NCBI GenBank assembly: GCA_043809585.1
Contig: JBDROZ010000109.1
Location: forward strand, 1-59,765
DNA: 59,765 nt
Reading direction: 5' to 3'
Source: Candidatus Eiseniibacteriota bacterium
Lineage (GTDB): Bacteria; Orphanbacterota; Orphanbacteria; Orphanbacterales; Orphanbacteraceae
Positions within the stretch are counted from its first letter, which is position 1. Each line of letters begins with the position of its first letter. The translations under genes were made by a program, and so were the position numbers. Below are positions 1 through 59,765 of the stretch, one piece after another. The notes under the pieces were generated by a model, which did not search any database, had not been told where the DNA came from, and saw nothing but the letters and a program-made list of their open reading frames with translations.

Positions 1-169
1 CGTAGAGCCAGAGGTCCCCATCGACGTAATCGTTCACCTCCACATCCACGATATCCGGCCCGTTGCCGACCGTGCCGTCCAGGTCGAGCTCGACGAACCA
101 TTGGGCGGCGGAGGGAACGGACCAAAGAGTGATGGCGGCGACGCAGAGAAGGTATCGGAGAGAAGTCAT
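1..169 (-). CDS. Secreted protein, N-terminal part only (runs off the window edge); paralog of 724-1272
   Basis: Manual translation from ATG at 169 gives MTSLRYLLCVAAITLWSVPSAAQWFVELDLDGTVGNGPDIVDVEVNDYVDGDLWLY. Nt 1-112 match 1104-1215 with one mismatch. GAAGAGG RBS upstream. Confidence 0.85.
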   Translation of the reverse strand, partial: MTSLRYLLCVAAITLWSVPSAAQWFVELDLDGTVGNGPDIVDVEVNDYVDGDLWLY

Positions 170-200
170 GGCGGAGCCTCTTCGATTGAACGCTCAACAT

Positions 201-211
201 CATTATAGCAC
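201..211 (-). promoter_or_regulatory. Extended -10 promoter element (TGcTATAAT) for the 1-169 gene
   Basis: Minus strand reads gtgctataatg; the paralog has gtgctatactg at the equivalent position. Confidence 0.6.
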
Positions 212-254
212 AAGACACGGATGTCCGGGCGTCGGGTCTGAGGCTGAATACTCT

Positions 255-311
255 CCCGGTTCATCCTCCGATACGATCCTCCCTCCGGTCGGATCACTCA
301 GGACGAACGGG
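255..311. repeat. REP-like palindromic repeat (CCGTTCATCC...CGATACG...ACTCAGGACGAACGG type)
   Basis: Outer stem cccggttcatcct/aggacgaacggg; 40 bp (269-308) are identical to 1651-1690. Confidence 0.8.
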
Positions 312-370
312 AAGGATGAATCCACGAAAGATAGAACTTCGGAGTGGGCGGGGGACTGGTTCCGCCCGAG

Positions 371-407
371 CCCTTCGATACGGACCTTCGGTCCTACTCA
401 GGACAGG
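371..407. repeat. REP-like repeat variant
   Basis: cccttcgatacggaccttcggtcctactcaggacagg shares the CGATACG...ACTCAGGAC frame and has an inner ggacc-ttc-ggtcc hairpin; similar to 1612-1648. Confidence 0.7.
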
Positions 408-483
408 CCTCCGGCTCGGAAGACATCTGTCTGACCTCAGCGGACCCTGTCCCCCTCCGGACGGGTATTGCCCACGTAGGGAG

Positions 484-532
484 TTCGGGGGACACAATAC
501 CGAATAGGGAATTCAGTATTGTGTCCCCCGAA
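484..532. repeat. Perfect 17-bp inverted repeat (REP-like stem-loop)
   Basis: ttcgggggacacaatac (484-500) and gtattgtgtcccccgaa (516-532). Confidence 0.85.
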
Positions 533-649
533 TTTCCAAGGACTGCCGAAGGGAGGGGGAGAGAAGGCGCTCGCCCACCCGGGCGCTTGAAGAATGACAG
601 GGCGCCTGCCGCGCGCCGTCTCACATTGCCGTTCGGGCCTTGTGTTCCT

Positions 650-698
650 GTCATCCCCGCGGGGCCTGCCCCCGCGAAGGGGGGGGGCGGGGATCCAG
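650..698. repeat. GTCATCCCCGC...GCGGGGATCCAG-type REP-like hairpin
   Basis: atccccgc/gcggggat stem with an inner hairpin, just downstream of the 724-1272 stop codon. Confidence 0.65.
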
Positions 699-723
699 GG
701 AATCCGATTCCGACCTCCTTCCC

Positions 724-1272
724 CTACCGGAACAGCCCTTTCACGGCGCCCCAGCTGGATTTCTCGGTCGAAGTCACGCCGATGCGGACGGTGGCGAGCG
801 TGTCGCCGACGTTGTCCACAGAGCCGGAGCCGAAGGTTGTATCGAAGTAGCCGCCGGCTTGAAGGACGATATTGGCGATCGTCTGATCAACGGCGGCCTG
901 ATAGTGGATCGTGGCGAGCATGGCGGGGAGGGCGATCGGCTCGCTGAACGTGAAGTCCGTGGCCTGAACAGTGTAGCAGCCCGGATTCCAGATGACCGGC
1001 GCGAATGTCCAGACTTCCGGAATATAATACGTGAATCCCTCGTCCTCGAGGGCTCCATCAAAGCTGCAAATGATAAACCCGAAGGAATAGACCCCCGCCG
1101 GTCCGTAGAGCCAGAGGTCCCCATCGACGTAGTCGTTCACCTCCACATCCACGATATCCGGCCCGTTGCCGACCGTGCCGTCCAGGTCGAGCTCGACGAA
1201 CCATTGGGCGGCGGAAGTGGCCGGCCAAACGGCGAGCCAGGCGAGGCAGAAGAGGATCCGGAAGGTGGTCAT
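724..1272 (-). CDS. Secreted beta-rich protein with C-terminal SWGAVKGLFR motif
   Basis: Signal peptide MTTFRILFCLAWLAVWPATSAA; GAGGA RBS before ATG 1272; ends STEKSSWGAVKGLFR. Confidence 0.85.
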   Translation of the reverse strand: MTTFRILFCLAWLAVWPATSAAQWFVELDLDGTVGNGPDIVDVEVNDYVDGDLWLYGPAGVYSFGFIICSFDGALEDEGFTYYIPEVWTFAPVIWNPGCYTVQATDFTFSEPIALPAMLATIHYQAAVDQTIANIVLQAGGYFDTTFGSGSVDNVGDTLATVRIGVTSTEKSSWGAVKGLFR

Positions 1273-1305
1273 GGTCCACATCCTCATCGGTTGAATGCTC
1301 AATCT

Positions 1306-1316
1306 CAGTATAGCAC
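1306..1316 (-). promoter_or_regulatory. Extended -10 element (TGcTATACT) for 724-1272
   Basis: Conserved with the element upstream of the paralog, including the following ttgagc-ttcaa segment. Confidence 0.55.
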
Positions 1317-1600
1317 TGGTAGCACCCCTCCGGGAAACAGGTCTCTGTCACCGATTACGACTCCGCTCTCTCTCCTTCCGGCGGGGCGGGGGATCGGGTG
1401 AGGGAGGGGGTCGGGGCAGGCTGGAACGCTCGTCGTGGTGCGGGAGGAAGCCCTCCCTTTCTCCTGTCGCGTAGAGCCGGCGTTGCGAATGCCCTCCATG
1501 GGCTCCCCGGTAATGCCCCGGCCCCTCCCGAGGTCGATCCCCCGTCCCGCCGGTCTCTTTCCGGGAGTGCGTGTCCACAACACGCACTTCCTCCTTGCTC

Positions 1601-1694
1601 CCCCGTTCATCCCCTTCGATTCGGCCCTTCAGACCGACTCGGGACAGGTTCGATACGATCCTCCCTCCGGTCGGATCACTCAGGACGAACTGGG
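1601..1694. repeat. Nested REP-like repeat (one unit inserted into another)
   Basis: ccgttcatcc, then ccttcgattcggcccttcagaccgactcgggacagg, then the 40-bp copy identical to 269-308. Confidence 0.75.
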
Positions 1695-1823
1695 CGGGGA
1701 AATCAGGGGGAATGCACCCCCCTGTAAACTTCCTTCCCTCTTGACGGTTCATTTTCGGAAGAGGATTGTAAGGGGGTCTGTTGTTTTCACATCCAACCCC
1801 CGGCGAAGAAAGGAGAAACCGCG

Positions 1824-2269
1824 ATGCGGCCCACGGCGCGTGTCTCTCTCATGTTCGCGATCCCTCTCATCGGTCTCGTCCTCTTCGCCTCGCCCGGGGC
1901 GGCCCGGGCGGAGAAGAGCCTCTTCGTGAACCTCACGAGCAACGATCTCAACCGGTCGGCCATGGCGATCATGATCGCCCAGAAGGCGATGGCGAGCGAG
2001 AAGGTCCCCGCCGCTATCTTTCTGAGTGTGGAAGGGGTGCGGATCGTCGACATTGGACTTCCCCAACCCCGCCATCTCAACGGCAAGACCCTTCGGGAGA
2101 TGCTCCAGGAGTTCATGGACGCCGGCGGAAAGGTCTTCGCCTGTCAGATGTGCATGGACGGGGTCGGCGGCTTCCAGAAGGAAGAGCTGATGAAGGGGTC
2201 GAGGTGGCGAACGAGTCGGACCTCTTTCCCCGCATGTTCGCCGAAGGGGCGACGGTCCTGAGTTGCTGA
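1824..2269 (+). CDS. Exported DsrE/DsrF-like protein; apparent 1-nt frameshift near 2195-2198
   Basis: Signal peptide, LFVNLTS, IFLSVEGVRI and GGKVFACQMCM motifs. The expected C-terminus GVEVANESDLFPRMFAEGATVLSC lies in another frame after a G run. Confidence 0.8.
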
Positions 2270-2281
2270 CCGAAAACGGGG

Positions 2282-2785
2282 TCACTCACCCCACGAGCGC
2301 CGGACCGACGTGTAGAATTCGTCAAGACCTTCAAGTGACCGGTTCAACTGGTCTGTCAGTAGCTGGTGATCGGGGGGAACGTCGTTCCCTCTGGCCGCGG
2401 CGCACATCTCGTCCACGGGAATCGCGTTGATCGCGGCCTGCCACTTCAGGAAGAGTTCGTCGGCGCCTCCCGCAGACCTACCCACTTTTTTCTCGGAGGT
2501 TCCGCCAAGATCGCCCCGGAGGCGGGACACCGCCTTCCGAAGTTCATCGAGGGATGTGATCAGATCGGCGCCGCACTGGCCGTACCATTCCGACCGACTC
2601 TTGCGGGCGTCGATGATCAAGTTCTCGCCGACGGTCATTAGTGCCGTATAAACCTGATGAATGTCCCGTTCTAGTCTCATGGTAGCCAGTGAGAGGGGTG
2701 TCCGGACGCAACCGGCGGTCGAGAGGGTTTCCTCACCGGTCTCGTAGCCGAACCGAAGGTAATCGTCTTTCTGCTTCTCCGCCAT
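2282..2785 (-). CDS. Hypothetical helical protein, divergent from the large cluster
   Basis: ORF with protein-like composition and a GAGGAG RBS; start at 2797 or 2785. No motif recognised. Confidence 0.65.
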   Translation of the reverse strand: MAEKQKDDYLRFGYETGEETLSTAGCVRTPLSLATMRLERDIHQVYTALMTVGENLIIDARKSRSEWYGQCGADLITSLDELRKAVSRLRGDLGGTSEKKVGRSAGGADELFLKWQAAINAIPVDEMCAAARGNDVPPDHQLLTDQLNRSLEGLDEFYTSVRRSWGE

Positions 2786-3317
2786 CGCTACATTCACTCC
2801 TCACCGTCCTGATTTCCGCCTGCAGGACCACCTCGCCGCGAGCCGATTCCGCCCCGACTTCGAATCCCTCTACCCCGAAGGATCGGCACGGGGGCGGACA
2901 GCATGAGCCGTTTGTGTCAATGAAGAGGGATGATGGCGATCTCTTGGATACGGAAAAGGCGAGGGGCCGAGCAGAACCCGAAACCCATCCAAGAATATCT
3001 CATAATTTACTGTTGCATAATCAAATACGAGCACCATCTCATGAACCTCGTAAGGATGCGTCTGCCACAGGCATCCGAGAGGCGTGCGCACCGATCCGAC
3101 CCGGGTTATCTCGGCGGTCTTCGCCTCCTCAATCCAACGCGTAGTGGAACGGTTCCTGTCAGGAAACGGCCGTGTAGGGAATCAGCGGGTCGGAAGAGGT
3201 GAGGGCCGCGACGCCGGATGCTGGCAGAGGTCGATACTTGTAGGAGCCAGCGGGTTCGAGAGAGAGTTCATGATCCCCCATAACTCCTAGAAGGACATCT
3301 TGTTACGGAAAAAGCGG

Positions 3318-3346
3318 TTGACATTCAACATCGACTCTGTGATCAT
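3318..3346 (+). promoter_or_regulatory. Putative sigma70 promoter of the 12-gene cluster
   Basis: TTGACA (3318-3323), 17-nt spacer, TG-n-GATCAT, in an AT-rich patch about 75 nt before the start codon. Confidence 0.5.
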
Positions 3347-3421
3347 CCAAGTTAAATATATGTTCTCTGTGACAACATACTTTCCATCAAGGCATTTGGG
3401 CTCTGTGCCCGTGGTCAAGGG

Positions 3422-6400
3422 ATGACTATCTCGAACCATTGTCCCCTGTGCATGGAAACCGGCGAGGAATGGCCGGTTCGGCGTGAGGACCGTTTCTGCG
3501 GAAATTGCGGCAACCCCCTCGTTTCTTTCGTGCCACCCCCCGAGTTCTTCCTCCTTCTCTTGACAGACGACGGAGACAGGACGAGTGCCTTCCTGACCCT
3601 CTCCAACACCTCGACGACCCGCTTCGGCCCGGTGAATCAGGTTAAAGTGAAGTTCGAATGGAAGCCCGACCTCGAGAATGAGGTGGGCATCGAGTTCGGC
3701 GAAGAGCTCCTCGAATCGGGGGCGGAGATCGTTGTCGAGCCGGAGCAAGTCGTCCAACTCACCCTCTCTCCGTTGATGGAGCCGGAAGACTTCGCGGGAG
3801 AACGCGTCCATCGGATCCAGATCAGCACCGACGATCCGAACCGCAAGAGCTTCCAGGTCGATATCCTCATCTCCAAGACACCGCCCGTGCCCGAGTGGCT
3901 GACCGAGGAAAACGCGCCCGTGAGCGCCGGCGAGGTGGTCAAGATCGAAGCAGAGGTTTCGAAGGTTCGCGCCGGAGTGGTGACGCCCGCGATTGGACGG
4001 GCCGTGCTCCGAAACGGAGGGGGCGGCGCCCTGCTCGTCAAGGAGATCGAGGTGCCGACCGACTACGGCGCGTGGTTCAATGTCTCCTTCAAGGAAGGGG
4101 AAGGGATCCGGTCGGGGGATTCGCGGATCATCGAGTTCCAGGTGTCTCCTGAGAAGATCCCGAGAGGTATCTTCGACGGGCACATTTCTCTCGTTTTGAA
4201 GGCGGAGGGCGTGGAGCCCCACCCGTTCCGGGTCCGGGTCGTGATTCACCAACCCCCGGTGCTCGAGGTCGTGCTCCCCGAGTTTCAATCGTGGGAGGGA
4301 GGGGTGTCGCGCCTCGTATGCGCCCCTTACGGCCGGCAGGACTTCGAGGTCCAACTCCTGAACCGGGGGACGAAGCCGCTGAACGTGACCGGCGTCATCT
4401 GCGACAGCCCGTTCCTGCGGCTCTATCTCGGAGGAAACCTGCGGGTGAAGGAGAGAACACTCTCCGAGCCGATTCCCGTCACGCCTGGAAAGACGGAGAG
4501 GGCCTTCAAGCTGAGCTGCAATCTCGAGAGCCTCGTCCACGACCGGGACTACCCGGCGGAGATCGTATTCCTTTCTGATGCGGTGAACGCCGAACACCGG
4601 GTGCGACTGCTCTTTCACGTGAAGAGGAAGACCCTTGACACGAAGTTCTACCACGACTCGTACATTGGCGTGGACTTCGGAACCTCCAACTCCTGCGTGG
4701 CGGTCCGGCATGCCCAGGACGTTCGGAAGGGGATGGAGGAGGCGTTTCGCGTTCTCACGCTCACACCGGAGAGCGAGCTCACGGGCCACGACCCCGATCC
4801 GACCACGCTCCCTTCCATGATCTTCTTCCGTGAAACCGACGACCCCCTGATCGGCGAGGCGGCCAAGGGCATCGGGCTCGGGAAGGAGGAACGGCTTTTT
4901 CGCTCGTTCAAGCGAACGATCGGCATGATGGTCGAGCAGCAGGTCGGGGGAACGGTTTTCACCTCCGAGGACCTTGCCGAGATCATCTTCGGGAGCTTGA
5001 TCGATGCGGCGCTCCGGGATCTCGATCACTTTCCTACGCGAGTCGTTGCCACCTGTCCGGCTAACTTCTACCACTATCAAAGAGCATCAGTCCTCCGCGC
5101 CTGCCGGCGGGCTCTCTGCCGGCGCGCTCTTCGCGCCCACGCCGACCAGATGCGCACGGACCTGAGAATACTCGATGAGAGCCCGGAGGTGGGACGGCCA
5201 TTCCGCGAGTTCTTGGAGGAGAAGGCCGACGCTCGCGGACTTCTGGAGGAAGTGAGGGAACGGTTCCTCGCGATTCATCCGGGCATCGACTGGGACCTCG
5301 AGAGCACCGCCGACTGCATGCTGCTTCTCCTCTATCTGAGCACCTCCCGCCGGGAGCTGATCGACTTCGGCGACAAGGGGGGGAACGGGTCGAAGAAGAT
5401 CGCCGCAGAGCGGATCACCCGGGATCTGATCCGCAGTTTCTTCGATGGCATCGGTGTACTGGGCGACCTCGTCGCTTTCGTCAACACTCCGCAGGCCTCG
5501 CTCGTTCGAGAGGCGAAGAGCCTCGAGTTGCTGAACATCTTCGAAGATTTTTGTTTCGACGTCCTGAGAAGCCTTCAAATCGCCGACGTTCTCATCCTCG
5601 ACGAGCCCTCCGCGGCGGCGTACGCCTACGTACTTCACGAGTTCGGACGGCTCGAAAAGAACCCCGAAGGTGAGAGGGAGTACATCGTAGTCTATGATTT
5701 CGGAGGAGGGACGTTCGACGTTTCAGTGATGTCAATCGAGACGCGGAACGAGATCCCCCAGGTCGAGGTGATTCACACGGACGGCATCAACGAGCTCGGC
5801 GGAGACGATATCGATCACGAAATGATCAACTGGGTTCTCGAGCGAATCGACGTGCCGAAGGTGAACCGGGAGTACGTGGAGACGAACATCTACCGGTTGG
5901 ACGCCTTGATCCGGATGAAGGCGGGATCGCAGCAGGAAATTCAGGACCTCCGGGTAAACGTACGCCGCGCGAAGAAGGTGTTGAAGGACTGGGCCGAGGG
6001 GGCAAAGATCAACTTCTCTACCCTCTCGGCGGAGACCCTTCCGGAGATCCCCGCGAGATTCACTCTGGACGGCCTCGGTGTCGAGAGTGTAGACCTTCTC
6101 TTTCAACGCGAGGACTTCCACGGGGCGATCACGGGCAGCATCGAGAAGACGATCGAAAAGACTAGGGACGTTCTCGAGAGGGCGGCCGAAAAGGAGGCGA
6201 GAAGCGGCCGTGAATTCCGGCTCGCCCGTTTCGTCCTGGCGGGGAAATCGTCCCGGATCCCGCTAATCCGGAGCATGATTCTCCGGGACGGGAGCATGGG
6301 GATCACGGACGACTTGTTCTTCGCCGGATTCGGAAAGATGGAGAAGGCGTGTGTCGCCCGGGGCGCGGCGTATTACGGGTTTCAGCAGGCGGGCGAGACC

Positions 6401-6826
6401 TCCGCAGGCTTTTCTGTCAGGACCGCGGCCCGTCCGTTGAGCCATACAGTGGGTTACCTGGAAAGGCGGGGACCGAGAGAGAAGTTTTACCCCGTGGGAG
6501 GCCTGGAGAAGGGGACGCCCGTAGACGGGGAGATGGCCCGAGGCCACTTGATCCGAGACTTTACGCCGATCACCATTCTCCAGGTCGCTCAGAACGGGGG
6601 GAATGACAATCGCGTTGAGGGCAACCGGGACATCATCCGCGTCGGGACGCTGGGCTGGAGGAAGCTCGTTCCCAATCTGAGAAAGGGCGAGAAGGCGGAG
6701 GTCGTCTTCCTCGTCGACCGGAACGGGATTGTGCGGGTCGAGGCCGCGTTCCGGGGAGAGAAGATCGGTGAGTTCCGGGCGACGCCGATCGGGCTGCGCG
6801 ATCTCGAGCCGTTCCTTTGGATCTGA
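3422..6826 (+). CDS. Hsp70-family ATPase with N-terminal Zn ribbon, several Ig-like domains and a helical insertion
   Basis: CPLC..CGNC; YIGVDFGTSNS, TLPSMIFF, ATCPANF, DEPSAAAYAY, VYDFGGGTFDVS, LGGDDID, LAGKSSRIP, VARGAAY. Confidence 0.9.
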   Translation: MTISNHCPLCMETGEEWPVRREDRFCGNCGNPLVSFVPPPEFFLLLLTDDGDRTSAFLTLSNTSTTRFGPVNQVKVKFEWKPDLENEVGIEFGEELLESGAEIVVEPEQVVQLTLSPLMEPEDFAGERVHRIQISTDDPNRKSFQVDILISKTPPVPEWLTEENAPVSAGEVVKIEAEVSKVRAGVVTPAIGRAVLRNGGGGALLVKEIEVPTDYGAWFNVSFKEGEGIRSGDSRIIEFQVSPEKIPRGIFDGHISLVLKAEGVEPHPFRVRVVIHQPPVLEVVLPEFQSWEGGVSRLVCAPYGRQDFEVQLLNRGTKPLNVTGVICDSPFLRLYLGGNLRVKERTLSEPIPVTPGKTERAFKLSCNLESLVHDRDYPAEIVFLSDAVNAEHRVRLLFHVKRKTLDTKFYHDSYIGVDFGTSNSCVAVRHAQDVRKGMEEAFRVLTLTPESELTGHDPDPTTLPSMIFFRETDDPLIGEAAKGIGLGKEERLFRSFKRTIGMMVEQQVGGTVFTSEDLAEIIFGSLIDAALRDLDHFPTRVVATCPANFYHYQRASVLRACRRALCRRALRAHADQMRTDLRILDESPEVGRPFREFLEEKADARGLLEEVRERFLAIHPGIDWDLESTADCMLLLLYLSTSRRELIDFGDKGGNGSKKIAAERITRDLIRSFFDGIGVLGDLVAFVNTPQASLVREAKSLELLNIFEDFCFDVLRSLQIADVLILDEPSAAAYAYVLHEFGRLEKNPEGEREYIVVYDFGGGTFDVSVMSIETRNEIPQVEVIHTDGINELGGDDIDHEMINWVLERIDVPKVNREYVETNIYRLDALIRMKAGSQQEIQDLRVNVRRAKKVLKDWAEGAKINFSTLSAETLPEIPARFTLDGLGVESVDLLFQREDFHGAITGSIEKTIEKTRDVLERAAEKEARSGREFRLARFVLAGKSSRIPLIRSMILRDGSMGITDDLFFAGFGKMEKACVARGAAYYGFQQAGETSAGFSVRTAARPLSHTVGYLERRGPREKFYPVGGLEKGTPVDGEMARGHLIRDFTPITILQVAQNGGNDNRVEGNRDIIRVGTLGWRKLVPNLRKGEKAEVVFLVDRNGIVRVEAAFRGEKIGEFRATPIGLRDLEPFLWI

Positions 6827-6859
6827 GGACGTGTGGGGACCGGCAAGGAGAAGCCACCC

Positions 6860-8281
6860 ATGATTCTCGGCGCTGACTGGGGGTATCGGAGGGTCGCCTT
6901 CTCGGCGCTCTCTCGGGTGCTCGGGGCGAGGCCCGGCCACGTGACGGGCTACAACTCGAGCGAGTGGGCCGAGCCTTCCTGGTTCTCCTTCCATTCCGAT
7001 GCGACCCTCGGTTCGGCGGGGACGACCCCGGACATAGCGTTCGGCGCCGCCGCGCGCGCCGCCCTGGATGATCGAGATTTCCCGGCGAGGGCGGAAGCCG
7101 GGAAGTCGGGCCTCTGGCCGAGAGTGCTCCGCCACTTGGCGGGTAACGAGGAAAGGGCGCGACTCGCCTGCATGTATCTAATCGCGGAGGCATTCCGCCC
7201 GGCAATGGCGACGGTGAGGGCCGAGGTGCCCCTCCGCATCGCTGTGGGAGACGAGAGGCTTCCCGATGTCGGGGAGGCGCTCACCACGCTCTCGGCAGAG
7301 ATGAGCTGCGACGCCGTCGTGCTCCCCTCCTCCGTGGCCCATCTGGGCAACTTGGAGCTCCCGGACTCTCTCATGCGTTGCGCGGTGATCGACTGGGGAG
7401 GGGGTGCGCTCCGGATGGCGGGTCTCGAGACGGAACTTCCGGCGCCGGACATCAGGACGGTCCGGATCGTGGCCCGGGAGTCGTATCCAGGCCACTCCGT
7501 CGGCGAACTCGAATCCTCTCTCATGGCCTCGATCTGCCGAAAAGGGAGCGGACGGTGGGAGCCTTGGAAGTTTGCGGACACCCTGGACCATCTGTGGGGG
7601 GGGGCGGGGGCGTCCCGGCACGAGGGGGCGGACGCCACGGCGGCACGCGAGAAGATCGACCGGTTCTACTCGAAGTCGGCCTCCGTGTTCGAGAAGTTCG
7701 GACGTCGGCTTGGCCGGCGGTGGGACCGCGTCGACATCCTCGTCCTGACGGGAGGGGGCGCCCCGCTTCTCGAGAGGGGAGGGTGGCACGTCGGCTGGCC
7801 AGATCGGGACGAAACCGTGAGGCTGGAAGCGAGTCACGGCGCGGCCCGGGGCGCCGCGCTGCTCGGAACCGGACGACGGACGCAGTTGCAGATCGTGGAG
7901 GAGGGGGCTCTCTCGGTGATCGCGGATGGGTGTGAAGCCGTCCCCCTCTGGGGCGGGCGCGAAATCAACGGCCTCTCCTCTTCGGGGGAGGGACGATCCG
8001 CCTATTTGCCGCTCGGCGCGCTGGACCACACACCGGAGTACGTCGCCCTCCAATGGGGTTTGGGGAGGGAGAGTGGAGAGGGGCGAATCGTCGCCACCGT
8101 CCCCATCGATCGGATCGGAGGAGGCCGCCGTTCCGTTTGGGCGGGGGCCGACGCGAAATGTTTAGGTTCATCCTTGACCGGGCTATTCTGGATCCGGGAT
8201 CCCGAGAGCGGGCGGGAAAGTTCGTCCGGCTGGGAGATCGATCTCGGTCTCCGGGGATCCTCGATCCTGACACTTTCCTGA
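6860..8281 (+). CDS. Degenerate Hsp70/actin-like ATPase-fold protein
   Basis: ILGADWG, AVIDWGGG, LVLTGGGA and AARGAAL occur in Hsp70 order; AAGGAG RBS. Confidence 0.7.
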   Translation: MILGADWGYRRVAFSALSRVLGARPGHVTGYNSSEWAEPSWFSFHSDATLGSAGTTPDIAFGAAARAALDDRDFPARAEAGKSGLWPRVLRHLAGNEERARLACMYLIAEAFRPAMATVRAEVPLRIAVGDERLPDVGEALTTLSAEMSCDAVVLPSSVAHLGNLELPDSLMRCAVIDWGGGALRMAGLETELPAPDIRTVRIVARESYPGHSVGELESSLMASICRKGSGRWEPWKFADTLDHLWGGAGASRHEGADATAAREKIDRFYSKSASVFEKFGRRLGRRWDRVDILVLTGGGAPLLERGGWHVGWPDRDETVRLEASHGAARGAALLGTGRRTQLQIVEEGALSVIADGCEAVPLWGGREINGLSSSGEGRSAYLPLGALDHTPEYVALQWGLGRESGEGRIVATVPIDRIGGGRRSVWAGADAKCLGSSLTGLFWIRDPESGRESSSGWEIDLGLRGSSILTLS

Positions 8282-8307
8282 GCGGAACGAGGAGGCGGAA
8301 AGGGACC

Positions 8308-10269
8308 ATGGAATCGTTGATGCCTGCAAAGAGGGTTGCTCCGCCGAGCGCGCTCTGGAGATGCCTCGTCCTGGCGGTTTTCTTGGGTGTTCTGCCGGGG
8401 CTAGGGACGGCGCAAGACGAGGGCGGGGGCAACGCCTCGGCGGGGGTTGGCCAGGGGAAGGCGGCCCCGCCATGGTACGAACTGAAGGATTTCACTGCGG
8501 AAACTCAAGGGAACAAGATCGTAGTTGCGTGGACGAATCCCGTGAGTGAGCTGTTCAGTGAATCAAGGGCGTACATTTCCCAAGACTCGGAGGATCCCGA
8601 GAGCGGTGAGGTGCTCATCGGTGAGAAGGAATTGGAGGGAAATCCCGGCGCCCCCGGGGAGAAGATCCGCTTCGAGCACGAGATCGATCCTTCCAAGACC
8701 GTTTACTACTGGATTCAAGTCTACGATAACGACAATAGACCCTGGATAAGCAAGCGCGGCTCGAAACCGGCGAAATCGGGCACCGAACCGCACGAGGTGG
8801 GGGGTGCCCGGCCCACCCCCCCGCATGACGGGGGGTTCGTCCAAAAACCCCGGTCAAGACTTCAGAAGATCCTAACGTCCTTCACGGATCTTGTTGATTC
8901 CGTTCTGGCAGGGTGGAAAACGATCCTCGTGTTTCTCCTAGGGTCTTACTCCCTTCTCGCGACATATCCACTCGTCAGGGCTTACTTGGACGATGAGGAA
9001 AAGCTCACGTGGAATCGATTCGGCGATGACGGTAGGGGCAGGAAGAAGAACGCGTTTCCCCCATTTTGGACCTCCTCGGAGGTCTTGGCATACACGAAGG
9101 ACCTGGGCGGGGATCAAACCGAGATGAAGCGTCTCAAGCGCCGCCTGGCGGAGGCGGAGGAGAACAGTGCCCGAACCTTGGAAAGAAGGCTCGAAGAGGC
9201 GAGGGAGATGCACGCGGAGGAACTCGGCCGAGTCAATCGAGACTATGCCGCCGCCTCCGACCGACTGAACGGGACGATCGGTACACTCGAATCGGAGCTT
9301 GAGCGCGTCCGGGTGGAACTCGTCGCCAAGGAGGAGGCCCTTGCCGAGGTGGAAGGGAAGCTCTCCGAGACGTTGAAAGAGCTCCGACGGTCGCAGAAGG
9401 ATCGGGCGGGGCTGGCGGAGGAGAAGAGCCGGCTGGAGTCGAAGCTTCAAGCCATGGTCGCCGGCTTCTCGAAGGCACTCGGGCCTGAACTCTCGTCATC
9501 CCTCGACCGACTCCAGCTGCAGATTGTTCCCTTGGTCGTGGGCGATCCGGAGGGCGGAAGAGACGGAGGGGAGCGGTTGGAGAAGCTGACCGTCGTCGTG
9601 GGCAGTGTCCGGAACCTCGGCGCCTCCGTCGACCGGAGGGAGTGGACCGAGCTGATCGGAAAGGAAGGGGCGGGTCTGAAGCACCTGCCGGGCGCGATCC
9701 GGGAGCTGAGCGAGATCGCGGTGCAGACGGACAACAAGTCGGGAAATCTGTTCGGGTCAGGTACGAGGGGAAGCACCTTCGATTTCCCCGACCCGAGCGA
9801 CCCAGAGTTCGCGAAGAAGGTCGAGGCCTCCCGTTTCCAATCGCTCACCGCAGCGATCGTCGACAGTCTCGGCCGGGCGAAACGGATCGCGGAGGCGGGC
9901 GTCGACATCTCGGTCCTGGAGCAGCAGCTCCGCAAGTACATCCTGGACGAGGCGGCGTCTAAGTTCTTCGTCGCCGAGGCGGAAGCCCGCATGCAGGCGG
10001 CCGATCTCGGCCCGAGGCTGACCGAGAAGATCGGCGAACTCAAGGCCCAGCTCGTGAACTTGCTCAGGAAGGAGTACTCCCTCGATCCCCAAGAGATCAC
10101 GCCGGGCCAGCTCTTCAACGACAAGGAATTCCGCATCGCCGGATCGTCTGGGATCGAGCAGTACCCCACGGTGCGGCAGAACGGCATTGCCGAAGTCGTG
10201 ACGTGGGGCTACCGGCAGGCTGGATCCGACAAGGTCGTTCAAAAGGCGGAGGTCATCGTTCGGTCGTAA
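8308..10269 (+). CDS. Single-pass membrane protein: signal peptide, FN3-like domain, TM, coiled coil, C-terminal GrpE-like domain
   Basis: Signal LVLAVFLGVLPGLGTA; FTAE..IVVAWTNP..VYYWIQVYD; TM TILVFLLGSYSLLATYPLV; C-terminus PGQLFND..IAEVVTWGY..VVQKAEVIV. Confidence 0.75.
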   Translation: MESLMPAKRVAPPSALWRCLVLAVFLGVLPGLGTAQDEGGGNASAGVGQGKAAPPWYELKDFTAETQGNKIVVAWTNPVSELFSESRAYISQDSEDPESGEVLIGEKELEGNPGAPGEKIRFEHEIDPSKTVYYWIQVYDNDNRPWISKRGSKPAKSGTEPHEVGGARPTPPHDGGFVQKPRSRLQKILTSFTDLVDSVLAGWKTILVFLLGSYSLLATYPLVRAYLDDEEKLTWNRFGDDGRGRKKNAFPPFWTSSEVLAYTKDLGGDQTEMKRLKRRLAEAEENSARTLERRLEEAREMHAEELGRVNRDYAAASDRLNGTIGTLESELERVRVELVAKEEALAEVEGKLSETLKELRRSQKDRAGLAEEKSRLESKLQAMVAGFSKALGPELSSSLDRLQLQIVPLVVGDPEGGRDGGERLEKLTVVVGSVRNLGASVDRREWTELIGKEGAGLKHLPGAIRELSEIAVQTDNKSGNLFGSGTRGSTFDFPDPSDPEFAKKVEASRFQSLTAAIVDSLGRAKRIAEAGVDISVLEQQLRKYILDEAASKFFVAEAEARMQAADLGPRLTEKIGELKAQLVNLLRKEYSLDPQEITPGQLFNDKEFRIAGSSGIEQYPTVRQNGIAEVVTWGYRQAGSDKVVQKAEVIVRS

Positions 10270-10298
10270 GACGAGCCGAACGGAAGTGAGGCGGATCG

Positions 10299-11723
10299 TT
10301 GGCGCTTAATCTCGCGTTTCTGGACAGCATGACCGACTACTTCGGCGCCGCCGACCATGCCCTCGAGGGTCTCGGTGGTATTCCGTCATTGCCCGTGCTC
10401 TCCGTGGAAGAAGGAGATCTTGAGAGGGAGAAAGACGGCGTCTCGAGAATGCTCCTTCCCGAAGTTCCGGGGCTGGACGAAGTGGTTCGCCTGAGACCGG
10501 TCGGTTGCGCCCCTCCCGGCCTCGAAATGGTGAATGGTGAGGCTGGCAAGTGGATCGCATCGGACCTCTCCGCCGGTGAGGGCGGCGGGGGTCCTCATTA
10601 CTATCAAGCGAACCGTGCGGACGGTTCTGCTGTTCTGCTCCTACGCTTCTCGCCCTCCGAGAATGGCGGCGGACGCCTGCGATTCGCGGACGGTACCAGG
10701 AGGAGCCCGATCGGCCCGGCCCTCGTCACCCTTTCAGGCCGGCTCGAACGAGAGGGGGGCCAACCGGAAGGCAGGGGATGGCGATTCTCGGAAGACAGAC
10801 GCTCGGTAGTAGGCGATATCACCGTGACACCAACCACAACGGAGGGGAGGTCCCTCTGGCTCGAAACCGATGACCCATGGCTTCAGGTGGCGGTGGGTAG
10901 CGACGACCGCCCTCTCTGGTCGAGCCGAGCGACCGTGTCCGCGGACTCGGGAGACACAGCGCTCTTTCGTGTCTTCCTCCCTGAGTTCCAGGTTGGATCC
11001 CTCCGCTCATCGATACGGCTCTGCGCCCGGGACGAAGGAAAGAATATCTCTATTCTCGACGAGCTCTGCCTCACCTTCGTTCACCACTCCATTCCGTCCT
11101 TGGATGAGGCCGCCAACCGCATCCGGAACCAAATCGCACCCGTCCACCTTCCTCGTGGGCGAGGCAGGCTCTGGGTCGCGGATATGGACAACCGGCGGAC
11201 AAAGGCGATCATTCTCACCCTCGGGAGAGGGCCTCTCCGGTTCTCCGACGCGCTCGGAACGGAGGGCCCGATGCGGACCAACCTTCCTGGTCTCTCGAGG
11301 AAACTCGTCTACTTCCTCGGGCTCGATCGGGAGCGGGGTGCCCGCCAGGGAACCCAGTCGCTCAAGCTCTCGAGCGGGAATGAGGAGGCCTTGGTTGAAA
11401 TCCCGATTGCTCGGATCGGAGAAGGCTTTCGGGGCCGGTGGGCCCCGTTGGTGGGAGACAGGGCGGAGCTCCGGATCAAGCCTCTTCTCGGCGTGTTCCT
11501 CAGATACGAGGTAATTGTGGAGGGGGTCGAGTGCCCGGTGGAGAAGGACGAGACGGACCGTATCGTGTTTTCATCCGAGGGTGCGGAAGCTCTCCGGGCG
11601 GGGAAGGAAGCCATCGTCATCGAACGGGGTTCGGGCACCGTCCATCGGTTCGACTTGACAGGCGGCGTCCCTTCCGAGAAGAAGAGAGGATCGAAGAAGA
11701 AAGCGAAGAAGGGGGGAGACTGA
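10299..11723 (+). CDS. Hypothetical beta-rich protein (possible BACON/Ig-like domains)
   Basis: 474-aa ORF filling the operon gap; LWLETDDPWLQV resembles BACON-type motifs. Start uncertain (TTG 10299 or ATG 10329). Confidence 0.65.
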   Translation: MALNLAFLDSMTDYFGAADHALEGLGGIPSLPVLSVEEGDLEREKDGVSRMLLPEVPGLDEVVRLRPVGCAPPGLEMVNGEAGKWIASDLSAGEGGGGPHYYQANRADGSAVLLLRFSPSENGGGRLRFADGTRRSPIGPALVTLSGRLEREGGQPEGRGWRFSEDRRSVVGDITVTPTTTEGRSLWLETDDPWLQVAVGSDDRPLWSSRATVSADSGDTALFRVFLPEFQVGSLRSSIRLCARDEGKNISILDELCLTFVHHSIPSLDEAANRIRNQIAPVHLPRGRGRLWVADMDNRRTKAIILTLGRGPLRFSDALGTEGPMRTNLPGLSRKLVYFLGLDRERGARQGTQSLKLSSGNEEALVEIPIARIGEGFRGRWAPLVGDRAELRIKPLLGVFLRYEVIVEGVECPVEKDETDRIVFSSEGAEALRAGKEAIVIERGSGTVHRFDLTGGVPSEKKRGSKKKAKKGGD

Positions 11724-11726
11724 GTT

Positions 11727-13061
11727 TTGGAGGTTGGCTGCCCCTACGTGGAATGCACGACCGACACCCTTGAGAAGGATGTCGGTGCCTGCCCGTCGTG
11801 CGGTCATCGTGTGCGCCGCTGTGCGGAGTGCGGATCGACGAACAGGTTGTTCGCCACGTTTTGCCGCATTTGCGGCGAAACCTTCCGACGGGATCATACG
11901 AAGTGGACCCAGAGGATGGGTGGGCCCTTGCGAACGGGGTCCGTCGATCTGTGGAAGGGCCTGGAGCCTGCTGCGAAACCGAAAATCACCTGCGGCCTCA
12001 CCGGAGAGACATCCCCGATCCTAGGCGGCATGGTGAGCGGGTTCGGGATGCTCTACGGCAGAACTCGGGACGGCTCGGTAGTCGAACTTTCCCAAGACGA
12101 CTTGAAATGTCATCGCACCTGGGTATTCCATGGGATGGGGGAGGAGGAGAAGCGATACAGTACGCCGATTCTTTCCGGGACGGACCTCTTCGTATTCGGA
12201 AGCCGTTCGGTGTGCAAATGCCGGCTCATTCGCGAGAAGGGAAGCGAAACCACAGTGGAGATCCCCGAGTCGCTCGTGATTCTCCCGAACCGCGTCGCCG
12301 TATCGAACGATCACGTCTTCCTCGTCGTCTACGACAACGAGGTGCGGGGACAGAAACTGATCTGCCTCTCGAGGAACGTGGATCCGAAGGAAGGCATTCT
12401 CTGGGAGGCCGAGCCGTTTCCGGACGGGGCGACGATCAGCGCCCCGCTCGTCATCCGGGAGCGGTGCGTCTTGGGCGACTCGGGGGGAAGGGTCTACCTG
12501 TTCCAGGGAAAGGGAGGTCCCTTCCCCACAGGGAAGACCTCGGAGGGACGGGAGGCTGGGCTCGGCTACAACGTGAGGGTCGATCCGATCGGTATCGACA
12601 CCAAGGCCTACTTCCTCTCGGAGGACCTGGACGGGGGACGGGATCGGATCATCTATAAGGTGAATGTCGCCGACTCCATGTTCCCAATTCCGTTCGCACG
12701 GCTCGGTGGCTGCTCACCCGTCGCCGTGTGTTACGCAAAACGGTTTTGGTTCGTGCAGCTCTCGGACGGCTACTGCCACCTCGACCCGGGGGGCGGGTTG
12801 ATCGGCCGGACCTCCGGAGGCGCCATGGTGGGGGTCCGGGACGACGTTCCGCCCACGATCATCGGTCCCTACATATTCACGATGACCTCTTCCGGCCGGG
12901 TCCATACCACGGTTTATACCGGCGGCAAGTGTTTTACACGTCCTTATTTTCCAGAGGGCCTTCAGCATGGTGGCGCGTTCACCAGTCTCGTGCCGGGCGA
13001 CGGCGCTCTCTTCGGGGCGCGGGAGGACGGACTTATCTGCAAAATCGTGATCGACGGCTGA
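11727..13061 (+). CDS. Double zinc ribbon plus PQQ-like beta-propeller protein
   Basis: CPYVEC..CPSC..CAEC..CRIC; WTQRMGGPLRTG; repeated STPIL/SAPLV/GDSGGRVYLF blades. Confidence 0.8.
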   Translation: MEVGCPYVECTTDTLEKDVGACPSCGHRVRRCAECGSTNRLFATFCRICGETFRRDHTKWTQRMGGPLRTGSVDLWKGLEPAAKPKITCGLTGETSPILGGMVSGFGMLYGRTRDGSVVELSQDDLKCHRTWVFHGMGEEEKRYSTPILSGTDLFVFGSRSVCKCRLIREKGSETTVEIPESLVILPNRVAVSNDHVFLVVYDNEVRGQKLICLSRNVDPKEGILWEAEPFPDGATISAPLVIRERCVLGDSGGRVYLFQGKGGPFPTGKTSEGREAGLGYNVRVDPIGIDTKAYFLSEDLDGGRDRIIYKVNVADSMFPIPFARLGGCSPVAVCYAKRFWFVQLSDGYCHLDPGGGLIGRTSGGAMVGVRDDVPPTIIGPYIFTMTSSGRVHTTVYTGGKCFTRPYFPEGLQHGGAFTSLVPGDGALFGAREDGLICKIVIDG

Positions 13062-13131
13062 CCCGTCAGTATGTGCCTCGAAGGCGGCGGGCGGCAGGAA
13101 TCCGAGAGAAACGGGGGCGACTGAGGTAATC

Positions 13132-14877
13132 ATGAAGGGAAGAAATCGAGGCCTGGTCTTGTGTCTGGGGGGAATGGTCCTGCTACTTCCCCTTGCCTCA
13201 ACGTTCGCGCAGCAGGAGACGGCGCCGGGTCAGTCGATGGGTCATGTGGTCCTTTTCGACGTGTCGGGAAGCATGAGGCTCGAGTGGCAGACAGAGGCGA
13301 ACCGACGGATGATGGAGCGGTGCCTTCTCGCGAACGGCGATGTGATCCGGGACGAGGAGGGTGTCGTCGCCCGGGCGATCACGGCGCACAACGTCGTCGG
13401 TGGCCCGGACGATCCGAGCCGCTACTGGCCGCAACAGGGCGAACAGGCCCGGGTCGCGGTGGGAAGCCGGGAGGGGGTGGCGCGCGAAATCACGAATCGG
13501 ATCGAACCGACCAATGAGAACACCGATCTCCATTCCGCATGGAACGCGGGACGGACGGAGGCCGGGCGATACCTAGGTGCCACGCCTTCCATCGTATGGA
13601 TGATCACCGATAACTGGCAGGACACGGGGGGAGATGGGCAGGAGGAGATGGACGCGTTTTACGCGTCTCTCCAGGCGGACTCGGTGGTTGCGGCGGTGTA
13701 CCTTGTCCCCCTCATCCGAAACCCGGACGGGGAGAACGAGAATCTCGTGCTCTACGCGATTCTCGTCACCTCCCGAAACACCAGGGAGTGGGCCTCTCAT
13801 AGTCTAAAGATGAGACTGGATAAGATGCTGGAAGCGTTCCGGAAGGAGGAAGGCCTAGTCGACTACGCTCTTCGGAGGATCCCTTGCAAGTTCACGATCG
13901 ACGATTCTCCGAAGATCGAAAAAGGATCAATGGGTTTCGAGAATACCTCCAATATGCCAATCGAGTTCGAGGTGGACGGAAAGACTCTCGTTTTCGAGAA
14001 CCTGAGGGTCGGGATGCCCGTCGAGGGAAAGCTCAGCTTCAAGATGCGCTCCTATCTCGAGGAGTGGAGCCTTCAGGGGGCGCCACTGAAGCCCGCGTTG
14101 TTCCGCTTCTCCCCGCCCCGGCACGGCGTCCTGAAGAAGCCACCGGGTTGCGAGAAGCAAATCACGCCTCCGGTGATCGACTCGAAGCCGGGGGAGGTGA
14201 CCGAGTCGACCTACGAGATCCGCTTCTTCGGCAGCGACGCCCTTTTCACGCCGGCCATGGGCCGAAGGCCTCTCCGTGTCTTCTTCCCAGGTGCGGAGGA
14301 CGTGGTCGAGGGGAAGATGTCCCTCGTCATCTCCGTCGATGTGAGCCGGAACATCCGAATCGACGACACCGCTCTCGAAGTGCTAGACGGCAAGATCCAT
14401 CTCATAGGGGGGATCAAGCGTTTCATTCGGGGGGGCGGGGACTCGACGGACGTTAAGCGAATCGTCGACCTCCCGCCCGCGGCGTACGATCTTGAATTCC
14501 ACGTACCGACAACCGTCAAGGTCCTCGGAATTCCGGCCGGACTGCTTGTTCTCCTTCTCATCGGCCTTGGTGCCGGCGCAGTTCTCGCCTTTGGTCTCCT
14601 GCCAAAGAAAGCGAACATTTCGGTCGACGAGGAGCCGCACGAGGAGGTCGCTGTCCGGGCCTTCGGAGGCATGCACAGGATCAAACGGGACGGCGCGACC
14701 CTCGGGGCGCTCTCGGCGCGGTTCTTCGGAGGAACGGCCTTCAAGATTCCGGCAGGAGCCCGGTTCGACGAGGGGGCCGGAAGAACGCGTCTCATCGGCC
14801 GGGAGCCGGCGGCGTTCACCATTCTCGTGAAGAATATGGAGTACGAAATCAGAATCACGCCCATCGTGAGGGGGTAG
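13132..14877 (+). CDS. Exported vWA-domain protein with C-terminal TM and cytoplasmic tail
   Basis: Signal peptide; MIDAS VVLFDVSGSM, NTDLHSA, WMITD; TM GIPAGLLVLLLIGLGAGAVLAFGLL. Confidence 0.85.
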   Translation: MKGRNRGLVLCLGGMVLLLPLASTFAQQETAPGQSMGHVVLFDVSGSMRLEWQTEANRRMMERCLLANGDVIRDEEGVVARAITAHNVVGGPDDPSRYWPQQGEQARVAVGSREGVAREITNRIEPTNENTDLHSAWNAGRTEAGRYLGATPSIVWMITDNWQDTGGDGQEEMDAFYASLQADSVVAAVYLVPLIRNPDGENENLVLYAILVTSRNTREWASHSLKMRLDKMLEAFRKEEGLVDYALRRIPCKFTIDDSPKIEKGSMGFENTSNMPIEFEVDGKTLVFENLRVGMPVEGKLSFKMRSYLEEWSLQGAPLKPALFRFSPPRHGVLKKPPGCEKQITPPVIDSKPGEVTESTYEIRFFGSDALFTPAMGRRPLRVFFPGAEDVVEGKMSLVISVDVSRNIRIDDTALEVLDGKIHLIGGIKRFIRGGGDSTDVKRIVDLPPAAYDLEFHVPTTVKVLGIPAGLLVLLLIGLGAGAVLAFGLLPKKANISVDEEPHEEVAVRAFGGMHRIKRDGATLGALSARFFGGTAFKIPAGARFDEGAGRTRLIGREPAAFTILVKNMEYEIRITPIVRG

Positions 14878-14880
14878 CCG

Positions 14881-15708
14881 ATGATTGGTGTCACTTCATG
14901 CCGGGTCTCGCGTGTCCAGTTCACGGGTCTCCTGATCCTCTTCTTGGCAACGGCCCTGTCGCCCCCGCGGGCCCACGGTCAGCAGAATGCCTGGGGGGGG
15001 GGTGATGTATTCGTCACGGATGTGATCGGCGTCGAGGTGCGTGATCTGGACCAACGCCTGATCAGGAATTGGGAACGGCTTCTCTGTGTGCGGCTGGACG
15101 AAACGTGGCTTCAGCAGATGAATGAACAGGGCATCTTCGTCCCCGATCCCCTCGTCGGCGAAAAGGACGCGGTCCAATACGTGTACGCCGACGAAGAGTA
15201 CGAGCACCGGTTCGACACGAACGAGAACGGCCGGGTGCGCATACCGGTCGCCAAACCGGGCCAGGACGGCCCAGGGAATGTGGGATACCAGTACGTCTTC
15301 CGCGACTGGAAGGGACGCCTCCGCCATGAAGACGTGGATAGGTTCTTCATGCAGCGGGATGCGGAACCCACCCTACCCGGCACGATTTTCGCACCATGGC
15401 ACACCTACCGGTCGCCGAGAGAGTGGTTGGCCGTAATCGGGCTCTACCTGCTGGCCATGCTGTTCGTCACGTTCGGCCTCTATCGACCCTTCTACGTTTG
15501 GAGGCTGCACCGGAGCGACGCCGCCCTCAAGTCCCGTGATTGGGCGGTCTCTCTCTGGCTCTTTTTCGCCTTCGCCCTCTGGGGCGTGATCGTGTGGATG
15601 TGGGCGCCAAGGCCCTATTACATTTGGACCACCCTCGGCGTCCTCGGTTTGGTCTGGCTGCTCTATCTCCTGATCAACGCGGCGCGCCCGCGGGAAGAAG
15701 GAATCTAA
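14881..15708 (+). CDS. Membrane protein (signal peptide, extracytoplasmic domain, three C-terminal TMs)
   Basis: N-terminal hydrophobic signal ending AHG and three hydrophobic stretches near the C-terminus. Confidence 0.75.
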   Translation: MIGVTSCRVSRVQFTGLLILFLATALSPPRAHGQQNAWGGGDVFVTDVIGVEVRDLDQRLIRNWERLLCVRLDETWLQQMNEQGIFVPDPLVGEKDAVQYVYADEEYEHRFDTNENGRVRIPVAKPGQDGPGNVGYQYVFRDWKGRLRHEDVDRFFMQRDAEPTLPGTIFAPWHTYRSPREWLAVIGLYLLAMLFVTFGLYRPFYVWRLHRSDAALKSRDWAVSLWLFFAFALWGVIVWMWAPRPYYIWTTLGVLGLVWLLYLLINAARPREEGI

Positions 15709-15769
15709 CAGGTGGCGGGCCCTGGAAGAGTAGAAGCCGACCCTCCGGGATCATTCGGATGGAGGAATC

Positions 15770-18700
15770 ATGAACGAAACAGGCACCACAAAGGATAAGA
15801 CAAGGAAGGCACCGGCGGTCATTATCGGCCTCGGGGGAACGGGGGCGGAAGTCCTTCTTCGTGTGCGCAGGAAGTTCTTTGAAGCTTCAGCGACATTGTC
15901 ATTGGAAGAGTTCCCTATCGTCCGCTACCTCTACCTGGATACGGACGAGGCGGACAAGCAGATCGCCCGCTACAACCAGCACCTCTTTAATTTCAAGCAG
16001 AGCGAACAGTTCATGACCACCATCGACCACTGGGCGAGCTTTACCCACCAATTGCAGGATTTTTCAACGCTCAGGAAGTGGTGGTACGAAGACCAGGTCG
16101 ATCTTCTGCAACCAGCTCTTAATGCTGGTGCCGGACAGATGCGAGCCTACGGGAGACTCGCCTTTTGGCACCACGCAGCGGCAATCAGAAACGCGGTTGG
16201 TTCGGCGATTGATTCGGCGAAGAGCCCGGCCAGTCGAAAGAAGATGACTGATCAGGGATTTACAGTCACATCGGAAAGGACTGAGATCTACCTGGTTTGC
16301 TCCGTTGCCGGCGGCACGGGGGGCGGGATGCTATTCGACATGGGCTATCTTCTCAGGGACATATCGAAGGGCAAACTCTCGATCAACGCCTTCATCGTTC
16401 TTCCTTCGTCCTTTCTCGGCATCCCCGAGGTGAAAGAAGAAAAGGTGAAGGCGAACGGGTACGCGGCGCTAAAGGAACTCGAGTACTACTGCAGCCGGGG
16501 CCTCCGAAAGTCGGTGTTCGACGACAAGTGGCAGGACAACCGGCCCACGTCTCCCATCTTCCAGACTTCCCCGTTCGATCGAATCTTTCTCTTCGACGCC
16601 AACAACGAGGGGAATCAGTCGCTCGCCGAGCACGTGGCCCGGGGCGGCCTGACCGACATGATCGCCGATAATATCTACCTCGACTACGGCCTCTCCAAGT
16701 TCGCCGAAGAGAAGCGATCAGTCTACGTAAACCATGATCAGTTTCTTCAGGGAGAGTACCCGTGGATCCACCACGATCCGGTTTCGGGAAAGGACGTCCT
16801 GACCGAGGTATGGATCAAAGCGTTTCAGTCCCTCGGCATCGCGAAGATCTACGTTCCGATCCACCGGATCAAGAAGGCGTGCGCCTGCCGCCTCTGGTCG
16901 AAGGTGTTCAATCTTCTCGGTGCCGGCGAATTCGAGGGGGACGTGGCCAAGATCCGCGACGGGCTGCTCGCGAAAGGTGATGTGCCCGCCCACGTGGGGC
17001 GGAGGAGGATCGACGAGCGGGAGCGGAAGGTGGACGACTTCCGGGCCCACCTGGAGAAGAGTACCTCGGAAGGGAAATCTCTGGAGAGGGTGATCAGCGA
17101 GAGGGTTCTCGAAATTCAGATGTCGATCCAGCGTGGCGACGCGGAGAAAGAGAGCGAGGAGAGGCACGAGTTCCTGGAGAGGAAGATCAAAGGCCTGTAC
17201 GACCGGCTGTTTGTGGAGCCGAGCAAGAGCAAGAAGGACTATCAGGAGTGGGGCGAGGTGTTCCGTCAGATCGAGCTGAATCGGCGCAACTACGAGAAGG
17301 AACTCGAGAAGTCGCTCCGGAAGCTGACGGATAATCTGATGTCCGACGCTGAGAAGGGCATAGGTTACGCTTCAGAAGTCCTCCGGTCGTTCCATTCCTA
17401 CTTCACCCACGAGACGCACGGTTACTGTCACGTCTTCGAGGACAGGATCAAGTCCGCGGAGAAGTTCGTGGAGGCAGCGAGCCGTGAGTACCAGGCGCGC
17501 GTTCTCGCCTTGCAGCAGCACGAGGCGTGGGGCGTCATGGACGGTCCATTCTTGAAGGGGTCTACGATTCGCTATGACATCAAGATGGCCGGGAAGGCAG
17601 CGAACGACTACTTCCAGGCGATCTTCGACCGGCGGATTCTCGAGGCGAGCAAAGAGATTTGCGAAGCCATGGTCGAGGTGATCGGAGAGAGCGACAAGGC
17701 GGAGTGGACCGGTCTTCTCGGGAATCTCCAGAAGCTCAAGATGAACCTCGACGCTCTCGCCGACGGCATGGCGATCCGGGAGAGGCAATTCAGCGAGAAG
17801 GAGCACGACCCGGTCAACAGGTGCATCTACGAAGAGGAACAGCTCCGGGACCGCTACTTCCCGATGGCCCTCGGGCTGAAGAAGGAGGACTGGAAAAACA
17901 AAAAGGTGATCGAGGGGGCATGCCGGGACATGGCACCCCGCCTTCTCATGGATCTGGAGGTGACGATCGACGAGGTTGTGCGGCACGGCATCAAGGTGAA
18001 GGAGATCCCGGAGGTGGCGGACGCCCTCGGACTTGACGATTTCCAGATCGCCCTGATCTCCCAGTCTCTCAGGCACTTCTCAAAGCTCGACGAAGTAAAT
18101 GTCATCGACGTCTTCCTGGAAGACGTCCCCGCCGCAGACCAGGGGGGGATGATCGAGGAGCTGCTCGACCTCGCCCTTCCTTGGTTTCAGAAAGACGCGC
18201 AGCATGTTGGTTCCCCCGAAATCACTTCAACAGTCGTTGGCTGCCACCGGGAAAACAAACCGAGTCACCAGGCTTGGTGGGCCCAGACCAGCCAGAGTGT
18301 CAAGGCGAAGTTTCCAAAGCTCACCGAAAGGGAAATGGCGGAGAAGGACACCATCATCTTCTTCTCCCAGATGACCGGTTTCCCACTCTGCTACGGAAGC
18401 AGTGTCCGGGATCTCCGAACTCACTACGAGGAGCTCGTACGGGGGGACCACGACCGGCTTCATATTTCGAAAGACGAGATCAAGTACCCCGATCTCGTCA
18501 AGCTGGACGAGCAGGCGTGGATGAAACTCCGGCGGGCGAAGGAGTTGTTCATTCTCGGTATCGCTACGGGTGTTATCCGCGAGCGAAAGGAACCCGTTGC
18601 CGGCACGGAGTCGCAGCGGACCATGTACTTCTATGAGTACATGGAATTCGGTGAGAAATTCCAGAAGGACATCGGGACCGTGAACACGGTTATCCGCCAA

Positions 18701-19036
18701 CTGATCGCGGACATGAACCTCGCCGAGGCCGTGCAAACAAATCTGGAGGAGAGACTGTCTATTCTGAATGCGAATCCGAAGGCCAAGGCCGAACTGGGAA
18801 TCGTGATTCGTGGCTACATCGTCCCTGGAGGTGTTTTCGCCGAAAGAACCTCGACCGACGGAAGCGAAAAGCCCCGGACCGTGCAACCCATGGAATACCT
18901 TATCGTCCGTGAGTTGATCAATCGCTACTGGAAGGGTGTTGATTGGGACTCGATAGAGTATGAGGAAGCCGAGAAGAGCATTGCAGAGCGTACCGAACTC
19001 CGCGAGGGAGGATTGAGGGCGTTGAAAAGTGCTTGA
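15770..19036 (+). CDS. Tubulin/FtsZ-like GTPase (Tubulin_2 type) with long helical C-terminal region
   Basis: IIGLGGTG, LYLDTD, GAGQMRAYGRLAF and signature SVAGGTGGG; GGAGG RBS. Confidence 0.92.
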   Translation: MNETGTTKDKTRKAPAVIIGLGGTGAEVLLRVRRKFFEASATLSLEEFPIVRYLYLDTDEADKQIARYNQHLFNFKQSEQFMTTIDHWASFTHQLQDFSTLRKWWYEDQVDLLQPALNAGAGQMRAYGRLAFWHHAAAIRNAVGSAIDSAKSPASRKKMTDQGFTVTSERTEIYLVCSVAGGTGGGMLFDMGYLLRDISKGKLSINAFIVLPSSFLGIPEVKEEKVKANGYAALKELEYYCSRGLRKSVFDDKWQDNRPTSPIFQTSPFDRIFLFDANNEGNQSLAEHVARGGLTDMIADNIYLDYGLSKFAEEKRSVYVNHDQFLQGEYPWIHHDPVSGKDVLTEVWIKAFQSLGIAKIYVPIHRIKKACACRLWSKVFNLLGAGEFEGDVAKIRDGLLAKGDVPAHVGRRRIDERERKVDDFRAHLEKSTSEGKSLERVISERVLEIQMSIQRGDAEKESEERHEFLERKIKGLYDRLFVEPSKSKKDYQEWGEVFRQIELNRRNYEKELEKSLRKLTDNLMSDAEKGIGYASEVLRSFHSYFTHETHGYCHVFEDRIKSAEKFVEAASREYQARVLALQQHEAWGVMDGPFLKGSTIRYDIKMAGKAANDYFQAIFDRRILEASKEICEAMVEVIGESDKAEWTGLLGNLQKLKMNLDALADGMAIRERQFSEKEHDPVNRCIYEEEQLRDRYFPMALGLKKEDWKNKKVIEGACRDMAPRLLMDLEVTIDEVVRHGIKVKEIPEVADALGLDDFQIALISQSLRHFSKLDEVNVIDVFLEDVPAADQGGMIEELLDLALPWFQKDAQHVGSPEITSTVVGCHRENKPSHQAWWAQTSQSVKAKFPKLTEREMAEKDTIIFFSQMTGFPLCYGSSVRDLRTHYEELVRGDHDRLHISKDEIKYPDLVKLDEQAWMKLRRAKELFILGIATGVIRERKEPVAGTESQRTMYFYEYMEFGEKFQKDIGTVNTVIRQLIADMNLAEAVQTNLEERLSILNANPKAKAELGIVIRGYIVPGGVFAERTSTDGSEKPRTVQPMEYLIVRELINRYWKGVDWDSIEYEEAEKSIAERTELREGGLRALKSA

Positions 19037-20486
19037 TCGTAGGATCAGGAGCGTCGTAATCGGAGCGCTGGCGTGGAGCGCTCTGTGCTCTGCGCTCCCC
19101 GGACCGGCGTTCGGGGGCTCCCTATCCAGTCCGGTGGTTGTCCGGCTGAATCAGTTCGACGTCGTAAATCCCACCGAGGGCTTGGATCTCACGGAAGAAG
19201 AGATCACAGAGTTCTTGTGCGAAAAGCTGCGAAACCGGAGCGACTTCGAGCTTGTAATAGAGGCCCCTGAGTCTCTTTCCCTGATCGACTACGACCTACT
19301 GGTCACCGTTGAATGGCGGGAGCCCGGTCCGGAAGGCCATCACCTGGACCTCGATATGGACCTTCGGAATTCCCGCAAGGGCGAATCCGTGAAAAGCGAT
19401 CGGAAGGTCGACTTGTCTCTCACCGAAGGGCAGGAGGCGCTGGACCGTTTCGTGCGAGAATTGCGGGGCAGCCTGAGGATTCTATGCACGAACTATGAGA
19501 ACGCACGCGTGAGTTTCGATCGCCAGGTCGGGGTCGCGCCCTTCGACAGCGTGGGCATTCTCCTTGGCACGTATAACGTCAGCGTCTCCCATCCTCCAGA
19601 GGCGATCAAGGAGTCGCGTTTGGTTACGATAAGCAACGGATCCCGGATGACCGAGAGTTTTTCTCTGGAGGAGAGACCGACCCTCCTGCGGATTCGGACG
19701 ACGAACGGGGAAGGCACGGTCTACCTCAACGGGAGGTCGGTCTTCGACACATACAAGACGTACAAGAAGCAGGTGGTCGAGCTGAAAGCACGGCCCCGCG
19801 GGAAGGGAGCGACCCTCCGGAAGCGTTTGGTTCTGGAGAAGCATGAGGACTACGACATCGTCGTCGATCTCCGGCGCCGCACCGTAACGGGGAAGCATCC
19901 TCCAAAGGTGATCGGACCCCGGCGGCCCTTCCTTCACACGAGCGCCTACCTGGGAATCGGGTATTCCGTGGCGATCCCCGAGGACCCCGGGCTGGAGGAG
20001 AACTTCAAGGTTTTCCACAACCTATCCGTCGACGTGGGCGGGTGTCTCGGTCTCTTCGCCGGGCAGACCACGTTCTTCATCGGAATCCCCCAGAAGAACT
20101 TCAGCGGTCTGACGTTTTCGGACGGGGCGCAGGAGGAACAGGAGATCAAGTCTCTCTATAGGGACGGGATCAGCGTGGAAGGGCGGTTCATTCTGCCGCT
20201 CGGGCGAGTGGGGGACAACGCGGTGTATCCCTTCGGGGGAATCGGCTACATGTGGGCGTGGTTCATCGCCTCCGCGGACGAGTGGAGAGGAGTGGACGGG
20301 GAGTACCACGGGGCAGGCGACCCCGGGATCAAGGTCGAGTCGTTCTATCCGTTTTGGACGGCCGGATTGAACTTGGGCAGGTTCGCGGTTGCCGGCAGGG
20401 TCTCCATCCTGGACCCGGGCGAATACGAGTCCAATTGGCTCGAGTTCGGCCTCACGTGGAATCCCGTAGAGGAGATACGAGATTGA
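19029..20486 (+). CDS. Exported PEGA-domain protein with probable C-terminal outer-membrane beta-barrel
   Basis: Signal peptide; GSLRILCTN..LGTYNVSVS and TLLRIRT..GTVYLNG; C-terminal alternating strands YPFGGIGY..LEFGLTWN. Overlaps the tubulin stop codon. Confidence 0.7.
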   Translation: MLDRRIRSVVIGALAWSALCSALPGPAFGGSLSSPVVVRLNQFDVVNPTEGLDLTEEEITEFLCEKLRNRSDFELVIEAPESLSLIDYDLLVTVEWREPGPEGHHLDLDMDLRNSRKGESVKSDRKVDLSLTEGQEALDRFVRELRGSLRILCTNYENARVSFDRQVGVAPFDSVGILLGTYNVSVSHPPEAIKESRLVTISNGSRMTESFSLEERPTLLRIRTTNGEGTVYLNGRSVFDTYKTYKKQVVELKARPRGKGATLRKRLVLEKHEDYDIVVDLRRRTVTGKHPPKVIGPRRPFLHTSAYLGIGYSVAIPEDPGLEENFKVFHNLSVDVGGCLGLFAGQTTFFIGIPQKNFSGLTFSDGAQEEQEIKSLYRDGISVEGRFILPLGRVGDNAVYPFGGIGYMWAWFIASADEWRGVDGEYHGAGDPGIKVESFYPFWTAGLNLGRFAVAGRVSILDPGEYESNWLEFGLTWNPVEEIRD

Positions 20487-21028
20487 TGGTGAAGGCGAAA
20501 CCCGTCGTTCATCGGGGTGTCGTTGTACCTCTCTTCGTCATGTCGATCGCCGCGATTCTCTCTTGCGAGGGACTCGAGGACGGGAAACTCATCGCCCCCG
20601 CCCTGTTCGGATCTCTCGGGGAGACGGTCCATCTAGAAGCCTCACCGGGGATGGTCGTTCAGGAAGGAGGCAACAGCGGTGCGACGTGGATTCGATGCTC
20701 GCAGCAAGGGAGAATCGCACACCTTGAGGTGTACGTAGATCTCGTTCACGGGGATCTCGATGACATCGTTGTCCAGTTGGCCTCTCCCCAAGGAACGTCG
20801 GTCTACCTCCACTACTTCGACCACTCCTCAAGGGACCAGGGGTACTATTCGACATCGGATATCGCGGCCTGGTACGAGCGCGAGATGCCATGTCATACCA
20901 ACGGGGATCTACAGGCGTTTCGCGGGGAGCTGAGCTCGGGATTCTGGACCATTCGCGTGTACAACTACGACGAATACTGGGACGCCACCCTTTACGAGTG
21001 GCGTCTGGACATCACGCTGCACGACTGA
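20486..21028 (+). CDS. Lipoprotein with proprotein convertase P-domain
   Basis: Lipobox ILSC; VYVDLVH..DIVVQLASPQGT..L; LQAFRGE..SGFWTIRVYN..LYEWRL. ATG overlaps the upstream TGA. Confidence 0.85.
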   Translation: MVKAKPVVHRGVVVPLFVMSIAAILSCEGLEDGKLIAPALFGSLGETVHLEASPGMVVQEGGNSGATWIRCSQQGRIAHLEVYVDLVHGDLDDIVVQLASPQGTSVYLHYFDHSSRDQGYYSTSDIAAWYEREMPCHTNGDLQAFRGELSSGFWTIRVYNYDEYWDATLYEWRLDITLHD

Positions 21029-21056
21029 GCGGAAACTGAACCGAGGTTCTTCGTCA

Positions 21057-23905
21057 TTGGCGGTCCCCGTACCGACTCGAACGTTCTCTTCCCCCGCCGG
21101 ACGGGTTGACCAGCCTGGGGTGTCGTCACGGTCCGCTCTTCTCGCGACGGGTTTCCTTCTTCTCTGCGTCGGTGTCGCCCCGGCGCGTCCGTCCTCAGCA
21201 GGCTATCTTGATGGCGTCGCACTCCTCTCCCAGGGAGAATGGGCAGAAGCCGCGGACGCCTTCGACCGAGTGCTCGCATTTGATCCATCTCATGACCGGG
21301 CCCGGGCGGGTTACGCACGGGCCGTTGTAGAGGCCCACAGACGTTTCGGTACTCTCACGGACCGTCTCCCCGAGGCCGAGAGGAGGCTCGGGCTCGCACT
21401 CAAGGCGAACGAGAAGCCCGAATGGCATCTGCTGATGGGGGATCTTCTCGCCTGCCGCGCGGAGAAGGAGGTCGATCCGCGGGGAAACCTCGAACGGTAT
21501 CGGCCGGAAACGGTCCGGGGGGCCCTCTCGCTTTGGAGTCGGGCCGGAGAGGAGTTCCGAAAGGGCGGGCGGCCGGAAGAGGCCGAAGAGGCGGGGGTGG
21601 AGGTGCGGCGGCTATCGGCGTTCGTGGAGCGCAAGGCGCAGGCCGTCGCCGATCGGGTAGCCAGCCTGTTCGGTCGCTTCCGGGCCGGAGAGATCCTGAG
21701 TCGCGAAGACATCGACGGGGCGGACCGGGAAATCGCGGGGGGACTGAGGTACGCGCCCCATTCGGAGAGGCTTCTCGGCCTTCAGGCAAGCGTCGTTTCC
21801 GTTCGCAAGGAGGCCCTGGCACGCGCATGGGCAAAGGTACTCGAAGCCCGGAGGGACAGCCGTTGGGGCGATTCGATCGTGTGGGCGGAGTGGGTTCTCG
21901 ATATCGATCCGGGGGACCTCCGGGCCCTTGAGGCTGTTCGGGAGGGGCGTTTCGAAGAGATAGCGCAGACAGCGGTCACTCTCTTGGAGAGGTGCGAGCA
22001 GGGCGAGAATCCCGGCGGGGTGGAGTTCCGCTCGGCCTATCGGGATCTCGGCGCGGCCCGATCGGAGATGCCCGATAATCGCCGCGCGGACAGCCTCGAT
22101 GCGGCACTCAAAGCTGCATTAGAGGGGACCACAAGGCTGCTGATCGGTCTGATGGACGGTGCGCTCGAGGGAAAGCGCTGGGAGGAGGGTCTGGGGTACT
22201 CCGATCGTGTTCTCGATCTCGAGCCGGAGGTCGTGAGAGCCGTTGCCGGGGGCAATCGGGCGCGATCATACCTCGAGGTAATCCGGAGAGAGCTCGCAGA
22301 TATCAAGACCGCCGAGAAGACGGGCGACATGGTGCTCCTTCGGAGAAGCCTGGCCTGGCTCATCGCGGGCACGTCGGACCCGAATTCGTACGTGGATGGG
22401 GCGATTGCGGCGAATCAGGGCATCTTCGAGCAGTCGATCAAGAACAGGGACTGGGAGAAGGCGGAAGACTGCATCGAATTCGGTCTATCCAACGGCGACG
22501 ATACCGGGAACATGGAGAGTCGCCTCCTCCGGAATCGGTATCTCTACCATCTCCTGGGCGCCGCCGCGATCGTCCTCCTCCTCGCTGCCGGGGCCGTGGT
22601 CCTCGCGATCCGGTTCTCTCGAAAGCTGCGGGATAGACTGCTCGTGCGCCGCGTTCGGAAGAGAATCGACAACGGGGACCTCGAGAGGGCTTTCGGCGTG
22701 GTCTCGAAAGCGACGAATTCGGCGTCCAAGGGGCGGGCGGACCTGCTCGGCGGGCTTTGGTGTGATCTCCTGGAGTGCGCAGGGACAGAGGAAATCCTCG
22801 AGAGAGCCGGCGCCCGGAAACGGGTGACGATGTTCCTCGACCGGCTCTTCGGGGACACGTCGAACACAGGGATGAAGGTGCGACTGGCGAAGGGCTCGAT
22901 TCGAGTCGGCTGGCCATCCGTCTGGTGGAAGGAGGGGCTCGCCGCATTCCGGGAGAGGCGGGACTCCCTCCGGGTCCTCCAAGAGATGTGGGACTATCCG
23001 TTCAGATGTTTCAGGGTGGGGAGGGGACGCCCCTCCGGAGTCCCGGGAAGCCCGAGGACAGGATCGTGCTCTTCGAGGAGATGGCGAATGACGTGGAGGC
23101 ATGGCTCGGCCGTTTCGAGCAGAGGACCGGCGACCTGGAGGCCACGATCGGACCGTGCCTCCTGGACCCGGACGCCACCGCCGTGAGGCGGGTCTTGGCG
23201 GCATCCTACGCCCGGGAAGGGGACTGGAGGAGGGCCTCCCCCTATCTGTTGCCTTTCTTCGAGAGGGTCGAGGAATGGAAGAAGGCCGAGGAGCTCGGCG
23301 ACTTTCAGAGGAGCTGGTCCGCGCACGTCGCGGCCCGATCCTGGGCCCTTACCCGTGACGAAGCCGGGCCGCTCGCGGAGCTCTTGGCCCGGGGCCTCGT
23401 GGAGGAGGATCATCGTGAGGACTGCAGGGGCCGGTTGTACGAGTATTTGGACGGCCTGACAGAATACATGGCCGCGGAGTCAATCCGGATTCTCGAGCGC
23501 ATCTTCCGAACCGGAGCCCTTCCCCTCGATGGCCGCCTCCGGCTCGGTCGCGCGTACCGGATTCGGGGAGAGCGGCTGGAGGAAGAGAGCGGTCTCTTCC
23601 AGGACACGGTCACCCTCTCTCGGGATCTGGATCTGTGGCTCTACTACCTTGAGGTCATCGGTCGCCATGGAGCCGTCGGTCATCTCGAAGAGACGATTGT
23701 GAAGGGAGACGGGGACTGCGGGATTGCGGTGGTTCGGCTCGAGGGGACCGTCGCCCGTATCCTGGTCGACTGCAAGACCGCCACGACGCGGCTCGGCCCG
23801 CTCCCTAGTGGATCCCCCGCGGCCGAGGAGAATCCGCAGGCGGCGGGCGCGGTCCTCCCTGGCTCCGACGAGCATAACGGGAACCGTGGCCCCGGGGTAC
23901 CCTGA
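21057..23905 (+). CDS. TPR-like/TM/cytoplasmic helical protein, split by an apparent 1-nt frameshift near 22998-23003
   Basis: ORF 21057-23186 aligns by eye with paralog 23929-26382 up to WDYP. Similarity continues in the 22775-23905 frame (QMFQG..EEMANDVEAW vs EILQG..EAMADDVRAW). Confidence 0.75.
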
Positions 23906-23928
23906 TTCGGGTATACTGATCCCTCCGG

Positions 23929-26382
23929 ATGAACGAGGCCGGGATCGAAAGGAAACCGCACGACATGGGTATTCAGCGGGTCATGGATCGCCCACCTGCC
24001 GTCGGTATGCCGGCCGCGTCGGTTTCACTCGTTTTCGTCTTACTCGGTCTGCTCACTGCTATCTCGGACGCCGGACCCGCTCTCGCCCAGACCCCGACGA
24101 CCATGTACATCGAGGCCAACGCGGTCATGGGCGGAGGGCGCTACGAGGACGCAGCCGGTCTTTTCGAACAGATCCTCCGAATCGACTCCGGTCATCACCG
24201 CGCCCAGGCGGGGTACGCGAGCGCGGTCTTCAGCGCCCACTCGTTTCACGGCCGCATGACAGACCGCCTCCCTCTCGCCGCGGAGAGGATCGCCTCCGCG
24301 ATTCAGTCGGAGGCCCGTCCAGAACGTTGGAAGCTCTTGGGCGATATCCAAAAGGCGCGTGCGCTAGGCATCTGGAATCCGAATCAAGCCCCGGACACGG
24401 TTTCGCCGGGTTCGCTTCAGGCGGCCCGCGGATTGTGGGCTCGAGCGGCGACCGCTTACAGGCAGGCGGGAAAATCCTTGGACGGGGGCGAGACCGAACG
24501 GGTTTCGAATCGGATCGACACGTACCTCGCCGATCGCTACGAATCCGCTTTGCTCCCGGGACGGAATCTCCTCGGCAGATGCGCGAGCGGATATCTCCCC
24601 GTCCGCAGCGAGTTCAATGAGTGCCGGGAATCGGCCGAGGCGGGCCGTCCCTTCCTGCCGGACGACCCGCGGCTAGATCGCCTCGTCTCGGACCTGGCGG
24701 CGGCACGGCGGCGAACGCTCGACGAGTTGGCTTCCCTGGCGAACCGGGCGTCCGAAGGAAAGCACTGGGAGGAACTCAAGAGGCGCGCTGATCATATGCT
24801 CGATTTGGATCGGTCGGATCAGCGGGGATTCGGGTTTCTCGCGAAGGCCGAGGAGTACCTGCGCCTCATCGATCAGAATGGGCAGGATCTCCGGACGGCC
24901 GAGAGCAGCGGCGACCACGAGCTTCTGCGTCGGACAGCCGACTGGCTGATTGAGAATACCGACCGGCCGGAGGAGTTCATCTCCAAGGTAATGGCCGCGA
25001 ACGAAGGGATCTTCCGGGACGCCATCGGAACCAAGAACTGGGAGAAGGCAGAAGGGTGCCTCTCGTTTTCCGAGCGGTACGGCTGGGACATGGGCAGGAT
25101 GAAGGTCGAGCTGTTCTTCTATCGACATCTCTACTATCTGGTCGGCGCCACGATTGCGGTTTCGGCTCTCGTCTTCGCTGTGCTCTACCTTCTTGCGAAG
25201 AGGCGACGGCGGAAGAAGGAGGACGAACTGGTCAAGGGCGCCGATGAGCACATTCTCTCTCTCGACCTTGCTTCCGCCTGGAGATCGGTCTCGGAGGCGT
25301 GGGAAACGGATGGGGAGGGGAGAGGCGACCGGCTTACAGTGAGGCTCTGCCAGATCGTCGAGAGTCCGGGATTCCCCGAGTGGGCGGTCCTGGACGACAA
25401 CAAGGAAGGGATCCTCGCCTTTCTTTCGGAGGGATTCGAGGCGGCTAGTGATCCGGAACTGAAGGTTCGAGCCGCCCGGGCCCGGGGAAACGCCGGTTGG
25501 TCGGAGGACTCGTGGAGCGAGTCGCTGTCCATCCTTCGCAGATGGAGAGACGCCTACCCGGTTATCGACGGTCTCTGGCGTTTGCCTCTCGAGATCCTTC
25601 AGGGCCAGGGGCCGTCCTGGCTCTGGTATCCCGACGACGGGGAGCAAAGGCGCGCGCTCCACGAGGCCATGGCCGACGACGTACGCGCCTGGGTCCGCAG
25701 ATCTCCGAAAACGGCGGCGGATCTCGGGACCGTCATTGAGAAAGCCCTGACCGACGCGTCGGCGGGGGCCGTGAGATGGGCCTACGGACTCGAGTTTGTG
25801 AGTCTGGAGATGTGGTCGGAAGCGGAGCATCATTTGCAGGGGTTCCTCTACGGTCGTGAGGAGTGGCCCGATGAAGACGGACTGGACGAGCTCCGCGTCA
25901 CGTGGGCCCGGCGCCTCACGTCGAAACCGGAACCCCTGTCGGATGAGGAGGCTGCGCTCTTCGCGCGTGTTCTCTCCAGTGCTCGCGCCGACCGGGAGGA
26001 GCGGGCCTCGTGGCATCTCCGAGTCGCCGCCTATCTAAACGGGCTCGGATCGGAGAGGCGGGCTGGAGAGACGATCTCGCTTCTCCTCGAACCGTTTCGG
26101 CGGGAGTCCCTTCCTCCGGAGGGGATCGAGATGATTGCCGCGGCTCTTCACGAGAGGGCCGCATGCGCGGAAGGAGAGTTGGAAGTCATTGCCGCGGCCC
26201 TCAGGGTACGGTTCTCCGAAGAGCACTTCCTCTACCTCGCGCGCCTGACGGCGCGATTCGAGGGCTGGGGGGCTCTGGAAGAACTCGTCCGGTCGGAGGT
26301 GGAAAGGCACTCGGTCGATGTGGTGAATCTGGAAAGCGCAACGCGCCAGGAGCTTGCAGCATCCCGATCCGCGAATCCCTGA
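23929..26382 (+). CDS. TPR-like/TM/cytoplasmic helical protein, paralog of the preceding gene
   Basis: Signal peptide; FEQILRIDSGHHRAQAGY; TM LYYLVGATIAVSALVFAVLYLLA followed by KRRRRKK. Start may be later (e.g. 24007). Confidence 0.8.
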   Translation: MNEAGIERKPHDMGIQRVMDRPPAVGMPAASVSLVFVLLGLLTAISDAGPALAQTPTTMYIEANAVMGGGRYEDAAGLFEQILRIDSGHHRAQAGYASAVFSAHSFHGRMTDRLPLAAERIASAIQSEARPERWKLLGDIQKARALGIWNPNQAPDTVSPGSLQAARGLWARAATAYRQAGKSLDGGETERVSNRIDTYLADRYESALLPGRNLLGRCASGYLPVRSEFNECRESAEAGRPFLPDDPRLDRLVSDLAAARRRTLDELASLANRASEGKHWEELKRRADHMLDLDRSDQRGFGFLAKAEEYLRLIDQNGQDLRTAESSGDHELLRRTADWLIENTDRPEEFISKVMAANEGIFRDAIGTKNWEKAEGCLSFSERYGWDMGRMKVELFFYRHLYYLVGATIAVSALVFAVLYLLAKRRRRKKEDELVKGADEHILSLDLASAWRSVSEAWETDGEGRGDRLTVRLCQIVESPGFPEWAVLDDNKEGILAFLSEGFEAASDPELKVRAARARGNAGWSEDSWSESLSILRRWRDAYPVIDGLWRLPLEILQGQGPSWLWYPDDGEQRRALHEAMADDVRAWVRRSPKTAADLGTVIEKALTDASAGAVRWAYGLEFVSLEMWSEAEHHLQGFLYGREEWPDEDGLDELRVTWARRLTSKPEPLSDEEAALFARVLSSARADREERASWHLRVAAYLNGLGSERRAGETISLLLEPFRRESLPPEGIEMIAAALHERAACAEGELEVIAAALRVRFSEEHFLYLARLTARFEGWGALEELVRSEVERHSVDVVNLESATRQELAASRSANP

Positions 26383-26471
26383 CCGGGCTCGCTCTAGGCC
26401 CCTGGCATACGTCTTCGTCTCATCCGGCGTCGTCGTCCGCCGGACAAGATGGAACGAGACCCAGGGCCTTC

Positions 26472-27848
26472 CTACTGACCCAGCGCCGCTTCCGCGACGC
26501 CCGGCGCCTCGGCGATGCAGTGGTTCATGCTGATGCCGCCGTAGGAGTTGCCGGCGATGTGGAGGCCCGGTTGGGCGGCGAGCCGCGCCCGGATCTCATC
26601 GAGCCGTGCCGTGTGCCCCGGCTCGTACTGGGGGATGCCCCGGCGGTAGCGGAAGATCCGGTGGATGTCGGGCTTCGCCCGGAGCCCCATGGCGGCTTGG
26701 AGATCCCGCGCCACGATCGCGAGAAGCTCCTCGTCGGGGAGGTCGACCGCCACCGGGTCGTGGGCGCCGCCGACCATGCTCCGGAGAAGGACGTGCGTCT
26801 CCGGCGCCCGGCGCTCTCCCCAGATCGACGAGGTCCAGAGGCAGCCGAGGATCCGGGGCCCCTCCCCCCGGGGGACGAGAAAGCCGAAGCCGTGGGGCGC
26901 TCTCTCCAAATCCTCCTTCCGGTAGGCCGTGGCGACCACGGCGATCGACGCCGACGGGATCGCCTCGAGTAGCGAGGCGAGCTCCCGGTCCACGCCCCCC
27001 ACCAAGCGGCCGGCGGCGACGGCGGGGCAGGAGAGGACGACGGTCTCCGCCCGCACCGCCTCCCGCCCCTCGATTTCGATCTTCCACTCCCGGCCCTCCC
27101 GGGAGAGGGCGCGGACCGGCGCTCCCGTGCGAAGCGAACCGCCGAGCTTCGCCGCGAGCGCCTCGATCAGGTCCTCCATACCCCCCGTGAACGAGGTGAG
27201 CCGCCCCCCCGGCCCCGCGGGACCGGACGACTTCGCCCCTTCCCTCTTCTTCTCCTTCCGAATCGCGAAGAGGGCCTTCACGAGCCCGCCGTATCTCGCC
27301 TCCAGCTCGGCCATGCGGGGGAAGGCCGCCCGGAGCTCGAGACGCTTCGCGTCCCCCGCGTAGACCCCGGAGACCATGGCGTCCACCATCACCCGGGCCG
27401 CTTCGTCGCCGATCCGGCGGGCCGCGAAATCGTAGACCGACTCCGACGGATGGCCCCCTCTCGGGACGAAGGGCTCCTGGAAGATGCGGAGCTTGCCGCC
27501 GATCGAGAGAAGCTTCGTCCCGAAGATGCCGGGCGGGCCCGTCGGCACCTCGTGGAGTCTCCCGGCGCGGAAGATGAAGCGGATCGCCGACGACTCCCGG
27601 CTCGGCAAGAGCCGGTCTTCGATGCCGAGTCGCGTCACCAGACCGAGGGTGGGGGGGGAGTTGTCGAGGAAGCCGTTCGGCCCCCACTCGAAGGCGAAGC
27701 CCTCCTCCCGGTCAGTGCGGATGTTCCCCCCCGGGCGGTCCGCCGCCTCGAGCACGAGCATGTCTTCCGGCGCGAGGCCCCTCTCCCGAAGCTCGAAGCC
27801 GACCGCGAGCCCCGACACGCCGGCGCCGATCACCGCGATTCGGGCCAT
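26472..27848 (-). CDS. hemY: FAD-dependent protoporphyrinogen oxidase (HemY type)
   Basis: IAVIGAGVSGL, EWGPNGF, GFGFLVP, GIPQY, GNSYGGI. Confidence 0.92.
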   Translation of the reverse strand: MARIAVIGAGVSGLAVGFELRERGLAPEDMLVLEAADRPGGNIRTDREEGFAFEWGPNGFLDNSPPTLGLVTRLGIEDRLLPSRESSAIRFIFRAGRLHEVPTGPPGIFGTKLLSIGGKLRIFQEPFVPRGGHPSESVYDFAARRIGDEAARVMVDAMVSGVYAGDAKRLELRAAFPRMAELEARYGGLVKALFAIRKEKKREGAKSSGPAGPGGRLTSFTGGMEDLIEALAAKLGGSLRTGAPVRALSREGREWKIEIEGREAVRAETVVLSCPAVAAGRLVGGVDRELASLLEAIPSASIAVVATAYRKEDLERAPHGFGFLVPRGEGPRILGCLWTSSIWGERRAPETHVLLRSMVGGAHDPVAVDLPDEELLAIVARDLQAAMGLRAKPDIHRIFRYRRGIPQYEPGHTARLDEIRARLAAQPGLHIAGNSYGGISMNHCIAEAPGVAEAALGQ

Positions 27849-27866
27849 GTCACTCTCCTCGTCATT

Positions 27867-28940
27867 CTATTTCTCCGGCGCCCCCGCGAGGGCGGTCTTG
27901 GTGATTTCGCACAAGGCGTCCAGGAAGATCGGGCTCTCGTTCAAGGCGGGCGACCGCTCCATCCGGCCGATGCCCGCCTCCTCGGCGACTTCGGCGAACT
28001 CGATGTCGATCTCGTGGAGGGTCTCGATATGGTCGGAGACGAAGGAGAGGGGAACGACGAGCACGTTTCTCACCCCCTGCCTGCCGAGCTCCGCGAGCAC
28101 TTCGTCCGTCCCCGGCCCGGTCCACTCGATCGGGCCGACCCGGCTCTGCCAGGCGAGGCGGTGCCTCCCGATCTCCCCCGCGAGCTCGCCGGCGAGGCCG
28201 ATCACGGTCTCCTTGACCTGCGCCACGTACGGGTCCCCCGACTCGGCGATCCGGATCGGCACGGCGTGGGCGGAGAAGAGCACGAGCAGATCCTTCCGCT
28301 TCCTCTCGTCGAACCTGGCGAGCCCCTCCCGGACGCGCTCCGCCATGGCGCGGAGGTAGATCGGGTGGTCGTGGTAGGAGCGGACGACGACCCGCTCCGG
28401 CGCATCCGCCATTCCGGCCGCCGCCTTCTCGAGGTCGATCAGGCTCGACCCGGTGGTGGCCATGCACTCCTGGGGGTAGAGGGGGAGCACCACGGCCCGC
28501 CGGCATCCCTTCCACGCGAGGTGGCGGAGGGCCGCCCTGGCCCCCGGCTCCGAGTAGCGCATGCACGCCGCGGTGACGAAGGGCCCGTCCGAGAGCCCCT
28601 CCGGGAGGCCGGGATGATCGACGTCGAAATTCAGGATCGCCGCCTTCTCCTCCTCCGTGGGGTCCGCCGGAGCTGTCCCGCTGAGGCGCCGCTCGAGACC
28701 GAGGGCCTGCACCCGGGACCAGTAGAGGAGGGGGGAGCCGCCGCCGATCTCGCCGTAACGTTTCCTCACCGCCGGCGCGCGGAACGTGGAGAGCATCCAC
28801 GACCAGAAACCCTGGAGCGCCGGGCCGCCGGGGAAGGGGATGATGTCCCGGTCGCGGAAGAGGGAACGGAGGAACGGCTTCACGCGGTCGAGAGACCATG
28901 GACCGCCGAGGTTGAGGAGGACGATTCCCGTTCGTTCCAT
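27867..28940 (-). CDS. hemH: Ferrochelatase
   Basis: LLNLGGP, GGGSPL, PLYPQ, FSAH, WQSRVGP..W, FVSDHIETLHEID. Confidence 0.95.
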   Translation of the reverse strand: MERTGIVLLNLGGPWSLDRVKPFLRSLFRDRDIIPFPGGPALQGFWSWMLSTFRAPAVRKRYGEIGGGSPLLYWSRVQALGLERRLSGTAPADPTEEEKAAILNFDVDHPGLPEGLSDGPFVTAACMRYSEPGARAALRHLAWKGCRRAVVLPLYPQECMATTGSSLIDLEKAAAGMADAPERVVVRSYHDHPIYLRAMAERVREGLARFDERKRKDLLVLFSAHAVPIRIAESGDPYVAQVKETVIGLAGELAGEIGRHRLAWQSRVGPIEWTGPGTDEVLAELGRQGVRNVLVVPLSFVSDHIETLHEIDIEFAEVAEEAGIGRMERSPALNESPIFLDALCEITKTALAGAPEK

Positions 28941-28953
28941 CGGGGCCCGCCGC

Positions 28954-30372
28954 CTACACGGTTCGCGAGAAGACCGGCCGGCCGTCCCGCTTCTTCCGCA
29001 TGTAGGGATCGAAGATCATGCAGACGTTGCGAATGAAGAGGCGCCCGAGCGGATTCACCTGAACGCCCTCCTCGCTCACGTCCACGAAACCCTGGTCCTT
29101 CGCCCCGTCCGGTTCCGCCAGCTCGGCCATCTCCTTCTCGAAGTACCTCGAAAAATCGATGCCGAATGCCTCGGACACGTCCTTCGCCATCACGCCGAAG
29201 TTGCACATGAGTTCCATGATCACCTTCGCCCGGATCCGGTCGTCCTCGGAGAGCACGTAGCCTTTCTCGATCGGGAACCGGCCCTTCTCGATCGCCTCGT
29301 AGTAACGGACCAGCTTCTTCTCGTTCTGGGCGAAAGCCCCCGACACGGACCCGATCGACGAGACGCCGAGGCCGAGGAAGTCGGGCGCCTTGTGCACGGT
29401 GTAGCCCATGAAGTTCCGGAAGAGGGTCTTGTTCGTCGCGGCCCGGCCCATCTCGTCCTCGGGAAGGGCGAAATGGTCCATGCCGATCTGGAGGTAACCC
29501 GCGGCGAGGAAAGAGCGGATCGCCTCGGCGAAAAGCCCGAACTTCACGTCCCGCCCCGGCAGGTGCTCTTCCATCAGCTTCCGCTGGTTCCCCCGGATCC
29601 ACGGCACGAAGGCGAAGGAATAGACCGCGACACGCTCCGGGCGCATGGCGATCGTCGTCGCCAGCGTCCGCCCGAACGACTCGATCGTCTGGCGGGGGAG
29701 GCCGTAGATCAGGTCGATGTTGACCGAACCGAACCCGAGCTCCCGGGCTTTGTCGACGATGCGCCGCGTCTCTTCCACGGACTGAACCCGATTCACCGCC
29801 TCCTGCACCTCGCGCGTGAAATCCTGGACGCCGAGGGAGATCCGGTTGAAGCCGAGAGAGCGGAGGAGCTTCAATTGATCTTCCGTCGTGACCCTCGGGT
29901 CCACCTCGATCGCCACTTCCGCGCCGCCCGATATGCGAAAGTGCTCCGAGACCTTCTTCTGAAGCGCCTCGATCTGGTCGAGATCGAGATAGGTCGGCGT
30001 GCCCCCTCCCCAGTGGTACTGGAGGAGTTCCCGGCGATTCGGGAGGGCCGCCGCGAGAAGCTCGATCTCCCGGTGGAGATGCTCGAGGTAGAGGTCCGCG
30101 ACCCGCCGCTTCCGGGTGATGGTCACGTTGCACCCGCAGAAGGAGCACCGCTCCTCGCAGAAGGGGATGTGAACGTAGAGGGAGATCGGACCCCCCTTGG
30201 CGTTCGCGGCGTCCAATCGCTCCCGGTAGTCGCTCTCGGTGAACCCGTCGTGGAACTCGACCGCCGTCGGGTACGACGTGTACCGGGGCCCCGGCCTGTC
30301 GTGCTTCGCGAGAAGCTCGGGCGTCACCCGCCCCAGAAACTCCGCGCCGTTCCCCTTCTCCCTCTCCGTCAT
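28954..30372 (-). CDS. hemN: Oxygen-independent coproporphyrinogen III oxidase (radical SAM)
   Basis: GPRYTSYPTA, YVHIPFCEERCSFCGC, GGGTPT, IGMDHFA, RNFMGY. Start ATG overlaps the hemE stop. Confidence 0.95.
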   Translation of the reverse strand: MTEREKGNGAEFLGRVTPELLAKHDRPGPRYTSYPTAVEFHDGFTESDYRERLDAANAKGGPISLYVHIPFCEERCSFCGCNVTITRKRRVADLYLEHLHREIELLAAALPNRRELLQYHWGGGTPTYLDLDQIEALQKKVSEHFRISGGAEVAIEVDPRVTTEDQLKLLRSLGFNRISLGVQDFTREVQEAVNRVQSVEETRRIVDKARELGFGSVNIDLIYGLPRQTIESFGRTLATTIAMRPERVAVYSFAFVPWIRGNQRKLMEEHLPGRDVKFGLFAEAIRSFLAAGYLQIGMDHFALPEDEMGRAATNKTLFRNFMGYTVHKAPDFLGLGVSSIGSVSGAFAQNEKKLVRYYEAIEKGRFPIEKGYVLSEDDRIRAKVIMELMCNFGVMAKDVSEAFGIDFSRYFEKEMAELAEPDGAKDQGFVDVSEEGVQVNPLGRLFIRNVCMIFDPYMRKKRDGRPVFSRTV

Positions 30373-31415
30373 CGTCCCGCCTCCTCCTTCGCGCCGTCCC
30401 TCCGGGAGAGCCGCTTCACCGCCTCCACGAGGAAGAGGGCGTTTTCCGGCGGCGTGTGGGGGAGTATGCCGTGGCCGAGGTTGAACACGTGGCCCCGGTC
30501 CTTCGGCGCCTCGGCGAGCACCCGCCGGACGCCCCGCTCGATCACGTCCCTCGACGCGGAGAGCATCGTGTTGTCCAGGTTCCCCTGGAGCGCCGGCCCC
30601 GGCCCGATCCGCTCCGCGGCCAGATTCAGGGGCGTCTTCTCGTCGATGCCGAAGACGTCGGCGCCGGTCCTTTTCAAGAGATCGTAGACGTGGGCGCCGT
30701 CCCGGTTGAAGTAGATGATCGGGACGCCGGTCCGCCGGATCCCGTCGACGAGACGCTTCACCGCGGGGAGCGCGAACCGCTCGTACACGTCCCGGGGGAG
30801 GAGTCCTCCCCAGCTGTCGAAGATCTGGATCGCTTCCGCGCCGGCTTCGATCTGGGCGCCGAGGAAGAGCGTCTGCGTTTCGACCAGTTTGTCGAAGAGC
30901 TTCTCCGCGGTCTTCGGATGTTCGTAGAGGAAGGCCCGGAACGCATGGAACTTTCCCCCCCCCCCTTCGATCATGTACGCCGCGAGGGTCGCCGGCGCCC
31001 CGCCGAAACCGATGAGCGGCACCCGCCCGGCGAGCTCCTTCCGGAGGAGGCGGATCGCGTCCAGGACGTACCCGAGGTCCTTCTCCACGTCCGGCGGCCC
31101 GAGGGAGTCCACCTTTGCGGCGGTCCGGACCGGATTCGCGATCGCCGGCGCCGGCCGGAACTCGACTTCGCATCCCATGGGGGGGAGGGGGACGAGGATG
31201 TCGGAGAAGAGGATCGCCGCGTCGACGCCGAGCCGGTCGATCGGCTGGATCGTCACCTTCGCGGCGAGCTCCGGCGTCCGGCAGACGGTCCAGAAGTCGT
31301 GCTCCGCCCGAACCGCGCGGTACTCGGGGAGGTAGCGCCCGGCCTGGCGCATGATCCAGACGGGTGTGCGCTCGACCGGTTTCCCGAAACAGGCCCGCAA
31401 AAAGAGATCGTTCAC
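30369..31415 (-). CDS. hemE: Uroporphyrinogen decarboxylase
   Basis: PVWIMRQAGRYLPEY, FSDIL, QIFDSW, FNLGHGI; GTG start. Confidence 0.95.
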   Translation of the reverse strand: MNDLFLRACFGKPVERTPVWIMRQAGRYLPEYRAVRAEHDFWTVCRTPELAAKVTIQPIDRLGVDAAILFSDILVPLPPMGCEVEFRPAPAIANPVRTAAKVDSLGPPDVEKDLGYVLDAIRLLRKELAGRVPLIGFGGAPATLAAYMIEGGGGKFHAFRAFLYEHPKTAEKLFDKLVETQTLFLGAQIEAGAEAIQIFDSWGGLLPRDVYERFALPAVKRLVDGIRRTGVPIIYFNRDGAHVYDLLKRTGADVFGIDEKTPLNLAAERIGPGPALQGNLDNTMLSASRDVIERGVRRVLAEAPKDRGHVFNLGHGILPHTPPENALFLVEAVKRLSRRDGAKEEAGR

Positions 31416-31438
31416 GTCCGCTCTCCCCCTCCGTTCGC

Positions 31439-32755
31439 TTACGTCGCGGCCGCTTCGGCGAATGCTTCTCTCGCCGCCGCCCCGGTGGTCCGGAGGTCCT
31501 CCTCGGTGTGGGCCGTCGAGACGAAGAGCGCCTCGAAGGGGGAAGGGGCGATCCACACGCCCCGCCGGAGGAGTCCCTGGAAGAAGACGACGAATCGCTC
31601 CCGGTTCGACAGGGAAGCCTCCCCCCAAGACCGGACCGGTCCGGGATGGAAGAAGAGGCCGAGCATGCTGCCGACCCGGTGGAGGGTGACCTCCACGCCC
31701 GCCTCCTTCGCCGCCGAGCGGAGTTCCCCTTCGAGGAAGGCGCCCTTCTTTTCGAGATCGTCGTAGAGGCCGGGCGCGGTCCGCAGTTTTCGGAGCGTGG
31801 CGACGCCCGCCGCCACGGCGAGCGGGTTCCCCGAGAGGGTGCCCGCTTGATAGACCGGGCCGTCGGGCGAGATCATCTTCATGAGATCCGCCCGTCCGCC
31901 GTAGAGACCTACCGGGAGGCCGCCGCCGATGATCTTCCCGAGGGTGGTCAGGTCGGGAGTGACGCCGTACCGCTCCTGGGCGCCGCCGGGGCCGACCCGG
32001 AAGCCGGTGATGATCTCGTCGAAGACGAGGAGCGTCCCGCGCGCGCCGCAGACTTCGCGGAGTCCCTCGAGAAAACCGTCGACGGGGGGGATGCACCCCA
32101 TGTTCCCCGCCACGGGCTCGACGATCACCGCGGCGATCTCCTTCCCCGCCTTCGCGAAGACCTCTTTCACGGCGGCAAGATCGTTGTACGGCGCGAGGAG
32201 AGTGTTCGACGCCGTCTCGGGAGTCACGCCGGGCGAGTCGGGCTGCCCAAACGTCGCGAGGCCGGAGCCCGCCTTGATCAGGAACGAGTCGGCGTGGCCG
32301 TGGTAGTTCCCCTCGAACTTGAGGATCTTGGAGCGCTTCGTGAAGGCCCGGGCGAGGCGGACGGCGCTCATGGTCGCCTCCGTGCCGGAGCTCACGAGGC
32401 GCATCATCTCGACCGACGGGACGAGGGCGCGCACCTCTTCGGCGAGGGCCACTTCCCCCGCGTGGGGCGCTCCGTACGACGAGCCCCTGCCCGCCGCCTC
32501 CCGCACGGCGGCGGTGACGTCCGGATCCGCGTGTCCGAGAATCATGGGGCCCCACGACATGACGTGGTCCACGTACCTGTTCCCGTCCACATCCCAGAGG
32601 TACGCCCCTTCGGCGCGCTCCACGAAGAAGGGCTCGCCGCCGACGGCGCGGAACGCACGGACCGGCGAGTTCACGCCTCCCGGCAGGAAGGCCTTCGCCT
32701 TTTCGAACAGTTCGCGGCTCTTCGGTCCCGGCCGCCATACCGGTGTGCTGCTCAA
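31439..32755 (-). CDS. hemL: Glutamate-1-semialdehyde 2,1-aminomutase
   Basis: [48 protein letters not shown] start overlaps the hemB stop. Confidence 0.95.
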
Positions 32756-33735
32756 AACCGGACCTCCTTCAAGATGCGCGCCGCGTCCTTCGCGAAGTAA
32801 GTGAGGATGATGTCCGCCCCCGCCCGCCGGATGGAGATCAGGGTCTCGGCGATGATCCGGTCCTCGTCGACCCAACCTCTCTCGGCCGCCGCCTTGATCA
32901 GCGAATACTCGCCGGAGACATTGTACGCCGCCACGGGGACCGCGAACTGCTCCTTCACCCGGCGGATGATGTCGAGATAGGGAAGGGCGGGCTTCACCAT
33001 CACCACGTCCGCCCCCTCGTCGAGATCGAGGGCGACCTCACGGATCGCCTCTTCCGCGTTGCGGGGGTCCATCTGGTAGCCCCGGCGGTCGCCGAACCGG
33101 GGGGCCGATTCCGCCGCCTCCCGGAAGGGTCCGTAGTAGGCGGAGGCGTACTTCGCCGCATAGGAGACGATCGGCGTCGCCGTGAAACCGGTATCGTCGA
33201 GGGCGGCCCGGATCGCGCCGACCCGCCCGTCCATCATGTCCGAGGGGGCGACGACGTCGGCACCGGCCTCCGCGTAGGCGACCGCCGCGCGGGCGAGGAG
33301 GGGGAGGGTGGAGTCGTTGTCCACGTCGCCGTTCCGGATGACGCCGCAGTGCCCGTGATCGGTGTACTCGCAGAGGCAGACGTCCGCCCAAACCTGCAGG
33401 CCCGGGATCTTCCCCTTCAAGGCCCGGATCGCGACCGGCACGATCCCCTCCGGGTCGTACCCCTCGCTCCCCACCGGGTCCTTCTTCTCCGGGATGCCGA
33501 AGAGGATGACGCCGCCGACGCCCTTCCCGTAGGCGTCCGCCGCCTCCTCCACGAGGAGGTCCACCGAGAGCTGGTCGCAGCCGGGCATGGAGGGAATCGG
33601 GTTCCGGACGCCCGAGCCGTGCACGGCGAAGAGGGGGTAGATCAGTCGTTCCGGGCCGAGTTCGGTCTCCCGGATCATCCGTCGCATCGCGGCGCTTTGC
33701 CGGAGACGGCGGGGTCTGTTGTCGGGAAAACTCAT
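32752..33735 (-). CDS. hemB: Porphobilinogen synthase (Zn-type, Cys-rich site)
   Basis: [40 protein letters not shown]. Confidence 0.96.
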
Positions 33736-34538
33736 GGTTCGTTCCTTTTCGATCGGGCGCGAGTCCGCCACGCCTCCGTCAATGCCTCGAGAAGCCCCGA
33801 GTCGTCCGGCCGGTCCGCCTCGGCGATGCGGGTGAAACCCGCCTCCCGGAGGGCCGCCCCCGTGGTCGGACCGATGCCGACGGCGATCCAATCATCGAAT
33901 AACGCGCTCTTCTCCCCCCGGGCGATCCCGGCGAAATACGCCACCGCCGAGGGGCTCGCGAAGACCGCCGCGTTTCCCTCCCTCAGCCGGCCTTGAAGGG
34001 CCGCCCGTTCCGGGCCGCCGGGCGGGAGGGTCCGGTACGCCTCGAAGGAGAGGACCACGCAACCCGCTTCCTCGAGGAGCCGGCGAAGATCGTCCGACGC
34101 CAGGTTCGACCGGGGGTGGAGGATCTTCGTCCCGGCGGCCCCGGCCCCGATCATGGCCGCGGCGAGGGCCGCCGCGCCCTTCCCCCCGGAGACCAGGTCC
34201 GCGCGCCGGCCGAGGTCCCTCACGCACCGCTCCGTCGATACGCCGACCACGGCGATCTTCGGGAGGCTCCCCTCCTCGGGGATCCCCTCCAGGAGGGCCC
34301 GCGCCGCGTGCCGGCTCGTGAGGGCCACCCAGTCGAAAGAGCCGAGGTTCCGCCTCGCCTCCTCCAGGGGGCCCGGATCTTCGGGGCCCTCGATGCGGAG
34401 GAGAGGGACCGAGTACGCTTCCCCGCCGAGTCCCTCGACGGCCGCCGCGAGGTCCGCGCCATCCTCCCACGGACGGGTGATCAGGACCCGCGCCCCGCGG
34501 AGGGGCCGGTCGTCCGCCGAGGGACCGGGCTCAACCAT
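33732..34538 (-). CDS. hemD: Uroporphyrinogen-III synthase
   Basis: [32 protein letters not shown]. Confidence 0.9.
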
Positions 34539-35499
34539 CGCCGAAGTCCCCCCTCAGCACTTTCCGGAGGATCTCCGTCGCGCCCCGTTCCGCGAGGACC
34601 TCCGCGAGCCGCCGGCCCGTCTCGACCGGGTCCTCCCCTTCGACCTTCTCCCGGAGGACGGTGACGCCGTCCGGCCCGCCGACGAATCCCTCGAGATCGA
34701 CGGCTCCGTCCCGGATCGTCGCGAGGGCGCCCACCGGAACGTGACACCATCCGCCGAGGGCCTCGAGAAACTCCCTCTCCGCCGTGACCCGCCGGTCCGT
34801 CTCCTCGTGGTGAAGAGGCCGGAGGAGATCGGCGGCGCCGCGGTCGTCGGAACGGATCTCCACCGCCACCGCCCCCTGGGCGGGCGCGGGGAGCACCGTT
34901 TCGACCGGAAGGACTTCGGAGACCAGGTGGTCCAGGCCGAGCCGCCGGAGCCCCGCGTAGGCGAGCACCGTGGCGTCGAAAGCCGGTTCCGGCGCCGTCT
35001 CCCCCTTCTCCGCCGCGATGCCCACGGCCCGGAGGCGGGTGGGCACGTTCCCCCGGAGATCGGAGGTCCGGAGGTCCGGCCGGAGGTGGAGGATCTGCGA
35101 TCGCCGCCGGAGGCTCGACGTGCCGAGAGCGCCCCCTTCGGGAAGCTCGGCGAGCGTCCTCCCGCCGTGGGAGACGAGGGCGTCCCGCGGGTCCTCACGC
35201 TCGAGCACGGCGGCGAGGCGGAGCCCGCCCGGGAAGCGGACCGGGAGGTCCTTCATGCTGTGGACGGCGATGTCGCACCGTTCGTCCAGGAGGGCTTCCT
35301 CGAGTTCTTTCGTGAAGACCCCCTGCCGCGCCATGCCGTGGAGCGCCGTGGTCCGGTCCTTGTCCCCGAGGGTGCGGACCGGGACGACGTCGACCTCGAG
35401 GCCGGGCCACGCCTCCCGGAGGAGACCGGCCACCCACTCCGACTGCCAGAGGGCGAGCCGGCTCCGGCGCGTTCCGATGCGTACCCTTCGATCGGTCAC
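34531..35499 (-). CDS. hemC: Hydroxymethylbilane synthase
   Basis: IGTRRSRLALWQ, FTKELE, VHSMKD, GTSSLRR, RGNVPTRL, PAPAQG. Confidence 0.95.
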   Translation of the reverse strand: MTDRRVRIGTRRSRLALWQSEWVAGLLREAWPGLEVDVVPVRTLGDKDRTTALHGMARQGVFTKELEEALLDERCDIAVHSMKDLPVRFPGGLRLAAVLEREDPRDALVSHGGRTLAELPEGGALGTSSLRRRSQILHLRPDLRTSDLRGNVPTRLRAVGIAAEKGETAPEPAFDATVLAYAGLRRLGLDHLVSEVLPVETVLPAPAQGAVAVEIRSDDRGAADLLRPLHHEETDRRVTAEREFLEALGGWCHVPVGALATIRDGAVDLEGFVGGPDGVTVLREKVEGEDPVETGRRLAEVLAERGATEILRKVLRGDFGDG

Positions 35500-36881
35500 T
35501 TCTTCTCTCCCCGTCCGGAATCCGTGTCGAGCCCGAAGAGCCGGCGCACCCAGATGAGCTTCTCGCTGTTCATCTCCGGGCTCTTCGCGGCCGACCGGAT
35601 CTCCACGGTCGGGTAGTGGAGCAGTTTCTGGATCAGGTCCCGGGTCAGCCGCTCCGCGAGCGCCCGGTCCTCTTCCTTGAATCTCGAGAGGGATCTTTCG
35701 AGCTCCCGCTCGCGGACCTCCTCGAACCGGCTCCGAAGGTCCCTGATGAGCGGTCCCGCCTGCACCCCCGCCCGGTGCCGGAAGAACCCCTCGGCCTCCT
35801 TCATGACGATCTGCTCCACCGCGGGCACTTCCTTCATCCGGCGGTCGAGGTTCTGGTCCACGATGCGGCGGAGATCGTCCATGTCGTTCAGGAAGACGTT
35901 TTCCACCTCCCCCGCCGCGGGGTCCACGTTCCGGGGGAGGGAGATGTCGATGAGAAGGAGCATGCGGGAGGCCCGGGATCTCATCGCCTTCTCCACCTTC
36001 TCCCGCGTGAAGAGGGGCTCCTGGGAGTGGGTGGCGCAGACGACGAAGTCCGCCTCTTTCAAGAATTCGTGCCGCTCCTCGAAGGGAACCACCCGGGCGT
36101 TCACTTCCTCGGCGAGCTCTTCCGCCCGGGCGAGGGTCCGGTTCGCGACGGCGATCCTCTTCGGCCGCCGCTTGTCCAGGTGCTGCGCCACGAGCCGGCC
36201 CGTCTCGCCCGCGCCGACCACGAAGGCGGTGCGGCGCTCGAGATCGCCGAACACCCGCTGGGCGAGATACGCCGCGGCGGAGGCGACGGAGACGACCCCG
36301 GCGCTGATCGCCGTCTCCGTACGGGCCCTCTTGCAGGTCCGGGAGGCGGCGGCGATGAGCTGGGTAAGGTAGCTGCCGGCGGTCCCGGCGCTCCGGGCGA
36401 TGGCGAGGGACGCCTCGATCTGGCCGGCGATCTGGGTCTCGCCGAGCATCATCGAGTCGACGCCGCACGCGACTTGAAGCAGGTGGTCCACGGCGTCCCG
36501 TTCATGCCGGTGCACCACGTGTTCCGGCGACAGGCCGCGCCCCCGGCGGGAAAGACCGAGGAGCCACGCCTCGACCGATGCCGCCGCCGCCGCCGTGTTC
36601 TTCGCCGTGGCGTACACTTCGGTCCGGTTGCACGTGGAGAGGAGCATGACCTCGCGGAGGCCGGCCATCTCCCGGATCGCCGGCAGCGCCTTTCGGACCT
36701 CTTCGGGGGAGAGGGCGATCGACTCGAGAAGGGAGAGAGGCGTGGTCCGGTGGCTCGAACCGACGAACAGAAGGTTGTGGATGTCCTGCCCCCCGCCCTC
36801 CTCCCGCCCGCTCGGATCCGGACTCTCGCGATCGGGGGTCCCCGGCCCTCCCACGGATGCCTCCGGGTGACGGTCGCTCAT
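35496..36881 (-). CDS. hemA: Glutamyl-tRNA reductase
   Basis: LSTCNRTEVY, SMMLGETQIAGQ, VVGAGETG, ANRT, DISLPRNV. Confidence 0.95.
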   Translation of the reverse strand: MSDRHPEASVGGPGTPDRESPDPSGREEGGGQDIHNLLFVGSSHRTTPLSLLESIALSPEEVRKALPAIREMAGLREVMLLSTCNRTEVYATAKNTAAAAASVEAWLLGLSRRGRGLSPEHVVHRHERDAVDHLLQVACGVDSMMLGETQIAGQIEASLAIARSAGTAGSYLTQLIAAASRTCKRARTETAISAGVVSVASAAAYLAQRVFGDLERRTAFVVGAGETGRLVAQHLDKRRPKRIAVANRTLARAEELAEEVNARVVPFEERHEFLKEADFVVCATHSQEPLFTREKVEKAMRSRASRMLLLIDISLPRNVDPAAGEVENVFLNDMDDLRRIVDQNLDRRMKEVPAVEQIVMKEAEGFFRHRAGVQAGPLIRDLRSRFEEVRERELERSLSRFKEEDRALAERLTRDLIQKLLHYPTVEIRSAAKSPEMNSEKLIWVRRLFGLDTDSGRGEKK

Positions 36882-36886
36882 CTCGA

Positions 36887-37711
36887 TCAGCCTCCGAACT
36901 GGTGGAAGGTGACGAGGAGGAGGCGGAGGGAGAGGAACGAGACGATGAGAAGGAGGAAGCCGGTCAGCGAGATCGAGACGACGCGTCGCCCCGCCCAGTG
37001 GAGAAGGTGGTGGCAGACCACCGCGAATCCGTAAACCGCCCACACCACGAGGGTGAGCAGGAACTTCGGATCGGTCCGGAACTCCGGCGCCACCCGGGCG
37101 GCCCAGAGCGCGCCGAAGATCACCGCGAAGGAGAGAAAGACGAACCCCGTTGTGGTCGCCCCCATGGTCATTCGGGCGAGGACGTCGAGGGAGGGGAGGC
37201 GCTCGAAAATCAGACCGAACCGCTTCGCCCGGAGGGCGCGGTAGAAGACCCGGTACATGACGCCGTACACCGCCGACAGGAGGAACGCCGAATAGGCGAG
37301 CGCGATCGACCCGGTGTGGAGGCCGAAGAGAGGGTCCTTGAGAACCGGGTTGATCGAACGGCCCGGACGGATCCAGACCGACGAGATCAGCTGGAAGAGG
37401 AAGATCAGCGGGAGGACGAAGACGCCCATGGACTTGTTCCTGTGGGCCGTCTCGACGATCAGGTAGACCAGGGTGAGCGCGAGGGCGATGACCGTGAAGA
37501 CCTCGAAGATGTTCGCCATCAGGTGGTGCCGGTAGCTCACGCCGAGGAGGATCACGTAGAAGCTCTGGAGAACGGCGATGATCACGAGAAAGGGCGTCGC
37601 CGTCCGGTGGGCGAAGGGATCGCGCCGCACGAAGTAGACGCTGTAGTTCACCCACGCCATGGCGAGGAAGATGGGGAGGACGTGATTCAAGACCGACAGG
37701 ACGTTGTTCAC
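36887..37711 (-). CDS. CcsA/HemX-like cytochrome c assembly family membrane protein
   Basis: About 8 TMs, RLPSLDVL, GALWA, DPK; typical position upstream of hemA. Start at 37711 or 37750. Confidence 0.85.
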   Translation of the reverse strand: MNNVLSVLNHVLPIFLAMAWVNYSVYFVRRDPFAHRTATPFLVIIAVLQSFYVILLGVSYRHHLMANIFEVFTVIALALTLVYLIVETAHRNKSMGVFVLPLIFLFQLISSVWIRPGRSINPVLKDPLFGLHTGSIALAYSAFLLSAVYGVMYRVFYRALRAKRFGLIFERLPSLDVLARMTMGATTTGFVFLSFAVIFGALWAARVAPEFRTDPKFLLTLVVWAVYGFAVVCHHLLHWAGRRVVSISLTGFLLLIVSFLSLRLLLVTFHQFGG

Positions 37712-37790
37712 CGGATCCGTTCGACCGAAGGGGTTCCGTCCGCGGCCCACGCCCCGGGGGGCGGGGGGTGAATGTATGAAAACTCATGCC

Positions 37791-37819
37791 GGAATAGGCG
37801 GATACGGGATTCCTGTCAA
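37791..37819 (-). promoter_or_regulatory. Putative sigma70 promoter of the heme operon
   Basis: Minus strand TTGACA, 17-nt spacer, TATTCC. Confidence 0.45.
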
Positions 37820-38150
37820 CCGGGAGGGGGAGGGGGCGGGGGGGCGCCCGAGGGCGCCCTTTCCCCCTTTCCGCCCCCTTTCGCCCCGGAAGCGGGTTAC
37901 AATCCTTCTGGACCGCCTCCGCGGGGGAAGGCAGAGGGCCTCTCGCCTCTCGTTTCCGCTTCTCGCGACTGAATCCCCCGTGTCCCCCTCGGGCGATCGG
38001 TAGAGCGAGAGGAGCGGCGGGAGTGCGGCACCATTGGAGGAGGGTCGGGGCCCCCGATGGAGCGAAAAAACCTCTGGAGCCCTCTGGGAAGCCGTGGTAA
38101 ATTAAGAGTTTCCCGTGAAAACCGCCCGCGGGGGCGGGTGGAGAGGGCTC

Positions 38151-39467
38151 TTGTTCGAGGAACTGAGCGGAAAGCTCGAATCCGCCTTCCGGAAGCTCCG
38201 GGGGAAGGGGAAACTCTCGGACAAGGACGTCCAGGCCGGTCTCCGGGAGATCCGGCTTGCGCTTCTCGAGGCGGACGTTCATTATCAGGTGGTCAAAGAC
38301 TTCCTCGCCGCCGTGAAGGAGCGGGCCGTGGGGGAGGAGGTGCTCGGCAGCCTCACCCCGGGCCAACAGGTGGTGAAGGTCGTCCATGACGAGCTCGTCC
38401 GTCTTCTCGGGCGAAGCTCCTCGGCGATCCCGCTCGCCTCGCAGCCCCCCACGGTCGTCATGCTCGTCGGGCTCCAGGGGTCGGGAAAGACCACCGCCGC
38501 GGCGAAGCTCGCCGCCCGGTTTCAGAAGCGGGGGAAGAAGTCCCTCCTGGTGGCGGCGGACGTTCACCGCCCGGCGGCGGCGGAGCAGCTCGCCCAACTC
38601 GCGAAGGGGGTGGGCTGCGAAATCGCCCGGGGCGCGGGCGGCGAGCCGGCCGAGAAGATCGCCGGCGATGCGGTCCGGGCGGCCCGGGGGAAGTCGTTCG
38701 ACGTGGTCATCGTCGACACGGCGGGCCGGCTCCACATCGACGACGACATGATGGCCGAGGTGGAGCGGGTCCGGGCGGCGACCGAGCCTCACGAGATCCT
38801 GCTCGTGGTCGACGGCATGACCGGCCAGGACGCGGTCAACGTGGCGGGCGCCTTCGAAGAGCGGCTCGGATTGGGCGGCTTCATCCTCACCAAGATGGAT
38901 GGGGACGCCCGGGGGGGAGCGGCTCTTTCGATCCGCGAGGTCACGGGGAAGCCGGTCAAGTTCCTCGGGATGGGCGAGGGGATCGAGGCGCTCGAGGAGT
39001 TCCATCCGGAGCGGATGGCCGGGCGCATCCTGGGCATGGGCGACGTGGTCTCCCTCGCCGAGAAGGCCCACGAAGCGTTCGACGAAAGAAGGGCCCGGGA
39101 CCTCGCGGAGAAGCTGCGGCGTCGGGCGTTCACGCTCGACGACTTCGCGGACCAGCTCCGGAGCGTCCGCAAGATGGGCCCTCTCGACCAGATCCTCGGC
39201 ATGCTGCCGGGGGCGGCGAAGTTGCCGAAGGGTCTTGCCGTGGACGAGAAGGCCCTCGGCCGGGTCGAGGCGATCATCTCCAGCATGACCGTGCGGGAGA
39301 GGTCGGAGCCGGAGGTCCTGAACGGGAGCCGGCGGAAGCGGATCGCCCGCGGGAGCGGGACCACGGTCCAGGAGGTCAACCAACTCGTCCGGCAGTACGA
39401 GATGATTCGGAAAATGATGCGGCGCGCGGGCAAGGGCCGGCGGGCCGGCATCGCCTTCGGATTGTAG
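38151..39467 (+). CDS. ffh: Signal recognition particle protein
   Basis: MFEELS (TTG start), LLEADV, GLQGSGKTT, DTAGR, TKMDGDARGG, RKRIARGSG. Confidence 0.97.
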   Translation: MFEELSGKLESAFRKLRGKGKLSDKDVQAGLREIRLALLEADVHYQVVKDFLAAVKERAVGEEVLGSLTPGQQVVKVVHDELVRLLGRSSSAIPLASQPPTVVMLVGLQGSGKTTAAAKLAARFQKRGKKSLLVAADVHRPAAAEQLAQLAKGVGCEIARGAGGEPAEKIAGDAVRAARGKSFDVVIVDTAGRLHIDDDMMAEVERVRAATEPHEILLVVDGMTGQDAVNVAGAFEERLGLGGFILTKMDGDARGGAALSIREVTGKPVKFLGMGEGIEALEEFHPERMAGRILGMGDVVSLAEKAHEAFDERRARDLAEKLRRRAFTLDDFADQLRSVRKMGPLDQILGMLPGAAKLPKGLAVDEKALGRVEAIISSMTVRERSEPEVLNGSRRKRIARGSGTTVQEVNQLVRQYEMIRKMMRRAGKGRRAGIAFGL

Positions 39468-39541
39468 GCGGGGCCCCTCGGCGGGCCGGATCGGCAACGA
39501 GAGGGACGGGCGTCGCCCGGTCCCGGGAGGAGAGACTCAAG

Positions 39542-40018
39542 GTGGCGGTCAAGATTCGACTGGCGAGACACGGCAGGAAGAAGAGGCCTTATTACCGGAT
39601 CGTGGTGGCCGATTCGCGGGCGGCCCGGGATGGTCGCTTCATCGACATCATCGGGACGTACAACCCGATCCTCAACCCGGCCAAGGTCCAGGTGGACCAG
39701 ACGAAGACCTTCAAGTGGCTCGGCGAAGGCGCGATCATGACGGGCACGGTGGAGAAGATTCTGGAGAGGAGCGGCGTGCTCGCCAAGTACAAGGCCGGGG
39801 AGCCGGTCTCCGCCGAGGAGAGCAAGATCACCCTCGATATCTTCGCCCATCCCCTCGACGAGCACGGTTCGAAGCGGAAGGGCCCGCGGAAGCAGGCCGC
39901 GACGATGACGGCGGAAGCGGAAGCGGCCGGGAGCAAGACCCCCGCCGAAGAGCCCGCCCGGGCCGATACCGCGACGGACGCCCCCGAAGCGGGCGAGAGC
40001 GAGGAGAAGTCGGAGTAG
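39542..40018 (+). CDS. rpsP: 30S ribosomal protein S16 with C-terminal extension
   Basis: VKIRLARHGRKKRPYYRIVVADSR..RDGRFI..GTYNP. Confidence 0.97.
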   Translation: MAVKIRLARHGRKKRPYYRIVVADSRAARDGRFIDIIGTYNPILNPAKVQVDQTKTFKWLGEGAIMTGTVEKILERSGVLAKYKAGEPVSAEESKITLDIFAHPLDEHGSKRKGPRKQAATMTAEAEAAGSKTPAEEPARADTATDAPEAGESEEKSE

Positions 40019-40248
40019 TGAAGGACCTGATCGAATACATCGCCCGCATGCTCGTCGACGATCCGGACCAGGTCCGCGTGGAGGAGGCGGCCAAGGACGA
40101 CGCCACCGTTTTCCAGCTCCACGTGGCCAAGAACGATCTGGGCAAGGTGATCGGCAAGAACGGCCGCACCGCCCGATCGATCCGGTCCCTTCTCGGAGTC
40201 CTCTCCGCCAAGGAGGGCCGGAGGGCGTCCCTCGAAATCGTCGATTGA
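40018..40248 (+). CDS. khpA: KH-domain RNA-binding protein
   Basis: DLIEYIARMLVDDP..DLGKVIGKNGRTARSIR; canonical position between rpsP and rimM. Confidence 0.93.
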   Translation: MKDLIEYIARMLVDDPDQVRVEEAAKDDATVFQLHVAKNDLGKVIGKNGRTARSIRSLLGVLSAKEGRRASLEIVD

Positions 40249-40264
40249 CGGAACCGGAGATTCG

Positions 40265-40807
40265 ATGAATGGGACGGAGCGGATCCGCATCGGCGCCGTG
40301 GGCGGAGTCCACGGTCTCCGGGGAGAGGTCCGGCTTCACACGGATCGCCGGTTCGCGGAGGCCGCCGGCCGTCTTACCCGCGTTTTCGTTCTCCGGGACG
40401 GTGAAGGGGAGGCGCGGGAGCGCGTCGTCGTCGCCGCCCGCCGCCACAAGGACGTCCTCCTCGTCACCCTCGAAGGAGTCCCCGACCGGACCGCCGCGGA
40501 AGCTCTGAAGGGCGTCATCGTCTTCGCGGGCCGGGAGGATCTCGCCGCGGCCGGAGCGGAGGCCCCCTACCCGGAAGACCTTCTCGGCCTCGCCGTGACG
40601 GACCGGAAGGGGGAAGAGATCGGCGTTCTCGAGGACATTCTCGAATACCCCGGCTACGACATGTTCGTCGTCGCGGGGCCGGACGGGGACCACCTCGTCC
40701 CGGCGGTCCCCGAGTTCGTCACCGAGGTCGACCTCGAAGGCGGCCGAATCGTTCTCACCCTTCCCCCCGGCCTCCTCGACATCAACCGGGACAAGACGCC
40801 CGGCTAG
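40265..40807 (+). CDS. rimM: Ribosome maturation factor RimM
   Basis: IGAVGGVHGLRGEV, DRTAAEALKG, LVPAV..EVDLE. Confidence 0.93.
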   Translation: MNGTERIRIGAVGGVHGLRGEVRLHTDRRFAEAAGRLTRVFVLRDGEGEARERVVVAARRHKDVLLVTLEGVPDRTAAEALKGVIVFAGREDLAAAGAEAPYPEDLLGLAVTDRKGEEIGVLEDILEYPGYDMFVVAGPDGDHLVPAVPEFVTEVDLEGGRIVLTLPPGLLDINRDKTPG

Positions 40808-40821
40808 CACCGGTGGTGGCC

Positions 40822-41505
40822 ATGCGCTTCTACGTGATCACGATCTTCCCCGAGCTCTTTCCCGGGCCCCTCGCCGCCGGCGTGACGGGGAAGGCGTTGG
40901 ACGCGGGAAAGGTGGAGATCGTCCCCGTCGACCTCCGGGACTTCACCGACGACCGGCACCGGACCGTGGACGACGCGCCCTACGGAGGGGGACCGGGAAT
41001 GGTGATGAGGCCGGACCCCCTCTTTCGGGCGGTCGACCGGATCCACGAAGAGGGGGGGGAGGGAATCCCCGTCATTCTCTTGACGCCCCAAGGGGAGCCG
41101 CTTCGCCAGGACCGGGTGAAGCAGATCTCCGAGGGAGAGGAGTGGATCGTGGTGTGCGGGCGCTACCGGGGCGTGGACCAGCGGTTCCGGGAGGCCCGGG
41201 TCGACCTGGAAATCTCGATCGGCGATTTCGTGGTCTCCGGCGGGGAGATCCCCGCCATGGTCCTCATGGACGCCGTGATCCGCTGGATCCCCGGCGTTCT
41301 GGGGAACGAGGATTCGGCGGAGGACGACTCCTTCGCCGGTGGACGGCTCGCCGGTCTCGACTACACCCGGCCGGCCCTCTACCGGGGCATGGAAGTCCCC
41401 GAGATCCTCGTCTCCGGCGACCACGGGAAGATCGCGAAATGGCGGAGGGAACGGGTGGAGGAAGAGACCCGCCGCCGCCGTCCCGATCTCCTCGAAGAGG
41501 ATTAG
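40822..41505 (+). CDS. trmD: tRNA (guanine37-N1)-methyltransferase
   Basis: ITIFPE, VDDAPYGGGPGMVM, CGRYRGVD, SIGDFVVSGGE, VSGDHG. Confidence 0.97.
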   Translation: MRFYVITIFPELFPGPLAAGVTGKALDAGKVEIVPVDLRDFTDDRHRTVDDAPYGGGPGMVMRPDPLFRAVDRIHEEGGEGIPVILLTPQGEPLRQDRVKQISEGEEWIVVCGRYRGVDQRFREARVDLEISIGDFVVSGGEIPAMVLMDAVIRWIPGVLGNEDSAEDDSFAGGRLAGLDYTRPALYRGMEVPEILVSGDHGKIAKWRRERVEEETRRRRPDLLEED

Positions 41506-41606
41506 AACTCGTTTCGAGACCCCTTCCTGCCGCGGCCGGCTGCAGGGACGGCCCTCACCCCTGGCACCCGCCCATCGAAATCAAGTCTGAGGTCTTGTGG
41601 AATTAG

Positions 41607-41794
41607 CCTTGATCTTTCATAAAATCTCGAGAGCAAACGCGTGAGAGTGCGTCAGATGCGGCAGCGCGCCGCATTCACCAAGCAGAGCATATCCAACGAT
41701 ATGTGAGCATTGGTGAATGCCGCGCCCTGTCGCAGATGGCGTGCTATCATGCGAGCGTCAGCGTTTTGAGCCGAGATTTTATGAAAGATCAAGG
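41607..41794. mobile_element. 188-bp MITE with 23-bp perfect TIRs and 4-bp TTAG target duplication
   Basis: ccttgatctttcataaaatctcg (41607-41629) and cgagattttatgaaagatcaagg (41772-41794); ttag at 41603-41606 and 41795-41798; palindromic interior. Confidence 0.88.
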
Positions 41795-41906
41795 TTAGGA
41801 TGAGGATCCCCGCCATGACGACTTCCCGTTCCGAGATCCCCGTCCCCGCGAAGCCCGCCGCGGGCCCCGGCCCTTTCCCCCGCCTCTCCCTTCCGTGGGT
41901 CCGGTC

Positions 41907-43220
41907 GTGAGCGATTGCTCCTCGTTCGAAGCGGTGATCGAGAAGATCGTGACCGGCGGCGCGGGGCTCGCCCGGGCGGACGGGGAGATCGTCTTCATCG
42001 CCGGCGTCCTTCCCGGGGAGCGGGTGCGGGCCCGCGTGGTGCGGCGGGCGAAGGGTTTTCTCGAAGCGGAGGCGATCGAGATCCTCGATCCTTCCCCCGG
42101 GCGCGTGGCCCCCCCGGAAGGCCCCCCGGGGTCCCTCGCCGGCGCCGACTTCGTCCACATGAGTCTCGCCGTCCAGCACGAGGTGAAGCGGGAGATCGTC
42201 CGGGACTGTTTTTCCCGCATCGGCAAGATCGACATCGGGCCGGCTCTGGAAGGGCCGGAACCGGCGGGGCCCCCTTGGGGCTACCGGAACAAGATCGGCC
42301 TCCACGGAGACGGAAGCGGGGGATACGGCATGCACCGGCCGGGCACGGGGGATCTCGTTCTCCTCACGCGGAACTTCCTCCTCCCCGATCTCTTTCACGA
42401 GGAAGCCCTCCCTCTCCTCCGGCGGCTCCCGCCGGCGCCGCGGGCCGAGGTTCGTTTCGACGGACGGGGCCGGTTTCTCCTCTCCCTCGAGGGCGCGAAG
42501 GAGCGGGGGGGCCGTCTCCGGACCCGGGTCTCCCGGGCCTCGGCCGGGGAGTCGTCTCCTCCCGGCTTGGCGGGCGTCATGGTCGACGGCCGGGCGGTTC
42601 GGGGGGAGGACCACCTCGACATCGCCGTGGGGGGCCGCCTCTACCGGGTCCACGGGCGCAGCTTCTTCCAGGTGAACCTCGCCGGCGCGGAAACGCTCGT
42701 CCGCCTGGTCGCGGGGTGGATGGGCGAGGCCGGTCTCACGCCGGATTCACCGGGCCTCGGGCTGCTCGATTTGTACGGGGGGGGGGGACTCTTCGCCGTG
42801 GCCTTCGCGGACCGTTTCGAGAGGACCGTCCTCGTGGAGAGCGAAGGGCACGCGATCCGGGATGCCCGGGAGAACGCGCGGCGCGCCGGCCCGGCGGGGA
42901 GCAGGGTGGAGGTGATCCGTTCGACCGTGGAGTCGGCCCTCCGGCGATGGACCGCGGGCTTCCCTTACGGCGATCCGGGGAGAGCGGTCGCCCTCGTCGA
43001 TCCTCCCCGGGCCGGTCTCGCCCCGCCGGTCCTCGAGGCCCTCGCGTCCCTCGGACCGGCGCGTCTCTTCTACGTCAGTTGCGATCCGGCCACACTCGCC
43101 CGGGACTGCCGGATCCTGTCCGCATCGGGATACCGGGCGGCGCGGGTCCGCCTGATCGACATGTTTCCGCAGACCTCTCACGTAGAGACCGCGACCGAAC
43201 TCGTTCACGCCCGAGATTAG
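41907..43220 (+). CDS. TRAM-domain RNA m5U methyltransferase (RlmD/TrmA family)
   Basis: TRAM domain (GVLPGERV), YRNKI, SFFQVN, LDLYG, VDPPRAG, YVSCDPATLARD, DMFPQTSHVE. Confidence 0.92.
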   Translation: MSDCSSFEAVIEKIVTGGAGLARADGEIVFIAGVLPGERVRARVVRRAKGFLEAEAIEILDPSPGRVAPPEGPPGSLAGADFVHMSLAVQHEVKREIVRDCFSRIGKIDIGPALEGPEPAGPPWGYRNKIGLHGDGSGGYGMHRPGTGDLVLLTRNFLLPDLFHEEALPLLRRLPPAPRAEVRFDGRGRFLLSLEGAKERGGRLRTRVSRASAGESSPPGLAGVMVDGRAVRGEDHLDIAVGGRLYRVHGRSFFQVNLAGAETLVRLVAGWMGEAGLTPDSPGLGLLDLYGGGGLFAVAFADRFERTVLVESEGHAIRDARENARRAGPAGSRVEVIRSTVESALRRWTAGFPYGDPGRAVALVDPPRAGLAPPVLEALASLGPARLFYVSCDPATLARDCRILSASGYRAARVRLIDMFPQTSHVETATELVHARD

Positions 43221-43280
43221 ATAAAAGAGCGAGGGGCCGGGTGTCCGGCCCCGAGGTGCTTCGTTCGCGGTTCTCCCGGC

Positions 43281-44096
43281 TCATCGGAGAAGAACGATCT
43301 TCTGTCGCATCCCTCCTTCGCTCCCGTCCAAACGGAAGAAGTAGACGCCCGAAGGGGACTCGACTCCCCGGTCATCCCGCCCGTCCCAGAGAATCTCCCC
43401 GGTTCCGCCTTGCGCGGGCGCGTCGAAAATCCGCACCGACCGTCCTCTCGCGTCGTACACGCCGAGGCGGCGGCCGTACGAAACGCCCGGGGGGAGGGTG
43501 AAAGAGATCCTCGTCGATCCCCGGGTCGGGTTCGGTCTCGGCGGATCGAGTCGGAGGAGCGAAACACCCGCCTCCGCCCCCTCCACGCCGACCGTGGGCG
43601 TTCCGACGAACACCCGCGCGCCCACGGCGTCGACCGGCAGGATCTGGACCCGGTTGATGTCCATCACCGCCCAGCTCAGGAACGTGATGTCCGTGAAGCC
43701 CTGGGCGAGGGCCCGGAAGCGGAGGACCAGCAGCTCACCGGGGGGCTGAATGAAACTGTCGAAGGGGAAGATCACCTCGAAGACCTGCCAGGTCCCCGAG
43801 GATTCCTCCTCCACGTTGAAGAACGACTGGTATCCGGAGGCGACGTACAGGGACCCCTCGAAGGCGTCCACGAACTCGATCACTCCGGGATCGAACTGGA
43901 AGATGACCTGAACGTTCGACATGGTGTCCGGTTCCGCGCCGATGACGACGCTGAGATCGAACTCCACGCTCACGTCGACCGACGTGCTCTCCGGCTCTAG
44001 GCTGAGAACCGGGATCGCGTTCGCGCGGGAGGACACGAGGAGACTGATCAGAACGAGTCCTAGCCAGCCGAGCCTGCGGGGTCTCGAATCATTCAC
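43281..44096 (-). CDS. Secreted cohesin-like protein with FlgD-Ig C-terminal domain
   Basis: Signal peptide; FDLSVVI..VIFQFDPGVIEFV..GELLVLRFRAL; PNPTRG..WDGRDDRG..SGVYF. Confidence 0.85.
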   Translation of the reverse strand: MNDSRPRRLGWLGLVLISLLVSSRANAIPVLSLEPESTSVDVSVEFDLSVVIGAEPDTMSNVQVIFQFDPGVIEFVDAFEGSLYVASGYQSFFNVEEESSGTWQVFEVIFPFDSFIQPPGELLVLRFRALAQGFTDITFLSWAVMDINRVQILPVDAVGARVFVGTPTVGVEGAEAGVSLLRLDPPRPNPTRGSTRISFTLPPGVSYGRRLGVYDARGRSVRIFDAPAQGGTGEILWDGRDDRGVESPSGVYFFRLDGSEGGMRQKIVLLR

Positions 44097-44220
44097 CGGA
44101 GAATTCCCTTTCTCTGGTCGCGGCCGCCGCGATTCCGGCCGAACCCGGCGGGGAAGGGGGCGGTCCGGAGGACTCTCGTCCCCCGGGCGCCCCGGTTTCC
44201 GCGCCGGCCGCTCTCAGGTC

Positions 44221-46893
44221 TTACTTCAGAAGAACCACCTTCGAGGTGGTGTCGTAGGATCCGGAAATCATCCGCACAAAATACGGTCCGCTTCCGACGG
44301 AACGGCCGTTGTCGTCCCGGCCGTCCCAGGCCACCGTGTGGCCCCCCGCACTCATGGTCTCGTCCGCGAGGGTCCGGACGAACCGGCCCTGGACGTCGTA
44401 GACCTTGAGTTGGACCCGTGCCTCCCGGCCCAGCTCGAACTGTACCGTGGTCACCGGGTTGAACGGGTTCGGGCGGGCCCCCACGAGACGCGTCGAGGCG
44501 GGCGCCGCGCCGGCCGATCCGCCGTCGCTCTCGATCGCCGCCGCGAGGCTCGCGCCTTCGGTGGAGCGGAGGTCGGCGCCGGCGAGGGTCACGTTCGCCT
44601 CGTCGTCCGAGTGGACCCGGAAGAGGATCCGGGCGATCTCGCCGTTCCCCAGGATCGCGCGGCCCGCTCCGAGCGCCGCCAGGTCGATCCACAAGTCGCC
44701 GCGGTTTTCCTCGCCGCTCTCGAAGAAGAGAGGGCCTCGCGTTCCGGCCAGAGCGTCGGAGCGCCGGGTCTCGACCCACTCGAGGCGGGAAGGATCGAAG
44801 GAAAGGCGGACGCTCGCCGCCTGGATCTCGTCGTCGTTCCCGGAGAGGGAGAGGCTCACCACGTAGCCCTCTTCGCTCTCCACCGGCTCGAGACGGAGCG
44901 TCGGAGTTCCGGACTCGGCCTTTCGGGCGAGCCGGACCACGGGCGCCTCTTTGCCGGCGGCGGTGACGACGCCGTAGTTCATGGCGAAGATCACGAGCTC
45001 GGGGAACTCGATCTCGTCGTTCGGGATCGGGATGCCGAGACGGCTGCCCCCCTCGGAGGGACCGATGTCGAGTTCGTCGTGGGGCGGAACGGGCGGGTTG
45101 CCCGTGTCGTACCGGCGGTAGCCGGAGGAGAGGGCGTTGATGTCGAAGAAGTCCACTTCGCCGTCATAGCCGCCGCCGCCCGACTGGGTGACGTCGCCGA
45201 GCCAGTAGTTGGTCGCCCGGGCCCCTTGGCCGAACGCGGCCGGGAGGCTGTCGGTCGGCGGCGTGCCTCCCTTCAGGTTGCCGGCGCAGTCGTAGGTGAA
45301 GGCGTGATAGAAGTAGATCGAACGGTCGGTGACGACGTCGTCCAACGACTCGCCCGTTCCGTTGTACACCTCCACGCCGTCCCCCGGGTTCGCCGGGAAG
45401 CCGGCCGCCGGCTGGACGTACTCGGGATACCCGTACGGGGCCGAGGCGTCCCACGCCTTCCGGATCACGACCACATGGTCGAAATCGGTGAGCGGGTTCG
45501 TCCAGGAGAGATGCACCTTCCCGTTCCCCGGCGCGGCGCTGAAGATGGTCACCGGCGACGGATCGACGGTGTCCTTGATGAAGGACCAGGACTCTATCGT
45601 GCTCGTGTTGCCGAGCTCGTCGACGCAGTAGAACTCGACCGTGTGGTTCCCCTGGAAGAGGGCGACGAACCCGGGCAGGATCCAGGACGGGTTCGTCCGG
45701 GAGTCGCCGCCGTAGGAGATGAAGAGGGTGGCGCTCGGAGTCCAAGGACCGCCGTCGACGCGATAGAAAGCGTGGTCGAGGGCGCCGCACGGGTCATTGG
45801 CCGAGAGGTCGAGAATGGGCGGCGTGTTCTTGCAGAGGCCGTCCGGGAACGGGCCGTTGATCGTGAAGATCGGATCCCCCTGGTCGACGAGGACCAGGCC
45901 GGGCACGGCCACGAAGCCCGAGAGGGAGTTGTTGTCGTTGTCCACGGCATCCAGAATCGCGACGTCGAAGACGCCCTTGCCGCACCCCACGGCGGTCAAC
46001 TCCACGGTGAACATCGACCCCGGAACGCCGACGCCGGGCTGGCTCCCGAGGAGGACGCAGTCGACGGTGATCTCGTTCGTGCCGGTTTGATGCACTTCGA
46101 ACCAGGTCGTTCCCTGGTCGGAGAGGAGGTTCCCCTGGACGACCTTGCTCGAATCGGTGCTGTAAAGCGAGCCGTCCCATGAGAACTTGACCGAGTAGCC
46201 GTAGAGGAGGCCGCCGCCCCCCCCCTCGTACCGGATATCGAGCGTGTCCACCGGATTGGCCCCGGCGAGCTCGAGCGGGTCGGCTACGCAGAACACGGTG
46301 CCGATGTCGTGGGCCGGCGGCGTGTAGTAAACGATGCCCGAGGCGCCACCCGCGAACTGGATCATGAGCATGGTGGCGGTCAGGTCGAAATCGTCGGCCG
46401 AGTCGAAGGGGCCGTCGTCGAAGACCTGCCAGATCCCGCCGGTCAGGCGGAACATGGGAACCACGTGCCAGGTGTCGTCGCCGTTCTGGGTGATGACGAA
46501 CCGGACGTCCATCGGGCTCGATCCCTCGCCCGCGGCCAGCTGGTGGGTGCTCATGACCCCGGAGAGGTCCTTGTCCCACGCCTTCAGGAGGTGGGCGCCG
46601 GCGCCGCCGCTGTGGGCGTCGATGGTGATGGCGAACTTCTCGAAGTCCGTCCCCGGACCCCGGTCACCAACGTACAACTCGAAAGTCCCCGTGAAACCAC
46701 TGAAGTCGAGGTCCGGGAACGTGATGACATGGGTGTTCCCGTCGCTCAGGTCGAGGGTCCCGAAAGTCCCGTCGTAGAAGAAGCGCAGGTAGCCGCCGGT
46801 GATGCTGTCTCCATAGGAGACCTGCGGCGCGGCGGCGACCAGCGCCAGTGCGAGGATCACCATGATCGTGACTTGCCGGCTCATGAGTCTCAT
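44221..46893 (-). CDS. Large secreted multidomain protein (cohesin-like, Ig/FN3, dockerin-like, cohesin-like, FlgD-Ig)
   Basis: Signal after MRLMSRQ; YSVKFSWD; VHLSWTNP; GDVT..DGEVDFFDI..Y; VRLSFDP; PNPFNP..WDGRDDNG. Alternative GTG start at 47001. Confidence 0.85.
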   Translation of the reverse strand: MRLMSRQVTIMVILALALVAAAPQVSYGDSITGGYLRFFYDGTFGTLDLSDGNTHVITFPDLDFSGFTGTFELYVGDRGPGTDFEKFAITIDAHSGGAGAHLLKAWDKDLSGVMSTHQLAAGEGSSPMDVRFVITQNGDDTWHVVPMFRLTGGIWQVFDDGPFDSADDFDLTATMLMIQFAGGASGIVYYTPPAHDIGTVFCVADPLELAGANPVDTLDIRYEGGGGGLLYGYSVKFSWDGSLYSTDSSKVVQGNLLSDQGTTWFEVHQTGTNEITVDCVLLGSQPGVGVPGSMFTVELTAVGCGKGVFDVAILDAVDNDNNSLSGFVAVPGLVLVDQGDPIFTINGPFPDGLCKNTPPILDLSANDPCGALDHAFYRVDGGPWTPSATLFISYGGDSRTNPSWILPGFVALFQGNHTVEFYCVDELGNTSTIESWSFIKDTVDPSPVTIFSAAPGNGKVHLSWTNPLTDFDHVVVIRKAWDASAPYGYPEYVQPAAGFPANPGDGVEVYNGTGESLDDVVTDRSIYFYHAFTYDCAGNLKGGTPPTDSLPAAFGQGARATNYWLGDVTQSGGGGYDGEVDFFDINALSSGYRRYDTGNPPVPPHDELDIGPSEGGSRLGIPIPNDEIEFPELVIFAMNYGVVTAAGKEAPVVRLARKAESGTPTLRLEPVESEEGYVVSLSLSGNDDEIQAASVRLSFDPSRLEWVETRRSDALAGTRGPLFFESGEENRGDLWIDLAALGAGRAILGNGEIARILFRVHSDDEANVTLAGADLRSTEGASLAAAIESDGGSAGAAPASTRLVGARPNPFNPVTTVQFELGREARVQLKVYDVQGRFVRTLADETMSAGGHTVAWDGRDDNGRSVGSGPYFVRMISGSYDTTSKVVLLK

Positions 46894-47257
46894 CGTCTTT
46901 CGCCCTCCATGGCTCTTTGACTGGGAAGCCCCCTTTCGTTGCGAGGGGAGCGTCTGATTTCTCTCGGACGAGATCGCTGCGGTATTCGTCGTTCTGGTCA
47001 CTCACCTCCTCCGTTTCGAACCATCTCCTTAGACATGTTTTTCCCGCGTCCTCTCCCTCTCCCGGGTCCCGTCGGCGGAGGCGAAGCTCCCGCGGTGGGT
47101 CCGGCACCCATGGGGACCTATTCGAAAACCGGAAGAACCGGGCACCGGGAAACCGGAAACGGCGACAACTCGACTCCGGCCCCCCCGGGGGCTTCCGAAT
47201 CATGTCGTTCGATTCTTCCTGTCGGAAGGGAAGCACGGACTGGGAATCTTTAAAGAA

Positions 47258-47286
47258 CATGGTATCTCCTTATATCGCAAATTGCA
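47258..47286 (-). promoter_or_regulatory. Putative sigma70 promoter for the 44221-46893 gene
   Basis: Minus strand TTGCAA, 17-nt spacer, TACCAT, in an AT-rich patch. Confidence 0.5.
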
Positions 47287-47472
47287 AGAGAAATCATAAC
47301 TTAGGTCTCAAACACCCGATCGACGACGGGCGGATCGGGGCACGGTCCCCACCGGTCCCCGGTCTTCCCGGGGAGGAGCGATCTCCTTCGAGGATAAGGG
47401 GATGGACCTCTGGGCCTCCGGGACCGTCGAGGGCCGGGTTTCCCGAATGGTATGGGGATTCAAAGGTTAGGC

Positions 47473-47501
47473 TTGCCCGGCGGGTGCTTCTGTGCTAGAC
47501 T
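47473..47501 (+). promoter_or_regulatory. Putative sigma70 promoter (divergent from the previous one)
   Basis: TTGCCC, 17-nt spacer, TG-c-TAGACT. Confidence 0.5.
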
Positions 47502-47569
47502 TCTCTCCAGTCGGATTGATCGGTCCATTCCCTCGATTCCGTTCCCCCCGGATCGGCAAAAGGTGGTGT

Positions 47570-49036
47570 GTGGCGGGATTCCTGGCTCGTCTGATGCTCG
47601 GCATCGCCCTGGTCGCGATTCTCCCGCGGCCCGTTTCCGGCGTGCCCTCCATCGTGGTCCTGGAAAAGACCAGGGGCGGCTGCCTCCTCTGCGATGACTT
47701 CAACGACGGCGTCATGGACACATCTTCGAATCTGCCGGCCGGGACCAAGTGGAACCCCATGTACGCCGATTCGAACCTCTATTTCCGGGAGGTGAACGGG
47801 TACTTTCAGGTACTCGGGCAGACGGGGCCGGAGTTCAAAGGGCAGCACAAGGGGATCCAGACCAACCCGTTCGCCTATCAGGGATGGTCGATCGCCTCCC
47901 TCGAGACCTTGGAGTTGGTCTCGATCGTCGACATGCGGAACCTCGATCCGATCAGTCCCGCCTACGACACCCTCGGATCGCTGACCGAATCCCGGATGGC
48001 CCACCACTACTGCAGCAACTGCAACGCGTCGGCGGGCGATTTCAACGCCACCATCACCATCGGCTTCCTTCTCGGGACCGCGACCGGACCGGGGTGGGAC
48101 CCGCCGGGGGGGAAGTGGGGGTACCGGGCGAAATGGCACGAGTACGCCGACCGTTACCTCGACGCCCTCGACACTCTCTGGGGGAACGAGCCGGACGTCT
48201 TCTTCGCGACCATGGTCGACAATTACGGCTTCGATGCCGCCGACTCGACGTTGACGACCGGATACGTTCGTCACGACGGGCAGTGGGTTGTCGTGGGGAG
48301 CCGGAAGCTCTTCATGAGCACCTGCCGGAAGACGGAGCTGAAGTCGATGAGCGGGTGGGCCCGGAACCGGAACATCGATTACCGGTGGGACAACTACCGC
48401 CTGTTCCCCAATTCGAAGCGGTACCCGGTCGTGTTCGATCTGGTGGACGTGAATCTGCACCCCATTCTGGAGAATTACTCGCTCAGCATCCACCGGACCG
48501 ACACGGGCGCCCTCGTCGACAAGGACACGCTCGACATCGATTCCCGTTTCCGCCTTTACCTCGATCACACGGAAATGGTCATTCCCGCGGGACTCGAACT
48601 GGTGCTGCTCCAGGAGCTGGTCGACACGGTGGGCGTCATGTTCCTGCCGGCGAGCGGCGTCTCGGGCTGCTACCCGAACGACGCCTACCGGATCATCCTC
48701 GACACATCCACGGTCCCCACCGAGGTGGGCGCCGGCGATCCCCCCGCCCGGGCGCGGCTCTTCCCCAACGCGCCGAACCCGTGGAATCCCATGACCCGGA
48801 TCGAGTACGAACTCCCGTCCGGCCCGGATACGGTTCCGGTTCGCCTCCGGATCTACGAGCCGTCGGGGCGCCTCGTTCGCGCCTTGGTCGATGGGGAGAT
48901 CGGGGGGGGGCGGCACGAAGCGGTCTGGGACGGGACGGACCGGAACGGCGAATCGGTCCCGAGCGGCGTCTACCTCTACCGACTGGAAGTGGAGGGCGCG
49001 GATCCGCTCACCCGGCGCATGGTGCTTCTCCGCTGA
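47570..49036 (+). CDS. Secreted protein with FlgD-Ig C-terminal domain
   Basis: Signal [35 protein letters not shown]. Start at 47570 or 47594. Confidence 0.8.
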
Positions 49037-49131
49037 GCCTCGTCCCCGGCTTTCCGCCGGGCCCGCCCCATCACGGTCCGCTCCCGGTTCTTCGCCCCGG
49101 CGCCCTCCTGACGAGGATCGAATTCGGGGGG

Positions 49132-49159
49132 TTGACAAGCCCGGAATATGTGATAAATT
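49132..49159 (+). promoter_or_regulatory. sigma70 promoter for rplS
   Basis: TTGACA, 16-nt spacer, TG-a-TAAATT, about 50 nt before the rplS ATG. Confidence 0.65.
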
Positions 49160-49208
49160 CAGAGGCTGTCCGGGGAGTGATTTACCCCCGAGAGGATGGA
49201 GAGAATCG

Positions 49209-49553
49209 ATGGACGCGATCAGACGACTCGAGTCGGACCAGTTGCGCACCGACCTTCCCGAGTTCGGCGCCGGCGACACCGTCGCCGTCTCCGTGCGGGT
49301 CCGGGAAGGGGACAAGGAGCGGATCCAGCTCTTCCAGGGAGTGGTGCTCCAGCGGCGGGGGAGCGGATTCTCCGCGACCTTCACGGTCCGCAAGGTGAGC
49401 GGCGGGATCGGCGTGGAGCGGGTGTTCCCGGTCCAGTCCCCCACCGTGGCCGGCCTCAATGTGCTCCGCCATGGCCGCGTGCGGCGGGCCCGGATATTCT
49501 TCCTCAGGGACCGCATCGGCAAGCGGGCCCGGTTGAAGGAGAAACGGGTGTAG
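49209..49553 (+). CDS. rplS: 50S ribosomal protein L19
   Basis: [51 protein letters not shown]. Confidence 0.97.
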
Positions 49554-50296
49554 TGACCCGGCCCCCCGAGCACGGCATCTCGGCGAGGTTGCTCGGCCGT
49601 CTCCTCGAAGCGATCGAGGGGGAGACGGCCGTTTTGTATGCTTCCCGGAATTTCCGCCGCCGCTCCCCCGAGCCGGTTCTCGAAGAGGCGCTTGGTTGGA
49701 GACGGGGGGGAGGAGGGGTGGTCGGCGTAGACGAGGCGGGCCGGGGCCCCCTCGCCGGCCCGGTAGTCGCTGCGGCGGTCCGCTTCGCGCCGGGACGGGT
49801 CACGGCCGGGCTCGACGACTCCAAGCGGCTCACGCCCGAAGGGCGGTCCGCGCTCTTTCCGAGGATCCTCCGGGAGGCGGATGGGGTCGGCCTCGGCCTG
49901 GTCACGGCGGGGGGAGTGGACCGCTGGAACGTGAGGGAGGCGGCGCGGCGCGCCATGATCCGGGCGGTCCGTGATTCGGGGCCGGCGCCCCGGTGGGTGC
50001 TCGTCGACGGCACCCTCTTCGAGTCCTTCCCCTGGCCCCAAGCGGCGGTGATCGGCGGCGACCGGCGGTCCCCGTCGATCGCGGCGGCGTCGGTGGTCGC
50101 CAAAGTGGTCCGGGACCGTCTCATGGAGTGCTATCACCGCATCCTGCCGGTCTACCGGTTCGACCGGCACAAGGGCTACCCCACGCAGGAGCACGCGTCG
50201 GCGATTCGCGAGTACGGCCCCTCTTCGATTCACCGCCGGACCTTCCACGTGCCGGCCCTCGTCCTCACACTGCCCCTGGAGGAGAGTGGACCTTGA
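49553..50296 (+). CDS. rnhB: Ribonuclease HII
   Basis: GVDEAGRGPLAGPV, DDSKRL, LVDG, SIAAASVVAKV, HKGYPT. Start uncertain. Confidence 0.93.
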   Translation: MTRPPEHGISARLLGRLLEAIEGETAVLYASRNFRRRSPEPVLEEALGWRRGGGGVVGVDEAGRGPLAGPVVAAAVRFAPGRVTAGLDDSKRLTPEGRSALFPRILREADGVGLGLVTAGGVDRWNVREAARRAMIRAVRDSGPAPRWVLVDGTLFESFPWPQAAVIGGDRRSPSIAAASVVAKVVRDRLMECYHRILPVYRFDRHKGYPTQEHASAIREYGPSSIHRRTFHVPALVLTLPLEESGP

Positions 50297-50700
50297 CCGT
50301 CGACCGCCGGAAGGTGGGGAAGGGGCACGAGGAGAGGGCGGCCCGTTATCTCCGCAGGCGGGGATACCGGATCGTCGCGGCGAACTTCCAAACCCGGCGG
50401 GGCGAGATCGATCTGGTGGCGGAGAAGGGGGAGTGGATCGTCTTCGTCGAGGTCCGGTACCGGGCGCGGCCCGACTTCGGATCGGCCGCCGAATCGGTGG
50501 GATCCCGCAAGAGGCGCCGCCTGGTCCTGGCCGCTTCGGAGTACCTCGCCCGTCACGGAATGACGGAGCGCCCCTGCCGTTTCGATCTGATCGCCCTCTC
50601 CCCGGGAGAAGGAAAGAACCCGGTGATCGTGCACCTCGAGAACGCCTTCGATCGGGACGGGCGTCCCACCGGCTCGTGGAGCGGCGGTCGCGGGCGATGA
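50293..50700 (+). CDS. yraN: YraN/UPF0102 family protein
   Basis: GKGHEERAARYL, GEIDLVA, FVEVRYR, RFDLI. Confidence 0.92.
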   Translation: MTVDRRKVGKGHEERAARYLRRRGYRIVAANFQTRRGEIDLVAEKGEWIVFVEVRYRARPDFGSAAESVGSRKRRRLVLAASEYLARHGMTERPCRFDLIALSPGEGKNPVIVHLENAFDRDGRPTGSWSGGRGR

Positions 50701-51746
50701 GCGGCCGCGGCGCCCTCCTCTTCGCCGTCTCATGGGCCCTTTCGGGGGTTCTCCCCGGCCTTGCCGCCGCCTCCCCCTCCTGGGGGGATTACCGGCACGA
50801 GTATCTTCTCCCCGAGCAGAGGGATTCACTCTTCCGTCTCTACGGATTCGCGGGGGTGAGCTTCGCCGCCGAGGAGGCCTTCCCCGGCGATGGGGGGAGC
50901 GGGTGGAGCTCGGGCGTCCCGGATCGTTCCGCTTCCGGCCTCTGGGTCGCCGGCTCGGCGGGGGAACGGATCGGGTACTTCGCCGAAGGGGCCTACTACT
51001 ACGAGGCGAATCGCCTCGAAGCGGGGCCGGCCCGGATCGATATCCGCCTCCACGGGGAAGGGCTCCACCTTCGGGGGGGACGATTCCACTTCCCCTTCGG
51101 GCTTGAACCGCGGAGCGCCCCCCCCCGGATCAACCACTTCATCGAGCGGCCTCGGATTCGAAGCGCACCGAAAGCGGGAGTAGGGGCTTACGGCGAGATC
51201 TTCGAGGGTGTTCTGAACTGGTATGGGGGGGTGACGGAGGGGTTTCCCGCCGAGTGGGCGGACTCGGTCACCGGCCGCAGGCCGGGCGCCCGGGACGGCG
51301 AGGCGTGGGGGGGGCGGCTCGGCCTCTCCCCCGGACCCGGTCTCGAGCTCGGATTCTCCTACGCGGAGGAGGAGGGGGGCGGTTTCGGTACGATTCTCCG
51401 GGGGGCCGACTTCTCGGTCCGGAACGGTCCGCTTCTTCTCCAGGCCGAGTGGGCCCGTCTCCGGCGGTGGGACGGCGGCGCGGGGGAGAAGGCCGATGTC
51501 GCCTACGGACGGCTGGGGCACCGGATCGTGGAGTATTCAGAGCGCTTCGAAGCGATCGAGGTTCTCCTCGGCGTCGACTATCTCGATCCCGACCGGGAAG
51601 TCTCCGGGGACCGGATCGTCGAGTACCTCGGGGGGATCTCCGTCGCCCCGCGCTCCTCGGTGATCTTCAAGGGGATCTACCGGGTCCGCTACGTCGAAGG
51701 GGCGAGGAGCAACCGGGCGCTGGTGGAATTCCTCATCTTCTGGTAG
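50697..51746 (+). CDS. Outer-membrane porin-like beta-barrel
   Basis: Signal peptide; GRFHFPFGLE; alternating strands; ends ALVEFLIFW. Confidence 0.75.
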   Translation: MSGRGALLFAVSWALSGVLPGLAAASPSWGDYRHEYLLPEQRDSLFRLYGFAGVSFAAEEAFPGDGGSGWSSGVPDRSASGLWVAGSAGERIGYFAEGAYYYEANRLEAGPARIDIRLHGEGLHLRGGRFHFPFGLEPRSAPPRINHFIERPRIRSAPKAGVGAYGEIFEGVLNWYGGVTEGFPAEWADSVTGRRPGARDGEAWGGRLGLSPGPGLELGFSYAEEEGGGFGTILRGADFSVRNGPLLLQAEWARLRRWDGGAGEKADVAYGRLGHRIVEYSERFEAIEVLLGVDYLDPDREVSGDRIVEYLGGISVAPRSSVIFKGIYRVRYVEGARSNRALVEFLIFW

Positions 51747-51843
51747 GCTCGTCCGGGCCGAGGACCGGCGGAAGGACTACCCCCTTCGGACAAGGTGTGG
51801 TAAGATTGCAATGTGATTCCCCGCCAAAGTTTACGAGGAGCCC

Positions 51844-52500
51844 ATGAGTTTTCGCTGGAAGACAGGAGCCACTCTCTTTCTCGTCCTTCTCGCCGGGATC
51901 GGCTGCTCGGAACGGTCGCCGAACGACCCGGACGGGAACGGCAACGGGAACACGGTCAAGGACGCCCCCTTCTGGACGAAGGAAGGATGGGCCCGGTACG
52001 AGAGAGAGGATTATAACGGCGCCCGGAATGCCTTCAGCAACGCCCTCTCGAAAGACTCCCTCTACGCACCCGCCCACAGCGGGACCGCCTTCACCAATAT
52101 CGAGTTCGGATTCACCGGTCTCGCGCTCTCCCAGTTCGAGAAGGGGATCGCCCTCGACAGCGCCCTCGTGGAGTGCTATTACGGCGCGGCTTACATGGCC
52201 CACACCCAGGCCGTCGCCTTCCCCAACCTGACGGTCGCCAATCTCACGAAGGCCGCCGGGTACGCCGAGGGGGGGCTCGCCCGCGGAGGCGATGCCTTTG
52301 AATTCGAGCACCACGAGAGCGTGAACGCCCGGAACCTACGCGTGCTTCTCGCCCGCACCTACTTCGCCCTCGCCCAGTACGAGAACGCGAAAGAGAACCT
52401 CGACATCCTCGACCCGAACAACGGGGTGCTCTCGTCGAGCGCCACTTACTTGCAGGACCTTCTTCTCGCCATCGAAAACCTGGAGGACGTGAACCGATGA
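51844..52500 (+). CDS. TPR lipoprotein
   Basis: Lipobox GIGC; GWARYEREDYNGARNAFSNAL..D TPR pattern. Confidence 0.85.
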   Translation: MSFRWKTGATLFLVLLAGIGCSERSPNDPDGNGNGNTVKDAPFWTKEGWARYEREDYNGARNAFSNALSKDSLYAPAHSGTAFTNIEFGFTGLALSQFEKGIALDSALVECYYGAAYMAHTQAVAFPNLTVANLTKAAGYAEGGLARGGDAFEFEHHESVNARNLRVLLARTYFALAQYENAKENLDILDPNNGVLSSSATYLQDLLLAIENLEDVNR

Positions 52501-55500
52501 CGGTCAGGGTCCTCGCGGCGGCTCTTCTCGCGGCCCTCGCCACGGCGGCCCCCGCGGCGGCGGCCCCCGCGCTGGGCGATTCGCTCGAGCCCTTCGGGGC
52601 GGACCTCTTCGCGGAGCCGCTGGACGCGGTCCTCCTCGGGGAAACGGCGTTCGTCCTCTACCCCTCGGGGCTCGTGGCGCTCGACGTCACATCCCATCTC
52701 CGCATCGAGGAAACCTGGCGGGGCTACCTGCCCGGCGAGGGGGGGGATCTCTTCGCGCGGGACACTCTTCTCTACGTCTCCCGCGGGTCGGGGGGCCTCT
52801 TCACGCTCTCCGTTTCCGATCCGGCGAACCCGGTCTTCCTCGACACCATCCGGGCGCCGTCGAGCTTCGGCCGGATGGACGTCGGGTGGAACCGTCTCTA
52901 TGTCGCGGACGCGGACAGCGGTCTCATCGTCTATGATCTGCAGGGTCCGATCCCGTCGCGGCTTTACCGATACGAGGCCGGCGAGAAGATCAAGGACGTG
53001 GTGATCGACGGCGGGATCGCCTATCTCGCTCTCGATCGGAGCGGCGTCCAACTCGTGGACATCACCTTCTTCGCCCCTTCCCTCGTCTCCGAAATCGACG
53101 ACATGGAAGGGGCCCTTCATCTCGCCGCCGCCGCCGGACGCCTCTACGGCGCCCTGCCGGACAGCACCATCGTCGTAGCGGACGTGTCGGACTCGACCGA
53201 CCCTCTCCCCCTGCCGGACCGCTTCGATGGGGGCGGTCCGATCGGGGACATCGCGTTGCTCGACACCTTTCTGGTGGCGGTCCGGGAGGACCACGACCTC
53301 CTCCTACTTCGGGCGAACTCGCTCGGCGGGGGCGCGATCGGGGTCGAGTCGGGGGTGGGCGTGATCGGTAGGATCACCCCCGCCGAAGCCGGCCTCCTCG
53401 CCATGAGCGACGAGGCGGGGTTCCAGTTCTTCGACTTGATCTTGCCCCAGAGCGCGACCTACGTGTCGAACATCTCGTTCTCCGGCGTCGCCGTGTCGGG
53501 ACTGGCCGTCCAAGGGGACACGGCCTATCTGTCGGGGGGGGGGAGCGGCGTCTTCCTCGTCGGCCTTCAGGACGAGGTGGCTCTCGATTCCCTCGGGCGA
53601 ATCGCCACGACGTCCACAGTGAACGCCGTTGCGGTACGGGAGGGGATCCTCTACTCCGCCGAGGCGGGGGGGCTCCGAATGTACGATGTCGCCACCGGGG
53701 GGCTGCTCGGCTCCCTCCCTCTCTCCGGCAGCTCCCAGCAGGTCGGACTGATCGGCGACTACGCCTACGTTTGCGGAGGGACGACCGGGCTTGCCGTGAT
53801 CGATGTCGGCGATCCGGAATCGCCCGCCCTGGTCGACTCGATCCCGAACGGCGGGAACGGGAACCGGTCCACCCGGGATCTCGCCCGGCGCGGCGACATC
53901 CTGGCCATCGCGGAGGGGGGGGCGGGGCTCCGGTTCGCCGACGTGTCCGATCCCTCCCACCCCGTGGTGGTCGGATCGTACGACCCGGCCGACTACGTCG
54001 TGAGCGCCGCCTACTCCGGCGCCGGTCATCTGTACGTCACGCTCCGCTCCACGGGCGTTCTCGTTCTCGACACGAGCGATCCGGCCGCCCCCGACTCGGT
54101 GGGGATCCTGGAGCTGCCGGGCGCGCTCCTTCTCCTGAACTCCGGAGTCCTCGGCAGTGTCCTCTACGTCACGGAGAACGTCGGGTTCGGGCAGCCGGGA
54201 AACATCCACGTCGTTTCTCTCGCCGATCCGGTCCGCCCTGCCCTCATCCGGACGCTGATCTCCGGCGGCTCTCCGAGCCGGGTCGTCACCCGCGGGAACC
54301 GGGCGTACATCGCCGCCGGTCTCGGCGGCATGGAGATCTACGGGTTTTTCGAAAACTACGGGTTCCTCCGGTCGGGCGTGTTCGATCCCCATCCGCGGAC
54401 GGAGATCGTCGCCTCGTCGGAGGGCCGGATCGTCGTTGCCGACGAGGAAGGGCGGGTCTGGTCTTTCTATCTCGGGGAGGGGGAGGTTCTCGTCCGAGGG
54501 CAGTCGCTCGATCTCGGTTCGCCCGTGGCGGATCTGGTCATGGAGGGTACGGTCGCCTTCGCCTCCCTCCCCGACGCGGGCCGGATCGCGCGCCTCCGGG
54601 TTCCCTCGCCCGGAGCCGTGGGCCTCGACTGGTCCGCCGAGGTCTCCGGCGCTCCCGACGGCCTCGCCCTGGCCGACTCGGTCCTCTACGCCGCCCTCCG
54701 CTCCGGCGGACTCGGTCTCTTCGACGCCCGGAACGCGGACACCCTCGTCTCCTTCGGCGCCTTCACGAGCGGCGGCGGATTCAATCTCGGCCAGTCGTCG
54801 GCGGAGCGGGTCTTCGTCGACAGCGGTGTGGCGTACGTGACCGCCTTCGAAACCGCCCACAGTCTGTTCATCTTCGACGTGTCCGACCCCGCGGCCCCCG
54901 CGCCTCTCTCCACCTACGCGACTCCGTACAGGGCCCTCGACGTGGCCGCCCGGTCGGGATACGTCTACCTGATCCTCCGGATCGACGGGTGCCACGTCGT
55001 CGACGCCCGGAATCCGGCGACTCCGGTCTTCGTGATCGCGCGAAACGACTTCCTGCCGACCACGCGACTGGAGATCGTCGACGACGTGCTCTTCTCCACC
55101 CGCCGGGAATCGGGGGTCAGCGTGTTCAACGCGGCGAACGCGATCAATCCGGTGCTCGTCTGGAGCGAACCGACGCCGACCGCCGGGAGGGACCTGACCG
55201 TGTTCGGGACCTATCTCGGTCTCGCCGACCGGAGCGCCCTACGGGTTTACAGGCAAGGATTCGCGAACTCCGATCAGGCCGCGCCGAACTACGCCGTGGG
55301 GATCCTCCCGAACGCCTTCGTGAACGCCTTCGTCGATTTCGTGGTGGTCGTTTCGGAGGCGCTCATCGCGAAGCCGGAGATCCGTTTCACCATGGGCGAT
55401 GTCGACTCGCTCCTCACCGTCTATCGCATCGACACTCCCCGGAACGTCTACCATTCCACGTACCGGCTCGGCGAGACGGGGATCGGCACGGTGACCGTCG

Positions 55501-56219
55501 CCGGCGAAGATCTGTCGGGGAACAAATCGCAAACGAACAAGAACTTCTCCGTCTCCTTCTTGCGCGGCTCCAAGGGGGGATCGATCTACGACGAGACGGG
55601 GAAGGTGTCGGTCCGGGTCGCCCCCCGCGCGGGGGTCGAGGAGGAGGCGATCCTGCTCATTCCGGCGGAGGAAGACCTCTTCGCCGGGGACGGGTCCGAT
55701 GCGGCCCACGGCCCCTTCCGGCTCCATCTCGGTCGGATGGAAGGTCCCGCGGAGCTCACGGTCCGGGACCTCGTCCCTTCGGAGGGGGCCGAGGCGCCGG
55801 GCGTTTACCGGAAAGAGGGGGAGACGTGGGTGCCCGTGGCCGCCGTCTACGATCCGGCGGCCCGGGTGCTGAGGGCGGAGCTCCCCGGCTCGTCTGTCTT
55901 CTTCGTCGCCGCGGTGGGGGAGGCCTCGCCCCCTCCCGCCCCCCCGGCGGTGCTCGAATCGAACCGGCCGAACCCGTTCAACCCGTCCACGGAGGTGCTC
56001 TTCCGCCTTGCCGAGAAAGGGCGCGCCCGAGTCGCGGTCTACGATCTCACGGGCCGTCTCGTGCGGGTGCTCGCCGACGGAGGGTTCCCCGCCGGACCGT
56101 CCGTTCTCGTCTGGGACGGCGCGGGAGAGAGCGGCCGGGCGGCGGCGAGCGGAGTCTACTTCGTCCGCCTCGAAGCGGCGGGCCGGACCCTCACGAAGAA
56201 GATGCTCCTCCTACGATAA
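52497..56219 (+). CDS. Secreted LVIVD-repeat protein with FlgD-Ig C-terminal domain
   Basis: Repeats such as YAYVCG..GLAVIDVGDPESP and GLRFADVSDPSHP; PNPFNP..WDG..SGVYF. Confidence 0.9.
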   Translation: MTVRVLAAALLAALATAAPAAAAPALGDSLEPFGADLFAEPLDAVLLGETAFVLYPSGLVALDVTSHLRIEETWRGYLPGEGGDLFARDTLLYVSRGSGGLFTLSVSDPANPVFLDTIRAPSSFGRMDVGWNRLYVADADSGLIVYDLQGPIPSRLYRYEAGEKIKDVVIDGGIAYLALDRSGVQLVDITFFAPSLVSEIDDMEGALHLAAAAGRLYGALPDSTIVVADVSDSTDPLPLPDRFDGGGPIGDIALLDTFLVAVREDHDLLLLRANSLGGGAIGVESGVGVIGRITPAEAGLLAMSDEAGFQFFDLILPQSATYVSNISFSGVAVSGLAVQGDTAYLSGGGSGVFLVGLQDEVALDSLGRIATTSTVNAVAVREGILYSAEAGGLRMYDVATGGLLGSLPLSGSSQQVGLIGDYAYVCGGTTGLAVIDVGDPESPALVDSIPNGGNGNRSTRDLARRGDILAIAEGGAGLRFADVSDPSHPVVVGSYDPADYVVSAAYSGAGHLYVTLRSTGVLVLDTSDPAAPDSVGILELPGALLLLNSGVLGSVLYVTENVGFGQPGNIHVVSLADPVRPALIRTLISGGSPSRVVTRGNRAYIAAGLGGMEIYGFFENYGFLRSGVFDPHPRTEIVASSEGRIVVADEEGRVWSFYLGEGEVLVRGQSLDLGSPVADLVMEGTVAFASLPDAGRIARLRVPSPGAVGLDWSAEVSGAPDGLALADSVLYAALRSGGLGLFDARNADTLVSFGAFTSGGGFNLGQSSAERVFVDSGVAYVTAFETAHSLFIFDVSDPAAPAPLSTYATPYRALDVAARSGYVYLILRIDGCHVVDARNPATPVFVIARNDFLPTTRLEIVDDVLFSTRRESGVSVFNAANAINPVLVWSEPTPTAGRDLTVFGTYLGLADRSALRVYRQGFANSDQAAPNYAVGILPNAFVNAFVDFVVVVSEALIAKPEIRFTMGDVDSLLTVYRIDTPRNVYHSTYRLGETGIGTVTVAGEDLSGNKSQTNKNFSVSFLRGSKGGSIYDETGKVSVRVAPRAGVEEEAILLIPAEEDLFAGDGSDAAHGPFRLHLGRMEGPAELTVRDLVPSEGAEAPGVYRKEGETWVPVAAVYDPAARVLRAELPGSSVFFVAAVGEASPPPAPPAVLESNRPNPFNPSTEVLFRLAEKGRARVAVYDLTGRLVRVLADGGFPAGPSVLVWDGAGESGRAAASGVYFVRLEAAGRTLTKKMLLLR

Positions 56220-56339
56220 GGGCCCCCGTTCCAACTCCTTCCCATCACAATCCGTTTCGTTTACTGTGGGCCCGGGCGGGACGCCCGGAGAAGAATGATG
56301 GTTTCCAGCGTGACAAACCGTCGCGACGACCGGCCGGTC

Positions 56340-57770
56340 ATGGCGATCCTCGTGGTTTTGGCCCTCCTCCCCGCCGCGGTGTTCGGGGAGGGGCCGCCCC
56401 GTTCCCTCCCGGTTTCCCCGCGGTCTCTGACCCTGGAAGAGGCGGTCCGCATCGGCCTCGAGAACAGCCGCCGTCTCGCCGTGGCGCGGACCGCGGAGGA
56501 ATCGGCCGTCGAGGAAGTGAAGGAAGCCCGGGCGGCGTTCTTTCCCGAGATCTCGCTCCAGGCGAGCTACGTCCGCCTCGACGAGGCCCCCTACATCCCG
56601 GCGAACAGCTTCCTTTCCCTTCTCGATGGGTTCCGCAGTCCCTTCGAGTCGCTCGTGCGTCGCGGCGTGCTCGAGCCGGCCGCGCTCGAGGGAATCGCGG
56701 GGGGGCCCCGCCGCGTGGTCGTCGGCGACGAGAACAACTACGCCGCCGGCCTCCGGCTGAAGCAGCCTCTCTTCACCGGCTTCGCCCTTCGGGGGGCCTA
56801 CGAGTCGGCGAAGCGGCGGAGCGAGGCGGAGCGCTGGAGCGTTCGCCGGGAAGAGGAGGGCGTGAGGTTCGAGGTGAGCGCGGCGTATTACGACCTCGTG
56901 AAGGCCCGGGCATTGACGGAGGTGGCCCGGGAATCCCGGGAGAGGCTGGCGGCCCATCTTCGTGACTTGGAGGTGCGGCGGGAGGAGGGGGCCCTTCTCC
57001 AAGTCGACCTGCTCCGGGGAAAGGTCGAACTCTCCCGGGCGAAGCTGGAGGAGAGTCGCGCCGGGAACGGGACGGGCCTGGCCGCCTCCCGTCTCTGCCA
57101 CCTGCTCGGGCTTCCCGTCGATACCCCCCTCGATCCGGCGGAGACGCCCGGAACCCTCGGGGCGCTTCCGGACGATCCCGCCGGCATGGGCGCCGTCGCG
57201 CGGGATCGGAGGGCGGACCGGGCCGCTCTCCTCGCGGCGATCGAGGCGGCGAGGGCGGGGGCCCGGGTTCCGCGGGGGCGCTTCTATCCGAACCTCTTCT
57301 TCGTGGGGAGCTACGACTGGAAGAGGCCGGACCGGGAGTTCGAGGACGATTTCTATGATTCGTGGAACGTGGGGCTCGCCCTCGACTGGACCCTCTTCGA
57401 TGGGGGGGCGAGGCGGAGCCGGGTGGGCCGGGCTTCCCTGGAGGAGTCGCGGCTCCGCGAACTCCTCGGGCTCCTCGACGACTCCATCGCGATCGAAGTG
57501 AAGCACGCCCTTCTCTTCCGCCGGGAAGCGGTCGAAGCGCTCGCCCTCGCCGAGGAGCAATGCGCCGCGGCCGAGGAGTTTCGCCGGGTCGTTCGGGAGG
57601 CCTTCGATGGGGGGGCGGCGACGGCGACGGACCTCTTGGACGCCGAGACGATGCTGACCGCCGCCCGAGGCGAGCGCGTCTTTGCCCGCGCGGACCTTCA
57701 TCTCGCCGAAGCCCGCCTCGCCCATGCCGTGGGCATGCATCTCGAAGCGGACGGGGAGGGCCTCCGTTGA
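56340..57770 (+). CDS. TolC-family outer membrane efflux protein
   Basis: LTLEEAVRIGLENS, FPEISL, LKQPLFTG, WTLFDGG, DLLDAE. Start at 56295 or 56340. Confidence 0.92.
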   Translation: MAILVVLALLPAAVFGEGPPRSLPVSPRSLTLEEAVRIGLENSRRLAVARTAEESAVEEVKEARAAFFPEISLQASYVRLDEAPYIPANSFLSLLDGFRSPFESLVRRGVLEPAALEGIAGGPRRVVVGDENNYAAGLRLKQPLFTGFALRGAYESAKRRSEAERWSVRREEEGVRFEVSAAYYDLVKARALTEVARESRERLAAHLRDLEVRREEGALLQVDLLRGKVELSRAKLEESRAGNGTGLAASRLCHLLGLPVDTPLDPAETPGTLGALPDDPAGMGAVARDRRADRAALLAAIEAARAGARVPRGRFYPNLFFVGSYDWKRPDREFEDDFYDSWNVGLALDWTLFDGGARRSRVGRASLEESRLRELLGLLDDSIAIEVKHALLFRREAVEALALAEEQCAAAEEFRRVVREAFDGGAATATDLLDAETMLTAARGERVFARADLHLAEARLAHAVGMHLEADGEGLR

Positions 57771-59765
57771 GCGGCGGGATCGTGCTCGAAGGATCCCTCG
57801 AGCGGATCGTCTTCCGCAACGAGGAGAATCACTGGACCGTGGGCCGCCTCAGGGACGAGAGGGAAGGCCGTCTCATCGCCGTGGTCGGCAACCTCCCCGG
57901 CGTCTCGGTGGGGGAGAACCTCCGGCTTCACGGAAAATGGGTGGTGAACCCTCGTTTCGGCGAGCAGTTCGAGGTCGAATCGTACGAGGTGCGGCCCCCC
58001 GTCACGGAGGGGGGAATCGAGAAGTACCTCTCCTCGGGACTCGTGCGGGGGGTCGGCCCGGAGATGGCGAAGCGCATCGTCGCACGGTTCGGCGTCGACG
58101 CCCTCGAGGTGATCGACCGCGATCCCGCCCGCCTCCTCGAGGTGGACGGCATCGGCAAGAAGCGGCTTTCCATGATCGAGGAGGGGTGGACCGGACAGCG
58201 AAACGTCCGGGAGACCCTCGTCTTCCTTCACCAGCTTCCCATCGGCCCGGCCCTCGCGGCGCGCATCTACGAGGCGTACAAGGACGACACGGTCCGGAAG
58301 GTCCAGAGCGATCCCTATCTCCTGGCCGACGAGATCTGGGGCGTGGGATTCCAGACCGCCGACCGCGTGGCGGGCGCCCTCGGCGTCGAGAAGGACTCCC
58401 CCCGGCGGGCCGAGGCGGGGGTCCTCTACTGTCTCGGCCGGCTCTCCCAGTCGGGCCACGTCTGCTATCCCCGGGAGGAGCTCGCCCGGACCGCCGCGAC
58501 GACCCTCGAGCTGGAGGAGGAGGCGGCGGACGAGGCGGTGGGCCGTCTGCTCGGGAGCGGGAACGTGATCGGCGAGGAAGTGTCGCCGGGCCGGGAGATG
58601 ATCTACCGGGCGGAGATGCTCGAGGCCGAGGTGAGCGTCGCCGCCCGCATCCTCCGATTGCAGAAAGACCCGCCCGCTTCGCCTCCGATCGATTCGTTCC
58701 GCGCCCTCCGCTGGCTCGGCGAGTCCTTCGCCTTCGCCCTCGGCGACGAGCAGAAGGTCGCCGTCGAGGCGGCCGTGGACGGAAGGGTCGTGGTGGTCAC
58801 CGGCGGCCCGGGCACGGGGAAGACGACGCTCGTCCGCTCCCTCCTCGCAATCCTGGAGCGGTCGGGGGAGGAGGTGCTCCTCGCGGCTCCGACCGGCCGG
58901 GCGGCGAAGAAACTCGAGGAGGCGACGGGCAAAGGGGCGAAGACGATCCACCGGCTTCTCGAGTTCGATCCCCGGGCCGCCCTCTTCGGGCGGAACGAGG
59001 AGAGCCCGCTGACGGCGTCGACGGTGATCATCGACGAGGTCTCCATGGTGGACATCCTCCTCATGGCGAGCCTCCTCGCGGCGCTCCCGCCGGGCTGCCG
59101 GCTCGTGCTCGTCGGCGACGTGGATCAGCTGCCGTCGGTCGGACCGGGGAACGTCCTCCGGGACCTGATCGAATCGGAGCGGGTCCGCACGGTCCGTCTC
59201 ACCCAGATCTACCGGCAGGCGCGGGAGAGCCGCATCGTCGTGAACGCCCACCGCGTCAATCGGGGTCTGATGCCTCTCGAGGGGGAGGACGCCGCTGATT
59301 TCCGGTTCATCGAAGTCGAGGGGGGGGAGCAGGCCCTCGAGTGGATCAATCGTTTTCTCACCGGCGAGATCCGGAGCCGGTACGGTTTCGATCCCGTCCG
59401 GGACATGCAGGTGATGGCGCCCATGCACAAGGGCGTCGCCGGCGTGGCGAACCTGAACCGGTCGCTCCAGGCCCTTCTCAACCCGCGGGGCTCCGAGGTG
59501 CGGCGGGAGGGCAAGGTGCTTCGCCGGGGGGACAAGGTGATCCAGCTCCGGAACAACTACGACCTCGATGTCTTCAACGGGGACGTGGGGATGATCACCG
59601 ACATCGACCCGGAGGAGGACCGGATCGAGGTGATCTACGGCCCCCGCCGCGTTCTCTACGGTTTCAACCAGCTCGACGAGGTGACCCTCGCCTACGCCGT
59701 GTCGGTGCACAAGTCCCAGGGGAGCGAGTATCGAGGCGTCATCGTGCCTCTGCTCGGCGAACACT
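57767..59765 (+). CDS. recD2: ATP-dependent RecD-like DNA helicase (3' truncated)
   Basis: Manual translation from TTG: LEGSLERIVFRNEENHWTV, GVGP HhH, TGGPGTGKTT, IIDEVSMVD, GDVDQLPSVGPG, YAVSVHKSQGSEY. Absent from the ORF track because no stop codon lies in the window. Confidence 0.95.
   Translation, partial: MSGGIVLEGSLERIVFRNEENHWTVGRLRDEREGRLIAVVGNLPGVSVGENLRLHGKWVVNPRFGEQFEVESYEVRPPVTEGGIEKYLSSGLVRGVGPEMAKRIVARFGVDALEVIDRDPARLLEVDGIGKKRLSMIEEGWTGQRNVRETLVFLHQLPIGPALAARIYEAYKDDTVRKVQSDPYLLADEIWGVGFQTADRVAGALGVEKDSPRRAEAGVLYCLGRLSQSGHVCYPREELARTAATTLELEEEAADEAVGRLLGSGNVIGEEVSPGREMIYRAEMLEAEVSVAARILRLQKDPPASPPIDSFRALRWLGESFAFALGDEQKVAVEAAVDGRVVVVTGGPGTGKTTLVRSLLAILERSGEEVLLAAPTGRAAKKLEEATGKGAKTIHRLLEFDPRAALFGRNEESPLTASTVIIDEVSMVDILLMASLLAALPPGCRLVLVGDVDQLPSVGPGNVLRDLIESERVRTVRLTQIYRQARESRIVVNAHRVNRGLMPLEGEDAADFRFIEVEGGEQALEWINRFLTGEIRSRYGFDPVRDMQVMAPMHKGVAGVANLNRSLQALLNPRGSEVRREGKVLRRGDKVIQLRNNYDLDVFNGDVGMITDIDPEEDRIEVIYGPRRVLYGFNQLDEVTLAYAVSVHKSQGSEYRGVIVPLLGEH

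What the first reader, a model, noticed from the sequence alone, without database searches (positions are those of the whole stretch)
3422..26382. 12-gene trans-envelope Hsp70-GrpE-vWA-tubulin cluster: candidate undescribed system
Seen: twelve co-directional genes with overlaps or gaps of at most about 70 nt. Predicted cytoplasmic parts are an Hsp70 fusion, a degenerate Hsp70, a Zn-ribbon propeller, an Ig-like protein and a tubulin-like GTPase. Inner-membrane parts are TM-GrpE, vWA-TM, a 3-TM protein and two TPR-TM proteins. Outer parts are a lipoprotein and a PEGA/barrel protein. Known: Tubulin_2 GTPases co-occur with vWA proteins in putative NTP-dependent conflict/stress loci. Inference: here they are coupled to a private Hsp70 pair and nucleotide-exchange factor and span both membranes, and I see none of the P-loop GTPase, MoxR or kinase partners. 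This could be a sensing/defence, contact-dependent or surface-assembly machine.
Basis: partly seen in the sequence, partly recalled or inferred. Interest (0 to 1): 0.9.

Follow-up and report, generated by a model that had tools for sequence, protein, structure and literature searches.

The report
Tubulin-like, Hsp70, GrpE, vWA envelope cluster
Twelve neighbouring genes encode a membrane-spanning set of proteins built around a tubulin-like GTPase, its own Hsp70 chaperone pair with a membrane-anchored GrpE-like partner, and an outward-facing vWA protein; it is a rare, never-tested elaboration of a gene module predicted by bioinformatics in 2010.

Summary
Window 3422-26382 carries twelve co-directional genes, with gaps of at most 70 nt. 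One of the two TPR-TM genes has a frameshift near 22990.

Nearly every domain call was verified:
- Hsp70 fusion (zinc ribbon, then NBD plus SBD-beta)
- a second, strongly diverged Hsp70
- a two-TM GrpE-like protein
- a zinc-ribbon BamB-like propeller
- a MIDAS-vWA single-pass protein
- a signal-peptide/3-TM protein
- a Tubulin_2 GTPase
- a PEGA protein
- a P-domain lipoprotein
- two TPR-TM paralogues

Only the "Ig-like" g4 and the outer-membrane placement stay unverified.

The core (Hsp70 fusion, GrpE-like, propeller, vWA, Tubulin_2) recurs in 25 of 113 Tubulin_2 loci, mostly Acidobacteriota plus other phyla. Metagenome locus L090 keeps nine of the genes in the same order.

It is not wholly undescribed. 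It belongs to the FtsZl1/Tubulin_2-vWA class (Makarova and Koonin 2010). It also merges the tubulin-vWA and Hsp70-GrpE "themes" that Kaur et al. (2020) tied to DO-GTPase/GAP1, and both of those are absent here. No PADLOC system matches.

This scan has noted the same broad class before on other DNA (26 notes, at least 22 genomes).

Function is untested. I favour an envelope-triggered tubulin-like assembly that is reset by a private Hsp70 cycle. Verdict: new variant of a known kind.

The parts
3318..3346 (+). sigma-70-like promoter candidate (TTGACA, 17 nt spacer, GATCAT, TG before the second hexamer), about 75 nt upstream of g1
   Evidence: 1 site found against 0.3 expected in shuffles. A consensus match only.
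3422..6826 (+). g1: 1134 aa. Zinc ribbon, then a beta-rich region of about 360 aa, then Hsp70 NBD (with an insertion of about 170 aa) plus SBD-beta. No helical lid.
   Evidence: Pfam HSP70 1.4e-29. NCBIfam DnaK 1.4e-32, far below the equivalog cut-off. Family profile against DnaK 2.6e-76, covering DnaK residues 4 to about 490. Phosphate and adenosine motifs located at residues 415, 758 and 939. Invariant Cys at 7, 10, 26 and 29.
6833..8281 (+). g2: 482 aa, a strongly diverged second Hsp70 (NBD plus a beta C-terminal part). The family consensus lacks the glycine-rich phosphate loops.
   Evidence: No Pfam hit. Profile search found 63 representatives in 1.84 billion proteins. The 41-sequence alignment against the g1 family gives hhalign probability 97.1%, E 6.1e-11, and DnaK 3.2e-10. 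ESM Atlas Hsp70 leads score 0.93. The AF2 model was unusable at pLDDT 42.
8308..10269 (+). g3: 653 aa with an N-terminal hydrophobic segment, a periplasmic domain of about 170 aa, a second TM at about residue 195, a cytoplasmic coiled coil and a GrpE-like C-terminal domain.
   Evidence: Hydropathy. Alignment A3 has a conserved C-terminal block. Pfam GrpE hits 9 of 11 members, not the window's own copy alone. PDB GrpE 4ani_A scores E 0.0015. The mechanical ORF starts at 8053.
10299..11723 (+). g4: 474 aa, no TM, family unknown. This is a variable slot: L090 holds an unrelated protein at the same position.
   Evidence: No Pfam hit. ESM Atlas ASH/HYDIN-type Ig leads score only 0.77-0.81. No similarity to the L090 slot protein or to the g1 family.
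11727..13061 (+). g5: 444 aa, a double zinc ribbon plus a BamB/PQQ-like beta-propeller, with no signal peptide.
   Evidence: Pfam DZR 1.6e-4. Conserved Cys residues. Family profile against BamB 1e-12 to 3e-15 and against designed propellers 1.5e-31.
13132..14877 (+). g6: 581 aa with a signal peptide, a periplasmic vWA domain with an intact MIDAS site, a beta-rich region, a TM segment at about residues 456-493 and a cytoplasmic tail of about 90 aa.
14881..15708 (+). g7: 275 aa with an N-terminal hydrophobic segment, a periplasmic domain of about 150 aa and three TM helices.
   Evidence: Hydropathy. Orthologues sit directly upstream of Tubulin_2 in 13 loci.
15770..19036 (+). g8: 1088 aa Tubulin_2 (FtsZl1) GTPase with a long helical region.
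   Evidence: Pfam Tubulin_2 3.6e-61. Invariant glycine-rich loops G20-G25 and S178-G186. AF2 model pLDDT 85.1, pTM 0.75. Foldseek CetZ1, gamma-tubulin, TubZ and FtsZ from 2e-4. VIA-align CetZ Z 24.1 (325 of 342 aligned), tubulins Z 21-22, FtsZ Z 19.3.
19029..20486 (+). g9: 485 aa with a signal peptide, PEGA-type domains and a Gly/aromatic-rich C-terminal region of about 190 aa (putative outer-membrane barrel, not verified).
   Evidence: Pfam PEGA 1.3e-3. The L090 orthologue is 27-31% identical and scores PEGA 2.3e-20. The word-index search found no relative other than itself.
20486..21028 (+). g10: 180 aa putative lipoprotein with a proprotein-convertase P-domain.
   Evidence: Pfam P_proprotein 9.6e-12. 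Hydrophobic N-terminus ending in Cys. Not found in L090.
21057..23905 (+). g11: a TPR-TM protein, paralogue of g12, interrupted by a -1 frame change near 22985-22995 (ORFs 21057-23186 and 22775-23905).
   Evidence: BLASTP to g12 gives 2e-51 for the first ORF and 2e-21 for the second, meeting at g12 residues about 552-561. The site is not covered by the public contigs laid on it.
23929..26382 (+). g12: 817 aa with an N-terminal hydrophobic segment, periplasmic TPR, a TM at about residue 400 and a cytoplasmic helical domain.
   Evidence: Pfam TPR-S 7.2e-4 and TPR_19 2.3e-3. Hydropathy. Weak collinear match across the TM to the L090 TPR-TM-Sel1 protein, E 0.004.

Best explanation
What it is. This is an operon-like, horizontally acquired module of the FtsZl1 (Pfam Tubulin_2)-vWA class. 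It belongs to a sub-class in which the tubulin-like GTPase is wired to a private Hsp70 system.

Shown here: the parts list and their membrane topology by hydropathy.
- Facing the periplasm are a MIDAS-vWA protein (g6), the ectodomains of g3 and g7, the TPR parts of g11 and g12, and a PEGA protein and a P-domain lipoprotein (g9, g10).

Inferred mechanism.
1. The outward-facing vWA/TPR/PEGA array binds an envelope or foreign ligand.
2. The single-pass and 3-TM proteins pass this across the inner membrane.
3. The tubulin-like protein then assembles, driven by GTP, on their cytoplasmic tails.
4. The Hsp70 pair, held at the membrane by its own nucleotide-exchange factor, remodels or takes apart that assembly and so resets it. 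No J-domain protein is encoded, so the fused N-terminal arm and the zinc-ribbon propeller would have to supply substrate targeting.

Biological role. I lean to envelope surveillance or conflict (anti-invader) over housekeeping membrane remodelling.
For: Parts.

Linkage.
- Of 113 Tubulin_2 loci, 25 carry a g1-like Hsp70 fusion within 10 kb, on the same strand in 24. In one of them, L020, the hit is only a 1e-9 fragment.
- 12 loci carry an HMM-detectable GrpE-like gene next to the Hsp70 gene.
- By eye, the same C-terminal block ends the first or second ORF after the Hsp70 gene in 9 of 9 loci of the downstream arrangement that have sequence there. Pfam GrpE hit 4 further ORFs in the accessory census.
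- 20 loci have a g5-like propeller at E < 1e-20.
- The Hsp70 gene sits either about 6 kb upstream or directly downstream of Tubulin_2, so the linkage survives rearrangement.
- L090 keeps nine genes in order at 23-37% identity.
- Fusions: one Tubulin_2 protein ends in a GrpE domain (P0092) and five carry a double zinc ribbon (P0092 C-terminus).

Accessory and mobile character.
- GC is 0.58-0.66 over window 1-26000, against 0.66-0.72 in 15 of the 16 later 2-kb windows.
- No orthologue was found in 40 related genomes. Three of them match only the GTPase domain.
- The periphery varies between loci: TPR, PEGA, trypsin-like peptidases, FGE-sulfatase, extra vWA and MotA/ExbB among 114 accessory ORFs.

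Conflict lean.
- The genome's second Tubulin_2-vWA locus abuts Cmr2, Cmr3 and RAMP genes.
- L070's module abuts type I-C cas genes.
- An Azospirillum plasmid Tubulin_2 gene sits among caspase, OmpA and PEGA genes.
- Kaur et al. read tubulin/Hsp70/vWA sets as conflict systems (PMC7159879, passages).
Against: - No step of the mechanism is shown. There is no expression, interaction, polymerisation or phenotype data.
- No recognisable effector (nuclease, TIR, caspase, pore-former or peptidase) lies in the window's cluster.
- No PADLOC family matches, with 10 of 13 ORFs scanned.
- Only 1 of the 25 related loci had cas genes among its accessory ORFs.
- The downstream flank is heme biosynthesis, not a defence island.
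- The window's own g3 does not reach Pfam GrpE by itself.
- g2 may be inactive.
- One TPR-TM gene is frameshifted, so the system may be decaying.
- Full-length Tubulin_2 proteins also occur as solo genes, in Ignavibacteria and cyanobacteria, so the GTPase does not need these partners.
- That the twelve genes form one transcript is inferred from spacing only.
Confidence: 0.45

Rival explanations
1. Housekeeping-type membrane remodelling or vesicle and surface-layer biogenesis. The tubulin-like polymer would bend or organise the inner membrane, as Makarova and Koonin proposed for FtsZl1 operons. The Hsp70/GrpE set would recycle the polymer, and the PEGA, TPR and vWA proteins would tether it to the wall and outer membrane. 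No invader would be involved.
For: - The published prediction for the class (PMC2875224, section 6).
- Many membrane and periplasmic structural domains (PEGA, TPR, P-domain) and no effector in the cluster.
- A housekeeping flank.
- No PADLOC match.
Against: - The distribution is patchy and the module is absent from 40 related genomes.
- GC is lower than in the rest of the contig.
- The periphery is variable and lineage-specific, and related loci include peptidases and an FGE-sulfatase domain.
- A core cell-biology function would be expected to be vertically conserved.
Confidence: 0.27
2. A dedicated chaperone-assisted export or assembly pathway. The membrane-tethered Hsp70/GrpE pair and the propeller would hold and hand over specific client proteins (g9, g10, TPR proteins or an unlinked cargo) for insertion into the envelope. 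Tubulin_2 would act as a scaffold.
For: - g1 keeps a substrate-binding beta domain.
- A BamB-like propeller fold is present.
- The predicted outer parts are encoded downstream in the same run.
Against: - There is no translocon, secretin, ABC or Sec-like component in the cluster.
- The g5 propeller has no signal peptide, so it is not a periplasmic BamB analogue.
- g9 and g10 are not part of the conserved core. PEGA was seen in 2 of 114 accessory ORFs, and g10 is absent from L090.
Confidence: 0.1
3. Not one system. A conserved core module (g1-g8) would merely lie next to unrelated envelope genes (g9-g12) transcribed in the same direction, and the 'trans-envelope' picture would be an artefact of adjacency.
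For: - g10 is not found in L090, and g11/g12 have only a weak collinear counterpart there, E 0.004.
- My HMMs from g9-g12 found nothing in the 80 genome loci.
- One of the TPR genes is frameshifted.
Against: - The g8/g9 and g9/g10 reading frames overlap by 8 and 1 nt, and the remaining gaps are 23-28 nt.
- L090 has a PEGA protein and a TPR-TM protein at the same positions after Tubulin_2.
- TPR and PEGA recur among accessory ORFs of related loci and beside a plasmid Tubulin_2 gene.
Confidence: 0.12

Closest known systems
FtsZl1 (Pfam Tubulin_2)-vWA predicted membrane-remodelling operons (Makarova and Koonin 2010, Biol Direct 5:33, PMC2875224; outline, section 6 and passages read)
   Same: - The signature protein has an N-terminal FtsZ/tubulin-like domain, then a long helical region and a C-terminal part.
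- A neighbouring vWA protein has an intact MIDAS site and a signal peptide and TM segment.
- Many membrane proteins of unknown family are in the operon.
- The distribution is patchy.
   Different: - The paper's frequent partners (a diverged P-loop GTPase, protein kinases, OmpA-family proteins) are absent here.
- The main text has no occurrence of Hsp70, DnaK, GrpE or zinc. Its supplementary tables could not be seen and may list such neighbours.
- The paper found no tubulin-type C-terminal domain. My model aligns to nearly whole CetZ and tubulin chains.
DO-GTPase/GAP1-N2 conflict systems with 'tubulin + vWA' or 'Hsp70 + GrpE (+ second Hsp70) + DnaJ/TPR' themes (Kaur, Burroughs, Iyer, Aravind 2020, eLife 9:e52696, PMC7159879; passages read)
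   Same: - The accessory parts are the same: tubulin homologue, membrane vWA with an extracellular vWA domain, Hsp70, GrpE, an extra Hsp70-only protein, TPR and zinc ribbons.
- The proposed logic is the same: NTP-dependent assemblies at the membrane.
   Different: - The defining core (DO-GTPase pair plus GAP1) is not found in the cluster or in the whole genome.
- The paper describes the tubulin and Hsp70 themes as non-overlapping and mainly in Firmicutes and Actinobacteria. Here both are in one cluster.
- Here the organism encodes outer-membrane-type parts.
[quoted passage not shown]
DnaK-DnaJ-GrpE chaperone cycle
   Same: - g1 has an Hsp70 NBD with intact phosphate and adenosine motifs plus SBD-beta.
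- The g3 family ends in a GrpE-type domain.
   Different: - No J-domain protein is in the cluster.
- No helical lid was aligned.
- g1 is far below the NCBIfam DnaK cut-off, at 113 against 648 bits.
- The GrpE-like protein has two TM segments and a periplasmic domain.
- There is a second Hsp70 with degenerate loops.
CetZ, tubulin, TubZ and FtsZ cytomotive GTPases (solved structures 3zid, 4b45, 9f6v, 3cb2, 4xcq, 2vaw)
   Same: The g8 model shares the fold: Z 24.1 to 19.3 with 290-367 residues aligned, and Foldseek E from 2e-4.
   Different: - Sequence identity is only 10-16%.
- The aligned residues span model positions 13 to about 900. This suggests that a helical insertion of about 400 residues splits the fold, but I could not check it domain by domain.
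- About 180 further C-terminal residues are unmatched.

Membership tests
FtsZl1/Tubulin_2-vWA operon class (Makarova and Koonin 2010) | FtsZl1-type protein: N-terminal FtsZ/tubulin-like GTPase domain followed by long helical regions | tested here: met
   Pfam Tubulin_2 3.6e-61 over residues 17-379. AF2 model pLDDT 85. CetZ and tubulin fold matches.
FtsZl1/Tubulin_2-vWA operon class (Makarova and Koonin 2010) | vWA-domain protein with a MIDAS motif in the same predicted operon | tested here: met
   g6 lies two genes upstream of g8. DxSxS, T and D are conserved in 25 sequences. Integrin I-domain 3.3e-5. The window's own copy does not reach a Pfam vWA model alone.
FtsZl1/Tubulin_2-vWA operon class (Makarova and Koonin 2010) | Frequent (not obligatory) partners: a diverged P-loop GTPase, a protein kinase, OmpA-family proteins | tested here: not met
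   None was found in the 13 ORFs at Pfam E <= 0.01. The paper calls these frequent, not universal.
DO-GTPase/GAP1-N2 systems (Kaur et al. 2020) | One or two DO-GTPase genes | tested here: not met
   PF19993 and PF19975 have no match in the whole genome, which is 97.5% complete. The PF19975 control rang in no control genome, so that half is weaker.
DO-GTPase/GAP1-N2 systems (Kaur et al. 2020) | GAP1 protein (GAP1-N2, GAP1-M) | tested here: not met
   PF20013 and PF20014 have no match in the whole genome. GAP1-C was not searched.
DO-GTPase/GAP1-N2 systems (Kaur et al. 2020) | FNIII-repeat component | not tested
   No fn3 family was reported by Pfam at E <= 0.01. The periplasmic domain of g3 was not examined further.
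DnaK/DnaJ/GrpE chaperone machine | Hsp70 with NBD and substrate-binding domain | tested here: met
   The g1 family profile aligns to DnaK residues 4 to about 490 at 2.6e-76. The lid is not aligned.
DnaK/DnaJ/GrpE chaperone machine | GrpE nucleotide-exchange factor | tested here: inconclusive
   Met at the family level: Pfam GrpE in 9 of 11 aligned orthologues and PDB GrpE at E 0.0015. The window's g3 alone gives no GrpE hit at E <= 1. Exchange activity is not testable here.
DnaK/DnaJ/GrpE chaperone machine | J-domain co-chaperone | tested here: not met
   No DnaJ family was found in the 13 ORFs at Pfam E <= 0.01. The rest of the genome was not searched.
Known anti-phage defence systems (PADLOC-DB 2.0) | Match of the component proteins to a system's models | tested here: not met
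   10 of 13 ORFs were scanned (g10 and both g11 ORFs were not). Only coiled-coil or Hsp70-type noise appeared, at E 6e-4 to 8e-3.
MotAB/Zorya-type stator-coupled tubulin-Hsp70 cassettes (earlier notes of this scan) | MotA/ExbB-type channel and OmpA/MotB-type anchor in the cluster | tested here: not met
   No MotA_ExbB or OmpA family was found in the 13 ORFs. MotA_ExbB occurs in 2 of 114 accessory ORFs of related loci.

The most novel reading that the evidence does not exclude
This would be a self-contained trans-envelope immune or contact-sensing machine of a kind not yet studied. A periplasmic MIDAS-vWA/TPR/PEGA receptor array would trigger membrane-proximal polymerisation of a tubulin-fold GTPase whose fold is split by a large helical insertion. 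A private, membrane-tethered Hsp70 / pseudo-Hsp70 / GrpE cycle, working without a J-protein and without the DO-GTPase/GAP1 switch, would set the threshold and reset the polymer. That would make it a prokaryotic counterpart of chaperone-driven uncoating of a cytoskeletal lattice, used for defence.
Probability: 0.25. Interest if true: 0.85.

Novelty: new variant of a known kind. Interest (0 to 1): 0.6.

Why it matters
FtsZl1/Tubulin_2 proteins are among the most diverged members of the tubulin superfamily, and none has been studied at the bench. This locus, with its roughly 25 relatives among the 113 loci examined, gives a defined and testable parts list. A tubulin-like GTPase is genetically tied to its own Hsp70, a second diverged Hsp70 and a membrane-anchored GrpE-like factor.

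If the link is functional, it would be the first bacterial case of a dedicated Hsp70 cycle acting on a tubulin-fold assembly. It would also show that the tubulin and Hsp70 'themes' of predicted conflict systems can work without their supposed GTPase switch.

The structural model also suggests that FtsZl1 keeps a complete tubulin fold. That bears on the open question from 2010 of whether these proteins form filaments.

Tried and rejected
- Complex prediction on g1 (405-1010) with g3 (430-653), using my own alignments: verdict 'no answer', score 0.00, controls not run. It says nothing either way.
- AF2 model of g2 from a 6-sequence alignment: pLDDT 42, unusable, so no fold search was made. A first 6-sequence profile gave hhalign probability only 17% and no PDB hit at E <= 10. 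BLASTP of g2 against g1 was not significant. The 41-sequence alignment later resolved the question.
- g4: no Pfam hit, no similarity to the L090 slot protein and none to the g1 family. The Atlas's own model of it has pLDDT 0.45. I did not fold it.
- g9: the word-index search returned only itself. The outer-membrane barrel idea stays untested.
- Sequencing runs: 3 DNA runs kept as contigs, from one study, holding 0.06-0.21 of the sampled words. No RNA holder is listed. The laid contigs, at depth about 3, do not cover 22919-23726, so the g11 frameshift could not be checked.
- Terminator scan at 26200-26600: nothing found.
- tRNA scan of the window: none.
- Upstream ORFs 640-3144: no Pfam family.
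- Plasmid search with g8: 11 records matching only the GTPase domain, and none covering 80% of the query. The Azospirillum plasmid locus is a different variant.
- Phage and E. coli collections were not searched.
- Literature searches found no paper on a tubulin-Hsp70-GrpE-vWA module beyond the two cited. Supplements are closed, so the additional files of PMC2875224 and the source data of PMC7159879 may list such neighbourhoods.
- I rejected a programmed frameshift for g11. By eye there is no slippery heptamer at the site.
- The VIA-align helical matches to g8 residues 436-713 (alpha-catenin, BAR, PspA; Z 7.5-8.3) are below the tool's stated noise level for helical bundles.


Full report

Yes. 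Searches list a continuous run of + strand ORFs from 3422 to 26382. I take the g3 start at 8308 and the g10 start at 20486, where the signal-peptide-like segments begin. The mechanical ORFs start at 8053 and 20252. With those starts the eleven junctions are 6, 26, 29, 3, 70, 3, 61, -8, -1, 28 and 23 nt.

A sigma-70-like site lies at 3318-3346. The simple scan found no terminator after g12. That the run is a single transcript is therefore inferred from spacing only.

The window is a whole contig (C109) of a 4.24-Mb, 123-contig, 97.5%-complete assembly, so only 3.4 kb upstream is known. GC is 0.58-0.66 in the thirteen 2-kb windows up to 26000. It is 0.66-0.72 in 15 of the 16 windows after that. 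The downstream flank encodes an amine-oxidase-family flavoprotein (protoporphyrinogen-oxidase-like by my reading), a HemN-type radical SAM enzyme and a class-III aminotransferase. The cluster therefore looks like an insertion into ordinary chromosome.

**2. The parts**

- **g1 (Hsp70 fusion).** It is an Hsp70: Pfam 1.4e-29. A 15-sequence family profile aligns to DnaK residues 4 to about 490 at 2.6e-76. That covers the nucleotide-binding domain and the beta substrate-binding domain but not the lid. The phosphate-1, phosphate-2 and adenosine motifs are present. The N-terminus has four invariant cysteines, followed by about 360 beta-rich residues.
- **g2 (second Hsp70).** This gene resisted direct tests. 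A profile search of 1.84 billion representatives found 63 relatives. A 41-sequence alignment then matched the g1 family at hhalign probability 97.1% (E 6.1e-11, 374 columns) and DnaK at 3.2e-10. The family consensus lacks the glycine-rich phosphate loops, so 'degenerate Hsp70' is right.
- **g3 (GrpE-like).** It has two hydrophobic segments. It aligns with ten positional orthologues that share a conserved C-terminal block. Pfam GrpE hits 9 of those 11 proteins, best 2.3e-10, though not the window's own copy alone. The profile hits the solved GrpE 4ani_A at E 0.0015.
- **g5 (propeller).** It has a double zinc ribbon and a BamB/PQQ-type propeller.
- **g6 (vWA).** Its 25-sequence family keeps the MIDAS residues, hits integrin and TRAP I-domains at 3.3e-5 to 2e-3, and reaches Pfam vWA models in a minority of members. 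A signal peptide and a TM segment near residue 456 put the vWA domain outside the cytoplasm.
- **g7.** It has an N-terminal hydrophobic segment and three TM helices.
- **g8 (Tubulin_2).** Pfam 3.6e-61.
- **g9 (PEGA).** The PEGA hit is weak, but its L090 orthologue scores 2.3e-20.
- **g10.** It has a P-domain after a lipoprotein-like N-terminus.
- **g11 and g12 (TPR-TM).** These are paralogues. g11 is broken by a -1 frame change near 22985-22995. Public contigs do not cover the site, so at about 3x depth a sequencing error and a true pseudogene are both possible.
- **g4.** It remains unassigned.

No P-loop GTPase, MoxR, kinase, OmpA, MotA or J-domain family appears in any of the 13 ORFs at Pfam E <= 0.01.

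**3. The tubulin-like protein**

An AF2 model from a 26-sequence alignment has pLDDT 85.1 and pTM 0.75. All top Foldseek matches are CetZ, gamma-, alpha- and beta-tubulin, TubZ and FtsZ, from E 2e-4.

The Foldseek-independent aligner gives these matches:

| Match | Z | Aligned residues |
|---|---|---|
| CetZ | 24.1 | 325 of 342 |
| Asgard tubulin | 22.2 | – |
| gamma-tubulin | 21.8 | – |
| BtubA | 21.4 | – |
| TubZ | 20.8 | – |
| FtsZ | 19.3 | – |

The next unrelated fold scores Z 8.7. In most of these rows the aligned residues run from model position 13 to about 893-912. Nearly whole target chains are aligned, so the C-terminal tubulin domain may be formed after a helical insertion of about 400 residues. 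The tool gives only first and last positions, so this is a lead and not a result.

It matters because Makarova and Koonin found no tubulin-type C-terminal domain in FtsZl1 and left open whether these proteins make filaments (PMC2875224, passages).

**4. Co-conservation**

None of 40 related genomes has an orthologue. Three match only the GTPase domain, at E 6.5e-16 to 1.9e-8. The phylum is thinly sampled: 8 genomes of the same family and 1 of the same class.

In the protein database g8 has 116 relatives at E <= 1e-10 among 7999 candidates scored. One is 73% identical, three are 33-35% identical, and the rest are at most 28% over the full length.

I fetched 33 more from metagenomes. I then searched their six-frame ORFs with profiles. 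Of the 113 loci:
- all have Tubulin_2, by construction
- 55 have a g6-like vWA gene
- 25 have a g1-like Hsp70 fusion; in L020 this is only a fragment
- 12 have an HMM-detectable GrpE-like gene
- 5 have a g2-like gene

A g5-like propeller at E < 1e-20 is in 20 loci, and a g7-like gene is in 13.

The Hsp70 gene lies either about 6 kb upstream, as here, or directly downstream of Tubulin_2. In 9 of 9 downstream-type loci with sequence beyond the Hsp70 gene, the first or second following ORF ends in the same GrpE-type block. I judged this by eye. Pfam GrpE hit 4 such ORFs.

By record title the carriers are mostly Acidobacteriota. Others are Alpha- and Deltaproteobacteria, Eremiobacterota-type and unclassified MAGs.

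L090 (33% identity in g8) keeps g1, g2, g3, an unrelated gene in the g4 slot, g5, g6, g7, g8 and a PEGA protein. A TPR-TM-Sel1 protein follows that is weakly collinear with g12.

By contrast, the full-length Tubulin_2 genes of Ignavibacteria and cyanobacteria stand alone in unrelated contexts.

Domain fusions point the same way. One Tubulin_2 protein ends in a GrpE domain and five carry a double zinc ribbon.

**5. What varies**

I scanned 114 non-core, co-directional ORFs from the 25 loci. Pfam found:

| Family | ORFs (of 114) |
|---|---|
| zinc-ribbon proteins | 7 |
| TPR | 5-6 |
| trypsin-like peptidases | 3 |
| CarboxypepD_reg | 3 |
| extra vWA | 3 |
| FGE-sulfatase | 2 |
| PEGA | 2 |
| MotA/ExbB | 2 |

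PADLOC hit only the protease domains and the cas genes of one locus, L070 (Cas3, Cas5d and Csd1 confirmed).

The window's own genome has a second, shorter Tubulin_2-vWA locus on contig C91. It abuts Cmr2, Cmr3 and two RAMP genes and a DEAD/MZB helicase. A mobilizable Azospirillum plasmid carries a Tubulin_2 gene among caspase, OmpA, PEGA and DUF4384 genes.

**6. How it probably works**

Shown: the parts list, their hydropathy-based topology and their genetic linkage.

Inferred: the outward-facing vWA/TPR/PEGA proteins bind something at the envelope. The single-pass and 3-TM proteins couple this to the cytoplasm. The tubulin-like GTPase assembles at the membrane. The Hsp70, helped by a probably inactive paralogue and by an exchange factor fixed to the membrane, remodels or dismantles the assembly.

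No J-protein is encoded. Targeting would therefore have to come from the fused N-terminal arm of g1, from g4 or g5, or from the host's DnaJ.

As recalled background, not from any call here: Hsc70-driven uncoating of clathrin is the nearest functional analogy.

I lean to a conflict or envelope-surveillance role for four reasons: the patchy, apparently transferred distribution; the variable periphery; the protease, FGE-sulfatase and caspase neighbours in relatives; and two CRISPR-adjacent cases. The lean is modest. The window's cluster has no recognisable effector, no PADLOC match and a housekeeping flank.

**7. Comparison with what is known**

The locus meets the two defining features of the FtsZl1-vWA class of Makarova and Koonin (2010) but lacks their frequent GTPase, kinase and OmpA partners. 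Their main text does not mention Hsp70, DnaK or GrpE, and I could not see their supplements.

Kaur et al. (2020) describe DO-GTPase/GAP1-N2 systems with three non-overlapping themes, mainly in Firmicutes and Actinobacteria. One theme is tubulin plus vWA proteins. Another is Hsp70, GrpE, sometimes a second Hsp70-only protein, and DnaJ- or TPR-fused partners. The window joins these two themes. It has no DO-GTPase1, DO-GTPase2, GAP1-N2 or GAP1-M anywhere in the genome. It is therefore not a member of that family, although it may work like one.

Six literature searches found nothing closer.

This scan has recorded the broad tubulin-Hsp70-vWA class before on other DNA: 26 notes in at least 22 genomes. 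At least two of the eight shown have membrane GrpE-like partners. Those notes are unchecked leads. My census was made independently of them.

**8. Verdict**

The finding is a real, rare and conserved module, and it is a new variant of a predicted, untested class rather than a categorically new system.

Noticed in passing
G000 contig C91, locus L121 821-18999 (minus strand): The same genome has a second Tubulin_2 gene (967 aa) with a g6-like vWA gene next to it. They lie directly beside type III-B CRISPR-Cas genes (Cmr2/Cas10, Cmr3, two RAMPs) and a 1185-aa DEAD/MZB helicase.
   Followed up: partly
window 22985-22995: A -1 frame change splits the first TPR-TM gene. There is no slippery heptamer by eye. 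Public contigs of the three holder runs do not cover the site, so an assembly error and a pseudogene cannot be told apart.
   Followed up: partly
model of window 15770-19036: Structural alignments to CetZ, tubulin and TubZ cover nearly whole target chains but span model residues 13 to about 900. This suggests a complete tubulin fold interrupted by a helical insertion of about 400 residues, contrary to the 2010 view that FtsZl1 lacks a tubulin-type C-terminal domain.
   Followed up: partly
L070 13350-17917: In one related locus the Tubulin_2-Hsp70-GrpE-like module is followed at once by type I-C cas genes (Cas3, Cas5d, Csd1).
   Followed up: yes
L124 (Azospirillum sp. TSA2s plasmid p2, NZ_CP039644.1 175561-198592): A mobilizable plasmid of a cultured Azospirillum carries a Tubulin_2 gene among three caspase-family genes and OmpA, PEGA and DUF4384 genes. 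This is a different FtsZl1 variant in a culturable host.
   Followed up: no
proteins P0092, P0033, P0034, P0037, P0042, P0045: Natural fusions exist: Tubulin_2 with a C-terminal GrpE domain (one protein) and with a double zinc ribbon (five proteins).
   Followed up: partly
L026, L058 (and other Ignavibacteria and cyanobacterial loci): Full-length Tubulin_2 proteins of about 1100 aa, 25-27% identical to g8, stand as solo genes among unrelated housekeeping genes, without vWA or Hsp70 partners.
   Followed up: partly
window 1-3421: The low-GC stretch reaches the contig start. It holds small ORFs with no Pfam family, including a secreted-looking 192-aa protein (724-1302, minus strand) and a 171-aa protein (2282-2797, minus strand) divergent from g1.
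   Followed up: partly
L013, L024, L027, L037 downstream of Tubulin_2: Acidobacterial versions carry arrays of paralogous small proteins made of an N-terminal zinc ribbon, one TM and a variable outer domain. They look like interchangeable receptors.
   Followed up: no

Follow-up and report, generated by a model that had tools for sequence, protein, structure and literature searches.

The window, that is, the whole stretch of 59,765 nt that was analysed, encodes a membrane-anchored protein of 653 aa (P0001; 8308..10269 including the stop codon, forward strand). As judged from sequence profiles, its C-terminal module is a remote homologue of GrpE, with a similarity far above that of shuffled controls. 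GrpE is the factor that resets Hsp70 chaperones. The gene is the third one of an operon that also codes for an atypical Hsp70 and an FtsZl1-type tubulin-like protein, and we consider it rather probable that the GrpE-like protein serves the Hsp70 of the same operon as its dedicated, membrane-tethered factor for exchange or docking. The operon is rare. A link of Hsp70 and GrpE to tubulin and GTPase systems has already been published; the membrane-anchored form of GrpE appears to be new.

Architecture and topology of the anchored protein

The open reading frame runs without interruption from 8308 to 10266 and is followed by the stop codon. A Shine–Dalgarno-like AGGAGG, read directly from the DNA, is situated at 8290..8295 (forward strand) upstream of the ATG at 8308. 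This start coincides with that of P0003, the closest homologue, in an alignment in which M1, S3 and M5 are invariant. The database gene call (P0002) starts farther upstream and comprises 710 aa. From the N- to the C-terminus the protein consists of a signal peptide or signal anchor, an FN3-like domain, one transmembrane helix, a coiled coil, a helical region and the GrpE-like module.

Two hydrophobic segments (aa 10–35 and ~199–224) were identified by a hydropathy scan. The first one (8347..8412, aa ~14–35, forward strand) is preceded by K8 and R9 and contains R18. It had been predicted to be a signal peptide; the hydrophobic segment is present, and it may be either a signal peptide or a signal anchor. 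The second one (8902..8979, forward strand) is the transmembrane helix that had been expected at 8915–8985, and an equivalent segment is found in eight of 12 family members. K/R residues precede the first segment, and they are commoner after the second segment than before it in six of the eight anchored members. The presumed partner Hsp70 is without a signal peptide. The topology predicted from the sequence is N-in/C-in with the GrpE-like end in the cytoplasm, so that the C-terminus would lie on the inner side, in keeping with the original prediction.

Between the two segments an extracytoplasmic FN3-like beta-sandwich was found (8473..8745, aa ~56–146, forward strand), as had been proposed. 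The AF2 model of aa 37–201 comprises five long strands and one short strand; its core (model residues 21–110) reaches a pLDDT of 75–86 per 10-residue block, with the mean being only 63.4. The Foldseek matches mixed FN3 with other Ig-like sandwiches (E 4e-4 to 6e-3). Furthermore, the related genome G008 encodes a secreted protein, one of whose FN3-type repeats is matched by aa 44–138 (E 8.6e-4), and this protein matches Pfam fn3 with an E value of 8.7e-8. Canonical FN3 domains are seven-strand beta-sandwiches. Invariant residues of the ectodomain alignment are W, P, G, G, H and Y. A Pfam search with the ectodomain gave no match, and thus no ligand-binding family.

The long coiled coil of the original prediction was recovered as a cytoplasmic stalk of ~125 aa (9100..9477, aa ~265–390, forward strand), which is rich in E, K, R, L, A and Q and gave SMC-type and other coiled-coil matches only. 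The protein may dimerise by way of this stalk. It is followed by a helical region (9478..9801, aa ~391–498, forward strand), which is conserved in the family (alignment A1) and has no GrpE counterpart; AF2 modelled it as helices H2-27, H34-55, H59-69 and H76-93. A homologue search with the whole protein returned only the protein itself, the search being saturated by coiled-coil candidates, and PADLOC returned nothing beyond coiled-coil noise (LmuB at 6e-4). Sequence searches of the PDB with the protein, alignment A1 and alignment A2 resulted in matches to coiled coils and designed bundles and in no GrpE, for the two alignments at E <= 10.

Relation of the C-terminal module to GrpE

The GrpE-like module (9802..10266, aa 499–653, forward strand) was identified by hhalign, Foldseek and a sub-threshold Pfam match. 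It consists of three long helices followed by a C-terminal beta-wing (aa ~592–652, nt 10081–10263). Two of the three helices, from aa ~548 onwards, align to GrpE.

In a profile–profile test, a profile of the family's C-terminus was aligned to one built from 30 canonical GrpE domains of other genomes. The hhalign probability was 94.7–95.1% with P values of 3e-8 to 5.6e-8, whereas the reversed profiles gave P values of 0.16 and 0.18 and the best of 20 column shuffles 0.029. The alignment, with an identity of ~13%, covers columns 67–162 or 86–162 of the 163 GrpE columns and ends at the last column of both profiles. The AF2 model of aa 385–653 (pLDDT 82.6, pTM 0.77) shows three long helices and then six strands. 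When this fold was compared with the PDB by Foldseek, ranks 1–10 were all occupied by GrpE/GrpEL1 chains (E 4.5e-4 to 1.7e-2), with low TM-scores of 0.23–0.44. The GrpE head that had been read from the C-terminus was thus found both by profile comparison and as a fold.

A GrpE HMM, which had been suggested as a check of the C-terminus, gave a divided answer. GrpE was the sole Pfam family matched by the C-terminal fragments (E 0.018–0.069), and the match is in register with the profile (positions 89–163 of 165), but its score of 13.3–15.2 bits stays below the curated cut-off of 25.8 bits. PF01025 matched two of ten family members at E <= 1, the best E value being 1.3e-4, and no GrpE model of NCBIfam matched the 653-aa protein. 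The resemblance covers the beta-wing end, not the coiled coil. The family HMM missed the canonical GrpE genes; of the 401 genomes searched, the 41 nearest include 39 with such a gene. Using VIA-align, GrpE obtained Z-scores of 9.3, 9.0 and 8.6 (9.0, 8.5 and 7.5 in the wide search), tied with unrelated helical bundles. An Atlas search with the module returned unnamed clusters first; GrpE, the only named family, appeared at rank 28 with a score of 0.85, and this counts as no more than a lead. In the aligned family consensus the arginine of LRPA, a consensus motif of GrpE, is not retained; this residue is presumably important for DnaK binding.

The operon and its Hsp70

The operon is tightly packed and consists of at least nine genes with gaps of 6, 26, 29, 3, 70, 3, 61 and -8 nt. 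The presumed partner of the GrpE-like protein is an atypical Hsp70 of 1134 aa (3422..6826, forward strand; Pfam HSP70 1.4e-29). It contains a Zn-ribbon (sub-threshold), a beta-rich region, an Hsp70 nucleotide-binding domain with a large insertion of roughly 150 aa and a short C-terminal beta region; on our reading of the sequence it appears to be devoid of the helical lid. The motifs DFGTSNS, DEPSAAA, DFGGGTFD and LAGKSSRIP are kept in all six Hsp70 orthologues and correspond to the phosphate-1, phosphate-2, connect and adenosine motifs, i.e. the Hsp70 ATPase motifs are intact. The window contains no gene for a J-domain protein and the HPD tripeptide occurs in no operon protein, so that the operon by itself does not reveal a complete Hsp70 cycle. 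The genome holds a separate canonical hrcA-grpE-dnaK-dnaJ locus, in which GrpE comprises 193 aa. The GrpE-like copy is therefore extra and specialised.

The original prediction had assumed more than one Hsp70 next to the gene. One is demonstrable, the 1134-aa protein; the second candidate, a 482-aa protein of unassigned family (6833..8281, forward strand), was not confirmed as Hsp70-like, the hhalign probability being 1.3% with the sequence alone and 2.8% when three orthologues were used. It shows motif-level resemblance to Hsp70 and an Atlas language-model lead of 0.93 to Hsp70 clusters, and possibly it is a degenerate protein of the actin/Hsp70 fold. Its place is kept in L040 and L041.

Downstream of the GrpE-like gene, four open reading frames code for proteins of 474, 444, 581 and 275 aa (10299..15708, forward strand), three of them with orthologues. 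The 474-aa protein is unassigned as to family, the 444-aa protein has a Zn-ribbon and is beta-rich, and the 275-aa protein is a membrane protein. The 581-aa protein, secreted or membrane-bound, begins with a signal peptide-like stretch and carries a DVSGS (MIDAS-like) motif at aa 43–47. Pfam gave no vWA match for it, even at E <= 10; the motif and the published FtsZl1–vWA precedent suggest that it may be vWA-like. The next gene encodes the FtsZl1-type tubulin-like protein of 1088 aa (15770..19036, forward strand; Pfam Tubulin_2 3.6e-61), the orthologue of which in L044 is 35% identical. The last gene with an orthologue in a related operon encodes a 485-aa protein (19029..20486, forward strand; BLAST 3.4e-24 to L044 7356–9323) with a sub-threshold PEGA match. 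The G+C content of the operon is 0.58–0.66 compared with 0.68–0.72 for most of the window beyond 26 kb, which fits horizontal acquisition.

The family of the GrpE-like protein has 10 representatives at E <= 1e-3 in 1.84 billion proteins and one gene in this genome. No member was found in nine other genomes of the phylum. Among 401 genomes (G000 and 400 others) there was none except for a weak match in G377 (E 5.5e-4), and no orthologue of the atypical Hsp70 at E <= 1e-30. Locus searches with P0003 (genome contigs) and with the P0001+P0003 alignment and P0017 (metagenome contigs) found no relative; P0016 was the only query that returned loci. In both other genomes with an Hsp70 orthologue the family HMM detected one GrpE-like gene (E 6.9e-29 and 2.3e-23). 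The gene order in L041 is Hsp70, second protein, GrpE-like protein, 427-aa ORF and Zn-ribbon protein. In G401 the operon is divided at two contig ends, and the remainder, including the genes for the vWA-like protein, the membrane protein and FtsZl1, follows the order of the window. The Hsp70 and GrpE-like genes are separated by one gene in the window and in L041, and are situated at facing contig ends in G401. The orthologues of the genes for the 444-, 581- and 275-aa proteins are collinear in L044/L041; BLAST found no counterpart of the 474-aa protein there, and the 427-aa ORF sits in its place.

Possible roles and comparison with known systems

If the GrpE-like protein is an exchange or docking factor, its C-terminal end would bind to the Hsp70 of the operon at the nucleotide-binding domain, in the way in which DnaK is bound by GrpE. 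The protein would then be a nucleotide-exchange, or at least a docking, factor anchored in the inner membrane, and the Hsp70 ATPase would be held and cycled at the membrane face of an envelope-spanning complex. The GrpE-like protein is a fixed component of the operon, which also encodes the private atypical Hsp70, the vWA-like and other membrane proteins, and FtsZl1.

We considered three alternatives. First, the module could be a GrpE-derived scaffold without exchange activity, so that the protein merely serves as a membrane tether, be it for the Hsp70-like ATPase, for the filament of the tubulin-like protein or for some other product of the operon. We regard this as possible but not likely. 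Canonical GrpE is a homodimer held by its long N-terminal helices, a cruciform dimer; in our monomer model the helices bundle by themselves, which may replace the bundle of the GrpE dimer. The extreme divergence from GrpE (13% identity, below curated thresholds), the extra family-specific helical region in front of the module and the insertion of roughly 150 aa in the ATPase domain of the Hsp70 would likewise suit a scaffold. However, conservation in the family is highest in the beta-wing and the helix in front of it, where P, I, W, G, V and V are invariant, and according to the available text of PMC12987570 this is the part with which GrpE opens the nucleotide cleft of Hsp70. In addition, the Hsp70 keeps its catalytic motifs, and nucleotide turnover should therefore be needed.

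Second, the protein could be a receptor-like exchange factor, as originally proposed: the outside domain would sense a ligand or the state of the envelope, and the transmembrane helix and the coiled coil would switch the GrpE-like end and thereby control the cycling of the Hsp70. Signal-transmitting proteins usually have the build found here, with a long coiled coil linking the membrane to the effector end. Folded FN3-like domains are situated outside in the window protein and in P0003, P0011 has three CarboxypepD_reg domains in this place, and other operon proteins have outside domains as well. Variable FNIII modules have been proposed as sensors of related NTPase systems in the available text of Kaur et al. 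2020 (PMC7159879). Nevertheless, the ectodomain is not conserved. Apart from these three proteins, the eight anchored members include four with short low-complexity ectodomains of about 70–105 aa and one with a 14-residue loop; no ligand-binding family was detected by Pfam in the ectodomain of the window protein. Since the ectodomain varies, what the family has preserved is the membrane anchor together with the coiled coil and the GrpE-like end, and no sensor domain belongs to this conserved set. The anchored anatomy and the cytoplasmic GrpE-like end beside an Hsp70 thus remain of the original proposal, and its sensory part seems unlikely. In a more specific form, which we regard as still less likely, the operon would encode an envelope-spanning machine whose outside domains, FN3-like, vWA-like and others, would report attack on or damage of the surface via the GrpE-like protein and so switch the private Hsp70, which would assemble or dismantle FtsZl1 filaments. 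If true, this would be transmembrane signalling by chaperone nucleotide exchange in place of phosphorylation.

Third, the helices and the small beta domain could resemble GrpE by chance or convergence, for which the lack of any match above a curated threshold, the empty hmmsearch against the PDB, the tied VIA Z-scores and the low rank of GrpE in Atlas could be quoted, but this is very improbable as hhalign with its controls, the ten top Foldseek ranks and the sub-threshold Pfam matches in two members agree on the family and on the region, the same region is found in register with the C-terminus, and the gene lies close to the Hsp70 gene in two of three genomes, the contig ends in the third being compatible with such a location.

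Returning to the tethered exchange or docking factor, a GrpE module on a membrane anchor and a coiled-coil stalk, encoded together with a private Hsp70 and a tubulin-like protein, would show that a membrane complex has taken Hsp70/GrpE into service as its localised motor or switch. Such a role would differ from general protein folding.

With GrpE/GrpEL1 (PF01025; 1DKG, 4ANI, 3A6M, 9BLS) the protein shares the C-terminal bundle helices and the beta-wing, a long helical stalk in front of the module and the location of the gene beside an Hsp70 gene. It differs in its length (653 aa compared with 193 aa for the genome's own GrpE), in the membrane anchor and outside domain, in the ~125-aa coiled coil and the extra helical region, and in the aligned part, which has an identity of only ~13% and scores below the Pfam cut-off. 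To our knowledge, GrpE-type exchange factors have been described as soluble proteins, and phrase searches of the literature found no membrane-anchored GrpE. The word 'transmembrane' occurs 0 times in the available text of a 2025 review of GrpE-like factors (PMC12987570).

A theme of HSP70 and GrpE, in part with a second HSP70-only gene, is described for GAP1-N2-type DO-GTPase conflict systems in the available text of Kaur, Burroughs, Iyer and Aravind (2020, eLife, PMC7159879). As in the present operon, a dedicated Hsp70 with its own GrpE is part of a larger NTPase operon. Tubulin, vWA, FNIII and TPR parts are also known from this class of systems, in which membrane association is common among the components. 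In that text the tubulin and HSP70–GrpE themes are non-overlapping and occur mostly in actinobacteria and firmicutes, whereas here both are united in one operon; a membrane-anchored GrpE is not mentioned there. A DO-GTPase/GAP1 system was rejected as the frame for the operon: a search of the genome with PF19975, PF19993 and PF20013 (DO-GTPase1/DO-GTPase2/GAP1-N2) gave nothing above the cut-off, 3422–26382 contained no match at all, and GTPase families were absent from the Pfam results for the operon proteins.

The FtsZl1 (Tubulin_2, PF13809)–vWA operons, for which the available text of Makarova and Koonin (2010, Biol Direct 5:33, PMC2875224) predicts a membrane-associated complex, have in common with the present operon, where the Tubulin_2 gene is clearly present (E 3.6e-61), an FtsZl1 with a long C-terminal extension (1088 aa here) and numerous membrane proteins that are lineage-specific, as well as a vWA membrane protein, to which the putative vWA-like protein would correspond here. 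'Hsp70', 'DnaK' and 'GrpE' are each mentioned 0 times in the main text of PMC2875224, as far as available. Compared with that description, the Hsp70 and GrpE-like genes are additions in the present operon type, and with them the FtsZl1 operons would gain a biochemical handle in the form of a predicted, expressible binding pair.

Gene model and topology of the window protein

The open reading frame of the window protein extends from position 8308 to 10266 on the forward strand, is followed by a stop codon at 10267–10269 and encodes a product of 653 aa. An AGGAGG sequence is situated at 8290–8295, and the N-termini of the window protein and its nearest homologue, P0003, can be aligned. For these two reasons the ATG at 8308, chosen in the original prediction, was kept as start codon; the public gene call (P0002) is longer and comprises 710 aa.

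A hydropathy scan identified two hydrophobic segments (aa 10–35 and aa 199–223) separated by about 160 aa. The region from about aa 265 to 390 is rich in E, K, R, L, A and Q and matches solely SMC-type and other coiled-coil proteins. At E ≤ 0.01 the protein was matched by no Pfam or NCBIfam family. The anatomy proposed beforehand, i.e., an N-terminal signal, an FN3-like part, a TM segment, a coiled coil and a GrpE-like C-terminal end, was found to be correct.

If both segments span the membrane, the N- and C-termini should lie on the same side of it. K/R residues are found ahead of the first segment, and in six of the eight anchored family members they are more abundant on the C-terminal side of the second segment than on its N-terminal side (equal in the other two). 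From this pattern together with the same-side termini the GrpE-like end is predicted to be cytoplasmic.

The part between the segments (aa 37–201) was modeled by AF2 with a middling mean pLDDT of 63.4; the core reached 75–86 and contains five long strands and a short one. With this model Foldseek retrieved FN3 domains (PTP-delta, neogenin, DCC, Ihog) among other Ig-like sandwiches (E 4e-4 to 6e-3). Residues 44–138 match a single repeat within a secreted, repeat-containing protein from G008, a genome of the same family (E 8.6e-4); the repeat alignment retains W, P, G, G, H and Y, and the repeat protein itself matches Pfam fn3 at 8.7e-8. We regard "FN3-like" with moderate confidence as a fair description of the ectodomain. 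The G008 protein (locus L002, 808–2769, reverse strand; 653 aa) has five FN3-type repeats and a FlgD_ig/Por_Secre_tail-like C-terminus, and is the sole sequence relative of the ectodomain within the phylum.

The C-terminal module and its relation to GrpE

When aa 385–653 were searched exhaustively with HMMER against 1.84 billion representatives, 10 proteins were found at E ≤ 1e-3: the window protein, P0003 (62% identity) and eight others (25–33% identity). They share the C-terminal ~270 aa, in which L, P, I, W, G, V and V are invariant. A membrane anchor is present in eight of 12 family members; none was seen in P0004, P0007, P0008 and P0009, and among these P0007, at least, is apparently a fragment of a protein of the P0010 type. 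The outside part is FN3-like in the window protein and P0003, consists of three CarboxypepD_reg domains in P0011 (8.8e-21), is of low complexity in P0005, P0006 and the members on contigs L041 and L044, and is reduced to 14 residues in P0010. The constant features of the family are the anchor, the stalk, the helical region and the GrpE-like end. The orthologues of G401 and G402, two other genomes with a related operon, start with lipoprotein-like signals (…CCGWGC and …CCGMGC; L041 4897–4970, L044 near 19590) instead of the plain signal peptide of the window protein.

The C-terminus had been proposed to match the GrpE head. With the last 169–269 aa as query GrpE was indeed the sole Pfam match (E 0.022–0.069), covering profile positions 89–163 of 165 at the very end of the protein, but the 13–15 bits obtained stayed below the cut-off of 25.8. 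When the 10 family members were scanned singly, PF01025 was reached by two at E ≤ 1 (best 1.3e-4); matches to any other family came from two members at most and were never better than 0.023. The family profile was then compared with a profile of 30 canonical GrpE domains taken from other genomes. The match had a Prob of 94.6–95.1% (P 3e-8 to 7e-8) over GrpE columns 67–162 or 86–162 of 163, and with two more orthologues added a Prob of 94.7% (P 5.6e-8, score 51.5). In control comparisons the reversed profiles scored P values of 0.16 and 0.18, and the best of 20 column shuffles P 0.029 (score 18.4). Against the GrpE reading, an hmmsearch of the PDB with the family profile found no GrpE at E ≤ 10, the family HMM, run on 401 genomes, did not pick up ordinary GrpE genes, which 39 of the 41 nearest genomes carry, and an Atlas search with the module gave a weak lead only.

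The AF2 model of aa 385–653 (pLDDT 82.6, pTM 0.77) has a helical part and, after it, six short strands. In a Foldseek search against the PDB ranks 1–10 were all GrpE or GrpEL1 chains (E 4.5e-4 to 1.7e-2, probability 0.97–1.00), and the next hits began at E 0.15. Two structural results speak against GrpE: the TM-scores were low (0.23–0.44), and the VIA-align Z-scores for GrpE (9.3/9.0/8.6; wide search 9.0/8.5/7.5) were tied with those of unrelated helical bundles, which match the helical part of the module. In phage tail fibres "GrpE-like domain" denotes a coiled coil (PMC12625404); here the match falls on the beta-wing end, so that this caveat has no bearing. We conclude that the module is homologous to the bundle helices and beta-wing of GrpE, from which it has diverged very far, and that by score it lies outside the curated family. 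We hold it to be very probable, in any case, that the window protein derives from GrpE and is anchored in the membrane.

Operon context and spread

The window protein gene is the third in a co-directional run on the forward strand with gaps of 6, 26, 29, 3, 70, 3, 61 and -8 nt (neighbour starts were taken from a mechanical listing). The first gene (3422–6826) encodes a 1134-aa Hsp70 protein (Pfam HSP70, 1.4e-29) composed of a sub-threshold Zn-ribbon, a beta-rich region of ~370 aa, the ATPase domain and a short C-terminal beta region; we read it as probably devoid of a helical lid. The motifs DFGTSNS, DEPSAAA, DFGGGTFD and LAGKSSRIP are retained in 6/6 orthologues. Both the beta-rich front end behind the Zn-ribbon and an insertion of ~150 aa in the ATPase domain, between the PANF...QR strand and DEPSAAA, are conserved in five orthologues. 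The second gene (6833–8281) encodes a 482-aa protein whose motifs DWGYRRV, DWGGGALR and LVLTGGGAP recall Hsp70; a language model gave a lead to Hsp70 (0.93, few shared features), and profile comparison did not support this relationship (Prob 1.3% and 2.8%).

Downstream of the window protein gene (8308–10269) follow genes for a 474-aa protein (10299–11723), a Zn-ribbon plus beta-rich protein (11727–13061), a 581-aa exported or membrane protein (13132–14877), a 275-aa membrane protein (14881–15708) and the tubulin-like protein FtsZl1 (15770–19036; 1088 aa; Tubulin_2, 3.6e-61), and after these PEGA-like, P-domain and TPR proteins. The 581-aa protein has a signal-like start, a MIDAS-type DVSGS motif (aa 43–47), a TM helix near aa 470–495 and a cytoplasmic tail of ~85 aa; it is probably a divergent vWA protein, but Pfam gave no vWA match. 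The 817-aa protein at the end of the run (23929–26382) shows a sub-threshold match to TPR-S (PF20308, E 7e-4), a family reportedly established on the basis of the Kaur et al. (2020) conflict systems. The window lacks a J domain, the two J domains of the genome being located elsewhere, and the operon proteins do not contain an HPD tripeptide. An ordinary hrcA-grpE-dnaK-dnaJ locus is situated on another contig of the same genome.

The atypical Hsp70 has five full-length orthologues (30–67% identity), the next hits being ordinary DnaK-like proteins of at most 66 bits. The one orthologue that was located, P0016, lies on two MAG contigs, L040 and L041, and the family HMM found one GrpE-like gene each in G401 and G402 (E 6.9e-29 and 2.3e-23). 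On L041 the Hsp70 gene is followed in turn by those for a 450-aa protein, the GrpE-like protein, a 427-aa protein and the Zn-ribbon protein. In G401 the Hsp70 contig stops after the second gene and another contig starts within the GrpE-like gene; on the latter contig the orthologous genes for the Zn-ribbon, vWA-like, membrane, FtsZl1 and 485-aa proteins then follow in the same order as in the window. The arrangement is thus common to all three genomes compared (split between two contigs in G401), which correspond to about two independent lineages since G401 and G402 are interrelated.

Neither the GrpE-like family nor the Hsp70 gene was found in the nine other genomes of the phylum. This distribution and a G+C content of 0.58–0.66 in the run (3422–26382), compared with 0.68–0.72 over the greater part of the window past 26 kb, suggest that the run is a horizontally acquired island. 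Among 400 other sampled genomes the family HMM found a single weak match, in an unrelated complete genome (G377:C1:1390783-1391052, locus L038; E 5.5e-4; profile positions 13–102, helical part only).

Proposed function and comparison with known systems

The beta-wing of GrpE and the adjacent helices bind the nucleotide-binding domain of Hsp70 and open it (PMC12987570). By homology the corresponding parts of the window protein would act in the same way on an Hsp70, the obvious client being the protein with intact catalytic motifs encoded two genes upstream in every operon of this type compared. The anchor and the long stalk would keep this putative activity on the cytoplasmic side of the membrane, near the membrane proteins and the tubulin-like protein of the operon. 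We favour, as a plausible mechanism and reasonably likely, an exchange or docking factor that is tethered to the membrane and dedicated to the operon's own Hsp70. It is unlikely that the protein is a pure scaffold no longer capable of exchange. Receptor-type control of the Hsp70 from outside, as originally suggested, could overlap with a tethered exchange factor; this idea is weakened by the differences in the outside part between family members and is distinctly unlikely. That there is no true relation to GrpE is highly improbable.

A phrase search of the literature found no paper that speaks of a membrane-anchored, transmembrane, membrane-bound or membrane-tethered GrpE, although the supplements of Makarova and Koonin (2010) and Kaur et al. 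(2020) may list such architectures. FtsZl1 and the vWA operons in which it occurs were delineated by Makarova and Koonin (2010; PMC2875224), whose main text makes no mention of Hsp70, DnaK or GrpE, whereas the operon described here contains Hsp70 and GrpE-like genes. According to Kaur et al. (2020; PMC7159879), HSP70 plus GrpE, at times with a second HSP70-only gene, is a theme of GAP1-N2 DO-GTPase systems, and tubulin is another, non-overlapping theme. DO-GTPase1, DO-GTPase2 and GAP1-N2 had no match over the cut-off in the genome, and none in the operon, which is therefore not such a system. The finding is real: the window protein is very probably a membrane-anchored variant of the GrpE-type factor in a rare operon, and this operon draws on the same parts list as the GAP1-N2 DO-GTPase systems.
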